Assembly (NCBI RefSeq): GCF_004010195.1
Contig: NC_057718.1
Span: 9,364,826 to 9,420,152 of the forward strand
DNA from: Chiloscyllium plagiosum
Taxonomy: Eukaryota
Length of the DNA: 55,327 nucleotides
Direction: 5' to 3'
This document shows positions 1-55,327 of this stretch, piece by piece (position 1 is the stretch's first letter; every line of letters starts with the position of its first letter). A program made the position numbers and the translations under genes. The notes under the pieces are model-generated. The model saw nothing but the letters and a program-made list of their open reading frames with translations, did not search any database and had not been told where the DNA came from.

Positions 1-1669
1 GGACTACTGGTCGGTCCGTGGCGGGTGGACTCTCTGCCGGAGGAGTTACGGGGTTTCAGCTGGAGTACCACCCATCTCCTCTACCTGGGGGTCTACCTCG
101 GCCCGGCTGAGGAATCCTGGCCGGCCAACTGGCAGGAGCTGGAGGCCAAAGTCTCGGCTTGCCTAGGCCGCTGGACAGGGCTGCTCCGGGTGCTATCTTA
201 CAGGAGTCGAGTGCTGGTCATAAACCAGCTGGTGGCCGCCATGCTGTGGTACCGGCTGGTCACTTTGGTCCCTCCTCTTGGCTTTGTCGCTGGCATCCAG
301 AGAACGTTGGTCGATTTCTTCTGGGACAAAAAGATGCGCTGGGTCGCCGCGCAGGCTCTGAGTCTCCCTATTGAGGAGGGCGGTCAGTCGCTGGTGTGCG
401 CCCGCACCCAGGTCGCGGCGTTCCGCCTTCAGACCTTGCGGCGATACCTTTACGTCGAGCCTCCTCCTAGGTGGTGCGCCCTGGCGACGTATTTTTTCCG
501 CCAGGTGCGTAACCTCAACTACGACACGCAGCTCCTGTTCGTCGACCGTGACGGTTTGCAGGTCGCCCTCAAGACGCTGCCTGTCTTTTACCAGGACCTG
601 ATCACTGTCTGGGACATGGTCGAATCGCGTCGCGCCTACCCTCCGGCTGGAGTAGCGGCTGTCGTCAGGGAGCCGTTGCTCAGGAATCCGCACCTCCGTA
701 CTCGTGGGTTCGAGTGGCTGTCGGAGGGGAGGGCCGCGGCGGCGAGGGTGGCCAGGGTCGGGGACGTGCTGGGTGCCGGGGGCCTGGGCTGGACGCTGCC
801 GCAGGACATAGCAGGCAGGGCAGCGGTAGACGTCCAGTACGTGGCCACCGCCATCCGACGCCTTAAAACGGCGGTGCTCGGACCCGACGTAGTGCACCAG
901 TTGGAGGACGCTCAGGTGTGCGGTGGGATCCCATCCGCGCTCACCCCAGCCCGGACGGAATTTCACATTGGCCCCAAGGTCCCGTACTTCCCGCGGGAGC
1001 CTGTGCCCCACATCCTGAGCCGCCTCCAAAATTTTAATTTTGTCTCGTTTAGGGATGTGAAAAGAAGGGCCCTGTATAGACTACTGCTGCACACCGTCCA
1101 CCTCTTCGCCCTCATCCACCGTCCGGACACGCTTTGGCGTGCCCATTTGCCACCGGGCGGTGGGGATCCCCAGTGGAGGGCTCTCTACGCGGGAGTCCTC
1201 CCCCTTTCTCTCGGGGATCTGGGGTGGAGGGTGCTGCATGCAGCGGTCCCCTGGAACCGCAGATTGCGGTGGTTCACGGACTCCCAGCCCAACTGCTTGT
1301 TCTGTGGCGCTGTGGAGTCCGTGGACCATGTATATATTGGGTGTGTGCTTTTACACTCCCTTTTTTTGATTTTCTTTAAAAACCTCCTCCTCTGCTTTTG
1401 GCTGCACTTCAGTCCCACGCTCCTGATCTTTGGGCACCCGATACGGAGGAAGGAGGGCAGGTCTGAAGACCTCCTCGTGGGCCTGCTAACTGGCCATCAA
1501 CAGGTCGAGGCAGCGGGCCGTGGAGGGGGTCGTTAGGGCCGACTGCCTGTCCCTCTTCCGCGGTTACGTTAGGGCCCGGGTGTCCTTGGAGAAGGAGCAC
1601 GCGGTGTCTACCAACACCCTGGAGTTGATCAGGGAGAGGTGGGCGCCGCGGGAGTGGAGTGCATTTTGA
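1..1669 (+). pseudogene. Tx1 ORF2 C-terminus (post-RT region and zf-RVT), frameshifted near 1487
   Basis: The 503-aa ORF 25-1536 runs in from the window edge. A Tx1-like tail continues in another frame (LAINRSRQRAVEGVVRADCLSLFRGYVRARVSLEKEHAVSTNTLELIRERWAP) to TGA at 1667-1669. Confidence 0.8.
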
Positions 1670-1764
1670 TTTAGTCCCTACCATCCCCTTCACTGTTTTG
1701 ATCACACACTGCCCTTTGATGTGAAGGGCACTGCTTGTCATTGGCCACTCGGGTGTTTTCCTAT

Positions 1765-1874
1765 AGAACATAGAACATAGAAGAATACAGCGCAGTACAG
1801 GCCCTTGGGCCCTCGATGTTGCGCCGATCCAAGCCCACCTAAACTACACTAACCCACTATCCTCCATATACCTA
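1765..1874 (-). mobile_element. CR1-type LINE 3' terminal fragment
   Basis: (CATAGAA)n is the reverse complement of a (TTCTATG)n CR1 tail and lies next to a CR1-like 3' end (tacaggcccttgggccctcg). Confidence 0.65.
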
Positions 1875-2147
1875 GATTTAGCCCCTACCCTCCCCTTCAC
1901 TGTTTTGATCACAGCACTGCCCTTTGATGTGAAGGGCACTGCTTGTCAGTGGCCACTCGGGTGTTTTCCTATCTTCCTGGTGGTGGAAATTGAATAAAGA
2001 TTCATACACCTTGTGTCTCTCATTGTGTGTCTCACACCTGCGCACACACACACACACACAACATGGATGCTGGGGAAAACATAAGCACTACCGCAGTTAG
2101 GTGGGAGTGGTGTGGGGGGGTGGGAAAGAAAAAATATATATATAACC

Positions 2148-2731
2148 GGGGGATTAAAATCTCCTCAGTTCAGGGACTGACTTTGAACTGGCTGGTCACA
2201 GCTGGTGTACTGTGATAGTGAAATAAAAGGTGACTTTGTGATGAAACACTAGCCTCTGTGCATTTCTTTCAAAGGGAAAATGCAGAAAAGTGGACATGAG
2301 AAATATCAGATAAGCCGTGATTCTATTGAATAGTGGATGCGGCTTGAGGATCGGAATGGCCTACCTCTGTTCCTATCAGGTAAACATCTTTTCATTTATC
2401 TGCGAGATCCAACTTACCAGCTCACCCCCACTTATGCAGTGTACCCAAGCCCAACTCTCCCCTTGCCCTTCCCTGCTGTCTCTCCAATCTCTTTCCCTCT
2501 CCTTTTTACTCACTAACCACATTGTCCCCTCCGGATCTCCCTTTTCTGATGGTTGCAATCTCTTTTAAAGAAGAAGAAAAAACATTTTAAAAAAAAGAAA
2601 AAAACTGGGGATTCAGAGTCTCCTCAGTTCAGGACTGACTCTGTAATGGCTGCTCACAACCAGTGTACTATGTACAAGCGAATAAAGGGTGGCTCAGTGA
2701 CAGGATACTGGCCTCTGTGCTGTTATTTTGA
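2148..2731 (+). repeat. Two diverged copies of a ~125-bp element (2148-2271 and 2607-2731), LTR-3'-end-like
   Basis: Both copies share ggggatt..tctcctcagttcagg(g)actgact...gtgtact...aataaa.ggtg.ct..gtga....actrgcctctgtgc. Confidence 0.7.
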
Positions 2732-2739
2732 TGTGCATA

Positions 2740-3185
2740 CATAAAAACTTCTTAAATGCCCCTATCGTATCTGCCTCCACCACCAGCCCTAGCAGCACAT
2801 TCCACACTCTTACCACTCTCTGTGTAAAAAAAAAAAAAAAAAATTGGCCTTCATCTCTCCTTTCAACTTTCTTCCTCTCACCTTAAATTCATGTCCCTAG
2901 TATTAGACATTCCAAGTCAGGGAAAAAGATTCAGACCATCAATCCTATCCAGGCATTTCATAATTTTATGGACGTCTATCAACCTCCACCGCTCTGAGTT
3001 TTTCTAGGCTTTCTTTATAGCTCATACCCTCTAATCCAGACAACATCCAAATAAACCTCTTCTGCACCCTTCCAAAGCCTCCACATCTTTCCTGTAATGT
3101 GCCGACCAGAATTGAATGTGATGCTTTAAGTGAGACCTAACCAAAATCTTATAAAGCTGCAACATGAAATCCTGACTCTTGTAGT
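2740..3185 (-). mobile_element. CR1 LINE 3' fragment
   Basis: Similar to the other CR1 ORF2 C-terminal copies in the window (e.g. 54503-55000), in reverse orientation. Confidence 0.75.
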
Positions 3186-3412
3186 CAATTGATAGTGCAA
3201 TTTAACCCATTTTCACCCCAACTAGTCCTTACCTAGTTATCCTTTTATCTACTCAAGCAATGAAGCAAAGGTCTTGTGTAAAAAGAGATGTGCTATGAAA
3301 GCTTTCCATCTTGTATTTCTCAGGACAGAATTGCAAGAATACCAAATCTCAAAGGGAACAACAATTTATACTGCTCAACAGATTGTTGTCAAATGAACTC
3401 TGACTCCACCAA

Positions 3413-3621
3413 CATAACAAAATAAAGAACTGCAGATCTGAAACAGAAACTGCTGGTGAAACTCAGCAGGTCTAGTGATTTCTGTGGGGAGAAAGCAGAG
3501 TTAATGTTTCAGGCCCGATGACAAATGAAGCGCCAATAGACCTGCTGAAACATTAACTCTGCTTTCTCCACAAAGACACTACCAGACCTGCTGAATTTTG
3601 TCTGCAATTTCTGTTTTTATG
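3413..3621. mobile_element. Fold-back Penelope-terminus insertion (family B)
   Basis: Inverted arms (cagcaggtct...gcagagttaatgtttca / tgaaacattaactctgc...agacctgctg). 14-bp TSD tctgactc(c/t)accaa at 3399-3412 and 3622-3635. Confidence 0.75.
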
Positions 3622-3959
3622 TCTGACTCTACCAATCTGAGATTAAAATAATTTGAGATTTGTTATTCTTGTGATTTTTATCCTGACCAGAGTAGAATAA
3701 AACCATTCAGCACAATGTCTCGTCTTTGAGCACCCAAGTTCTGTACTATGAAATGAATAGCTACTTATTTTGTTGGATACATACAGTACACAATGCTATC
3801 TGCCTAAAATGTCTAACCAATAGGAAAACAATTAAAATATTTCAAACTAGGACAGTTTCACAATTTGCCTTTAATAGTGAAGTTGTGAAAACAACTCTAA
3901 AATTTTGATACAGAGACACGTATTCTGCAACAGCTATAGTGAAATCCTAAAACTGTTTA

Positions 3960-4653
3960 TACCGTAAGACCTGGGAGCAGAAATTGGCCATTCAGCCCAT
4001 CGATTGCTCTGCCATTTAATAAAATCATGGTCAATCTCCACTTTCAAAGTTTTATCTCCATAACCCTTGATTCCCTTACTGATTAAAAATGTTTATCTCA
4101 GGCTGGGTAATAACCTAGCCTCGACAGCCTTCTGCCAAGGGGAAAGAATTCCACAGTTGCACAACCCTCAGAGAGAAAATAAAACCTCCTCATTTCTGTT
4201 TTAAATGCACGGTCCCTTACTCTCAGATGATGCCCTCTGGTCCTAGACTCTCCCACATGCAGAAACAACCATTCCACATCTACCCTGTCTAGGGCCCTTA
4301 GAACCTTATATGTTTCAGTGAGATCCTCTCTCATTCATCTAGATTCCAATAGCTGCCACTCCAACCTACTCAATCTCTCCTCCAAAGAAAATCCCTCCAT
4401 TCCTGGTATCAGCCTGGACTACCTCCAATGCCAGTATATCTTTCTGTAGATTAGAGTCCAGAGCAATTCAGTGTTCCAGCTGCACACTAACTAGTGCTGT
4501 GTATAGGTTCAGCAAGACCTCCCTATTTTTATCCCTTTGAAATGCCTTTGAAATGGAGTTGAAATGCCCATCAGCCATGATTGAATGGCGGAGTGGACTC
4601 AATGGGCCGAATGGCCTTACTTCCGCTCCTATGTCTTATGGTCTTATGGTCTT
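3960..4653 (-). mobile_element. CR1 LINE 3' fragment (-) with a short CR1 3' tail inserted on + (about 4555-4653)
   Basis: Minus ORF MREDLTETYKVLRALDRVDVEWLFLHVGESRTRGHHLRV is a CR1 ORF2 C-terminus. The + insert ends in (tcttatgg)n. Confidence 0.8.
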
Positions 4654-5123
4654 AAATAAAGACCAACAGGTGAAGATTGGGCAACTCATTTTTTCCTCAA
4701 CATTCTGAAACCTCTTTTACAATTATGGTGAACAGGGAAAATTAATACCACTTCCTTCCTGCATGCGGAAAAGACCTTGTCTGAATATTTTTCCTAAACT
4801 CAGTTACATGATGGCTTGTGTCCTCATTACATTGACACACAATCTACATTCCTAGAGGGGCCGGGGGTTGAGTTTCAGTTCCAAACAGAAAATGACATTT
4901 ACAATTGTTACAAAACTCATTGCGTTGGTTTCCCGTCTTCACTAAATTTCACCAGCCAGACTTGTAGCCTCAAATGATTCTTTTGGAGAATCCGGAATTA
5001 TTTGACCAGAAGCTTAAGAAGTATTTTCACAATGCTGTGAAATATTCTTCGACTAAACGGATCTGGGTTTTATTGAGGCATTTGTGTCCAACAAATTTCA
5101 GACCAGGCCTATAATGTTAAGAG

Positions 5124-5175
5124 GATGCTGCCTGACCTGCTGTGCTTTTCCAGCACCACTCTAATCTAGACCCTG
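5124..5175 (+). mobile_element. 52-bp Penelope-terminus fragment (family A)
   Basis: gatgctgcctgacctgctgtgcttttccagcaccactct flanked by a perfect 13-bp TSD ataatgttaagag (5111-5123, 5176-5188). Confidence 0.8.
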
Positions 5176-5555
5176 ATAATGTTAAGAGTCACACCATATT
5201 CTGCAAATTAGAACCCTTTGTGAAGTTATCATCTGACAGTGTGAGAGATGCCTCATACACCTCAGACTTCAACTATGTTTACCCTATTGAGGAATATTGC
5301 CCTCTTCTCCAGTGTAGTATCCCCTGAGGAAGGAAACATTCTCCCAGGATTTACCTCCCAGCAAAATCCGCAGCCGAGGCTTTGGGTCTTTCAGCAGCCT
5401 TCCTTCAATTGTGTGAGGACACTAGTTGGTGACACTAGTTGGTGACAACTCTGTGCTGAATATTGCACCGATGGGGCTCAGGGACTCACAGCAGTCTCTG
5501 TCACATTTGCTGCAGAGTGGACTGAGATGGTGCAGGATTCACAGGCCTCCTTTTT

Positions 5556-6080
5556 AGAAACATAGACAATAAGTGCGGGAGGAGGCCATTCGGCCCTTCA
5601 CCTCTGCACCACCATTCAGTATGGTCATGGCTGATCATGCAAACTCAGTATCTCCATTCCCGCTTTCTCTCCATAACCCCTTGATCCCGTTAGCCATGAG
5701 GGCCATGTCCAGTTCCCTCTTGAATATATCTAATGAACTGGCCCCAACAGCTTCCTGTGGGAGAGAATTCCACAGGTTCACAACTCTCTGAATGAAGAAA
5801 TTCTTCCTCATCTCAGTCCTGAATGGCTTAACCTTATACCTAGAGTGTGACCCATAGTTCTAGACCTGCCCACCATCGGGAACATTCTTCCCACATCTAA
5901 CCTGTCCGGTTCCATCAGGATTTTAAATGTTTTCGTGAGATTCTCCTTCATTCATCTAAATTCCAGCGAGTACAAGCCCAGTCGATCCAGCCTTTCCTCA
6001 CATGTCAGTCCTGCCATCCCGGGAATCAGTCGGGTGAACCTTCACTGGACTCTCTCAATAGCAAGCATGTCCTTCCTCAA
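5556..6080 (-). mobile_element. CR1 LINE 3' fragment
   Basis: CR1 3' end (gaggccattcggccc) and ORF2 C-terminal homology on the minus strand; same subfamily as 21105-21975. Confidence 0.8.
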
Positions 6081-6549
6081 AATGTCCTTGCTCTGCACTC
6101 TCTTCTTAGCCAACTGAGCTTTTCATTTCTGATCTCCTCTTCCAACTCCTTTCCAATGAGACAGTCGCCAGTGGTTATGGCCGTCAGCGACTCTCTCCCG
6201 GTTGTCATTGTCAATGTTCAACCATCGTCATACCCCAGGTGCAGTTATCCTCGCATCAGAGAAGGTCAAGACTTAGATCATTTTAAAAACTGTGCCTTGT
6301 TCTATTTTTTACAGACTTAGAGGCCAGGTCATCACAGAGCGGGTCTTTTGGTAAATGGCCACCATTCTTCTGATGAACCTGGCTGAGAAAGTGCAGACAT
6401 CATTGTCGTTGCGCTCTGTGTGTTGATGGAATTACTTATAGATGTCGATTAGGAGCTCCTCTGCTGAAACTCATCTGCCTTTGCATTCATTACGAACCAA
6501 TTTAAAATGGGGTCTGGAGCAATCGCTGTTCTCACTCCATCAGTTTATA

Positions 6550-6912
6550 TGGGCACAATGGTGGCTAGCACTGCTCCCTCACAGCCCCAGGGACCCAGGT
6601 TCAATTCCAGACTTGGGTGACTGTCTGGGTGGAGTTTGCACATTCTCCCGGTGTCTGCGTGAGCTTCCTCTGGATGCTCCGGTTTCCTCCCACAGTCTAA
6701 AGATGTGCAGGTTAGGTGAATTGGCCATGCTAAATTGCCCGTAGCGTTCAGGGATGTCATAGAGTCATAGAGATCTACAGCACAGAAACAGACCCTTCAG
6801 TCCAACCCGTCCATGCCGACCAGATATCCCAATCTGGTCTGGGTTACTCTTCGGACAGTTGGCGTAGACTTGTTGGGCCAAATGGCCTGTTCCCAAACTG
6901 TAAGGAATCTAT
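6550..6912 (+). mobile_element. HE1-like tRNA-derived V-SINE, interrupted by a CR1 3' fragment (about 6757-6840, -)
   Basis: tRNA-like head (tggtggctagcactgct...ggttcaattcc), V-domain (ggtttcctcccacagtc.aaagatgtgcagg) and CR1-like tail. Confidence 0.8.
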
Positions 6913-6984
6913 GAATAAAAAAAAACAAGGAACAGTTTTTAAAATTATTATTCATTTTTAAGGTGGAGGAGGTGATGTTGTCTT

Positions 6985-7502
6985 GGGAATATCTCAGGTC
7001 TAGTAATCTAATAGAGGCCAGGCTATTGTTTTGGGCACATGAGTTCAAATCCCACCATAGTGGAGGGTAGCACCGGCTCTAAAGCTAGTCTAGTGGTAGC
7101 TATTGTCATAAAACAAAGGCATCTGGCTCACTAAGGCCACGAAAGAAGGAAATCTGCTTTCCCCAATGAAAATCGAAAGAACTGCAGGTGCTGTAAATCA
7201 GAGACACAACCAGAAATTGCTGGGAAACCGCAGCATCTCAACTGAGTTCTGAGGAAGGGCACTCCACCCGAAACATTAACTCTGATTTCTCTCCACAGAT
7301 GCTGCTAGACCTGCTCAGTGTTTCCTGCAATTTCTATTTTTAAGTCTGCTGTCCTTACCTGTTTGACCTCCATGTGACTCCAGACCCAAGGTGAACTCTT
7401 ACCTTCCCTCTGTAACAGACCCGAGATGGCCACTCAGTTTAAGGGGCAATTAGGAAGTGTCAATAAATGCTGGCAAAGAAACTCCTGCATCCCATGACAA
7501 AT
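6985..7502 (+). mobile_element. Second SINE family (tRNA-like head, tail shared with a CR1/L2-group LINE), interrupted by a PLE insertion at about 7168-7341
   Basis: B-box gagttcaaatccc and 3' end caataaatgctggc...atcccatga; related copies at 11090-11825, 24605-24930 and 48308-48840. Confidence 0.65.
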
Positions 7503-7869
7503 TATTTCATATTAACTATTTATTTTTATACTTATTGTCTGAAGGTAATGCTTAACATTTTTAACTTTGTTTCTTTTACTACTTTGTCCCTTTGTATCTA
7601 ATGCCTGGTGACATTATGCACTCTTCACTGTAATTGAGTACAATAAAACATAAAACAAATTTGAAATGCAGGCACTGATGGCAATTGACTGCCCCTCGCC
7701 CTAATCGCCCCTGGAAAACTGGAAGCTCAAACCACCAACAGCATAAAACTGAATGGTTGACTGAGGCATTGCTGTGGAAGTGAAGTGACACAGAGACTGG
7801 ATATGCATCAGTGGATGTCCCTTCTCCAAAGGACGATTGTAGTGGAACACTCCGATGCCAAGCGCAATC

Positions 7870-8200
7870 AGACAACATCTGGGTCTGTTCTCCTCGGAGC
7901 GAAGGAGATTGAGGAGAGATTTGACTTGGGTGGACAAGGTTAAGACAGGGAAGGGAAAGAGAAGCTGTTCCCAGTCGCTGATACCACAAGGACACAGGCT
8001 CGGTGGTGCAGACAGACTCGGGGAGGAGACTCGGGGAGGAGGGTTATATGAGGAGGAAGAATTTTTACAGAGAGAGCAGCAATGACCCGGAATTTGGTCA
8101 GGGTACTGCAAGTGGAGATGGTGAACGATTTCAGAGCAAAATTGGATGTGCACTTGGGGAAAATGAAGGGGATGGCATGAGGGAACTGACTGGTCTACCC
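7870..8200 (+). mobile_element. Degenerate CR1 3' fragment
   Basis: Translation LGLFSSERRRLRRDL is a CR1 ORF2 C-terminal motif. Confidence 0.6.
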
Positions 8201-8383
8201 TCATGGGTGACATTGGAATGCCTCCAGATCAGTGGCACCTTTCTGAATTCCGATTTATGACATTTTAAACCGGATTAAAATTCTCAAAACTACTGTCGAG
8301 GGATTTGGAGCCAATGACCTCCAGTTTATCAGTGACCTGGGCGACTAGTGTCAGTGAACCTTCAAACCCTCCTGATATCCAGT

Positions 8384-8500
8384 CCTGATGAAGGATTTTA
8401 GCCCAAACTTTCCTGCTCCTCAGATGCTGTCTGACCTGCTGTGCTTTTCCAACACATCTGTTGACTCTGACTTCCAGTGTCTGCAGTCCTTCCTGTCTCC
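8384..8500 (+). mobile_element. Penelope-terminus fragment (family A)
   Basis: cctgatgaagg...cctgctcctcagatgctgtctgacctgctgtgcttttcc...ctgcagtcct. Confidence 0.7.
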
Positions 8501-9480
8501 AGGTATCTTATATTGCTGCACAGCCAATGAGATCAAAACAGTTCTCAGGGCGAAAGGGATCACAGCAGAGACAGAGGGCAGGAACATGGGACTGAGTTGG
8601 ACGATCAGCCATGAACATATAGAATGGTGGAGCAGGCTTGAAGGGCTGAATGGCCTTCTTCTGCTCATATTTTTGACGTTTCTATGAATTCTTTCACAAG
8701 TTTAGCTTTGCTCTGAACCTATATCCAAGTTTAACCAATATAGATGGGTTAGCAGACTCACAGAATCAAACATCTTCCTTTGAAATTATCCTGTAGTGGA
8801 AACATTGTTTCTCCCTCCACAGACGCTGCCAGACCTGCTGAATTTCTCCAGCACTCTGATTTTTTTAAATTTAAAATTGAGCCTTTTCCCTCATGATTAA
8901 TCCCATTCAAGGTGTGGTTACCTACAGTGCTCGGGCATTGATTTCCCAGTACAGCATGTTGTAATACAACTCAGCATTGCTACACTCTGGTTAATTCCTC
9001 ATGCCAACCCTCTGTGCATCAAGGAGTCATTAACCAGCACTAGATAATCTGTCACGAAACGAGAGTTTGCTCTGTGACATGCTTGAAAGTCTGGTCAAGT
9101 AAACTGTTATTTCATTCAATCATGGTCTGGTGGTAACGTTTCATTTCAGCTCCACGTTATTTCCCCCTCCCCCAGCTCATCCCCAGAGCCAATTCCGCTG
9201 TTGTGTTTTTGTTTTCTGCTCTGCAGAGTGGAGTTGTATTTACCAAAAGGCAAACCCTGCAATGCATCCTTCGGAACAGATAGCACACAGTCAGCCCCTC
9301 TTCAGGAACACACACACATTGCACGTCGCAAGCATACCAGCCTCAGTACTGCAAGGTGATCGGCAGCTGTGACAGGCTGCCCCTACAATGTGGACTGGAT
9401 TCCATCCAGCGGAATGGATTCGCTCCCAGGAGCACTGCCTAATTGTCAGAGCAACTTGCTGCTGGACAACAACAACAGCC

Positions 9481-9680
9481 AATGCTGAAGATCACAGCGG
9501 GTTGGGCAGCATCCATGGAGAGAGAGCAAGTTAACGTTTCGAGTCTGGATGACCCTTCAGCAGAGCAACGTCTCCATCAGCTCTGGTACAGAGTCACCTA
9601 GACTTGAAACGTTAGATTGGTCTCTTTCCGTGGATACTGCCTGACCCACTGTGATCTCCAGCATTGGGTGTTTTCAGCGC
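9481..9680. mobile_element. Fold-back Penelope-terminus insertion (family B variant)
   Basis: Arms at about 9481-9563 and 9580-9666 are reverse complements; related copies at 15235-15395 and 35458-35640. Confidence 0.75.
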
Positions 9681-9837
9681 CTACTCCTTCTCAGTTATTG
9701 GGAAGGGACAGAAGGAGGTACAGACGGATGCAGGTTCGACTCCTGTATGGGCCCTGCTCATTCATGGAGGCTAAGTCCCATGCTTTATAGAGTGATGTCC
9801 CTTTAAATTGATCCATGCTAGTTGAAGATGAGAGAGT

Positions 9838-10350
9838 TCTTACAGCATGGCGAAAATCCCTTCGGCCCATCCTGTCCAAACCAGTCAACAAACATCCATC
9901 TATTCTAATCCGATTTCCCAGCGCTTGGCCCTTAACCTTGAATATTGTGGCTTTTCAAGTACTCATCTAAAAACTTCTTAAATGTTGTGAAGTTCTCAAC
10001 TCTGCCACCTTTTCAGGCAATGAGTTCCAGATACACACAAGCCTCTTGGTGAAAATAATTCCTCAAATCGCCTCCAAACCTCTTGTTTTTCTCATTAAAC
10101 CCAGGCCTCTGATCAGTAACCCCTGTACTAAGGGGAAAGGTTTCTCCCTATCTACTCTAACTGTCCACTTCAGAGCTTTGTACACCTCAATCAGATCCCT
10201 CCGCCAGTCCCCACCACTTCCTCTGCTCTAAGGGAATCAAAAACAGTCTATTCATTCTGTCTTCATAGCTGAATTGCTCCAGCCCCAGCAACGTCCTGTG
10301 GAATCTCCTCTGCACCTTCTCCAGTACAATCATATCCTTCCTATAATGTG
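9838..10350 (-). mobile_element. CR1 LINE 3' fragment
   Basis: Minus translation HYRKDMIVLEKVQRRFHRTLLGLEQFSYEDRMNRL. Confidence 0.8.
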
Positions 10351-10354
10351 TCCT

Positions 10355-10900
10355 TGAGGAGGTAGTGATGAGCTGCTTTCTGAAATTGCCACAGCTCATG
10401 TTCACTAGGGTGACCCACAATGCCATTAGGGAGGGAATTCCAGAATTCTAACCCAGCAACAGAGAAGAATTGGCGTTATATTTCCAAGTCAGGATGGTAA
10501 GTGACTTGGGGGGGAACTTGCAGGTGGTGGTGTTCCCATGTATCTGCTGCCCTTGTCATTCTAGATGAATGTGATCTCAACTTGGGTATGAATGTCAAAA
10601 GAGCCTTGGTGAGTTACTGCAGTGTGTCCTGTAGATAGTACACATTGCAGTGGTAGAAGGAATGAATCTTGAAAGTGGTAGATTTGGTGCCAATGAAATG
10701 GGTTGCTTTGTCTTGGATGGTGTTAAATTCCCTTGAGTGTTGTTGGAACTGCACTCATCCAAGTAAACAGGGAGCATTCCATCACACTCCTGATTTGTGC
10801 CTTATAGATGATGGACAGACTTTGGAGAAACAGAAGATGCAGAATTTCCAACCCCTGACTTGCTTTTGCAGACACAGTAATTATATGCTTGTCCTAATTT
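10355..10900 (-). mobile_element. CR1/L2-group LINE 3' fragment (distinct family)
   Basis: Minus translation MCTIYRTHCSNSPRL; homologous copies at 14425-14780 (-), 16420-16875 (-) and 16940-17110 (+). Confidence 0.65.
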
Positions 10901-11194
10901 TCCATTAGAGAGAAATATCTAGGGTCCTTTGTGAACTATAACTGATGACCTTACCGCCAACAGACAGGATAGTCTGTGTCAGCAGGATACATTCCACCAT
11001 GTGACTCCAATGGCACTTAGGATCTCTGTAATTACCTCAAGTATACAGAATTTAGAAAGAACAGGGCTAGTGTGAAAAAGCAGAGTTTTTTAAATTCTTC
11101 CATGGCATGTGGTTGTCACCAGCAAGACCAGAATATCCCTTATAGCTCTTGAACACAATTGCTTGCCCTCCCAGTTCAGAGGGCAGTTAAATGT

Positions 11195-11615
11195 TAACAT
11201 CGCGAATACAGCCCAGTCCATCACGCAAACCAGCCTATTATCCATTGACTCCATCTACACTTCCCACTGTCTCGGGAAAGTAACCAACAAAATTAAAGAC
11301 CCCTCCCACCCCGGTTATACTCTCTTCTACCCTCTTTTGTTGGGTAGAAGATATAAACGTTTCTATACACTTACAAAAAGATTCAAGAACAGCGTCTTGC
11401 CCCCTGTTATTAGATTTCCGAATGGGCCTCTCAAATTTCCAATTTAATGTTGATCTCACCCTCTGTGTACTTTCTCTGCAGCTGTAACATTGTATTCCTC
11501 ACTCTGCTCCAATACCCAAAAGCATTTTCTCTGGGCAATGGTCTGCCCGTACTGAACGCAAAACAAAACTTTTCACTGTACCTAAGCACATATGAAAATA
11601 ATTAATTAAATCAAA
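11195..11615 (+). mobile_element. Rex1/Babar LINE 3' end, nested in a minus-strand SINE (11090-11825)
   Basis: IKDPSHPGYTLFYPLLLGRRYKRFYTLTKRFKNSVLPPVIRF is a typical Rex1 C-terminus; it is followed by a 3' UTR with an AT-rich tail. Confidence 0.75.
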
Positions 11616-11825
11616 CCACATTGCAGTCCACAGCAGGCAAGGATAGCAGATTCCCTTTCTTGCAGGACATTTGTGAACCGGATGGGTTTATATGACAATC
11701 AATGATAGCTTCGTGGTCACTATTATTGAGATTGGATTTCAATTCCCAAATAGTTCATTTTAGCCTCAGCCATGGTGAGATTTGAACCTACATCACCAGG
11801 ATGTTAGCCTGGGCAGATGGCTTGT

Positions 11826-11932
11826 TAGGAGAAAGTGAGGACTGCAGAAGCTGTAGATCAGAGTCAAGAGTGTAGAGCTGGAAAATCACAACAAGTCAGG
11901 CAGCATCCGAGGAGCAGGAAAATTGACGTTTT
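11826..11932 (-). mobile_element. Penelope-terminus fragment (family A)
   Basis: ggagaaagtgaggactgcaga...caggcagcatccgaggagcaggaaaattgacgttt. Confidence 0.75.
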
Positions 11933-12599
11933 GCGTTATTAGCCCAATGAGCTAACCACCACACTACAGTTAGCCAACACTATTAGAGCTAATTGTCTTT
12001 CTTTAATGGAGCCAAATGCCACTGTTCCTTTGTAGTAGACTGTGATCAACAGATTGTGGGCAGTGGGAAAAATAGCAACACCTCAGCATGGTTACTCCAA
12101 CAGCGCCTGTGACTTCTGCTGGTTTAGACACGCTTGGGAGAATTCAGAACAACTAGGTTTACAGAGAAAAGGCACAAAATGACACAGTTGCTTTTTGGAG
12201 AAGGTCAGATGAACTCTTCCATGATTCTCCAAGAGGAGGAGAATACCACAGAGCTCAAAAATAAATTCTGGATTGCATGATGCTGAGGAAACCAGAAACA
12301 TAAAACATAATTGATCTGAAGAGAAAATAAATTGCAAACCATCAGGGAATATCTAAGTAGATCGTTTCAATATCCGATTACAATATTCTTTTACATTCGA
12401 AGCAGTCCTGCTGGAGATCAACCAGTGTATCACAACATTTCACATTATCCACCAGAGAAAGCAACAAAAACGGACAAAGAGTTCCAGCCGCGCAGAGTTC
12501 AGTCCTGTTCACCACATAGATAGAGGCTATGACGCCTCAGGAAGAGATGCTGATTTCCAGACCCAATCCTTCATCCAGTGAATGATCAAAGGGACATAC

Positions 12600-12805
12600 A
12601 GAGGAAGAGGGAGTTGCAAGGTACGGGGAGAAAGGATGGACGTCAAATGGGAGAGAGTGAGAAAGGAATGAAGGCTGGAGGAAAATAATACAGGAAGAAT
12701 GGAAGAGAGAGAAGTGAAGAAAGAGAGAGCGCCACAGTAAGGGAAGGAGACAGAAAGGAGGAGCAAACTGAAAGGAGAGAATGAGAAAGAGAAAGAAAGA
12801 AAAGA
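12600..12805. repeat. Purine-rich (GA) low-complexity tract
   Basis: Strongly G/A-biased run. Confidence 0.8.
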
Positions 12806-13421
12806 CATAGTAAATCAAAAGTGACTGTAGCTATGACAAGGGAAAAGGCTTACAAATACAGCGAGAGTATTGTGTGCAGTTCTGGAATCCACATTGTAGG
12901 AGGGATGGTCAAAGACTATGGATCTGTATTCTAAGGAGCTTAGACGGATGAAGGAAGATCTGATTGAAACTTACAGAAAACTGAGAGGCGTGGATAGAGT
13001 GGATGTGGAGAAGATGTTTCCACCAGTAGGAGAGACTCGGACCCAAGGGCACAGCCTCAGAGTGAAGGGACGACTCTTTAGAATGGAGATGGTGAATCTG
13101 TGGAACTCATTACCACAGAAGGCTGTGGAGGCCAAGTATTTGGGTGTTTTAAAGACAGGGATAGATAGGTTCTTGATTGATAAAAGGATCAAGAGTTGCA
13201 GGGAAAAGGCAGGGGGATGGGGTTGAGAAACAGATCCACCATGATCAAATGGTGGCGCATACTCAATGGGCCAAATGGATTAATTCTGCTCTTTAATCTT
13301 CCAGTCTTATGGGATGTAATTGAACTGTAGGAGGTGCAGAGGACATCTACTAGGACTTTTCCTGGGCTGGAGAGTTTCAGTTATGAAGAGAGGTTGGACA
13401 GAGTGGGCTATGTTCGTTAGA

Positions 13422-13552
13422 GGAGAAAATGAGGTCTGCAGATGCTGGAGATCAGAGATGGAAATGTGTTGCTGGAGAAGCGCAGCAGGTCAGGCAGCAT
13501 CTAGGGAACAGGAGAATCGACGTTTCGGGCATTAGCCCTTCTTCAGCCCTTC
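13422..13552 (-). mobile_element. Penelope-terminus insertion (family A) inside CR1
   Basis: 9-bp TSD ttcgttaga (13413-13421, 13553-13561). Confidence 0.8.
13519..13546 (-). ncRNA. Minimal hammerhead ribozyme core
   Basis: Minus strand reads CUGAAGA-A-GGGC-UAAU-GCCC-GAAA-CGUC. Confidence 0.6.
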
Positions 13553-14424
13553 TTCGTTAGACCAGAGTGGAGGAGACTGAGAGGTTCACCATGAGATCTG
13601 TAAAATCATGAGGGGAATTGATAGTGTTGACAGGAAGTAAACTTTCCCTAAATCAATGACAGCGGTCATAAATTTAAGGCAAGGGGCAGGTGGTTTGGAG
13701 GGGATGTGAGAAAAAACTATTTTCACTCAGAGGGTTGTTGGAATTTGGAGCTCACTGTCCCTAAGAGTGATAGAGGTGGAAACATTCATAACACTTAAAA
13801 AGTATTTTGAGGTTCACTTGCTATGTGTCAAGTGCAGGAAAACGGGATTAGAATGACAATTTTTAACAGGCACTGAATTGATGGGCTGAAAGGCCTTTTG
13901 TTGTGCTGTAGACTCCTATAACTTGATTATTTCATTCTATTCTTTAATATCCACAACTCTAAAAGAGACTCATGAATAGTTAGGAACAAGATTTTAATCC
14001 AACCACCCAGGGAGAGAATAGATTATTATATTCAACCTTGTTACCCAATGTCAGCATTAATCATCCAGATCAGTGTTACTGTTCCCACAGTTCTGCCCCA
14101 TGTGTAATAATCCTGACCTCAAAAGACCGATTTTATCAGAGTCATGCCTGCAATTATCATGTCCACTCATTGTCTATCTTTTCTGAGTCGCATTGCAGTA
14201 GATTAGTGATAGTTTTGAACCATCCACCTCTTGTCTCCAGGAATGTGGTCAGACTGTGATCATTCATCTCACATCAAGTTAACTGAGTCACGCCTTCATT
14301 CCATCAGTCCTACTTGGGTTTGAGGCCCCAGAGGTAGGAGGTCAATTTACAAGGAAGATACGTTTATTTAAACCATATCCTTGCCCTGGCCTCTTGAAGA
14401 TGCTGAGATACTATTTTTTAAAAA

Positions 14425-14780
14425 TTCACTCATAGGACACAAACATCATTGGCTGGGCCAGCATTTGTTGCTCATCCCCAATTGCCCTTGAGAATGTGCT
14501 GGTGAGTGGCTCCTTAAACCACTGCAGTCCATGTGCTGCAGGTTGATCCAGAATGTCCTTAGACAGGGAATACCAGGATTTCTATTCAACTATGCCAAAG
14601 GAACAGTGATACATTTCTAAGTGACGAAGATGAGTGGCTTGGAGGGGAACCTGCAGGTGGTCGTATCCCCATGTATCTACAACCCGTGTCCTTCCTAGAT
14701 GGAAGTAGTCATGGGTTTGGAAGGTGCTTTCCAAGGATCTTTGGGAAATTTCTTATAGATAGTACACACTGTTGTTACTG
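14425..14780 (-). mobile_element. CR1/L2-group LINE 3' fragment
   Basis: Homologous to 10355-10900 and 16420-16875. Confidence 0.65.
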
Positions 14781-14783
14781 AGT

Positions 14784-15080
14784 AGTTAGCACTACAGCCT
14801 CACAGCCACAGGGGCCTTTGATCAATTCCTGCCTTGGACAACTGACTGTGTGGAGTTTGTACATTCTCCTTGTGTCTGTGTGGGTTTCCTTCCACAATCC
14901 AAGGATGTACAGGTTGGGGTGGATTGCCCCCCATAGTGCTCAGGGATGTGTAGGTTAGGTGTATCATTTATGGGTAAATGTAAAGTAATAGGGTATGGGT
15001 CTGGGTGAGTTTCTCTTTGAAGGGTTAGTGTGGACTTGGGCAGAATGGCCTCTTTCCACACTGCAGGGATTCTATTCTAT
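14784..15080 (+). mobile_element. HE1-like V-SINE
   Basis: gttagcact..gcctcacagc, V-domain, (attct)n tail. Confidence 0.75.
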
Positions 15081-15234
15081 AATAAGCATCAGTGGGTTGA
15101 TTCTGTATTCAGACTCTATCTGGCAACATCCTTGTACATCTTTTCTGAACCCTTTCAGGTTTCACTACATCTTTCTGATAGGAGGGCGATCAGAGTTGCA
15201 TGCACTATTCTCGGCATTGAATCCCCATTTATTA

Positions 15235-15395
15235 TCTGAAAACATAAACTGCTGGAAATCACAGTGGGTCAGGCAGCATCTGTGGAGAGAGAGTCTAGAC
15301 TCGAAATGTTAGCTTGCTGTCTCTCCATGGATGCTCCCTGATTCATTGCGATCTTCAGCATTTTTTGTTTTTAGTACAGATTCCAGCATCTGCAG
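15235..15395. mobile_element. Fold-back Penelope-terminus insertion
   Basis: Inverted arms; same family as 9481-9680. Confidence 0.7.
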
Positions 15396-16089
15396 GAATT
15401 TCCTCCCATTTTTTACCTCTCCGGCTGCTCCACCAACTTGCCAATTCATTCCTTCATGTGAAGCATCCCTTTTTCTTTGCGCAGTTAATGTTCTGGGGGA
15501 GAGGAAACCTTTAATTGTAACTTTCTCTGCCACCTAAATGAACTCACTGTGGAATGTTAATTGGCGTCATTAACCAGCTGTCATTACTCTGACCTGTCGC
15601 TTCCATTGCACCGTTTAACCTAAACTCATCAGGAACCAGTTCCTGCATCCGCTGAAATATTTCATCCACTTGAATCATGTGGCCCAACTCCCTGCTTCAT
15701 CAGCTTAGGCTGATCCCCGTTTCAAAAGCTCCGTCTGTAAAGTGAGCCAAAAAGTCACTCTGCTTTATCACTTTGTCTATATTTGGAGTGTGAAAAACCG
15801 AATCACTTTCTATCAATACACTAATCTTGAAACTGTTATTTTTATGAACTGCTTGTAGCTGGGCAAGTATTAACAGTGTGCAATGGTTGAGGAACAGACT
15901 TGATTTCGAAGCTGGTCTCAAAAGCCAGCTAGCTGGCCCCAAAGGCGATCTCCTATTTGTTTCCAAGCCCACTTGCCGTCAACATCCACTTTTCCTTTCT
16001 CTCCTCTCATCCAGGGTTTCACGGGCACTGTCCGTGCCCCAACAGCCCTGCTTCATCTGCCAAATGCCACAGAACCTGCCTCCGTTGTG

Positions 16090-16325
16090 GTCTGTGTGGT
16101 GTTTGCACAATCTCCCCGTGTCTGCGTGAGTTTCCTCCAGGTGCTCCGGTTTCCTCCCACAGTCCAAAGATGTGCAGGTCAGGTGAATTGGCCATGCTAA
16201 ATTGCCCATAGTGTTTGATGCATTAGTCAGAGGGAAGTGGGTGTGGGTGGGTTACTCTTCGGAGGGTCAGTGTGGACCTATTGGGCTGAAGGGCCTGTTT
16301 CCACATTTTAGAGAATCTAACCTAA
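16090..16325 (+). mobile_element. HE1-like V-SINE, 5'-truncated
   Basis: High similarity to 47780-48016. Confidence 0.8.
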
Positions 16326-16419
16326 CCTGAAGGTCATTCTCCTGTGTGATGAACGAGACTCCAATCACAATACCGGCAGACGCATCTAAATAAAAGAGGA
16401 ACCCTGTGGATGCTGACAG

Positions 16420-17110
16420 GCTTCATGGGACTTGAGTGTCGCTGGCTGGGCCAGTATTTATTGCTCGTCCCGAGTAGCCCTTGTGAAGGTGGGGGGGTGA
16501 GCTGCCTTCTTGAATCGCTGCAGTCCATGTGCTGTAGGTAGACCCACAATGCCCATAGTGGGGGATTTCCAGGATTTTGTCCGAGTGACACTGATAGTTT
16601 TCCCAGTCAGGATGGTGGGTGGCTTGGAGACAAAGTTGGTGGTGTTCCCATGTATCTTCTGCCCTTGCCTTTTTAAATGGAAGTGGACCCCAGTTTAGAA
16701 GGTGCTGTCTGATGATCTTTGGTGAATGTCTGCAGAGCATCTTGTAGGTGGTACACACTGCTGCTACTGAGCATCTGTGGTGAAGGAATTGGATTCTTGT
16801 GGATATGTGCCAATCCAGTGGGCTGCTTTATCCTGGATGTTGTTGAGTATTTTTAGGTCTGCACCCACCCAGGCATTCGTAGGATGGCCAGGTCAGCATT
16901 TTTGCCTATCCCTGATTGACTTGGGAATGATATTGTCATTTCTCCAAATCCTGGCATAACGTACCCAACAGCACTGTGAGTGACTCTGCATTGTAAGGAC
17001 TTGTGCACAACAAGAAGGCAGTCCACCATCTCCTTTGCAAGGGGGGGTTAAGAATGGACAATAAACATTGGTATTGCCACCAACTCTGGCATTTCAGAGA
17101 TGAATGAAAA
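16420..17110. mobile_element. Two CR1/L2-group LINE 3' fragments in opposite orientation (16420-16875 -, 16940-17110 +)
   Basis: Minus ORFs MCTTYKMLCRHSPKIIRQHL...WEHHQL and QHMDCSDSRRQLT. Confidence 0.65.
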
Positions 17111-17111
17111 C

Positions 17112-17520
17112 ATGGCATGGTGGCTCAGTGGTTAGCACTGTTGCCTCACAGCACCAGGGACCTGAGTTCGATTCCAGCCTCGGGCAACTGTCTGTGTGGA
17201 GTTTGCACATTCTCCCTGTGTCTGTGTGGTTTCCTCCCACAGTCCAAAGATGTGCAGGTTAGGTGAATTGCTTGCAATACAAAGCTCTTCACTCTGACTT
17301 GGTACATGTGACAATAAGTTCAATTCAATTGGCCACGCTAAATTCCCATAGTGTTCTGGGATGTGCAGGTTAAGTGCATTAGTCAGGGGTAAACGTAGGG
17401 TAACAGCGTAGGGAAATGGTGTTTGGGTGGGATAGTCTACAGAGGGTGGATGTGGACTTGTTGGGCCGAAGGGCCTGTTTCCAGACTGTAGGGATTTTAT
17501 GATAATAAGGGATTCTATGA
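17112..17520 (+). mobile_element. HE1-like V-SINE with a ~60-bp Rex1-like 3' tail insert (about 17271-17330)
   Basis: A-box tggctcagtgg, B-box gttcgattcc, V-domain and CR1-like tail; the insert resembles 11560-11615. Confidence 0.8.
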
Positions 17521-17744
17521 CTATTCCTGGCCTGGTCATGATTTTTTAAAAGTTAAACAATCGCACAACATTCCAAAGTGCTCTAAAACCAATAAAGTAC
17601 TTTTCCTGGAGTAGGTTTTGCTGCATTGGAAGTAGTGGAATCTTAAAATCATACAGCACAGAAAAGGCCATTCGGCCCATTGAGTCTGTACAGCCAAAAT
17701 TACATTACTACCTCCACTAGCCCCACCTTCCCACCCTAAATAGT

Positions 17745-18190
17745 GCAGTGGCTCAGTGATTAGCACTGCTGCCTTACAGCGGCAGTGACCCAGGTTTGAT
17801 TCCCTTCTTGGGTGACTGTCTGTGTGGTCATAGAGTCATAGAAATGTACAGCACGGAAACAGACCCTTCGGTCCAACTTGTCCATGCTGACCAGATATTC
17901 CAACCCAATCTAGTCCCACCTGCCAGCACTGGCACATATCCCTCCAAGCTGAAAATGTGTTGTGTTCATATGTTCTCCCCGTGTCTGTGTGGGTTTCCTC
18001 TGGGTGCTCTGGTTTCCTCCCACAATCCAAAGATGTGCAGCGCCAGGTAAATTGGCCATGCTAAGTTGCCTGTAGTGTTAGGGGCATTAATCAGAGGTAA
18101 ATATATGGTCTGGGTGTTTTACTCTTCGGAGGGTTGGTGTGGACTTGTTGGGCCGAAGGGCCTGTTTCCGTACTGTAGGGACTCTAATCC
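17745..18190 (+). mobile_element. HE1-like V-SINE interrupted by a CR1 3' fragment (about 17828-17948, -)
   Basis: SINE head and tail separated by gtcatagagtcatagaaatgtacagcacgg. Confidence 0.75.
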
Positions 18191-18199
18191 AGACCCATA

Positions 18200-18510
18200 G
18201 CTTTGAATGCTATGACACTTCAAGTGTGATAGCCAATTTACACACAGCAAGCTCCCACAAAATAGCATTGAAATGAATGACCAGATAAAATGAGTGGGGG
18301 GTGGCAGTATATGTTAACCAAGATACCAGGGGAGATCTTTTTTTCTTCTATGAAATAATATCACAGGAGTTTTTACATCCGCCTGAGAGAATGGGTAAGC
18401 ACTTGGTTTAATGTCTCATCCAAAAGATACCACTTTGGCAGTTCAGCACTCCCTCAGTACTGGAGCTGAATGTCAGTCTCAATTACACACGAAGTGTCTG
18501 GAACGGGATT
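18200..18510 (-). mobile_element. Deu-domain SINE (SacSINE1/AmnSINE1-like)
   Basis: cacacagcaagctcccacaa...cagcactccctcagtactg resembles the Deu domain in reverse; further copies at 19265-19570, 22480-22560, 23905-24240, 28170-28420 and 32295-32460. Confidence 0.65.
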
Positions 18511-19569
18511 TGAACATATAACCAATTTGTTACCGAAGGCCAACGGGAACTCAATTCCCATTGTGAATAACGAGGGATCCGGGTCCAGGTTTTCACTTTT
18601 AAACAGAGAGCTGGCTGCGGGTGACAGGGCGTTGAAAAGAATGGGTGTCATCTGCTGTTAGAACAATGAAGCTCAAGTCATTTATATTTACAAATGCAGC
18701 CAGACTGAAGGGGTATAAGCAGATGTTTGAAATCCATCTGCCTCCCTCCTAATAAGAGTTGGTCATTGTGTACTTAGTCATCTCTCAACTTCTTTATACT
18801 CAGAGAGCTTATTATGGAGTCCAGGAGGCCACCTACAAACAGCAAAAAATATTTAGATGGCATGTTTATCAGAATAAAATATCCAAGGGCATGTCACAGA
18901 AGCACATAATAGACAAGATTTAACAGCAAGCTCCATAAGGAAATACTGGGAAAGGTGGCATGAAGCTTATTCATAGAGGATGGTTTTAGTAGACATATTA
19001 AAGGTGGAGGGATGTGGGAAGCTATTCTAGAGCTGAAGGAACAGCCACCAAGAGATGGGGAGAGCAATGGAAATTTGGCATCCACCAGAGGCCAGGATGG
19101 GTGGAGCGCAGAAGACATGGAGCATTGTAGGGTTGGAGGAGGGCAAAGAGGGACTTACCACAAGATGCAGATGTTAAATCGAGGTTTATATCCGACTTGC
19201 AAGTCATCCTACATTGCTGATGTTAAAGTGTCTTGACCTTCCGATTCAGGATTAATCGCTGAAAGAGAAAAAAGACTTGCATTTTGATAGTAACACACAA
19301 GATACTGCACACCTCAAAGTCACTATTATAATGTGGGAAACACAGCATTCAATTTACACACAGCAAGTTCCCACAAACAGTAACGACAGATAACCTATGT
19401 TTTTTAATCGTATCAGTTGAATAAATATTGGCTGGCTCAGTCACCAGGGATAATTCCTGCTACTGTTCTTCAGGCCTTTCTTTACTTCTACCAGTTGGGG
19501 TCTCCGGTTAATGTTCCATCTGGAAGATGGTACCTTTGGCAGTGCCACGTGCCCTCAGTACTCAGTAAG

Positions 19570-20510
19570 GGAAATCAGGGCAGGATTTATACACTTTTAA
19601 TGGTAGGGTCCTGAGGACTGTTGCTGAACAAAGAGTCCTTGGAGTGCAGGTTCATAATTCCTTGAAAGTGGAGTGACAGGTAGACAGGATAGTGAAGTAG
19701 GCGTTGGTACGCGTGCCTTCATTGGTCAGTGCGTTGAGTGTAGGAGTTGGGAGGTCATGTTGTGGCTGTACAGGACGTTGGTTAGGCCACTTTTGGAATA
19801 CAAGCCATTCTGGTATAACGTGCGTTTCGTCAACACAGATTGGCTATAAAGCAATTGATGAATTGTGGACACTGTTTGGATATTGCAAACTTTGTACTGA
19901 ATGGGTTTAGCGAATTTCTGTAGTGATCTTCTACAGCATGACCTTCTATAGCGTGAGACTGAAGAGGAACATAACTGTCACATTATAGCAGAACACGCTG
20001 TATTGCATTCAATTCTAGTCTCCCTGCTATAGGAAGGATGTTGTTAAATTTGAAAGGGTTCAGAAATGACTTACAAGGATGTTGCCAGGGTTGGAGGGTT
20101 GGAGCTATAGGAAGAGGCTGAATAGACTGGGGCTGTTTGCCCTGGAATGTTGGAGACCGATCTTAAAGAAGTTTACAAGATCATGAGGAGCATGGATAGG
20201 GTAAAAGCCAAGGGCTTTTTCCTTGGATAGGGTGTTCAAAACTAGAGGGCATAGATTTAAGGTGAGAGGGGAAAGAGTTAAAAGGGATCTAAGGGGCAAC
20301 TTTTTTACACAGAGGGTGGTGAGTGTATGAAATGAGCTGTCAGAGGAAGTGGTGGAGACTGGTACAATTACAACACATGAATAGGAAGGTTTTAGAGGGA
20401 TAATGGTTAAATGCTGGCAAAAAGGACTAGATTAATTTAGGGTATCTGGTTGGCATGGACAAGTTGGACTGAAGGGACTGTTTCCGTGCTGTACAGTTCT
20501 ATGACTCTGT
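19570..20510 (+). mobile_element. CR1 LINE 3' fragment (~750 bp) split by a MITE
   Basis: CR1 ORF2 C-terminal homology ending in a ctatgact tail. Confidence 0.85.
19801..20000. mobile_element. 200-bp Tc1/mariner-pogo-type MITE
   Basis: TA duplicated at 19799-19800 and 20001-20002; imperfect TIRs caagccattctggtataacgtg / cacattatagcagaacacgctg; removing it restores the CR1 sequence ttggaatattgcattcaatt. Confidence 0.7.
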
Positions 20511-21104
20511 GAGTGAAACAGCAAAGATGGTAACCACCATTTGCAAAGCTCCTGAGTCCACAAGACATAATCAGGACAGTCTGAACTGAGAGGCCAGAAA
20601 GAGCTTCAAAGGGACGTTTCCCAAGGATGAGGAGCGGCTGCACTGTGCCCAGGAATGTTCCTTAGATATTCTTGTTACCTGAGATGAATTCAGACAAGTC
20701 CATATGAATGTGCTCCCATCAATCAGCCATCATCTGCTGCCTCAAATATTCCTCTATAACGATCCCTGAACGGCCCATTGATATAATTGTCCGTTCTGCA
20801 GATCCTCCTATCGATTGCCATCAATGAGATGTTAATTACCTCAGTCAGAACAGACTCTCCATTGTCACATTGTAACTGACTGTTTAACTAAGGGAATCCC
20901 AGGACAGTTCAATTACATTCGGAGGACACTACACAGTTCTGATTTTTCTCACAGAAGATTGCACGCCCAAATAAAATATTCTCAGCACAGGATAGTTGTC
21001 TCTTTCAGCTGGGTGTCAATGAGAAGAACTGCACAGCACTGATGAGGGTAGCATTAATGCAGTAATTGAGGAATTATAGAGAATCTGGCAGAGTAAATGA
21101 AGCA

Positions 21105-21975
21105 TTGAAACATAGAAAATAGGTGCAGCAGAAGGCCATTCAGCCCTTCGAGCCTGCACCACCATTCAATATGATCATGGCTGATCAGGCAATCACAATA
21201 GTAGACAGTCATAGAGTCATCGAGATGTACAGCACAGAAACAGACCCTTAGGTCCAACCCATCCATGCCGACCAGATATCCCAACTCAATCTAGTCCCAC
21301 CTGCCAGCACCCGGCCCATATCCCTCCAAACCCTTCCTATTCATATACTCAACTTTTCAAAGTTGCAATTATACTAGTCTCCACCACTTCCTCTGGCAAG
21401 TGCTGGTAAAGCACAGCAGGTAAGGCAGCAACCGAGGAGCAGGAAAATCGACGAGTCGGGCAAAAGCCCTTCATCAGGAATGAGGTTTGTGGGCCGAGGG
21501 GCTTATACCCGAAACGTCAACTCTCCTGCTCCTCGGATGCTGCCTGACCGGCTGTGCTTTTCCAGCACCACACTCTCGACTTTGAACTCCAGCATCTACA
21601 GTCCTCACTATCTCCTAGGCAATCTCAGTATCCCATTCCCTCCCCATACCCCTTGATCCCTTTAGCTATAAGGGCCATTTCCAATCTATCTAATGAACTG
21701 GCCCCAACAGCTTCCTGTGGGAGAAAATTCCACAGGTTCCCAATTCCCTCAGTGACAAAATTCTCCCTCATCTCAGTCCTGAATGGCTTCCCCCTTATTC
21801 TTAGACTATGACCCCTAGTTCTGGACTTACCCAACATCAGGAACATTCTTCCCACATCTAGCCTGTCCTGTCCCATCAGGATTTTATATGTTTCTGTGAG
21901 ATTCTCCCCTCATTCTTCCAAATTCAAGTGAGTACAAGCTCAGTCGATCCAGTCTTTCTTCATAGGTCAGTCCAT
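21105..21975 (-). mobile_element. CR1 3' fragment containing a nested CR1 plus fold-back PLE composite (21201-21616)
   Basis: MGQDRLDVGRMFLMLGKSRTRGHSLRIRG; PLE inverted arms at about 21399-21480 and 21497-21617. Confidence 0.8.
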
Positions 21976-21994
21976 CCAATCTGCATGCCCAGAG

Positions 21995-22125
21995 CATCCA
22001 GTGGAAAACTATACAGACACAGGGAGAACATGCAAACTCGATTCAGACAGTCCCCAAGGCTGGAATCGAACACAGGTACCTGGAGCTGTGAGGTACCGAT
22101 GCTAACCACTGAGCCACCTTGCAGC
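21995..22125 (-). mobile_element. HE1-like SINE 5' half
   Basis: Reverse of gtggctcagtggttagca...gttcgattcc. Confidence 0.7.
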
Positions 22126-23234
22126 CCCCTACTGCTGCACTCAAATCTTCTCACTATGAAGGCTAGCAGATAACTTTATTTTTTCTCAATTTATAATTTT
22201 TTAATTTTCTGCCATTCTCCAACTTTTGCACAACTTCCCATCAAAACCCTCTCAAAAACGACCATTGCATCTCACCAGTAGTTGGCAACTTATAAAACAA
22301 CACTCTGATATCTCTACATATAATGTGATAATCGCTTAACAGGAAAAAAATTGAGTAAGTTCTTTTTCATTTGGAAAGGACAGGATTGCATGTCAAGCCA
22401 GGCTTTCCAGTTTTGTGGGGCTAAAATCCCGGAGAACAGAAATTAAAATGTCTACTTGGGAGTTTGACATTTAAAGCTAAAAGCTGCCTCCTTCAACAGT
22501 GCAGCACTCCCTCAGTACTGCAGTGAGGCATCAGCCTAGATTATTATGGTCAAGTCAGCTCAGAATTACTGAATTACACAACATTTGAAAAATTACTTTG
22601 ATAAAATGTTTCAGATTAAGGGGTGAAACATAGAGCTATCTAAAATCATAAAATAAAGGGACAGGTTCGATCGAAACCAATTGCTCCTAGTTATCGGATG
22701 AGGAGAATTGGAGAGGGCATAGACACAAGATTAGACAGAACAGCTTGTCTTCGGAGAGTGGAAAAAATCATTTTCACATAGAGAGAGAGAGAGGGTTACG
22801 GGCTTGCAGAATACACTTTCAGAGTTAATGATTGAAACACAAACTATGTCAACATCCAAGATTTGATTGGAGGGAGGGCGAGTGGGAAGGGAAGGTTGAA
22901 GGCTTCTGAAAATAGGGTGAGTAAACGTGATTAGAGTGATTTGCAGAAAGGGAGCATGGGTGCTGACAGAAACTGGATGGGCAGAATGGCCGACCTCAGT
23001 GTTAAAACTCCATGTGTTTTTTTATATGCCTCTGAGCAATGTATGAGCTTTTAAGGATCCATCTAAAAATAACCAAACTAATACTTGGTCTGCAATGAAA
23101 TGGAAGGTAATTGTGGTAAGTTTAATCATCTTTTGCCTAATGGAACACAGTGGTGCCTCAGGCATTGTCATGGTACCAGTGTCTATGCAGTAATTTTATT
23201 ACAATGCAAAGCCACAACAGGATTAGCTCCTCAT

Positions 23235-23355
23235 AAGATACCGCAGATGCTGGAAATCTGAACCAGCACAGAGAATGCTGGAGAAACTCAACAAGTCTGG
23301 CAGCAGCAGTGGAGAGAGAAGCAGAGTTTTGAGTCCAGTGTGACTCTCCTCCAGA
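23235..23355 (-). mobile_element. Penelope-terminus fragment (family B)
   Basis: gcagatgctggaaatctgaa...gctggagaaactcaacaagtctggcagca. Confidence 0.65.
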
Positions 23356-24604
23356 ACACAAGCCATCACTTCTTCACACAATGGTTCTTGTTTTGTAAGA
23401 AAACTGCTTGTCATAAACAGCCACCAGACACATGGGACTCAACACAGAACAGTACGGCGCAGGGACGGGCCAGTCGGCTCACGATGTTGTGCCAAACATG
23501 ACACCAAATTAAACACATTGTGTTCGCCTACTCCATATCTCTCCAGTCCTTGCATCAAGGAATCTGTTATGAAATGGGATTGGATGTGGTGGGGTTGCAG
23601 ACCTGATTAGATTCCTCTGTACTGGAATCAGTGACCATGACATCTTACCATCCTACCGGAATGGGTGGGAGACTCGGTTCAGAATAGGTGGGGCTGTTGG
23701 TTCAGAGTTCCAGCGGAAAAATGGCACTTTTGACCAAACGGCACTCCCTTGTTACTGAGTCACAGAGCAGCTTGATTTATAAGTTGAAGCATCGGTGTGG
23801 ACCTCAAGCCCATTGACCCCGAAGTAAGTGGGATTACCACAGTGAAACTGACTTGTTTTGGAAAGCAGGATTGAAAGAAACAGGAAGAAAAATCTCTAAG
23901 CATTTGCAGGCAGCATGGTGTTTTAAATAGTACACTCACTGCAGTAAAGTGCAAAGTACAACAGCCAATTTAGACACAGCAAGCTCCCACAACATAATAA
24001 TGAACAGATCATCTGTATTTGCACTATTACTCTATCGATAAATATTGGCCAAGGCATGAGGGAGAGCTGCCTGGCCCTACCTAGGATTAGTACTGTCTGA
24101 TCTTCTCTGAAAGCACTGATAGTCACCTCTAACAGTCTAACACTGAGAATATGGTCAGCGTAGATTCTACCCTCAACTCTCTGTGGAACTTGAAGCCACG
24201 ATCTTCCGGTAAGACACAATAGCAATCCACACTGAGCATTTACTGTTACCAATCAAGCTCTTGGGAAACATTTCCCCTGTTTATCTTTGGAAGTCAGGCA
24301 GTGAAGCCTGGTTCCTTCATCAATCTTTTGGTCACCCAGTCTCATATCACAGTGCTACTGACCTGGGACAGTGCAGTGAGCAGAGAACTCAATGGAACTT
24401 GATGCATGAAAGGACAGTTCAGCATAGTTTCCAATTACTTCAAGTTTATGAACAAGTGTAGGTCATTCGGCCCATTGACCCTGCTATGCCATTCAATTTG
24501 TGATTGATAATCATTAATTAACACCATTTAACCCCCTCTCACAAACACCACCTCCCTTCCTCCTCATTCATATCCAGAAATTTGTTGATTTCTGTTTTGG
24601 AACC

Positions 24605-24930
24605 TTTTTCTCTCTATTCGTTCATGGGATGTGAGGGTTGCTGGTAGGGCCAGTATTTGTTGTCCATCCTTAATTTTGCCAAGTCCATTTCAGAAACAAC
24701 CACATTGCTGTGGGTCTGGAGTCACATGTAGGTCAGATCAAGTAAGGACAGTAGATTTCTTTCCCTAAAAGGCATTAGTGAACAATGTGGGTGTATGAAC
24801 AAACAACTTTAGTTCCAAGCCTTATTTTGTTTTTAAGAAAATGCAAATTTCACCACCTGCTATGTTGGGATTTGAACTCAAACCCCCACAGATCAATAAC
24901 CTGGGAATAAGGATTACTTGTCCAGTCACA
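24605..24930 (-). mobile_element. Second-family SINE
   Basis: Reverse homology to 6985-7502 (gggatttgaactca; gggtctggagtcacatg). Confidence 0.6.
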
Positions 24931-25037
24931 TTAGGATTGTGCCTATTTATAGCTAAGGATTAAGCTTCCTCAGAAATCTAGGATGGAACATTCCAATAAT
25001 TTAGTACTCCTTAAGTGAAACATTTGAACATTATCTC

Positions 25038-25800
25038 AGTCATAGAGATGTACAGCACGGAATCAGACCCTTCGATCCAACTCATCCATGCAGACCAGAT
25101 ATCCTAAATGAATCTAATCCCATTTGCCAATATGTGGCTCATATCCCTCCAAACCTTTCCTATTCACATACCCATCCAGATGACTTTTGAATGTTATAAA
25201 TGTACCAGCCTCCACCACTTTCTCTGGCAGTTCATTCCATACACCACCACCCTCTACATGAAAACGTTGCCCCTTAGATCCCTTTTAAATCTTTCTCTTC
25301 TGACCTTAAACCTATGCTGTCTGGTTTTGGACTCCCCTACCCTGGGAAAATGACCTTGGCTGTTCACCCTTTCCATGCCCCTCATGATTATGTAAACCTC
25401 TGTAAGGTCATTCCTCAATCACCAACACTCCAGGGAAAATAGCCTCAGCCTATTCAGCTTCTCCCTATAGGTCAAACTCCCTAACCCTGGCAACTTCCTT
25501 ACAAACTTTTCCTGCACCCTTTCAAGTTTAACAACATCTTTCCTATAACAGGGAGACCTAAAATTGAATGCAATATTCCAAAAGTGGTCAAACCAATGTC
25601 CTGTACAGTCGCAAGCTGACCTTCCAACTCCTATTCTCTGAGAGCTTGTGTTTTCAAATAAACCTGTTGGACTGTAACCTGGTGATTTTTGACCCTGATC
25701 AATAAAGGCAAGCGTACCAAATGCCTTCATCACCGCCCTGTCCACCTGCAACTCCCCCGTCAAGGAAATGTGAACCTGCATTCCAAGGTCTCATTGTTTG
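25038..25800 (-). mobile_element. CR1 LINE 3' fragment with a short PLE family C insert (about 25640-25695)
   Basis: SPCYRKDVVKLERVQEKFVRKLPGLGSLTYREKLNRLRLFSLE. Confidence 0.85.
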
Positions 25801-27217
25801 GCAACACCCCCCCCTAGATGGCCTTCCCATTATTCTGAGCCCTGGTGTTAGACTCTCCACCCTGGGAAAACAGCCTCCTTGCAGCCAACCTGTTGAGTTC
25901 TGTGAGAATTTTGTAAGTTTCTGTAAGATCTCCTCTCATTTTTCGACACTCTCATGAACACAGGCTGAGTTCCTTGAATCTTCAATGCTTGCAGAGGATG
26001 AAAGATGAGAGGTCAGTCAGGAGAGAATTGGAATAGTTGAAACTGGACATAGCAGGGTCATAAGCAGAAGTTCGCTGCTCACAGGATTTCGGGACTGTCG
26101 AGTCTCATTTATTTTCACTGAAGTCACTCCTTTGAAGGGGTGAGGAATGTAATCTATTTCTGTGACTTGCTGGCAAGTAACATGCTCTATTCATTCCGAT
26201 ATATTTACATCCTTCAGCACTGTGAAACAATAACTCCAGATCCATTCACTGCAATGGATTCATGGTCCAGTATAAAAGGTAAACTCTGGCTCTATTCTGT
26301 GTTTGCAGTCTACGTCATGAATCAAAAACAAATAATCTTCAGTTCTATTCAGACGATGGAGTTTGCAATCTACGTCATTGTAGAACAAAGTGTCTGCGGC
26401 ACTATTTATACCAAAACGGGCTTCCTATCTTAGTTGTTGTATTTTTGTACATAATGAACGTTCTCGATAACAAGCTCTTTTTACTGCTTGTCACTTTTCT
26501 CTTGCTGTCCTCCTCCTCTGCTGACTCTCTGCTGGGATGCAGTTCCACTAGCAGTGGGAGCCATCTGGCATTGCCATTATACTTGTCTGCAGTGCACATA
26601 CACACACGCACAAATGCACCTACGCACTCTGTGTCAGCTGCAGTCCAGTGGCAATAATCTTGTTTCTGAGTCAGGTAACTTGTCGATACTGGTCCAACTC
26701 CAAATGTCTTCACCACAAAAGATTTGTCTCCTCTTATATACTTCCAGATAGGCACCCCAAATATCAAACCCCTCAGTGTAGAGGGATGAACTGACTCCCC
26801 TTGTTTATCACTGTCCCCCCAACCCGTTGATCACAACAAGGTTAATTTACAAAGGATCCCTAGTTGTGGACCCCACCTTCTCCCAAACCCAATTAATTTA
26901 TGCAATTATTATATAGAGTCATAGAGTCATTCAGCACAGAAACAGACCCTTTGCTCCAAAACATCCCTGCCAACGAGACATCCCAATCTGACCTTGTTCT
27001 ATTTAGAGGCATACAGTCACATTCTAAAAGAAGATATCTGAACAACTGAACCAGGTTTCCTTGAATTAACAAAACAAATGAGTAGATTAGCTATTAAATG
27101 TGAGAAGAACATACAGCACACATCCACACAGATTTGGAATTAGAAGTACAAAACAAAGATATACACATCAGCTTCTCTGGGTGCTGCGTGAAGCGTTGAT
27201 AGTAGAACATCGATAGT

Positions 27218-27336
27218 TGGAACAAAGTTAAAAATCACACAACACCAGGTTAGAGTCCAACAGGTAGACTACAGCCTGGTGCTGTGTGATTTTTAACTTT
27301 GTCCACCCCAGTCCAACGCTGGCACATCCACATCAT
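27218..27336. mobile_element. Fold-back Penelope-terminus insertion (family C)
   Basis: Inverted arms acaaagttaaaaatcacacaacaccagg / cctggtgctgtgtgatttttaactttgt; gttggaaca is repeated at both flanks. Confidence 0.7.
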
Positions 27337-28869
27337 GGTTGGAACAGTCATTTTCAGCTTCCTTAGCTTTGGCAGGTTAGTTGTGATCTTTAGCATTGTT
27401 TCCTTTTGTCAGTAATTTACAGGCAGTGCTCATTGTGAACAAGTCCTTTGACTGGTTTGTTAGTTAGCTGGCTTCTAGCATTCAGAATGAGAGAGCTACT
27501 TTACCTGCAACACAGGGGGGACTAGTGGGTGGTTCTTTGGCTGTGATCTAGCACACTAGCATTCGAATCCAGACTAGTTAACATAGCCTCAGTAGACTGG
27601 TACACCTTCATCTACTAACGCACATAGACCAGGGTTGAAGTTGATTCTTTCTCTGGCATTTTTTTAACCCCTTTTGATGTACTCTTGAAATAAATAAAAC
27701 CACAAAATAATTCTGCAAGAGGTAGTTTCTGCTGAGAAATGAGGAGATAGTTCACCCCTTCATTATATCTTCCTGTTACTTCTCTGTCTCTCTGTTTGAA
27801 GTATCCCTGATACTCTTCAAGTGAACCATTACATATTCTCTCACAGGGCTTTGCCAGTCAGCACTGAATTTACCCTTTAGGCTATTTTTGTATATAGCAA
27901 CCCTATTGTTTTTTAAAAATTACAATTAAAAGTTAAAAATATCCATGATATTTGGGTTCTGATCCATCATCCACTCAGTTGGGTGAGAAAGATACCATGC
28001 ATTTTTCAAAGTGGAGCAAGATAATGTGATAAAAGAACAAGACCTGAAATTTTAATTCTGTTTCTCACTCCACAGTGATCTCTGACCCTGTTTTTATTTC
28101 ATAATCCCAGCACACCCAGTATTTTGCACTTCCGTTGTGAACAACATTTATTTTCTAGCCCAAAATAGATTATCCAGTCATTGTTGTGGTGTTATTATTA
28201 ATGGGATCTTGCTGTGTCCAAATTGGCAGGTGTTTTATACTGCAACGGGACAGTGGCTTCATTTCTGATGGAATGTATTGGCTGCATCACACTTTGGAGT
28301 GCCTCCCAGTTGGGCATGGCACTATATAAACGATGAACATCTCAATGGAAAGAAGGCATCTCCAACAGTGAAGTACTCCTCCAGCACCATACCACTGGAG
28401 TATCAGCCAGGATTTCTCTAGGAAGTCCTTTATTGTAACTATTCTCTGGGTTAAGAAGTTTCGCCTGAGTTCCTTATCAATGACTATTTTATATTCATGG
28501 TACCAGTCTTTGGCTCTCCCACATGTGGAAATATTTTCTCAATTTTCAAGAAACAGGAAACAGCCAATTCAATTTCACCATTGTGTTAGGTCAGTACAAA
28601 TTTTAGTGACCTGTATTTACTTTTACAGGGCCCTGTTACACTCTACGTAAAGTGTCTGCTTACCTGACTTTGTATAAGATGCATCCTAACTTGATTTAGT
28701 CCTCTGGCCCTGCTTGAAATGAGAAAAGGCAAGATAATGAGTCAGGTTCTCTCACTGAAAAAATGCTATCAAACGTCTCAAAGTCTATTAGCAAAATTGA
28801 ACTTCCACAAAATTGCTGGCAGCCTTCAAACAATTTTAGCACTAATGTTCCTGATTTACTGGAAGCGAT

Positions 28870-31650
28870 AGATTCAATGATCGTAAAGGCTTGTCAGTGG
28901 CCATTGTCATAGGCCTCGATTGTCATTGATCCACCATTACTTCCCTTCTTCAGTAGATGCGTAATATTAGCTACCCTTCAATGTGTAGGAACTGTACAGA
29001 ATCTTGGAAGATGGCACCCATGTATCCATTGTTTCTAGGGCCATGTCCCTTAAACACTCTGGGATATGGATTATCAGGGTTTGCGGATTTATTGGCCTTC
29101 AATCCCATTAATAACCCCAACACCATTACCCTAGGCATACTGATTCCCTTCAGTTCCTCCCTCTCACTAAACCCTGCTGTACCCCTACATTTGTGGCATG
29201 TTTTTTATGTCCTTCTTTGTGAATCAAAGCATGTATTTAGCTGGTCAGCCATCACTGTGTTCCCCATTACAAATTCCCCTGTTTCTGACTGTAAGGGCTG
29301 GCTTCACCAATGATTTTCCCTTCACATGCCTGCAGAAGAGTTTGCAGTCAATTTTAATGTTCTGCGTAAGCTTACACTTGGACTCTACTTTTCCTTTCTT
29401 ATAAATCCTTTTATCTTCCTTTCCTAAATTCCATCTGCTCCCACTACTCAGGTCTGTGCTCTTTTCTCTGGCCAATTTGGTCTCTATCTTGTGTCTAACG
29501 CTATCTCTAAATTCCCTTGTATGAGACAGTTTGGCCACCTTTCCGATTTTATTTTTGTACTGGACAGGAACAGACAATTGTTGCAGTTCACCCATATGCC
29601 ATTTAAATGTTTGCTATTGCCTTTCCACTATCATGCCTTTAAGTAATATTTCCCAATCTATCATAGCCAACTAATGCCTCTTACCATTGCATGGATGTGT
29701 AGGTTAGGTGGATTGTCCATGCTAAATTACCCATTGTGTGCATGGATGTGTAGATTAGGTGAATTAGCCATGGGAAATGCAGGGTTACAAGGATAGAATT
29801 GGGGGGTGGCCGTGCTAAATTACCCATAGTATGCAGGGATGTGTAGGTTAGGTGGATTGGCCGTGCTAAATTACCTGTAGTGTGCAGGGCTATGTAAATT
29901 AGGTGGATTAGCTCGTGGTTAGGGAAATACAAGGTTACAGGGATAGAATCGGGAGATGGCCATGCTAAATTACCTATAATATGCAGGGATGTGTAGGTTA
30001 GGCGGATTAGCCATGGGAAATGTGGGGTTCCAGGGATAGAATAGGGGGCTGTGTCTAGGTGAAATGTTCTTCAGAAGTAGATGTGGACTTGCTGGGCCGA
30101 ATAGTCTACTTCCACATTGTGGACATTCAATTCTATTAAAGTCAGCCGTAATTATAGATTTTCCTTTATTTCAGTCTCTAATGTTTTGGTAAACGATCTT
30201 CTCAACATCACCCCTACAGTTTGGGGACCGACGAACTACTCAGACTAATGTTTATTGCCCCTTGATATTTCTCGGCTATACCCTGATGTGTTCCATATCA
30301 TTGGGTCTGATATCTTCCCTCACTATGGGTGTTTGATTTTCCTCTTTAACCCAGCAATACAACGCCACCACCTTTTCCTTTTTGTCTGCCCTTCCTAATT
30401 GAATACCCCTAAACATTCAGTTCTCATCCCTGGTCACCTTGCAGCCATGTCTCTCTAATCCTGACTGGGTGATACCTGCTTTCAACTGTTTTCACAACTA
30501 ATTCATCCACTTTATTGCAAATGCTTGTCACATTAAGGCACAAAAACCTTAAGGCTTGTCTTTTTAACATTACTTATCGATTCCCATTCTTTTTCACTGT
30601 GTTCCGGTTTGATCTTGGCCCTTGATTTCTTTGCCTATCACTTTCCTTATTCCCCTTTCTGTCTTTTCTTCTTGTCCTTGCTTCCTCTTCCTGACTCCTT
30701 GCATACATTCCCACCCCCCCCCTGCCATTCTAAAAGCCTTCCCAACTATTTGAGCAATTATTTACCCCTAGGACATTAGTCCCTGACCTGTCTAGATATA
30801 ACTCATCCAGTTTGTACTGGACCTATCTCTCCTAGAACTCGTCCCAATATCCCAGGAATCTGAAACCTTTTCCCTTGCACTATCTCTTCAGCCATGTATT
30901 CATCTGATATATCCTGCTACTTCTACTCTGACTGGCACTTAACACTGATAGTAATCCAGAGATCACTACCTTTGAGGTCCTACTTTTCAACTTACTTCCT
31001 AACTCCATATACCCTACTTTTAGGACCTCATCCCTATTGTCATCTGTACTATCTGTATCAACATGTGTCACAACCATTGGCTGTTCACCCTCGCTCTCCA
31101 GAATATCGCTTGGAGACATCCTTGACCCGAACACCAAGGAGGCAACATACCATATGTGAACACAGAAACTCCTGCTTGTGCCCCTTCCAATTGAATCCCC
31201 AATAACATTTTGCACTCCTACACCTTTTCCTCCTCCTCAATGCAAGAACGCCAATCGTAATGCAACAAATTTGACCGTTGCTGCTTTCCCCAGAGAGGCC
31301 ATTCTCCCAAAAACAGTATCTTCAGTGATCAATCTGTTTTGCAAGGGAATTGCCGCAGGAGACTCCTGCACAGCCTGCCTGATCCTCTAACTCTGCCCGG
31401 TGGTTAGCCATTCCCTTCCTACCTGTGGTGTTTTAGCCTGCACTCCCTACATCTGCTATCCACCATATTCCCTGCCTTGCGGATGCTCCACAGTGTCCAC
31501 GCCTGCTGCTTCAGCTCGAAGATCCAGACTTCTAGGTGTTGGAAATGAATACACTTACCACACAAATTCCAGTTCTGAGCTTTGGAAACAATCCTGGCTT
31601 CCCATATAGACCAGGAAGAGCATAGGATGGCTTTGAGCTCACCTGCCATG
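28870..31650 (-). mobile_element. Degenerate 5' part of a CR1 LINE (ORF1 zinc finger and SGNH esterase, start of ORF2)
   Basis: Minus ORFs MAGELKAILCSSWSIWE...CGKC and VIGDSIGRGT...ELGSKLKSRTSKVVISGLL (CR1 ORF1 esterase); ORF2-like KLTQNIKIDCKLFCRHVKGK. Confidence 0.8.
29690..30135 (+). repeat. Tandemly amplified V-SINE internal segment with SINE tail
   Basis: Five recurrences of ggatgtgtaggttaggtggatt.gcc.tg alternating between two continuations. Confidence 0.8.
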
Positions 31651-31783
31651 AATTATGTCTTTTAAATTAAACATTTTGGCAGATGCTTAATTTTAAATAA
31701 TACCAATTATTCCTTTTCTTTGTTCCTTGTTACTACAGTATCATAGAATCCCTACAGTGTGGAAGCAGGCCCTTCAGCCCATC

Positions 31784-32258
31784 GAGGAGAAAGTGAGGAC
31801 TGCAGATGCTGGGGATCAGAGTCAAGAGGGTATTGCTGAGAAAGCACAGCAGGTCAGGCAGCATCGAGGAGCAGGAGAATCGACATTTCAGACATGAGCC
31901 CTTCATCAGGAATGTATTTCTGATAAGATGTCAATCAAGGCTCTACCCACTCAAAAGTAGGCTACGCATTATTTCGGAGACAAGCAGGTACTTTCTCCAA
32001 AGTAAAAGCAAATTGCTGCCGACACCGGAAATCTGAAACAATCCTGGAGAAACTCAACAGGTCTGGCAGTATCTGTGGAGAGAGAAAAACAAGTGAACGT
32101 TTTGAATCGGATATGACTTCTTCAAAACTGAATTGATTCATTCCTCTTTCAGCATTCTGAAGAAGAGTCGTACTCGACTTAGAATGTTCACTCTGTTTCT
32201 CTCTCCACAGATGCTGCCATAGCTGTTGAGTTTCTGCAGCATTTCCTGCATTTGTTTC
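31784..32258. mobile_element. PLE-terminus family A fragment (31784-31913, -) and family B fold-back (32003-32258)
   Basis: Family signatures and inverted arms. Confidence 0.7.
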
Positions 32259-33180
32259 AAGTTCTTCCCAATGCATTGGTCAATATTTGTCTTGGGTCAC
32301 AAATGATCTGGTCATTTTTACGTTGCTGTTTGTGGGAGCTTGCTGTGCACAAATGGTCGTTGTACTTCCAACATTACTACACTTCAAAATGTACTTCACA
32401 GGACGTAAAGCACCTGGAGACCTCCTGTGGTCATAGATGATGCTATCAAAATGCAACTACAATCTATTAGATTTAACATTTTCTCGGTTGCAAAGATCCA
32501 TGAGGGTAGACTTTTCCTTTAAGATTCAATGTAACTGTGTTCAATAAGAACAATTAATTTATTTGCAACAGTCAGTGATAATTCAAAAAATAATTATTTT
32601 CTTCAAATTGCCACAGGAGCAGTAAGGTACAGTGTATGATCCGTCTGTAATGAGGTTTGACTGGGACCATTATTTCCCACTCAAACTGATTATCTTAACA
32701 GAGAGATGGGTTTTTGTTCAAATTATCTGTAATGAGTTAAAAAGAGAACATTTCAAATGTTAAAAAAACCTGGAATAAAAATGGAAATTGCTCAAAATAG
32801 CCAGTAGGGCCACTTACTGATTATAAATAGAAATGACAGGCCAGTATTGAGTATAAACCTGCGTCGCTATGCTGCATACTTTTAAGAATCAAACACAATC
32901 ATTCCTACATATTACACTGTATTGTGCCGTCCCACTAACAAAATAAAATTGAGAGCAGATTCTTGCTCAAGACTGTAATTCAATTCACAAAAATCAGAAT
33001 AAAAGTCTCAAGGGTGAAACCTCATAACCATGATGATCATTTAAAGATATGAGTTTCTGTCAGTGCCCAAATGTGTTATTCTGACCAAGGTAATGACCAG
33101 TTCAGGACCACTGAGTCAGCTGGGTCTACACAACTGGTCTCAGTATCAATGTAGGTGTTAGTTGGGGGAGTGCAGCAATC

Positions 33181-33275
33181 CAGTGACTCTCCTGCTGGGC
33201 AGTGACTCTCCAGCTGGGCAGTGACTCTCCTGCTGGGCAGTGACTGTCCTGCTGGGCAGTGACCCTCCTGCTTGG
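33181..33275. repeat. Minisatellite, 5 x 19 bp
   Basis: Unit cagtgactctcctgctggg, with single-base variants. Confidence 0.9.
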
Positions 33276-33329
33276 CAATGCAGGTCTGTATGCGTTGAGT
33301 GAGAAAGACAGGAAGTAGATTTTGTATGT

Positions 33330-33562
33330 ATCTGTGAGTGTGTGAGTGTCTCTGTGTGTGTCTGTGTGTGCATGTGTACGTGTGTGAGCGAGAGTTTGCA
33401 TGTGTGTGTGAGTGTCTGTGTGTGCGTGTGTATGTGTGTGAGTGGGAGTGTGAGAGTGTGTGTCTGTGTGTGTTTGTGTGTAAGAGCGAGTATGTGTGAG
33501 AGAGCGAGTGTGTGCATGAGAGAGTGTGTGTGTGTGTACATGCGTGCGTGTGCATGTGTGTG
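33330..33562. repeat. Degenerate (GT)n microsatellite
   Basis: GT/GA dinucleotide run. Confidence 0.9.
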
Positions 33563-34054
33563 TTCATCCCACAAAACAAGGATGGTAACCACTAACAGTA
33601 GGTAGCTGTACACAGAGAGTTCTAGCATGGGGAGGCTCCTGCACTGCAGCTGCCACATTGTTCTGGTTGAGCAGGAAGTTTGTCCCCCACCTTACTGACT
33701 ACCATACGATTTCCAAGTTGGCAATCAGCCTGCGTTGGTCACATTATAAGCCATGTTGTTTAACCAAAAGCTCCTAACATAGGCTAGAACTCTGAGCTTC
33801 CAACCCACCACAAGAGCTCCAATTGGGGCTTGACTGCTAAACTGAAAACCATTCTGTTAGAATTAGCATTAGAATTATTGTCACACGTAATCAAATGAGA
33901 ACAGTGAAAGATTTACAAGTTGCTACTTACCTTAGGTACAAAGGTACCTAGGTCGAGATTCTTAAGCACAAGTTGTTAGGGATAAAAAGTTACTCACACA
34001 CTGAGAGCTGGTCAGCTGATGAGAGATGTGGGGCGGCACTCACTCAGAGTGTCA

Positions 34055-34495
34055 GCAGGGACTCAGTTAAATTGGCTGCTGAGTCAGGAACATTGTGGGT
34101 TCAAGTCCTGGTTCCTAGACTTTGAGTACAATATCTTGGCTGACAATCCCAGCGAGGTCAAGGTGGAGTGCTTCACTGTTGCAGGTACAGTTTCAGACAA
34201 GGCATTAAACTGGTCCACTGTCAGGGAGGATGTTAAACATCCCATAGTGCTATTTTGAAGGAAAGCATGTTCTCCTTGGTGTTCTGGGCCTTAATCACCC
34301 TTCAATAAATGTCACTGAGATTAACTATATGTTCATAATCTGTCTGTGGGAGCTTGTTGTGCAGAAATTAACTCCCACATTCTCGACATTACAACAGCGA
34401 CTACACTCAAAAAAGGTTTCCCGTTGGCTTTAAAGTGCTTGCTGATCTGTGGTGATTGTCAAGGTTGCTACATAAATGCAATTCTTTCTTTTTGT
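34055..34495 (+). mobile_element. Near full-length Deu-domain SINE
   Basis: tRNA-like head (gggttcaagtcc), Deu-like core (ggagtgcttcactgtt...), tail ctgtgggagcttg.tgtgc...ctacataaatgcaa.tctttc. Confidence 0.65.
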
Positions 34496-34654
34496 AGCAC
34501 AGGAAACCTGCAAGACACTGAAGGAAATGAAAAGGAGTGAAGGACTGGAGGGAGAGTTTCAAGCTTTCCAGATGGTTGAAATGCAAATTGATAGCTTTTT
34601 TTCCTCTTAATCAGGCAAACATCTTTTTAAAAAAAACATTTTAAATATGCTATA

Positions 34655-35640
34655 AAATGAAAGCAAAATACTGTGGATGCTGGAAATCTAAAATGGGGTC
34701 TGAAAAGGACCACTGGATTCGAAATGTTAACTTTGCTTTCTCTCCACAAATGCTGTCAGACTTGTTGAGTTTCTCCAGCAATTTCTGTTTCTATTTGAGG
34801 CTGAGATAGATAGATTCTTGACCCATAAGGAAATTAAGGATTACAGGCAAAGGCCAGGAAAATGACGCGAGGAATGTCAGATCTAATGAATGACACAAAA
34901 AAACTGTAGATGTTGGAATCCAAATTAGACAAGCAGGAGGCTCGAAGGATACAGCAAGCCAGGCAGCTTCAGAAGTTGGAGACTTCTCCACCTCCTGATG
35001 CTGCCTGGCTTGCTGTGTTCTTCAAACCTCCTGCTTGTCTACTTACGATCCCAGTGAATGGTGGAGTAGGCTTGAGGGGCTGAATGGCCTACAATTGTTC
35101 CCATTTCTTATGATCCAATGGCTCTTCTTCAAAACTCCACAACTTCAGTTCTGAAGAAGGGTCAGACGAGACTTGAGATGTCAACTCCGCTTTCCCCTTC
35201 CACAGGTGTTGCCAGACCTGCTGAGTTTCTCCAACAACGATATCTTTTTTCGTGTGAGTTTCTCCTGCACCCTCTCCTGTTAAATACCTGATAGCGTCGC
35301 AGATAAATGCTACAAATAATGCATTCTGTCCGACTAATGTGTTCGGAATCAGAATTGCTGGACTTAAAACTTTAACTCTGCCTCTCTCTCCACAGATGCT
35401 GAGATTTTCCAGCAATTTCTGTTGTTTTGTTTCTGATTTCCAGCATCCCCAGTTCCTAATGCTGGAGGTCACAGCAGGTCAGCCAGCATCCATGGAGAGA
35501 GAGCAAGCTAAGGTTTTGAGTCTGGATGATCCTTCATCAGAGCTGAGGTGCCAACGATGCTGCCTGACCCACTGTGATCTCCAGCATTTGTTGTTTTCAG
35601 TACAGATTCCAGCATCTGCAGTAATTTGTTTTATCTGAAC
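34655..35640. mobile_element. Cluster of about five PLE-terminus insertions, mostly fold-back, immediately upstream of CITED2
   Basis: Elements at about 34655-34795, 34892-35045, 35145-35240, 35345-35450 and 35458-35640. Confidence 0.7.
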
Positions 35641-35669
35641 GAATCTGTTGCTGTTCGAGTTTCCCTGTT

Positions 35670-35815
35670 CTGTTGATTGGCGGAGGTTCTGTCGCCTGGT
35701 ATTCGGTTTGACTCCCTGATCCTGATCCACATTCCAGAGAAAGTCTGTGCCGGGTGTTGAGGCTGGCCTCAGGAGCCCTATATTAAGAGTGGCCGAGGCA
35801 GCCGAGTGAACATCT
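35670..35815 (+). promoter_or_regulatory. CITED2: Putative CITED2 core promoter
   Basis: Reverse CCAAT (ATTGG 35676-35680), MCAT/TEAD-like ACATTCCA 35729-35736 and TATATTAA 35779-35786, implying a TSS near 35810; an alternative TATAAA lies at 35953-35958. Confidence 0.5.
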
Positions 35816-36075
35816 TTTGTTGCTTAATCGTTCTGAGTTTGTGGCGCCTGATCCTTTAGCTTAGCAGCACGAATATATATATATATATATATATATATAG
35901 GGAGAGAGACATAAGGAAGAGTGCAGCTGAGAATAGTCTGCATACTGACAGATATAAAGAGGAGTTGGTGAATGTGCAAAGGCAGGAAAGCAGAATAATC
36001 AATATTATTCTTTCTTTGCCCAGAGATCAGTGAAAGAAACACAGGAGCAAAGAAAGTGCATTTATTGCAAAAGAG
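35810..36075 (+). other. CITED2: Probable non-coding exon 1 of CITED2 (contains (TA)n at 35873-35899)
   Basis: Ends at a consensus donor GAG|GTAAGT; the 5' boundary is inferred. Confidence 0.55.
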
Positions 36076-36280
36076 GTAAGTTACAAATTGTACAAATTTT
36101 CAGTCTTGGCAAAAAGAAAGGGTTGGATAAAGTTGCTCTAGGGAGAACGCATGGAGTTGCGAACTGTCCAGTTTGTACGTTTTGCAGTTGTTGAGATCGT
36201 TTGGGTTTTTTTTTCATTGCTTTCTTTCATTCACAAGTGCATTTATTTATTTCCTAACCCCTTCCCAATCTGCATTGAAG
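36076..36280 (+). other. CITED2: 5'-UTR intron of CITED2
   Basis: GTAAGT donor at 36076, branch-like CCTAAC at 36253-36258, pyrimidine-rich stretch, AG at 36279-36280 lying 11 nt before the ATG; matches the known non-coding-exon-1 structure of CITED2. Confidence 0.7.
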
Positions 36281-36291
36281 TTGGAGGGGCG

Positions 36292-37032
36292 ATGGCCGAG
36301 CGTATGATGAGCCACGGACGTTTCCCGGAGGGGCATAGCGGGCTTCACGTCCGGCGGATGAGTCTGAACCCTTACCCCCAGCACCAGCACGCCTACAGCG
36401 GCATGATGAGTGAGCACCCGGCCGCTACCTCCTTGCTGCATTACCCTGGACCCAGCAACGTGAACACCTCCAGTGGGAGCATGAGGCATGCACTGGTCCC
36501 TGGCAGCAGACAAGGGGGTCCAGTTGGTCATCTGAATAGCATGCCCCCCAGCATCAGGTACACATCTAGACAGCAACAACAGCAGCAGCATCACTCGCAT
36601 CCTCCCCATCCCCAGTATATGGGACAAGCAGTGGCTGGGAGCAGCCCTGCAGCACAGCTTGCAGCGAGCATGCATTTACAAAAGCTGACCAACCAATACT
36701 ACGGCCACCAGCAACAACACTACAGCATGACGGACCTGCATCCTGCTAGCGCCTTGGGTCACCACCAGCAGCAGCAGCAGCAGCAGCAACAGTACAGGGA
36801 AGTAAAACATCACAGCTCTTCAATGACACCGAGTCACCACATGTCTGCAGCAATACTGCCCCCCAATGCCATAGACACTGACTTCATCGATGAAGAGGTC
36901 CTCATGTCCTTGGTGATCGAACTGGGTTTGGATCGCATCAAGGAACTGCCTGAACTGTGGCTGGGACAGAATGAGTTTGATTTCATGACTGACTTTGTTT
37001 GTAAACAGCAAACCAGTCGGGTGAGCTGCTAA
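36292..37032 (+). CDS. CITED2: Cbp/p300-interacting transactivator with Glu/Asp-rich C-terminal domain 2 (246 aa)
   Basis: [13 protein letters not shown]-terminus (CR3-like), [12 protein letters not shown] (CR1) and [51 protein letters not shown] (CR2 with LPEL, nearly identical to mammalian CITED2); good Kozak context gcgATGG. Confidence 0.97.
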
Positions 37033-38130
37033 AAGTGTGAACTGAAAAATGATTCTTGAAAGAGAAATGCAAAAAAAAGGACTTCCATCTACTGAACTCA
37101 AAAGATTTATTCTTTGCAACGAGTGAGAGAGAGAGAGTGAATCTGTTGTTTTAGATTTTAAATATCTGCTCATCAACTGAGTGACTTTTTTTTGTTTAAA
37201 TCATGTTGTTTGATAACCCATTCACTGCACATGTAACCACTCTCTAATTTTCCTTTTGATGTCTTTGATGGCCTGTTAAATGTTCCTTAAAGAAAACTGA
37301 AACCAACCACTTAGAAAACAGTGGAGCACCCCCAGTCAGAAACTTTGATCGCACAAACTTGGTTGTTTTTTGCAAAGCAGATTTTATTTTGAAAGAGAAA
37401 TGTGTGGGTATGTTTCAAATGTACTGAAGCAAAATTGTTGTGGGGGGAGAGAGAGGGAGAGAGAACAATCTGTATAGTTTCCTCAAAAGCTTTGTGAAGA
37501 CAGCTAATGGAATTATAATCACCATTCTTTTCTGTTTTAACCCTACCAAGATGTGCACAACAACAGCCTTTTAATTTTCATTGATATGTGGTATGATAAT
37601 GTATGTATCAGTTTGATTCAGTTAGTTTTAAAACAATTGCAGTGAAGACGCCCCCAGGCCCTTTGGGTACTGTAACTTAAAACCAGTGACAATAGTCTTG
37701 ACACAAAAGATCTAACATTCCTTCAGCCTTCACTAGACTTTCTTGACTGTGTCCCCTCCCCCCCACACCTTCTGACTCTCAAATGTTAGGACATTGCAGA
37801 GTGGAATGTGTACACGTGCGTTTGTGTGCATGTTTGTGTCTGTGTGCGATTAAAACATTTCTCAAAAGGTGGTTAAATTTTCCTTTTAAAAAAAAAACAC
37901 CTTGTTTGCTGTTTACTTACCACTTCAATGTCGATTTATCGTTTACATGATATTCTGTGTTGAAGCCATTTTTTTTTGAGGGGGAGGGAAGAGAAAAAAA
38001 ATGGACAGTATTTTTTTACGAACTTAAATATTGCTGCAGAAATGTGTGTTTTCTTAATTTATTATTCAATGCTTCACTTATTTTGAGAAGGTTATAATAA
38101 AGACCCTGGAGATTACAGTAACTGTCAATG
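37033..38130 (+). other. CITED2: CITED2 3' UTR with candidate polyA signals
   Basis: Repeat-free AT-rich sequence; ATTAAA at 37849-37854 and AATAAA at 38096-38101 followed by U-rich sequence. Confidence 0.5.
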
Positions 38131-39349
38131 GTTAATCTTTTTGTCAAGAAATTTGTTTTCAGTGCTGTTGACAACATAGCCTTAAGTAGACTGGTGTTTT
38201 GCATCGAGTTACTATGTAACTTCTAGGAGTGGGGGAGGGGATATAGTGGCTCTGGGAGGGGCACAAAAAAGCAAGAGAAGCAAATGGGATTCGTCCAATC
38301 AAATCAGGATCACAAAAAGGCATTTCAACTGAACCATTTTCTAGCTTTTTTTTCAATCAGCCTTTATTTTGTTTGCTTAGCTTTAACAATTGGGAGGTGA
38401 AGTGCGGGTTAAGAATATATCATGCCCCTCCAGCCCTCCCAACTCACTAGCTTCTGTTGGAGAGAGGTGTCTGTGTTGTAAAGGCACCGTTCACTGCCAC
38501 CTCTTCATCTCTTGAGATGGCATTCTTCCTCTGAATGGCTTCAGGGTGAAATCTCTCCACGTGGCCTTATTAACATGTTCGGGGGTGGGGGAGACCGCTA
38601 ACTGGTAACAGGACAATCTGCCAAACAGGAAGAGCCTTGTAATCCCTTTTGTCTGTTCATGCGATCGTTTGAACCTCTGTTCTGTGTATGTTCTTGTCTT
38701 TTGCTTTTTATCTATTTATGGAGGGAGGAGAGATGTGTGAATGAAGGGATACATCTATGTCTCCTTCGGTACCTCTATCCAAATATCTGTGTGTTCTCCG
38801 TCATGGTGCCTGTATCTTTGTATGCTAATTATTTCTGGGGTTTTTTTTTGTAATTTCTGTCTAACCATCTGTGTGTCTCTTTGTAGTTGAGGGCTGTGTG
38901 TGTTTTGCTGCTTTTCACAATCTGTCTTTGTGTTTGTGTGACTTGTTCTTCGTGTCTGTCTCTCTCTCGTCTCCTATTCAGTGTGTTTGTGTGTGTGTGT
39001 GTCTCTCGCTCTCTATCTACACTTCTGTCTGTCCTGTTCTCAATCTGTGTGCCTCTGCTTATGTTAAAGGAGTGTGAAACAGTTTTACATGCACAATGGC
39101 TGGTTGAAAAAGTTGCAGAAACTGCAGCCAGTCGCTGTTTGGATTGAGCTCTGGAGAGGAAGGGTGGTGGGACAGCGAGTTCTGGATTTGATGTCTTAGT
39201 GCAGCTTCTCTCACTGTCCTGTGATTACTGAAGTACAAAGATGGTGTCTGTAGGTTGGGTTGGGCTGCTGACATGGTGGAGTGGTAAGGGGCATCTGATT
39301 ACACAGACTGTTAAATCTGAAACTTGTGACACAAACTAGGAGGTTTAAA

Positions 39350-40000
39350 TGGAAAGTTATAGAGCCATACAGCACAGAAATAAACATTTGTCAACGCCAT
39401 CCAGCCATCCCAACCTGACCTACTCCCATTTGCCAGTATTTGACCCATATCCCTCTAAACCCTTTCTACTCATATACCCATCCAGATGTCTTTTAAATGT
39501 TATTGTACCCACTTCCACCACCTCCTCTGGCAGCTTGTTCCATACACACACCACCCTCTGTGAAAAAGTTGCCCCTTTTCAAATTTTTCCATTCTGAAAC
39601 CTATGCTGTCTAGTTTTGAACTTCCCCACCCCTGAGAAAATGGGAAAAAACCCCAGAAATAATTAGCATACAAAGATACAGGCACCATGACGGACCTCTG
39701 TGAAAAAGTTGCCCCTTTTCAAATTTTTCCATTCTGAAACCTATGCTCTCTAGTTTTGAACTTCCCCACCCCAGAGAAAAGACCTTGTCAATTTACCCTA
39801 TCCATGCCCCTCATGATTTTATAAACCTCTACAAGGTCACCCCTCAGCCTCCGACACTCCAGGGAAAATGTGACCAGACTATTCAACCTCTCCCTATAGC
39901 TGAAATCTCCAATCCTGGCAACATGCTTGTAAATCATTCCTAAGTTTAACAATGGCCTTCCAAAATAATGTCAATCAGAATTGTATGCAGTATTGTAGAA
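39350..40000 (-). mobile_element. CR1 3' fragment with internal duplication and templated insert
   Basis: CR1 homology; duplication 39555-39640 / 39695-39780. Confidence 0.8.
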
Positions 40001-40885
40001 GTGTCTTTAAATTCTGATCTTAAATTTTTTTATTCTCCTATTGGGTAAACCAATGATTCCTGTCAGAAGTCTTGGTATTGTCTCTCTCAGGAGCTGAAGC
40101 AGTCTGCTTAAGGCATTGAGGTACTTGCCAGCTGTTTTAGATTTCTCAAGAACAACCAGTGGGTGCTGCATTTAAACCAGCAACTGCATTAAACATAGAA
40201 GAGAATGTGACAGTTTGGGCAGAACACTTAAAAAATTACCTGTTAGGAATATTATCCAATGCTGAGGAGAATGCTGTCTTATTTCACCTTCTCCACATTT
40301 CCCAAAAACAAGTTAAAGGAAGAATTCACAGACTGCAACAGAAAATCCCTTCTGTAATCCTTAACCATCTCTTTTATACCGCCTGGTCCTAGATGCTAGA
40401 CAACAAGGTGTGATGAACGTGCAAACCAATGTCATGAAGCTTGGACAGAGCTCCAGACACCCCCAACCCTCCCAGCTCCGATATCCCATTGGGTATTATC
40501 CCAAAATTCCAATCCAGTTTGCCATTTGCTGAGATTGTGGGAGTGAAAGTCCTCACCTCCTGACCTGTTAGTGAGATACATTGATGCTTAAGAGCATGGC
40601 TTCTGTCCTCAAATACTCCACCCTCTATCCATGTGTATGATTTGGGTACTGCATGATGCCAGTCCACTTTTGGTGCACTTCCTGGTTAGCTAGTGCACAA
40701 TGGACAGAGACTCAGCTATGTCTGCCTAGGAATTATTCCTGATGTCACACATCCATCTGCCCTTATTGCAGAATTGTTATGGTGCAAAGTAGGCTATTCT
40801 GGCCATCATGCCTGCACCGATTCTGTCATCGGCTGTCAATCTCCTGCTTTCCCCCAAATCCCTGCACACCATTTCTGCCTGTTCG

Positions 40886-41200
40886 ATTAGATTCCCTACA
40901 GTGTGGAAACAGACCCTTCAGGCCCAACAAGTCCACACTGACCCTCCCGAAGAGCAACCCACCCAGAACCATTCCCCCCTGATTAATGCACCTAACTCTA
41001 TGGGACAATTTAGCATGGCCAATTCACCTCACGTGCACATCTTTGGACTGTGGGAGGAAACCAGAGCACCCGGAGGAAACCCACGCAGACATGGGGGAGA
41101 ATGTGAAAACTCCACACAGACAGTTGCCTGAGGTGGGAATCGAACCCTTAACCCTGGTGCTGTGAGGCAGCAGTGCTAACCACTGAGCCACCATGCCGCC
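40886..41200 (-). mobile_element. Full-length HE1-like V-SINE
   Basis: Reverse complement of the 47701-48016 family; head ggcggcatggtggctcagtggttagcactgctgcctcacagc. Confidence 0.9.
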
Positions 41201-41204
41201 TTAA

Positions 41205-41830
41205 ATACATATCCAATTCCCTCTTGAATACCTCAGTTGAACCTGCTTTCATCACATTTCCAGGCAGTGCATTTCAGACCCTAACCACTTGCTGTGTGAA
41301 AAAGATGCTTTTCTCACAAAACCCTTGCTTCATTTGCATATCACTTTAAAGCTATGCCCTCTCACTCTTATTTTTTACCAATGGGAAGAATTTCTACTTA
41401 TCTATCCAGCCTTCTCATGATTTTGAAAATCTCTCTATCAAATCTCTCCAGCTTCTCTCCCAAGGAGAATAGTCCCAACTCCTTCAATAGCCCTTAGAAT
41501 TGAAGTTTCTCATTCCTGCAACCATTCTTGTAAATTGCTTCTATATGGCCTCTAATGCTTTTCCTACAATCTGGCATCCACAACTGAACACAATACTCCA
41601 GCTGAGATCTAACAAGTGTCTCATACAAGTTCAACATCATCTCCCTGCTCTGTGCTTCTTTTCATTAGGCTGAGAATGCTGTATACTCTACCAGCTGCAC
41701 CCAAACACCTTTCCGCTTGGTCTCCCTGAGAATTGTACACCCTATTTTGTATTGTCTTTCAATGTTCTTCCAACCAAACTGCACCACCTCCCACTTCATT
41801 GCATTGAACCACAGTTGTCCATTCCGCTAA
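41205..41830 (-). mobile_element. Older CR1 fragment
   Basis: Degenerate CR1 ORF2 C-terminal homology. Confidence 0.65.
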
Positions 41831-42797
41831 TTTGTTAATGCTATCTGCAGTGTTAGAGAGAGGGCTAGATTAAAGTGGTGGATATCCAGTCCCTCTACAC
41901 CTCCAACCACCATGACCAGGGCCTCCAAGCCCTCCGTTTCTTCCTCTCCTGACGTCCCCAACAGTATCCTTCCGCCGACACTCTCATTCGTTTGGCTGAA
42001 CTGGTCCTCACCCTTAATAATTTCTCCTTCGAATCCTCCCACTTCCTCCAGACCAAAGGGGTAGCCATAGTCACCCATAAGGACCCAGCTATGCCTGTCT
42101 CTTTGTTGGCTATGTAGAACAGTTGATCTTCCGTAATCACACCGGCACCACTCCCCACCTCTTCCTCCGCTACATTGATGACTGCATTGGCGCCACCTTG
42201 TGCTCCCGTGAGGAGGTTGAGCAATTCATCAACTTCACCAACACATTCCACCCTGACCTTAAATTTACCTGGACCATCTCTGACACCTCCCTCCCCTTCC
42301 TGGAACTCTCCATCTCCATTAATGATGACCGATTTGACACTGACATTTTTTACAAACCCACCGACTCCCACAGATACCTGGATTACGCCTCTTCCCACCC
42401 TACCTCCTGCAAAAATGCCATCCTGTATTCCCAATTCCTCCGCCTCTGCCGTATCTGCTCCCAAGAGGACCAGTTCCACCACAGAACACACCAGATGGCC
42501 TCCTTCTTTAGAGACCGCAATTTCCCTGCCCACGTGGTTAAAGATGCCCTCAACGCATCTCGTCCACATCCTGCACCTCTGCCCTCAGACCCCACCCCTC
42601 CAACCGTAACAAAGACAGAACGCCTCTGGTGCTAACCTTCCACACTACCAATCTTCGCATAAACCGAATCATCCACTGACATTTCCGCCACCTCCAAACG
42701 GACCCCACCACCAGGGATATATTTCCCTCCCCACCCCTTTCTGCCTTCCGCAAAGACTGTTCCCTCCGTGACTACCTGATCAGGTCCACGCCCCCCA

Positions 42798-43217
42798 NNN
42801 NNNNNNNNNNNNNNNNNNNNNNNNNNNNNNNNNNNNNNNNNNNNNNNNNNNNNNNNNNNNNNNNNNNNNNNNNNNNNNNNNNNNNNNNNNNNNNNNNNNN
42901 NNNNNNNNNNNNNNNNNNNNNNNNNNNNNNNNNNNNNNNNNNNNNNNNNNNNNNNNNNNNNNNNNNNNNNNNNNNNNNNNNNNNNNNNNNNNNNNNNNNN
43001 NNNNNNNNNNNNNNNNNNNNNNNNNNNNNNNNNNNNNNNNNNNNNNNNNNNNNNNNNNNNNNNNNNNNNNNNNNNNNNNNNNNNNNNNNNNNNNNNNNNN
43101 NNNNNNNNNNNNNNNNNNNNNNNNNNNNNNNNNNNNNNNNNNNNNNNNNNNNNNNNNNNNNNNNNNNNNNNNNNNNNNNNNNNNNNNNNNNNNNNNNNNN
43201 NNNNNNNNNNNNNNNNN
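42798..43217. other. Assembly gap
   Basis: Run of N. Confidence 1.
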
Positions 43218-43243
43218 ACGCTGCAGGCACCCTGCCTCTATTC

Positions 43244-43271
43244 CTGTTGAAGGGCTTTTGCTCGAAACGTT
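43244..43271 (+). ncRNA. Degenerate hammerhead core at the Penelope 3' terminus
   Basis: CUG(U)UGA-A-GGGC-UUUU-GCUC-GAAA-CGUU, with one substitution in the core. Confidence 0.5.
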
Positions 43272-43381
43272 GATTTTCCTGTTCCTTGGATGCTGCCTGA
43301 ACTACTGTGCTTTTTCAGCACCACTCTGATCTAGACTCTGGTTTCCAGCATCTGCAGTCATTGTTTTTAGAGGGCTAACTG

Positions 43382-43382
<1 letters not shown>

Positions 43383-43413
<31 letters not shown>
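43383..43413. repeat. (TG)n microsatellite
   Basis: Pure TG run. Confidence 0.95.
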
Positions 43414-43414
<1 letters not shown>

Positions 43415-43802
43415 GCAAGGGTGCGATTCTGCCTGGAACCCCGTAAACTACGCCTGCAGTCCTGGAGTCTTCACGTCATTTGATGCCTGCATAGGTGTTA
43501 CAGCAATGTTACAGGCAGCTTTTTTACATCAAACTGTTGAGGTGTTGCCCTCTTCATTGAAGGGAATGGGAATTCTGAATACATCAATAGGATGTCAATT
43601 GATCAGGTGGGATTCCATTAATTTTAAACCAGGAATTCAAACAATGAGAAATAGGCACATGCATTTTATACCCAACAGCCAAAGCATGAATTGCCTATTC
43701 ACCTCACCTAATCTTGAATTTTTGATGTGCTTTACCAATTGCTGGACCATTGGGACAAAGGTTTGAATCCTGACCACATTCACTTACCATCCATCTTGCA
43801 TT

Positions 43803-44310
43803 CATAGAGTCATACAGCATGGAAACAGACCCTTCATTCTAACTCGTCCATGCTGACCAGATTTCCTAAACTGAGCTATTCCCGTTTGCTTAGGAGAAAG
43901 TGAGGATTGCAGATGCTGGAGATCAGAGTCCAGAGTGAGGCGCTGGAAAAGCACAGCAGGTCAGCCAGCATCTGAGGAGCAGGAGGATCGACGTTTCGGG
44001 CATAAGCCCTTCATCAGGAATGGTGAAGCTGTGTTTTTCCAGCATCACACTATTCCCATTTGCCTGTTTGGTCCATATCCTTCTAAACCCTTCCTATTCA
44101 TGTATCGTCCAAACGTGTTTTAAATGTTGCAATTGTACCCACCTCTACCAACTCTTCTGGCAGCTCATTCCATGCACGTACCATCTTCTGTGTGAAAAAG
44201 CTGCCCTTGTGGACCCTTTTCCATCTTTTCCCTCTCACCTTAAACCTATGCCCTCTGGTTTTGGACTCTCCTTTCCTGGGAAAAAGACCTTGACTATCCA
44301 CCTTCTCTAT
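43803..44310 (-). mobile_element. CR1 3' fragment with PLE family A insertion (43890-44049)
   Basis: KGESKTRGHRFKVRG...WNELPEELVE; TSD ctattccc(g/a)tttgc at 43876-43889 and 44050-44063. Confidence 0.85.
43990..44017 (-). ncRNA. Minimal hammerhead ribozyme core (family A, intact core)
   Basis: Minus strand reads CUGAUGA-A-GGGC-UUAU-GCCC-GAAA-CGUC. Confidence 0.68.
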
Positions 44311-44444
44311 GAGATATGAGGGTAGCCGCTGACTCTTAAAAAAAGAAGAAAGGCAACTTAAGGTTGGGGTAGCCAAACAAATGGCACAAATGTTCAAGAG
44401 ATGAAAGTCAGATGGGCACGTGGCCAGAATTGGAAGGGGACCAA

Positions 44445-44640
44445 TCCAAAGATCTGCAGGTTAGGTGAATTGGTCATATTAAATTGCCCATGTGTTCAGG
44501 GATGTGTTGGTTAGGTGCATTAGTCAGGGATAAATATAGAGTAATAGAGTAGGGGAATGGGTCTGGGTGGGTTAGTCTTCGGAAGGTCGGTGTGGATTTG
44601 TTGGGCCGAATGGTCTGTTTCTACACTGTAGGGACTCTAA
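44445..44640 (+). mobile_element. HE1-like SINE 3' half
   Basis: V-domain and CR1-like tail. Confidence 0.75.
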
Positions 44641-45827
44641 ACAAAAAGGGCAGGGATTTTGATATGTTGGAGAAGTGTTCGCGAGGAGTGGGGGAGATGC
44701 TATTGAGAGGTTTGAGTCTATCTCCTGAAGCGAATACCATGGGAGCCATGCCATTGGGTATGGGGAGATGGTGGGAGGTTGGAAATGCCTCATCTGTGTC
44801 TTCAGGCAAATCTTGAGGCCAACTTTTGTTAAGCTTGGGTAAAGCACTCTGACCAATCAGAGCCTAATTTTTAGAATATTGAAATTGAGTCATGAGCAAA
44901 TTTACCTCAGCTTTGCAACTGTCTACCTTCAGTAAAAGGAAGCGTTGCGTGTCGCGCTGCATATTTACAGACTCCCACCTCTCCTCAGAGACCCAACTGG
45001 TTAGACGTTAAGCTGGCAGTAGCAGTCACATCTCTTTATTTGATTAGATTTTAAATCTGACCTTTTACGTGACTTTTTTTGGTAACTATGCAGATCCAAT
45101 AAGCAAATTTCACAAATACAGTCACCACCAAGGTTAATTTGTCATTCTGCCTGGCAGCTCAGTTTGTGTTAAATAAAACTGTATATGATGGCACTTTCTC
45201 TACTTTTGCAAGCAACACGATGTCCTGGTAGAACTGAATGTCACCAACGTGACTGAGATTTGACCCATTTCTTGTTACTGGGGCAGGTCACTGACAATAG
45301 AGAGTTGGCTGTGTGTCTGATTTTAAATTGGCATTCGTGATTCTTGTCAAATTTCTCTGTGGTTGCCTACTCTATAAACACATGCTTCATGGTTTCGGAG
45401 AATGAAATATCCTCTCCCAGTTCCTTGCACTTCCAAGGGTTTTGATTACATCTGGGTTATGACTACCCAGGAGCTGTCTTCTTTTCCCTTTCCCACTCCT
45501 TTTTCCACTCTGTCACCCAAGTGAGCTTCATTGACCAGGCTGTTTGGCAATGGGAGGCATCACAACAGAGCCCCCAACCTATCTGCATAGGTATGCTTCC
45601 CATCAAATGTTTACTGGAGAGCAATAAGGGCCAAGTGAAGGGAATGTGGCCAAAGTTTTCACCTCAAATTGACTTCCACTTCTAATCTGATCCTGATGTG
45701 CATTTCCATTGACCTATCCATGCTATCACTAACTTGCCTTTTTTTACCTGATTGACATTGTTTGCCCTTGCTACCTCTATCCCATAGAATCACATAGAAT
45801 GTAGCAATACTGGGAAAGATCTTAGCG

Positions 45828-45975
45828 AGTTTTGAGAAGATTTGTAGCTCAGGTTGAGGTTCTGGATGTAGGTTTGCTCGCTGAGCTGGAAAGTTCATTT
45901 CCAGACGTTTCGTCACCCTACTAGGTAATGTCCTCAGTGGGCCTCCGGGTGAAGCACTGCTGATAATTCCTGCTT
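45828..45975 (-). mobile_element. PLE-terminus fragment (family D)
   Basis: gaagatttgtagctcaggttgaggttctggatgtaggtttgctcgctgagctgg..., containing a hammerhead-like core. Confidence 0.6.
45901..45940 (-). ncRNA. Type I hammerhead ribozyme motif (family D)
   Basis: Minus strand reads CCA-CUGAGGA-CAUUACC-UAGUAG-GGUGAC-GAAA-CGUC-UGG; stem I CCA/UGG closes the motif. Confidence 0.65.
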
Positions 45976-46039
45976 TATATGTTTGGTGAATATAAGATTT
46001 AATGTATGGCACTGGAAATGCAGGGGATATGCTTACCAT

Positions 46040-47005
46040 AGTGTCATATAGATATGCAGCACAGAAACACACTCTTCAGTCTAACTGACCCATGCCGACC
46101 AGATATCCTAAATTAATCTAGTCCCATTTGCCAGCATGTAGCCCATATCCCTCCAAACCCTTCCTATTCATATACCCATCCAAATGCCTTTTAAATGTTG
46201 CAATTGTACCAGCCTCCACCATTTCCTCTGGCAGCTCATTCCATACATACCACCCTCTGCGTGGAGAAAGTGAGGTCTGCAGATGCTGGAGATCAAAGTT
46301 GAAACTTTATTGCTGGAACAGCACAGCAGGTCAGGCAGCATCCAGGGAACAGGAGATNNNNNNNNNNNNNNNNNNNNNNNNNNNNNNNNNNNNNNNNNNN
46401 NNNNNNNNNNNNNNNNNNNNNNNNNNNNNNNNNNNNNNNNNNNNNNNNNNNNNNNNNNNNNNNNNNNNNNNNNNNNNNNNNNNNNNNNNNNNNNNNNNNN
46501 NNNNNNNNNNNNNNNNNNNNNNNNNNNNNNNNNNNNNNNNNNNNNNNNNNNNNNNNNNNNNNNNNNNNNNNNNNNNNNNNNNNNNNNNNNNNNNNNNNNN
46601 NNNNNNNNNNNNNNATATCCCTCCAAACCCTTCCTATTCATATACCCATCCAAATGCCTTTTAAATGTTGCAATTGTACCAGCCTCCACCATTTCCTCTG
46701 GCAGCTCATTCCATACATACCACCCTCTGTGTGAAAACGTTGCCCCTTAGGTCTCTTTTAAATCTTTCCCCTCTCATCCTATATCTATCCCCTATAGTTT
46801 TAGACTCCCCCTCCCCAGGAAACAGACCTTGTCTACTTATCCTATCCATGCCACTCAGGATTTTATAAACCTCTATGAGGTCACCCCTCAGCCTCCAACG
46901 CTCCAAGGAAAACAGCCCCAGCCTGTTCAGCCTCTCCCTATAGCTCAAGTCCTCCAATCCTGGCAAACATTCTTGTAAGTCTTTTCCTAAACCTTTCAAG
47001 TTTAA
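46040..47005 (-). mobile_element. CR1 3' fragment with PLE insertion (46263-46357) and gap
   Basis: LPGLEDLSYRERLNRLGLFSLERWRLRGDLIEVYKIL. Confidence 0.85.
46358..46614. other. Assembly gap
   Basis: Run of N. Confidence 1.
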
Positions 47006-47007
47006 CA

Positions 47008-47355
47008 AGAGGAGTCTGAGGGTTGACCTAATAAAGGATTTTTTTAGATTTTGGAAGGTTTTGTTAGAGTGGATACTGAGAAAATGCTTCCTCTTGTCAA
47101 GAAGAGAAGGACTAGAGACCATTAATACAAGACAGTCACCAAGAAATCCTTTAGGAACAAACCTTCTTTACCCAGAGAGTGGTGAGATTTTGGAACTCAC
47201 TACCACCAGGAGTGTTTGAAGGATTTCATTAAGGGATCAGAGGATTTATGTTGAGAAATCTAGATAAGAAAAAATGGGCGGAGGCTCAAGAGGAGCATAA
47301 ACACGAGCATGGACAGGTTGAGCTAAATGGCCTGTTTCTGTGTTGTGTGATTCTG
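47008..47355 (+). mobile_element. Older CR1 3' fragment
   Basis: CR1 3' end aaatggcctgtttctgtgttgt. Confidence 0.65.
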
Positions 47356-47700
47356 TGAGAAGCATAAGGAGGATACCGGAAAAATGATTCAGATTGTGGG
47401 GTAGCTATCCTATAAGGATCCAATTTGGTCAGCTCCTTTCTTGAATAGAGGTTTATCAGTGATGTAACTGGATTTTCTGCAGATTGTGAAGAGGTTTGAC
47501 AATGTTACTGTATGTTGAACAGTCTATTGTGATGAAGGGGACGTGAGGTGAAAAGATTATGAGAGTGAGAAAACAGACCAGATTTTCTGGAGAAATACAC
47601 TGTACAGTGTGATTTGGCATTGTCATGGATGTAGTTGCTTGGGGTTGAGGTGGCAGAAGCCATTAAAACCTGCACAACTGAAATCTTTGCAACTCTACAT

Positions 47701-48016
47701 GGGTGGCACGGTGGCACAGTGGTTAGCACTGCTGCCTCACAGCGCCAGAGACCCGGGTTCAATTCCCGCCTCAGGCGACTGACTGTGTGGAGTTTGCACG
47801 TTCTCCCTGTGTCTGCGTGGGTTTCCTCCGGGTGCTCCGGTTTCCTCCCACAGTCACAAAGATGTGCAGGTCAGGTGAATTGGCCATGCTAAATTGCCCA
47901 TAGTGTTAGGTGAAGGGGTAAATGTAGGGGTATGGGTGGGTTGCGCTTCGGCGGGTCGGTGTGGACTTGTTGGGCCGAAGGGCCTGTTTCCACACTGTAA
48001 TGTAATCTAATCTAAT
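47701..48016 (+). mobile_element. Full-length, young HE1-like V-SINE
   Basis: A-box tggcacagtgg, B-box ggttcaattcc, V-domain, CR1-derived tail ending (taatc)n; CpGs retained. Confidence 0.92.
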
Positions 48017-48307
48017 CATGTTGTAGAATAATCATTGTGATATAAAAGCAGTGATAATGTGGTCGAGAAGTGACTACTTGGATTCCCAGAGAGGGAAGGG
48101 TCGAAGGATATGATTGTTAGGGGTGGACCTTTTGAGTATTATGCTAAAAATCCCAAAGTTCTTTGTGTGTGAAGCCAAATGCTGAACACAGAGTGTGCTT
48201 TTGTGTTACTCCTCAGGGAGCCATGTTTAAATAACTCAGCTCCCCAAGCTTGGGATCTGTGTAGTCAGCTGGAAGTAAAATGTAAAAACAGCTGGGACTC
48301 TTTCAGG

Positions 48308-48840
48308 GGGCACTGGTGCAATGGTAAAGTCACTGGATTAATAATCCAGAACCACATGGACACATGAGTTCAAATTCTACCGGGGTAGATGGTGAAATTT
48401 GAATTTGATTAAAAGCCAGCTGTTTATGGTCATAAGAACCCACCTAGTTCACTCCTGCCCTTGAGGGAAGGAAATCTGTCATTCTTGACTATTCTCATCT
48501 ACTTTCAGATCCAGAGCAATGTGGTTGACACTCAACTGTCTGAAATTGCCTAGCAAGCCACTAGATAAATAATAGCTGAAAATGTGTTGCTGGAAAAGCG
48601 CAGCAGGTCAGGCAGCATCCAGGGAACAGGAGAATCGATGTTTCGGGCATAAGCCCTTCTTCAGGAATGAGGAAAGTGTGTCCAGCAGGCTAAGATAAAA
48701 GGTAGGGAGGAGGGACTTGGGGGAGGGGCGTCGGAAATGCAATAGGTGGAAAGAGGTCAAGGTGAGGGTGATAGGTCTAGATAAATATATGCTAATAAAA
48801 ACTGGCTAGTGACACGCACATTATATGAATGACTAAAAGA
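48308..48840 (+). mobile_element. Second-family SINE with a Penelope 3'-end insertion (48572-48776, -)
   Basis: 11-bp TSD ctagataaata (48561-48571, 48777-48787); hammerhead-like core at 48637-48664 (-). Confidence 0.7.
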
Positions 48841-49669
48841 TAATCAAATTCTGCTTTTAGTGTGACCGGATCACATGAAACACCTTTACTCTCATCAGCT
48901 TAACTCGCTCAGGAGCCCAGGATCATCTTGCAATGCAGAGATAACCCCTGGTTTCTTTTCTGTACGCCAGACCATAGTCCATCTCCCTAGCCCCACCACC
49001 CTCACCTCCAGCGGAAAGCACAAGGAGCTTATAGGTTTCTCTGTCACTCAGATTGAGATGCTCCAATCTGCTCCATCTTCCTTCTGCAGCCCATTGGAGC
49101 CAAACTCCCTCAAATGCAGCCCTTGCCCACCCTGACCCTGAACTTGTATCTTTCTGGCATTTGTCTCCCACCTCTCATTTTTGGGCCCACCTTATCCATC
49201 AACTCCCGCTCCCTTGACCCACCCTCCAGGCCCTCTCCCCAGGTACTGCAGCTCACTCCTGCTGCCAGGAGAGGTCAGGATCTGATCTGGAGTCAAGTTT
49301 ATGGATGGTCAAGAGACAAAGAGGAAGAACATGCCTTAACAACACCAGCCCAGGCCATTCATTTCTCTCTCATGTTTCTTCAATTATCTTTCAAATGAAT
49401 CCACACATCTTCGTTACTTCTCTGGCATTCACCTCAACCGTTCCTAATGATAGTGGGTTCTACATTCTTAGCAATCTCTCAGTAAACATGTTTCTCCCTA
49501 ACTCCTTAATGATTTATAGGGGAGTATATATTCATGGTGCCTATTGAACATATGATACTAAACATTAAAGGTGCCTATTGAACATACAGTGACATAAGTA
49601 CGTACAGTAACATGCATTCTATTATGAACAGAAGGTCAGTGAAATGATGTCACCTGCACCAACACCCAG

Positions 49670-49890
49670 AGTCACAGAGTCATAGAGCTATACAGCACGG
49701 AACCAGACCTTTCGGTCCAACCTCTCCATGCCAACCAGATATCCAAAATTCACGTGATCCCTTTTGCCAGCAATCGGCCCATATCCCGCTAAACCCTTCT
49801 TATTCATATACCCATCCAGACCCGTTTTAAATATTGTAATTGTACCAGCCTCCACCACTTCCTCTGGCAGCTCATTCCATACACGCACCA
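49670..49890 (-). mobile_element. CR1 3' fragment
   Basis: RVWNELPEEVVEAGTITIFKTGLDGYM and (ctatgact)n tail. Confidence 0.85.
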
Positions 49891-49892
49891 CA

Positions 49893-50416
49893 GAGAAGCA
49901 ACTGGCAGAGGTCTTCTCGGACATCTCAAACTCTCCCTGCAGCAGGCCACTGTCCCTGCCTGTTTCAGGAGGGCCAACATCATCCCTGTGCCTGAGAAGG
50001 CTCATTTAGCATGTCTCAATGGCTACCATCCAGTGGCTCTAACTTCAGTGATCATGAAGTGCTTTGAAAGGCTGGTCATGGCATTAATCAACTCCAGTCT
50101 CCCCACTACTCTTGACCCACTCCATTTTGCCTATCAGGCCAACTGATGCCATATCACTTGCCCTTCACTCCTCCCTAGAACATCTTGACACCAAGAACAG
50201 CTACGTAAGAATCCTACTCATTGACTACAGTTCGGCCTTCAACACTATTATCACCTCGAGACTGATTACTAAACTTCGTGATCTCAGACTAAGCCCCACT
50301 CTCTGCAATTGGATCCTCAGGTTCCCGACCCACAGGCCACAATCAGTGAAGGTTGGGCTCAATATTTCATCCCTACTAACACTCAACACTAGAGCCCCTC
50401 AGGGGTGCATACTCAG
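49893..50416 (+). mobile_element. Rex1/Babar RT fragment
   Basis: [36 protein letters not shown]...APQGCILS. Confidence 0.8.
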
Positions 50417-51110
50417 TGCACCATTTTTCAAGGCCTTCCACCTCCCATCTGTAGTCTGTTTCATCGCTATCTGAGATTCAACCAACTATGATGGCGAACT
50501 TGTAAATGGCATTACTCTAGGATTTGGCAACGCAGTCATGGGTATACAGTGAGTACAGTAGGGGGCTGAGTACAGTTTAATACTCAGTCTCGAGGGGATA
50601 ATAGTATTGAAGGCTGAACTATAGTCAATGAGTAGGATTCATACCTAGCTGTTCTTGGTGTCAAGATGTTCTAGGGAGGAGTGAATGGATGGCAAGTGAT
50701 ATGGCATCTGACGTGGATCTATTGGTCCGATAGGCAAATTGGTATGGGTCAAGAGTTGTGGGGAGACTGGAGTTGATTAATGCCGTGACCAGCCTTTCAA
50801 AGCACCTCATGACCACCGACGTTAGGCCCACTGGGCGGTAGTCATTGAGACATGCTGCATGAGCCTTCTTAGGCACAGGGATGATGTTGGCCCATGATGT
50901 TGGAACAGGCAGGGACAGTGGCCTGCTACAGGGAGAGGTTGAAGATGTCTGAGAAGATCCCTGCCAGTTGATCTGCACATGCTCTGAGTGCACGGCCTGG
51001 TCCTCTTGTCTGGTCCCATCGCTTTCCTTGGATGCACACGAAGGAAAACTGATCTGACCTTGGATGCAGTGACTGTTGGGATCTGTATCTTTGCCAATGG
51101 TGCCTGAAAT
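50417..51110 (-). mobile_element. Rex1/Babar RT fragment, inverted
   Basis: [35 protein letters not shown]...[18 protein letters not shown], and VLSPLLYSLYTHDC at 50417-50572. Confidence 0.8.
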
Positions 51111-51450
51111 TGAGCACAATGATCCAGTTCAGGCCAGTGTTTTGCAAAGGTTCAATGTAATTTTTTTGCCTTTGTACTCAATGCTTCTATTTATAAATCC
51201 AAAGTTTTTGTACACCCTGTTAACCATTGATTAGCCAGTAGTAACTTGCTGAACTTTCATTCTTATGCAATAGTAATAGGGTCGGCCATCTTTCCCCCAT
51301 AACCCTTTTATTTCTTCCTCTTCATTTGATATCATTTAGTCATTTTTTCTAATCTTTCCTTAAACAGTAGCATTCTGTAGCCCTTTCACCTACAGTCTCC
51401 TGATCTTTGAACACTGCCCACTTACATAGATGACCAGTTAAGAGGATTGG

Positions 51451-51650
51451 CATGGAGGTGCCAGCGTTGGACTGGGGTGAACAAAGTCAAAAGTTACATG
51501 ACACCAGGTTATAGTCCAACAGGTTCATTTGAAATCACAAGTTTTCGGAGCACTTGACTTCACCTGACGAAGGAACAGCACTCCGAAAGCTTGTGATTAA
51601 AAATAAACCTGTTGGACTATAACTTGACCTTGTGAGACTCCTGACTTTGG
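51451..51650. mobile_element. Fold-back PLE-terminus insertion (family C)
   Basis: Inverted arms gttatagtccaacaggtt.attt / aaataaacctgttggactataac. Confidence 0.75.
51560..51596 (+). ncRNA. Type I hammerhead ribozyme motif (family C)
   Basis: UCAC-CUGACGA-A-GGA-ACAGCAC-UCC-GAAA-GCUU-GUGA: stem I UCAC/GUGA, stem II GGA/UCC, palindromic AAGCUU stem III. Confidence 0.7.
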
Positions 51651-52009
51651 AGTGTAGTGTTTAATGCCCATTGGGTTGTCTATTGCAGCTTCAGATTGCT
51701 GGCTACGATTGGGCTATGCTATTTGGTGAAATAACATCTTATTTTATGACCCAAGCATTAGTTTAAGAAGTCTTATACTTAAAAGTGTTAGAACATTATT
51801 GCCGTAACCGAACGTTGAAATATTACTCTTGAGCTAACAGCCAGCCAGAGATTGTGAAAGGAATTTCAGTTTAATGCTCAGGTGCAACAGGTCTAACCTT
51901 CTGTGAAAGAAATTGCTTGGTTTACACGTCTCTTTTAATTTTTAAAATGAAATTAAAAATATGCCCCTTAATCTTCACAGAAGAGGACTTAGATCTTGTG
52001 TAGGTTGGG

Positions 52010-52490
52010 GTCAGAATTAGAATGGTGCTGGAAAAGCACAGCAGGCCAGGCAGCATCTGAGGAGCAGGAAAAAAATCAAAGCTTTGGGCAAAAGCCTTTC
52101 ATCAGGAATGGGCCTGTGCTCATTGGAATTTAGAAGAATAAGAGGCAGCCATACTGAAACAGATTCTTCGAGGACTTCTCAGGAGAGATGAGGAGAGATT
52201 GTTTCCCCTAGCTGGAGAGTCCAGGACCAAAGGGCATAATTTCAGAGTAAAGGGTTGACACTTTTAAAACAGAGATGGGGAGGATTTTATTCTCTCAGAG
52301 GGCTGTTGAGGCCCAGTCATTAAGTACATTGAAGGCTGAGATAGAGGAGATTTTTAATCAATACAGAAATCAAGGGTTGGAGAGAAAATGCAGGCGAGTG
52401 GAGTTGAGCATTATCAGGGTGGGCAGAATCTCATTGAATAGTGGAGCAGACCTGATGGGCTGAATGGCCTACATCCGCTCCTTTGTCTTA
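52010..52490. mobile_element. PLE family A fragment (52010-52110, -) followed by a CR1 3' fragment (+)
   Basis: Family signatures; CR1 tail gggctgaatggcctacatccgctcct. Confidence 0.7.
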
Positions 52491-52871
52491 ATGTCCTCTA
52501 ATTCTGGCCTCTGGAGCACATCATGATTTACTTCTTTTTTCCAAAAGGGTACGTTTTATCATAAAATTCATAATAAAAAAATTAACCACAAAACATTTCG
52601 AAACTTGAATATAACAGAACTTGCAATAACACACAACAGCATGTTCCACTCATTGGTCTGACAATAGTCTTAATATTTACAATGCACATGCCATATCAGG
52701 TCTACAGGCTGAGGGGAAAACATTTCAAATTGGAAATCAGATATAAACGTTTCTCTATGCACCACATTCAACTCTGAGGTGCCTTAGTGCATGTTCGATA
52801 TACCCTTGATCTCCACAATGTACATTCTATGCAAGATACATAACCACTCAATTGGTGGCTATGTCTTTGAG

Positions 52872-53068
52872 GAGAAAGTGAGGACTGCAGATGCTGGAGA
52901 TCAGAGCTGAAAATGTTTTGCTGGAAAAGCGCAGCAGGTCAGGCAGCATCCAAGGAGCAGGAGAATCGACGTTTCGGGCCTTCTTCAGGAGGGCTCATGC
53001 CCGAAACATCGATTCTCCTGCTCCTTGGATGCTGCCTGACCTGCTGCGCGTTTCCAGCAACACATTTT
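52872..53068. mobile_element. Young fold-back PLE-terminus insertion (family A)
   Basis: Near-perfect ~70-bp inverted arms; perfect 16-bp TSD tggctatgtctttgag (52856-52871, 53069-53084). Confidence 0.88.
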
Positions 53069-53879
53069 TGGCTATGTCTTTGAGCCCCAGCTCTCTACCC
53101 CTGTTTCCTTCTTTAAGAAGTTCCATAAATCCACCTCTGACTGGTTTTTTTGTGACTCCGTGGTTCAATGTTTACTTTATAACACTCCTGCTAACTGCTA
53201 CAGCAGGTCTGTAACATTGAATGTGCCACATAAATAGGATGAGCTTTGAACTCAGAGAAGAAATGACTAACTCATTCGAACAGATTGCGCAGCACCTTGT
53301 CCAAGTGGGATAGGAAATTCTTAATCTAAATTAAACTCTGGAAGGTGGCGTAATGTAATGGGATTGGTTGAGTTGGGGAGATGGTGGGGGGTGGGAGAGT
53401 GGAACACCTTCTGTTATGGACATAATGCTTAGTCACAACATTCTGCCTCAAGTAGTTCAAAGTTGCAAGGTTTCTTTCAACCCTAATTCAAAATCAAAAT
53501 ATTCCCTGTTTGGTAGAGGCTCAATTTTATTTGCCACTTTCCTTTCTGCAAGAAAAGCAATTTGACCCTCCCCCCCCCCCCCCCCCCACTATTGGAATTT
53601 TGCTACATTTTCTGTGTCACTTTAACATCCAGCAGCGTCAGCAAAGGCCAGTCAGTGTTTTCTGTGGAGTGTCAAATTACATGTTGATGACCTGCTGGGG
53701 GCTTGAAGTTGGCTTACCCTCCCCCCACTTGAGCCTCTTGGCAACACCAGCTCTGTGAAACTTCACAAGCCACTGCTCCTGTACAATGCAGCTGCACATT
53801 CAGTGCAGAGTCCAACACCAATAAATCCCTAGCCTCATGCTCAAAGGCAGACCTGCAGTCCCGGACGCCTTGTAGTTAA

Positions 53880-54170
53880 CATTCTCTCTGATTGCGCCAT
53901 CTCTCTCCCTTCCGTGCACTTTATCTCTTTCTCATTTTTACTTTCTTCTTCACATGCCTCTATTCTCTCTTTCCTCTTTTCCCCTTACCCTATCCTATCT
54001 CTCCTGCTCCTCCCCACTCCCTCAGTCAAGGTGTTTTCCCTCTTATCTCCCTACTTTTTACCTTGTGCTTTATCACTTTCCTTATTTCTCTTTCTCTTAA
54101 CGACCTCTCGTCTGCTTCTCTCACACTCTTTCGTTCGCTCGCCCACACGGTTGCCTTTTCTCTCCTGGTC
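53880..54170. repeat. Pyrimidine-rich (CT) low-complexity tract
   Basis: Strongly C/T-biased. Confidence 0.8.
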
Positions 54171-54502
54171 CATTGCTTAAACGCGAGGCTGCAGGGCAAG
54201 AGCATCGTTAGTCCACCTTCAGATCAGACCGGTTATAGCCCCGAGTTCCTTTATGAGGTTTGATGGTTAAGTCCAAACCAACCCAACCTGCAGGATCATC
54301 CCATGCCAGGGCAGACTGTGGGGCTCTTCACTTAGCTCCATGGTCTCATGTGAGCGGGAGAGAGAATTCATCCACAGGTCCTGCTCCCCTTGCAATTCTG
54401 ATACTCCTGCCCAAATAGAAGTAACATGGAAATGAAGAAAGTGATTGCATTCATCTTAGACGTTAACACTCTGACCAGGTCCATCATTTTTATTCTGGTG
54501 AA

Positions 54503-55000
54503 TCATGTTGAGGTTATACAAGACATCAGTAAGGCTTCCTCTGGAGTACTCTGTCCAGTTCTGGTCACCCTGCTACAGGAAGGATATTGTTAAACTGGAG
54601 AGGGTTCAGAAGAGATTTACCAGGAGGTTGCTGGGAATGGACAGTTTGCATTATAGGGAGAGGCTGGATAGGCTGGGACCTTTTTCACTGGAGTATAAGA
54701 GGTTGAGAGGTAACCTTATAGAGGTTAATAAAATCATGAGGGGGTAAAGATAAGGTGAATGGCAGGTGTGGGGAAGATGAGGGGTATATCTTTAAGGTGT
54801 GAGGAGAAAGATTGTTAAAAAGACATGAGGGGCAACATTTTACGCAGAGAGTGGTACATGTGTGGAATGAATTTCCTAAGGAAGTGGGGACAGTTACAAC
54901 ATTTAAAAAAAACATTTGGATAAGTACATGTATAAGAAAGGTTTGGAGGGATATGGACCAGGAACAGGCAGGTGGGACTGGTTTAGTTTGGAATTAAGGT
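54503..55000 (+). mobile_element. CR1 3' fragment
   Basis: MLRLYKTSVRLPLEYSVQFWSPCYRKDIVKLERVQKRFTR. Confidence 0.9.
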
Positions 55001-55080
55001 TGGCTTGGTGAAGGCAATGGCCTAGTGGTATTATCACTAGGCTGTTAATCAGAAATGCAGATGTGATGCTTTGTGGGTTA

Positions 55081-55327
55081 TAGTCATAGAGTCATAGAGA
55101 TGTACAGCATGGAAACAGACCCTTCAGTCCAACCCGTCCATGCCGACCAGATATCCCAACCTTGTAAATCTTTTCTGAACCCTTTCAAGTTTCACAACAT
55201 CTTTCCAATAGGAAGAGACCAGAATTGCACGCAATATTCCAACAGTGGCCTAACCAATGTACTGTACAGCCGCAACATGACCGCCCAACTCCTGTACTCA
55301 ATACTCTGACCAATAAAAGAAAGCATA
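55081..55327 (-). mobile_element. CR1 3' fragment with internal deletion, running off the window
   Basis: (gtcataga)n tail joined directly to a more upstream ORF2 segment at about 55160. Confidence 0.8.

What the first reader, a model, noticed from the sequence alone, without database searches (positions are those of the whole stretch)
3413..53084. Window-wide population of hammerhead-ribozyme-bearing Penelope mini-elements from at least four families
Seen: about 25 short insertions (50-250 bp) in four distinct sequence families, each family retaining the same RNA architecture CUGANGA-(A)-stem II-GAAA-short palindrome-UH in at least one copy. Examples are family A 43990-44017(-), 13519-13546(-) and 48637-48664(-); family B 7249-7277(+) and about 9534-9562(-); family C 51560-51596(+); family D 45901-45940(-). 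Stem II sequences differ between families while pairing is kept (GGGC/GCCC, GGA/UCC, GGGUC/GACUC, UUACC/GGUGA). Known: Penelope-like elements carry minimal type I hammerheads whose palindromic stem III supports dimeric cleavage. Inference: this shark genome may be seeded with very large numbers of ribozyme-bearing non-autonomous PLE derivatives (retrozyme-like), here about one per 2-3 kb. I am not aware of these being characterised in sharks, but I cannot verify novelty.
Basis: partly seen in the sequence, partly recalled or inferred. Interest (0 to 1): 0.75.

Follow-up and report, generated by a model that had tools for sequence, protein, structure and literature searches.

The report
Penelope retrotransposon stubs carrying minimal hammerheads
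The window is peppered with short, mostly decayed stubs of Penelope-like retrotransposons, each starting with a minimal hammerhead ribozyme motif; the kind is well known, but it is unusually abundant in this shark-like genome.

Summary
BLAST with seven natural seeds finds 35 arms, which make 27 insertions, in four sequence families. A strict minimal-hammerhead descriptor finds 3 intact motifs in the window and 13 in 200 kb of other genome, against 0 in reversed controls.

Family A lies about 270 nt downstream of a GIY-YIG endonuclease ORF end. That ORF is homologous to an RT+GIY-YIG protein.

The copies carry PLE insertion hallmarks:
- Target-site duplications.
- Heavy 5' truncation.
- Inverted twin arms with 3' ends outward: 8 of 8 window pairs.
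- A 35-nt tail on only one arm: 8 of 8 family-A twins.

The ribozyme has the published PLE min-HHR traits:
- No helix III.
- A bulged nucleotide after A9.
- G10.1-C11.1.
- A palindromic ACGU or AGCU.

"Retrozyme-like" is not supported, because no ribozyme-bearing tandem arrays were found. Rfam hammerhead models do not match.

The genome holds about 164,000 intact boxes against 47 in controls. One feature is possibly new: 24 of 40 family-A copies start within 10 nt of the ribozyme's first box, and none clearly starts at the predicted cleavage site. Catalysis is untested.

The parts
3451..3607 (.). Family B inverted twin (arms 3451-3513 minus, 3547-3607 plus). Both arms are truncated inside the ribozyme box and only the GAAACAUU side is left.
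5124..5177 (+). Family A 3'-body fragment with no ribozyme box.
7240..7330 (+). Family B solo copy. The box is at 7249-7277, helix I is 5 bp (AACUC/GAGUU) and the palindrome has decayed to ACAU.
   Evidence: 46.6 bits
8380..8499 (+). Family A solo copy, long (tail-bearing) form, with a decayed box.
   Evidence: E 0.053
8808..8853 (+). Family B 3' fragment.
9481..9665 (.). Family B inverted twin. The minus arm box is at 9525-9571 with stem II GGGUC/GACUC, but its CUGANGA box is incomplete. The plus arm is decayed.
11829..11945 (-). Family A copy truncated at about +8, so the CUGANGA box is lost. Long form.
13414..13546 (-). Family A solo copy with an intact box at 13519-13546. Long form, with a 9-nt flanking direct repeat.
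15250..15362 (.). Family B inverted twin. Both arms are truncated within the box.
21402..21614 (.). Family A inverted twin (minus arm then plus arm).
23276..23360 (-). Family B solo copy, decayed.
25636..25681 (+). Family C 3' fragment.
27223..27265 (-). Family C 3' fragment.
31787..31914 (-). Family A solo copy, long form. Stem II and the palindrome are decayed (GUCU, AUGU).
32046..32241 (.). Family B inverted twin with stem II GAGUC/GACUU.
34691..34781 (+). Family B solo copy, decayed.
35160..35240 (+). Family B solo copy. The box starts at 35151, stem II is GGGUC/GACUU and helix I is AACU/AGUU.
35367..35401 (+). Family B 3' fragment.
35458..35588 (.). Family B inverted twin. The minus arm box is within 35502-35548 and helix I is AGCU/AGCU.
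43234..43359 (+). Family A copy. The sequence upstream reads N (42798-43217), so its true 5' end is unknown.
43892..44022 (-). Family A solo 130-nt unit with an intact box at 43990-44017. Long form. Both boundaries are confirmed by loose ends of thousands of reads and contigs.
45840..45945 (-). Family D solo copy. The box is at 45904-45937 and helix I is UGG/CCA. This copy has A10.1 where the commonest listed form has G10.1.
46264..46355 (-). Family A copy, long form. The box region reads N (46358-46614).
48569..48777 (-). Longer family A copy that reaches about 110 nt upstream of the box. It is 89.6% identical over 201 nt to the stretch that follows the endonuclease ORF in L031. The box is at 48637-48664 with the palindrome decayed to ACAU. 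Short form.
51482..51650 (.). Family C inverted twin. The plus arm has an intact box at 51564-51592: stem II GGA/UCC, AGCU palindrome, H17 = U, helix I 4 bp.
52011..52115 (-). Family A solo copy, short form, decayed.
52866..53076 (.). Family A inverted twin, with the minus arm in long form and the plus arm in short form. The whole is flanked by a 16-nt direct repeat. It folds as a near-perfect hairpin (-147.5 kcal/mol, z -16.8) and causes sub-threshold Rfam miRNA matches.

Best explanation
The insertions are retrocopies of the 3'-terminal (pseudo-LTR) part of endonuclease-encoding Penelope-like elements, made by target-primed reverse transcription.

Anatomy of a unit:
- It starts with a minimal type-I hammerhead motif. 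The motif reads helix I strand, CUGANGA, one bulged nucleotide, a helix II hairpin opening with G10.1-C11.1, then GAAA, a 2-nt self-complementary insert (ACGU or AGCU in place of helix III), and H17.
- In family A it then runs 62 nt further to a 'short' 3' end.
- An alternative 'long' 3' end lies 35 nt beyond that. This extra 35 nt is the PLE 'tail'.

Shown here:
- Physical linkage of family A to a GIY-YIG ORF end.
- Target-site duplications around both solo and twin insertions.
- Inverted twins with their 3' ends outward.
- One tail per twin.
- Conserved core boxes, with helix II and proximal helix I pairing kept through sequence change.

Inferred, on the basis of Frangieh et al. 2024, not tested here:
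- Twins arise when both strands of the cut target prime cDNA synthesis.
- The two 3' ends are two internal reverse-transcription start sites.
[quoted passage not shown] On this reading most 130-nt units are complete copies of the element's leader, not random truncations.

From the literature only: the ribozyme would act only as a dimer or with protein help, in the master element's transcripts. The dispersed solo copies are fossils and cannot form helix III alone.
For: Link to a PLE:
- In L031 the ORF end (...IIYCIRCTRCGLLYIGETGRL...) is followed after about 270 nt by a family A box, and the copy ends at the short 3' end.
- L007 carries the same arrangement, and the window copy at 48569-48777 matches it at 89.6% over 201 nt.
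- The ORF fragment passes Pfam GIY-YIG (23.7 bits against a cut-off of 22.6).
- It is 48% identical to a 902-aa protein with RVT_1 followed by a C-terminal GIY-YIG.
- All 150 scored genome matches to a 67-aa piece have E below 1e-26, out of 48,665 first-look candidates.

Insertion signatures:
- Exact flanking repeats of 8 nt or more occur at 10 of 22 insertions, against 7 of 395 random positions. Five of 9 twins have 13-16 nt repeats around the whole twin. Repeats were also seen by eye in young copies.
- Among 40 family A copies in 255 kb, 16 have 3' ends at +86..+102 and 24 at +116..+136.
- All 8 window twins are in (-,+) order.
- In all 8 family A twins whose two arms I could measure (7 in the sample and 1 in the window), one arm is long and the other short.
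- All 10 close pairs among the first 100 exact C2 hits are in (-,+) order.
- Among covariance-model hits there are 10 (-,+) pairs, 2 (+,-) pairs and 0 same-strand pairs.
- These match published PLE features: 5' truncation, an adjacent inverted 5'-truncated copy, and a 30-40-bp tail often at one end only (PMC8557442, passages read). They also match extension of both strands and two internal start sites in vitro (PMC11167929, main text read).

Ribozyme features:
- The strict descriptor gives 16 hits against 0 in the control, and 14 of the 16 parse with the bulged nucleotide.
- Helix II is 90.3% paired and helix I 68%.
- The covariation score is 0.293 against 0.219+-0.013 in shuffles (0 of 500 reach it) and at most 0.116 when partners are slid.
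- Families of unrelated sequence keep the architecture: A GGGC/GCCC, B GRGUC/GACUY, C GGA/UCC, C2 GGAGC/GCUCC, D GUUACC/GGUGAC.

The 5' boundary:
- 24 of 40 copies start at -10..+8 relative to CUGA.
- Loose ends at 44021/44022 appear in RNA reads and in DNA contigs.
Against: - No Rfam hammerhead family matches, at gathering score or at E<=10.
- A whole-genome look with RF00163 found nothing, with 73 of 409,411 candidates scored and controls also silent.
- Family A helix I is only 2 bp. The third helix I pair is unpaired in 36 of 52 rows.
- The family A monomer is predicted to pair CUGAUG with CGUCG. This would be an inactive hairpin, and the fold is not better than shuffles (z -1.5).
- No copy clearly starts at the predicted cleavage site (+28). 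That is 0 of 38 copies whose 5' side is readable, so the bulk of copies were not made from cleaved RNA.
- In one poly(A) single-cell RNA run, 2,261 reads cover the element in both orientations. 99% of them run on into unlike flanks, and no place shows a pile-up of molecule ends (table 6).
- The reverse-transcriptase part of the ORF reads N in every locus I fetched, so RT was not seen next to the ribozyme. A 5' pseudo-LTR copy was not seen either.
- Linkage of families B, C and D to an ORF was not shown. The 3.7-kb interior of one C2 pair is withheld.
- The 1.15-kb C2 foldback has no ORF.
- The covariation figures come from related sequences aligned to the model, which favours the structure.
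Confidence: 0.88

Rival explanations
1. The 130-nt unit is a separate, SINE-like non-autonomous element, the reader's 'mini-element'. It would have its own short ribozyme-led transcript, mobilised in trans by PLE reverse transcriptase. On this reading it is not a by-product of autonomous copies.
For: - The 5' boundary is sharp: 24 of 40 copies, and the same boundary shows in DNA and RNA reads.
- Very young solo copies are 97.7-99.2% identical to each other (L001, L002 and L008).
- Copy number far exceeds what is usual for full-length elements.
Against: - The same sequence, including the same subfamily markers, continues upstream into the 3' UTR and endonuclease ORF in L031, L007 and seven sampled copies.
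- No promoter was looked for.
- A leader-only copy made from autonomous transcripts explains the same boundary without a second lineage.
Confidence: 0.3
2. They are non-LTR retrozymes: tandem ribozyme-bearing repeats that spread through small circular RNAs.
For: - Retrozymes are reported to be PLE-derived, and one chondrichthyan genome was scored positive (bioRxiv 10.64898/2026.07.22.740005; abstract and results read).
- Two same-strand pairs about 206-219 nt apart were listed in the genome.
Against: - No tandem array overlaps any ribozyme arm in the window (5 arrays, all elsewhere).
- The 206-nt pair is a 225-bp local duplication of nested A and C insertions, and TRF found no array there.
- The copies have target-site duplications, tails and inverted twins, which are TPRT products.
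- Helix III and loop-loop features of canonical type-I motifs are absent, and Rfam does not match.
Confidence: 0.05
3. They are foldback DNA transposons (MITEs) or an unrelated SINE, and the hammerhead-like boxes are a chance resemblance.
For: - Many copies are near-perfect inverted repeats of 200 bp with flanking direct repeats.
- Rfam finds no hammerhead.
Against: - The arms are unequal, because one carries the 35-nt tail.
- Solo arms outnumber twins.
- Flanking repeats vary from 8 to 16 nt.
- The arms are homologous to the 3' end of a GIY-YIG-encoding retroelement.
- Five families of different sequence keep the same boxes, bulge, G-C closing pair and palindrome. Counts are 163,922 against 47 for reversed patterns.
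Confidence: 0.03

Closest known systems
Minimal hammerheads (min-HHR) of metazoan Penelope-like elements (Cervera & de la Pena 2014, PMC4209133)
   Same: - No helix III or loop 3.
[quoted passage not shown]
- G10.1-C11.1.
- Palindromic 15.2-16.2.
- A short helix I.
- Consensus families full of compensatory changes.
- Mostly single dispersed motifs from truncated PLEs, with some pairs on opposite strands.
   Different: - The host is a cartilaginous fish, which is not mentioned in the parts of that paper I read.
- The scale is about 164,000 intact boxes in 3.56 Gb. That paper calls about 4,000 (coelacanth) and about 9,000 (Xenopus) remarkable.
- Family A helix II is 4 bp, not the 7-8 bp described for Schistosoma.
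- Family A helix I is only 2 bp.
Poseidon PLE of Anolis carolinensis (PAc; Frangieh et al. 2024, PMC11167929)
   Same: - The hammerhead lies at the junction of the terminal repeat and the start of the unit.
- There are two internal reverse-transcription start sites about 30-40 nt apart, giving an optional tail.
- Both DNA strands are cut and extended.
- No RNA reads end at the cleavage site.
- The ribozyme is not needed for insertion.
   Different: - In PAc the ORF starts at stem II. Here no long frame opens from the box, and all three frames close within about 26 codons (read by eye from the sequences).
- The distance from the cut site to the 3' ends is 62 and 97 nt here, against about 85-92 nt plus the tail in PAc.
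- The link to in vitro behaviour is by analogy only.
Structural arrangements of PLE insertions (Craig et al. 2021, PMC8557442)
   Same: - A high degree of 5' truncation.
- An inverted 5'-truncated copy directly adjacent.
- A 30-40-bp tail often present at one end only.
   Different: - That description concerns full or long copies. Here the dominant form is a 130-nt unit or a 200-nt twin made of two such units.
- No partial tandem (pseudo-LTR pair) was seen in the sequence I could read.
Non-LTR retrozymes of animals (Cervera & de la Pena 2020, PMC7229834)
   Same: Type-I hammerhead topology, presumed action as dimers, and co-occurrence with PLEs.
   Different: Retrozymes are tandem 170-400-nt repeats with a canonical helix III and loop contacts, expressed as circular RNA. 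None of that is seen here.

Membership tests
PLE minimal hammerhead (min-HHR) | Conserved boxes CUGANGA and GAAA in type-I order | tested here: met
   The strict descriptor gives 16 hits against 0 in reversed sequence. Genome-wide counts are 163,922 against 47.
PLE minimal hammerhead (min-HHR) | Unpaired nucleotide between A9 and 10.1 | tested here: met
   14 of 16 strict hits parse with the bulge. It is A in families A, B and C, and U or C in D.
PLE minimal hammerhead (min-HHR) | G10.1-C11.1 closing pair of helix II | tested here: met
   At pair 25-53 there are 38 GC, 10 GU and 3 other among 51 rows. The commonest listed form of family D has G-C, and the window copy does not.
PLE minimal hammerhead (min-HHR) | No helix III; positions 15.2-16.2 self-complementary so that two copies can pair | tested here: met
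   The insert is ACGU in A, B and D and AGCU in C and C2. It is often decayed to ACAU or AUGU in window copies.
PLE minimal hammerhead (min-HHR) | Helix II kept through compensatory change between families | tested here: met
   Helix II is 90.3% paired, and 3 of its 4 pairs show changes on both sides. Five different stem II sequences all pair.
PLE minimal hammerhead (min-HHR) | Helix I of about 4-5 bp | tested here: inconclusive
   Family B has 4-5 bp, with AACU/AGUU against AGCU/AGCU. C has 4 bp, C2 and D 3 bp, and A only 2 bp. Overall 68% of cells are paired.
PLE minimal hammerhead (min-HHR) | Self-cleavage after H17, as a dimer | not testable with these tools
   Folding alone is not decisive. 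One RNA run shows no ends at the site.
Endonuclease-encoding Penelope-like element | Single ORF with reverse transcriptase followed by a C-terminal GIY-YIG endonuclease | tested here: inconclusive
   The endonuclease part is seen next to the family A box and passes Pfam. Its homologue P0006 has RVT_1 plus GIY-YIG. The RT part reads N in L030, L031 and L033.
Endonuclease-encoding Penelope-like element | Hammerhead inside the terminal repeat that flanks the ORF | tested here: inconclusive
   It was seen downstream of the ORF in L031 and L007. An upstream repeat was not seen.
Endonuclease-encoding Penelope-like element | Heavy 5' truncation with target-site duplication | tested here: met
   10 of 22 insertions against 7 of 395 controls have exact repeats of 8 nt or more.
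Endonuclease-encoding Penelope-like element | Adjacent inverted 5'-truncated copy | tested here: met
   There are 8 twins in the window, all in (-,+) order. The whole twin is flanked by 13-16-nt repeats in 5 of 9 cases.
Endonuclease-encoding Penelope-like element | Optional 30-40-bp tail, often at one end only | tested here: met
   The tail is 35 nt. Of 40 copies, 16 are short and 24 long. All 8 measured twins have one of each.
Non-LTR retrozyme | Tandem arrays of 170-400-nt units, each with a type-I hammerhead | tested here: not met
   TRF on the window finds 5 arrays and none overlaps a ribozyme arm. The lead in L034 is a local duplication.
Rfam Hammerhead_1 / Hammerhead_3 | Score at or above the family's gathering threshold | tested here: not met
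   There is no hammerhead hit at gathering score or at E<=10. This is expected for motifs without helix III.

The most novel reading that the evidence does not exclude
The dominant repeat of this genome's PLEs is a discrete unit of about 130 nt that begins a few nucleotides upstream of the ribozyme. It may be made because the element's reverse transcriptase starts at an internal site close to the 5' end of its own RNA and runs off that end. When both strands of the cut target are used, the result is a twin hairpin with exactly one tail.

That would be a genome-scale, in vivo record of the internal-initiation and two-strand mechanism, which so far has been shown only in vitro for one lizard element. 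It would also explain how a PLE leader can reach SINE-like copy numbers without a separate non-autonomous lineage. A side effect would be tens of thousands of near-perfect 80-100-bp hairpins that can feed small-RNA pathways if transcribed.
Probability: 0.35. Interest if true: 0.55.

Novelty: new member of a known kind. Interest (0 to 1): 0.3.

Why it matters
- It shows that a repeat class which standard RNA-family scans miss (Rfam finds nothing) accounts for roughly one insertion per 2 kb in this window. It also supplies at least 1.6 x 10^5 intact ribozyme boxes genome-wide.
- That density is far above the figures I read for coelacanth, Xenopus or axolotl (126,247 canonical motifs in about 28 Gb).
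- For annotation, the inverted twins explain spurious miRNA-like hairpin calls.
- For PLE biology, the large and young copy set gives a natural data set on where reverse transcription starts and stops. It carries a sharp 5' boundary, two 3' ends and one tail per twin.
- The copy set also bears on whether the ribozyme cuts before copying. Here it apparently does not.

Tried and rejected
- **Rfam.** Searches at gathering score and at E<=10 gave no hammerhead. The sub-threshold miRNA hits are twin-insertion hairpins.
- **RF00163 over the whole genome.** Nothing was found, but only 73 of 409,411 candidates were scored and the controls were silent too, so this is uninformative.
- **Pfam GIY-YIG over the genome.** It gave a single hit because only 150 of 14,403 candidates were scored. 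That hit was nevertheless the way in.
- **A regular-expression look for GIY...YIG.** In 290 kb of six-frame translation it found nothing useful.
- **Earlier notes of this scan.** There are none for this genome.
- **The look-up of sequencing runs.** No RNA holder was listed. Two raw-read RNA runs of the same species label were offered. One of them (X18) laid no reads.
- **Linking family C2 to an ORF.** The 1.15-kb pair is a non-coding foldback with (GT)n in its centre. The interior of the 4.1-kb pair is withheld.
- **Looking for a 5' terminal repeat upstream of the ORF in L031.** None was found within the 920 readable bases.
- **The 206-nt same-strand pair as a retrozyme lead.** Rejected.
- **MAFFT alignment of all families together.** It misplaced families C and D. 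The covariance model was therefore built from A+B only and does not detect C or D.
- **Cofolding of two copies.** It did not yield the four-pair helix III as the minimum-energy dimer and is not decisive.
- **The Lunse, Weinberg & Breaker paper on dimeric PLE hammerheads.** It is not held. I saw it only as a reference and through a review's summary.
- **Supplementary figures and tables.** Those of PMC4209133 and of the 2026 preprint were not read. They may list cartilaginous fishes.

Full report
**What is there**

Using seven natural copies as BLAST seeds, the window holds 35 arms: 14 of family A, 16 of B, 4 of C and 1 of D. Eight pairs of arms are directly adjacent inverted twins, so there are 27 insertions in 55.3 kb. 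This matches 'about 25' and 'one per 2-3 kb'.

Families A and B are homologous. A 19-nt motif of their 3' body occurs 28 times at up to 4 substitutions. C and D share nothing with them outside the ribozyme core.

**Is it more than chance?**

The loose pattern alone is not convincing, with 12 hits against 5.8+-2.55 in shuffles. No Rfam hammerhead model matches at gathering score or at E<=10.

I wrote a descriptor with these requirements:
- CUGANGA.
- 0-1 bulged nucleotide.
- A fully paired helix II of 3-8 bp.
- GAAA.
- A self-complementary insert of 2-6 nt.
- U, then H17.

It finds 3 motifs in the window and 13 in 200 kb of other genome. That sample is twenty 10-kb stretches I took at round coordinates on contigs C1-C10. 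The same sequences read backwards give 0. With one decay step allowed in the palindrome the counts are 24 against 0.

Genome-wide counts:

| Pattern | Matches | Reversed control |
|---|---|---|
| Family A 31-mer, <=2 mismatches | 120,572 | 0 |
| C2 35-mer, <=3 mismatches | 34,523 | 0 |
| D 34-mer, <=3 mismatches | 434 | 0 |
| Family-agnostic box, ACGU type | 132,571 | 38 |
| Family-agnostic box, AGCU type | 31,351 | 9 |

Only 3 window copies are fully intact. Most have lost the CpG of the palindrome (ACAU, AUGU) or part of a box.

**Ribozyme anatomy**

All families share the same plan:
- A helix I strand.
- CUGANGA.
- One unpaired nucleotide.
- A helix II hairpin opening with G10.1-C11.1.
- GAAA.
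- A two-nucleotide insert that makes ACGU (A, B, D) or AGCU (C, C2).
- Then H17.

There is no helix III.

Helix II differs by family:

| Family | Helix II |
|---|---|
| A | GGGC/GCCC |
| B | GRGUC/GACUY |
| C | GGA/UCC |
| C2 | GGAGC/GCUCC |
| D (commonest listed form) | GUUACC/GGUGAC |

Helix I is 4-5 bp in B, with AACU/AGUU against AGCU/AGCU. It is 4 bp in C, 3 bp in C2 and D, and only 2 bp in A.

A covariance model built from ten A+B boxes finds 53 hits in 255 kb, 22 of them in the window. On their alignment:
- Helix II is 90.3% paired and helix I 68%.
- Six of eight pairs show changes on both sides.
- The covariation score is 0.293, against 0.219+-0.013 in shuffles (0 of 500 reach it) and at most 0.116 with slid partners.

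Two caveats apply. The rows are related, and the alignment is fitted to the model.

These are the traits listed for PLE minimal hammerheads in 2014: no helix III, a nucleotide between 9 and 10.1, G10.1-C11.1, palindromic 15.2-16.2 and families full of compensatory changes (PMC4209133, parts 1-2 read).

**Link to a Penelope-like element**

A Pfam GIY-YIG scan of the genome gave one hit. Its translation shows a Cys-rich motif followed by IIYCIRC...LLYIGETG. A 67-aa piece of it matches the genome at E below 1e-26 in all 150 scored places, out of 48,665 candidates.

In locus L031 this ORF ends. About 270 nt further on comes a family A box, and the copy stops at the short 3' end. L007 has the same arrangement. 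The window copy at 48569-48777 matches the L031 stretch at 89.6% over 201 nt.

The 160-aa ORF end of L030 passes Pfam GIY-YIG. Its database relatives include a 902-aa protein with RVT_1 followed by a C-terminal GIY-YIG. The reverse-transcriptase part itself reads N in every locus I fetched, so that half of the architecture was not seen beside the ribozyme.

**Insertion signatures**

*Young copies and flanking repeats.* Young family A copies are about 130 nt long and are flanked by direct repeats of the target. In an automated check, exact flanking repeats of 8 nt or more occur at 10 of 22 insertions, against 7 of 395 random positions. Five of 9 twins carry 13-16-nt repeats around the whole twin, so a twin is a single event. 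The window twin at 52866-53076 has a 16-nt repeat.

*3' ends.* Among 40 family A copies in 255 kb, the 3' ends fall in two groups: 16 at +86..+102 and 24 at +116..+136 (alignment). The difference is a 35-nt tail.

*Twin structure and order.*
- In all 8 family A twins whose two arms I could measure (7 in the sample and 1 in the window), one arm is long and the other short.
- All 8 window twins are in minus-then-plus order, so the 3' ends face outward and the truncated 5' ends meet in the middle.
- The same holds for all 10 close pairs among the first 100 exact C2 hits.
- Among covariance-model hits there are 10 pairs in that order, 2 in the opposite order and none on the same strand.

These are the published PLE insertion features: heavy 5' truncation, an adjacent inverted 5'-truncated copy, and a 30-40-bp tail often at one end only (PMC8557442, passages read). 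They also fit the in vitro finding that a lizard PLE protein cuts and extends both DNA strands and starts reverse transcription at two internal sites that delimit the tail (PMC11167929, main text read).

**The 5' boundary**

5' ends of the 40 family A copies, relative to the C of CUGA:

| Position of 5' end | Copies |
|---|---|
| -10 to +8 | 24 |
| Reach at least 110 nt upstream, toward the ORF | 7 |
| -35 to -49 | 4 |
| +12 to +32 | 5 (2 of them abut N runs) |

None of the 38 readable copies starts at the predicted cleavage site (+28).

Laying reads on 43850-44080 shows the same two boundaries, at 43891/2 and 44021/2. They appear as loose ends in an RNA run, in contigs of a second run and in DNA contigs.

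[quoted passage not shown] I also infer that cleaved RNA is not the usual template. The second inference agrees with the lizard study, where ribozyme mutants did not affect insertion and no RNA reads ended at the cut site.

**Activity**

Nothing here shows catalysis.
- A monomer cannot form helix III.
- The family A unit is predicted to pair CUGAUG with CGUCG instead, and the fold is not better than shuffles (z -1.5).
- Cofolding two copies is indecisive.
- In the one informative RNA run, 2,261 reads cover the element in both orientations. 99% of them continue into unlike flanks, so they come from copies embedded in other transcripts. No position shows a pile-up of ends.
- The library is poly(A) single-cell and only about 2% of the run was read, so this is a weak negative.
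- The literature reports low activity even for dimers (PMC4209133) and protein-assisted cleavage (PMC11167929).

**What it is not**

It is not a retrozyme array. No tandem array overlaps a ribozyme arm in the window. The one 206-nt same-strand pair I followed is a 225-bp local duplication of nested A and C insertions.

It is not a MITE either. The arms are unequal, solo arms dominate, and the arms are the 3' end of a retroelement.

**Novelty**

Searches of the held library:
- 'hammerhead' + 'Penelope-like' + 'shark' returns one review, which uses 'shark' only for the motif's shape.
- 'Penelope' + 'shark' + 'retrotransposon' + 'genome' returns 15 papers. Going by their titles and abstract starts, none is about ribozymes in sharks.
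- 'hammerhead ribozyme' + 'Chondrichthyes' returns five papers. The only relevant one is a 2026 preprint that scored tandem retrozymes in a single chondrichthyan.

So the kind is known, and its description in a shark and at this scale appears not to be in print in that library. I did not read the supplements of the 2014 paper or of the preprint, and they may list such species.

For comparison, the papers I read give these figures:
- About 4,000 min-HHRs in coelacanth and about 9,000 in Xenopus (PMC4209133).
- 126,247 canonical type-I motifs in axolotl (PMC7229834, passages), whose genome is given as 28.21 Gbp in the 2026 preprint.

**Verdict**

This is a real, correctly recognised feature. It is a new member of a known kind, with a useful quantitative twist: the sharp ribozyme-first boundary, one tail per twin, and no copies from cleaved RNA. 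Interest is modest.

Noticed in passing
window 36142-37029 (+): An open frame of 296 aa matches Pfam CITED at E 6.6e-63. This is a host gene, and the repeats lie all around it.
   Followed up: no
window 1-1533 (+); 50088-50471 (+); 50664-51128 (-): Fragments of other retroelements. One is a 511-aa frame with a weak zf-RVT match, and two are RVT_1 fragments just below the Pfam cut-off. They are not part of the PLE copies.
   Followed up: no
window 52926-53050 and 34938-35029: Sub-threshold Rfam miRNA matches (mir-2756 at 50.3 bits against a cut-off of 61; MIR2118_2 at 37.6 bits). The first is the family A twin hairpin (-147.5 kcal/mol, z -16.8). The second is another foldback, with its own terminal inverted repeats and no ribozyme box, and I did not classify it.
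   Followed up: partly
window 42798-43217 and 46358-46614: Runs of N lie directly upstream of two family A copies, where a longer PLE copy would continue. The same pattern occurs in L030, L031 and L033.
   Followed up: no
L032 (1-1351): A C2-type pair 1.15 kb apart is one large foldback. Its arms are at least 450 nt long and non-coding, and a (GT)n-rich stretch sits at the centre, between the two 5' ends.
   Followed up: partly
L034 (1-1001): A family A twin and a family C foldback are nested in each other. A 225-bp local duplication (92% identity) mimics a tandem pair of ribozymes.
   Followed up: yes
window 43892-44021 (-): In the predicted fold of the unit, the 3' body (GAUGCUGG) pairs with the tail (CCAGCAUC). 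The short 3' end then lies in the loop just before the 3' strand of that stem. This recalls the stem-loop start site described for the lizard element.
   Followed up: no
runs X1-X12: Runs labelled with three other coded organisms hold a small share (0.04-0.09) of the sampled words of the stretch around the family A copy. The repeat may therefore be shared beyond this species.
   Followed up: no
window 33333-33563: A (TG)n microsatellite of about 115 units, with a 54-nt higher-order period beside it.
   Followed up: no
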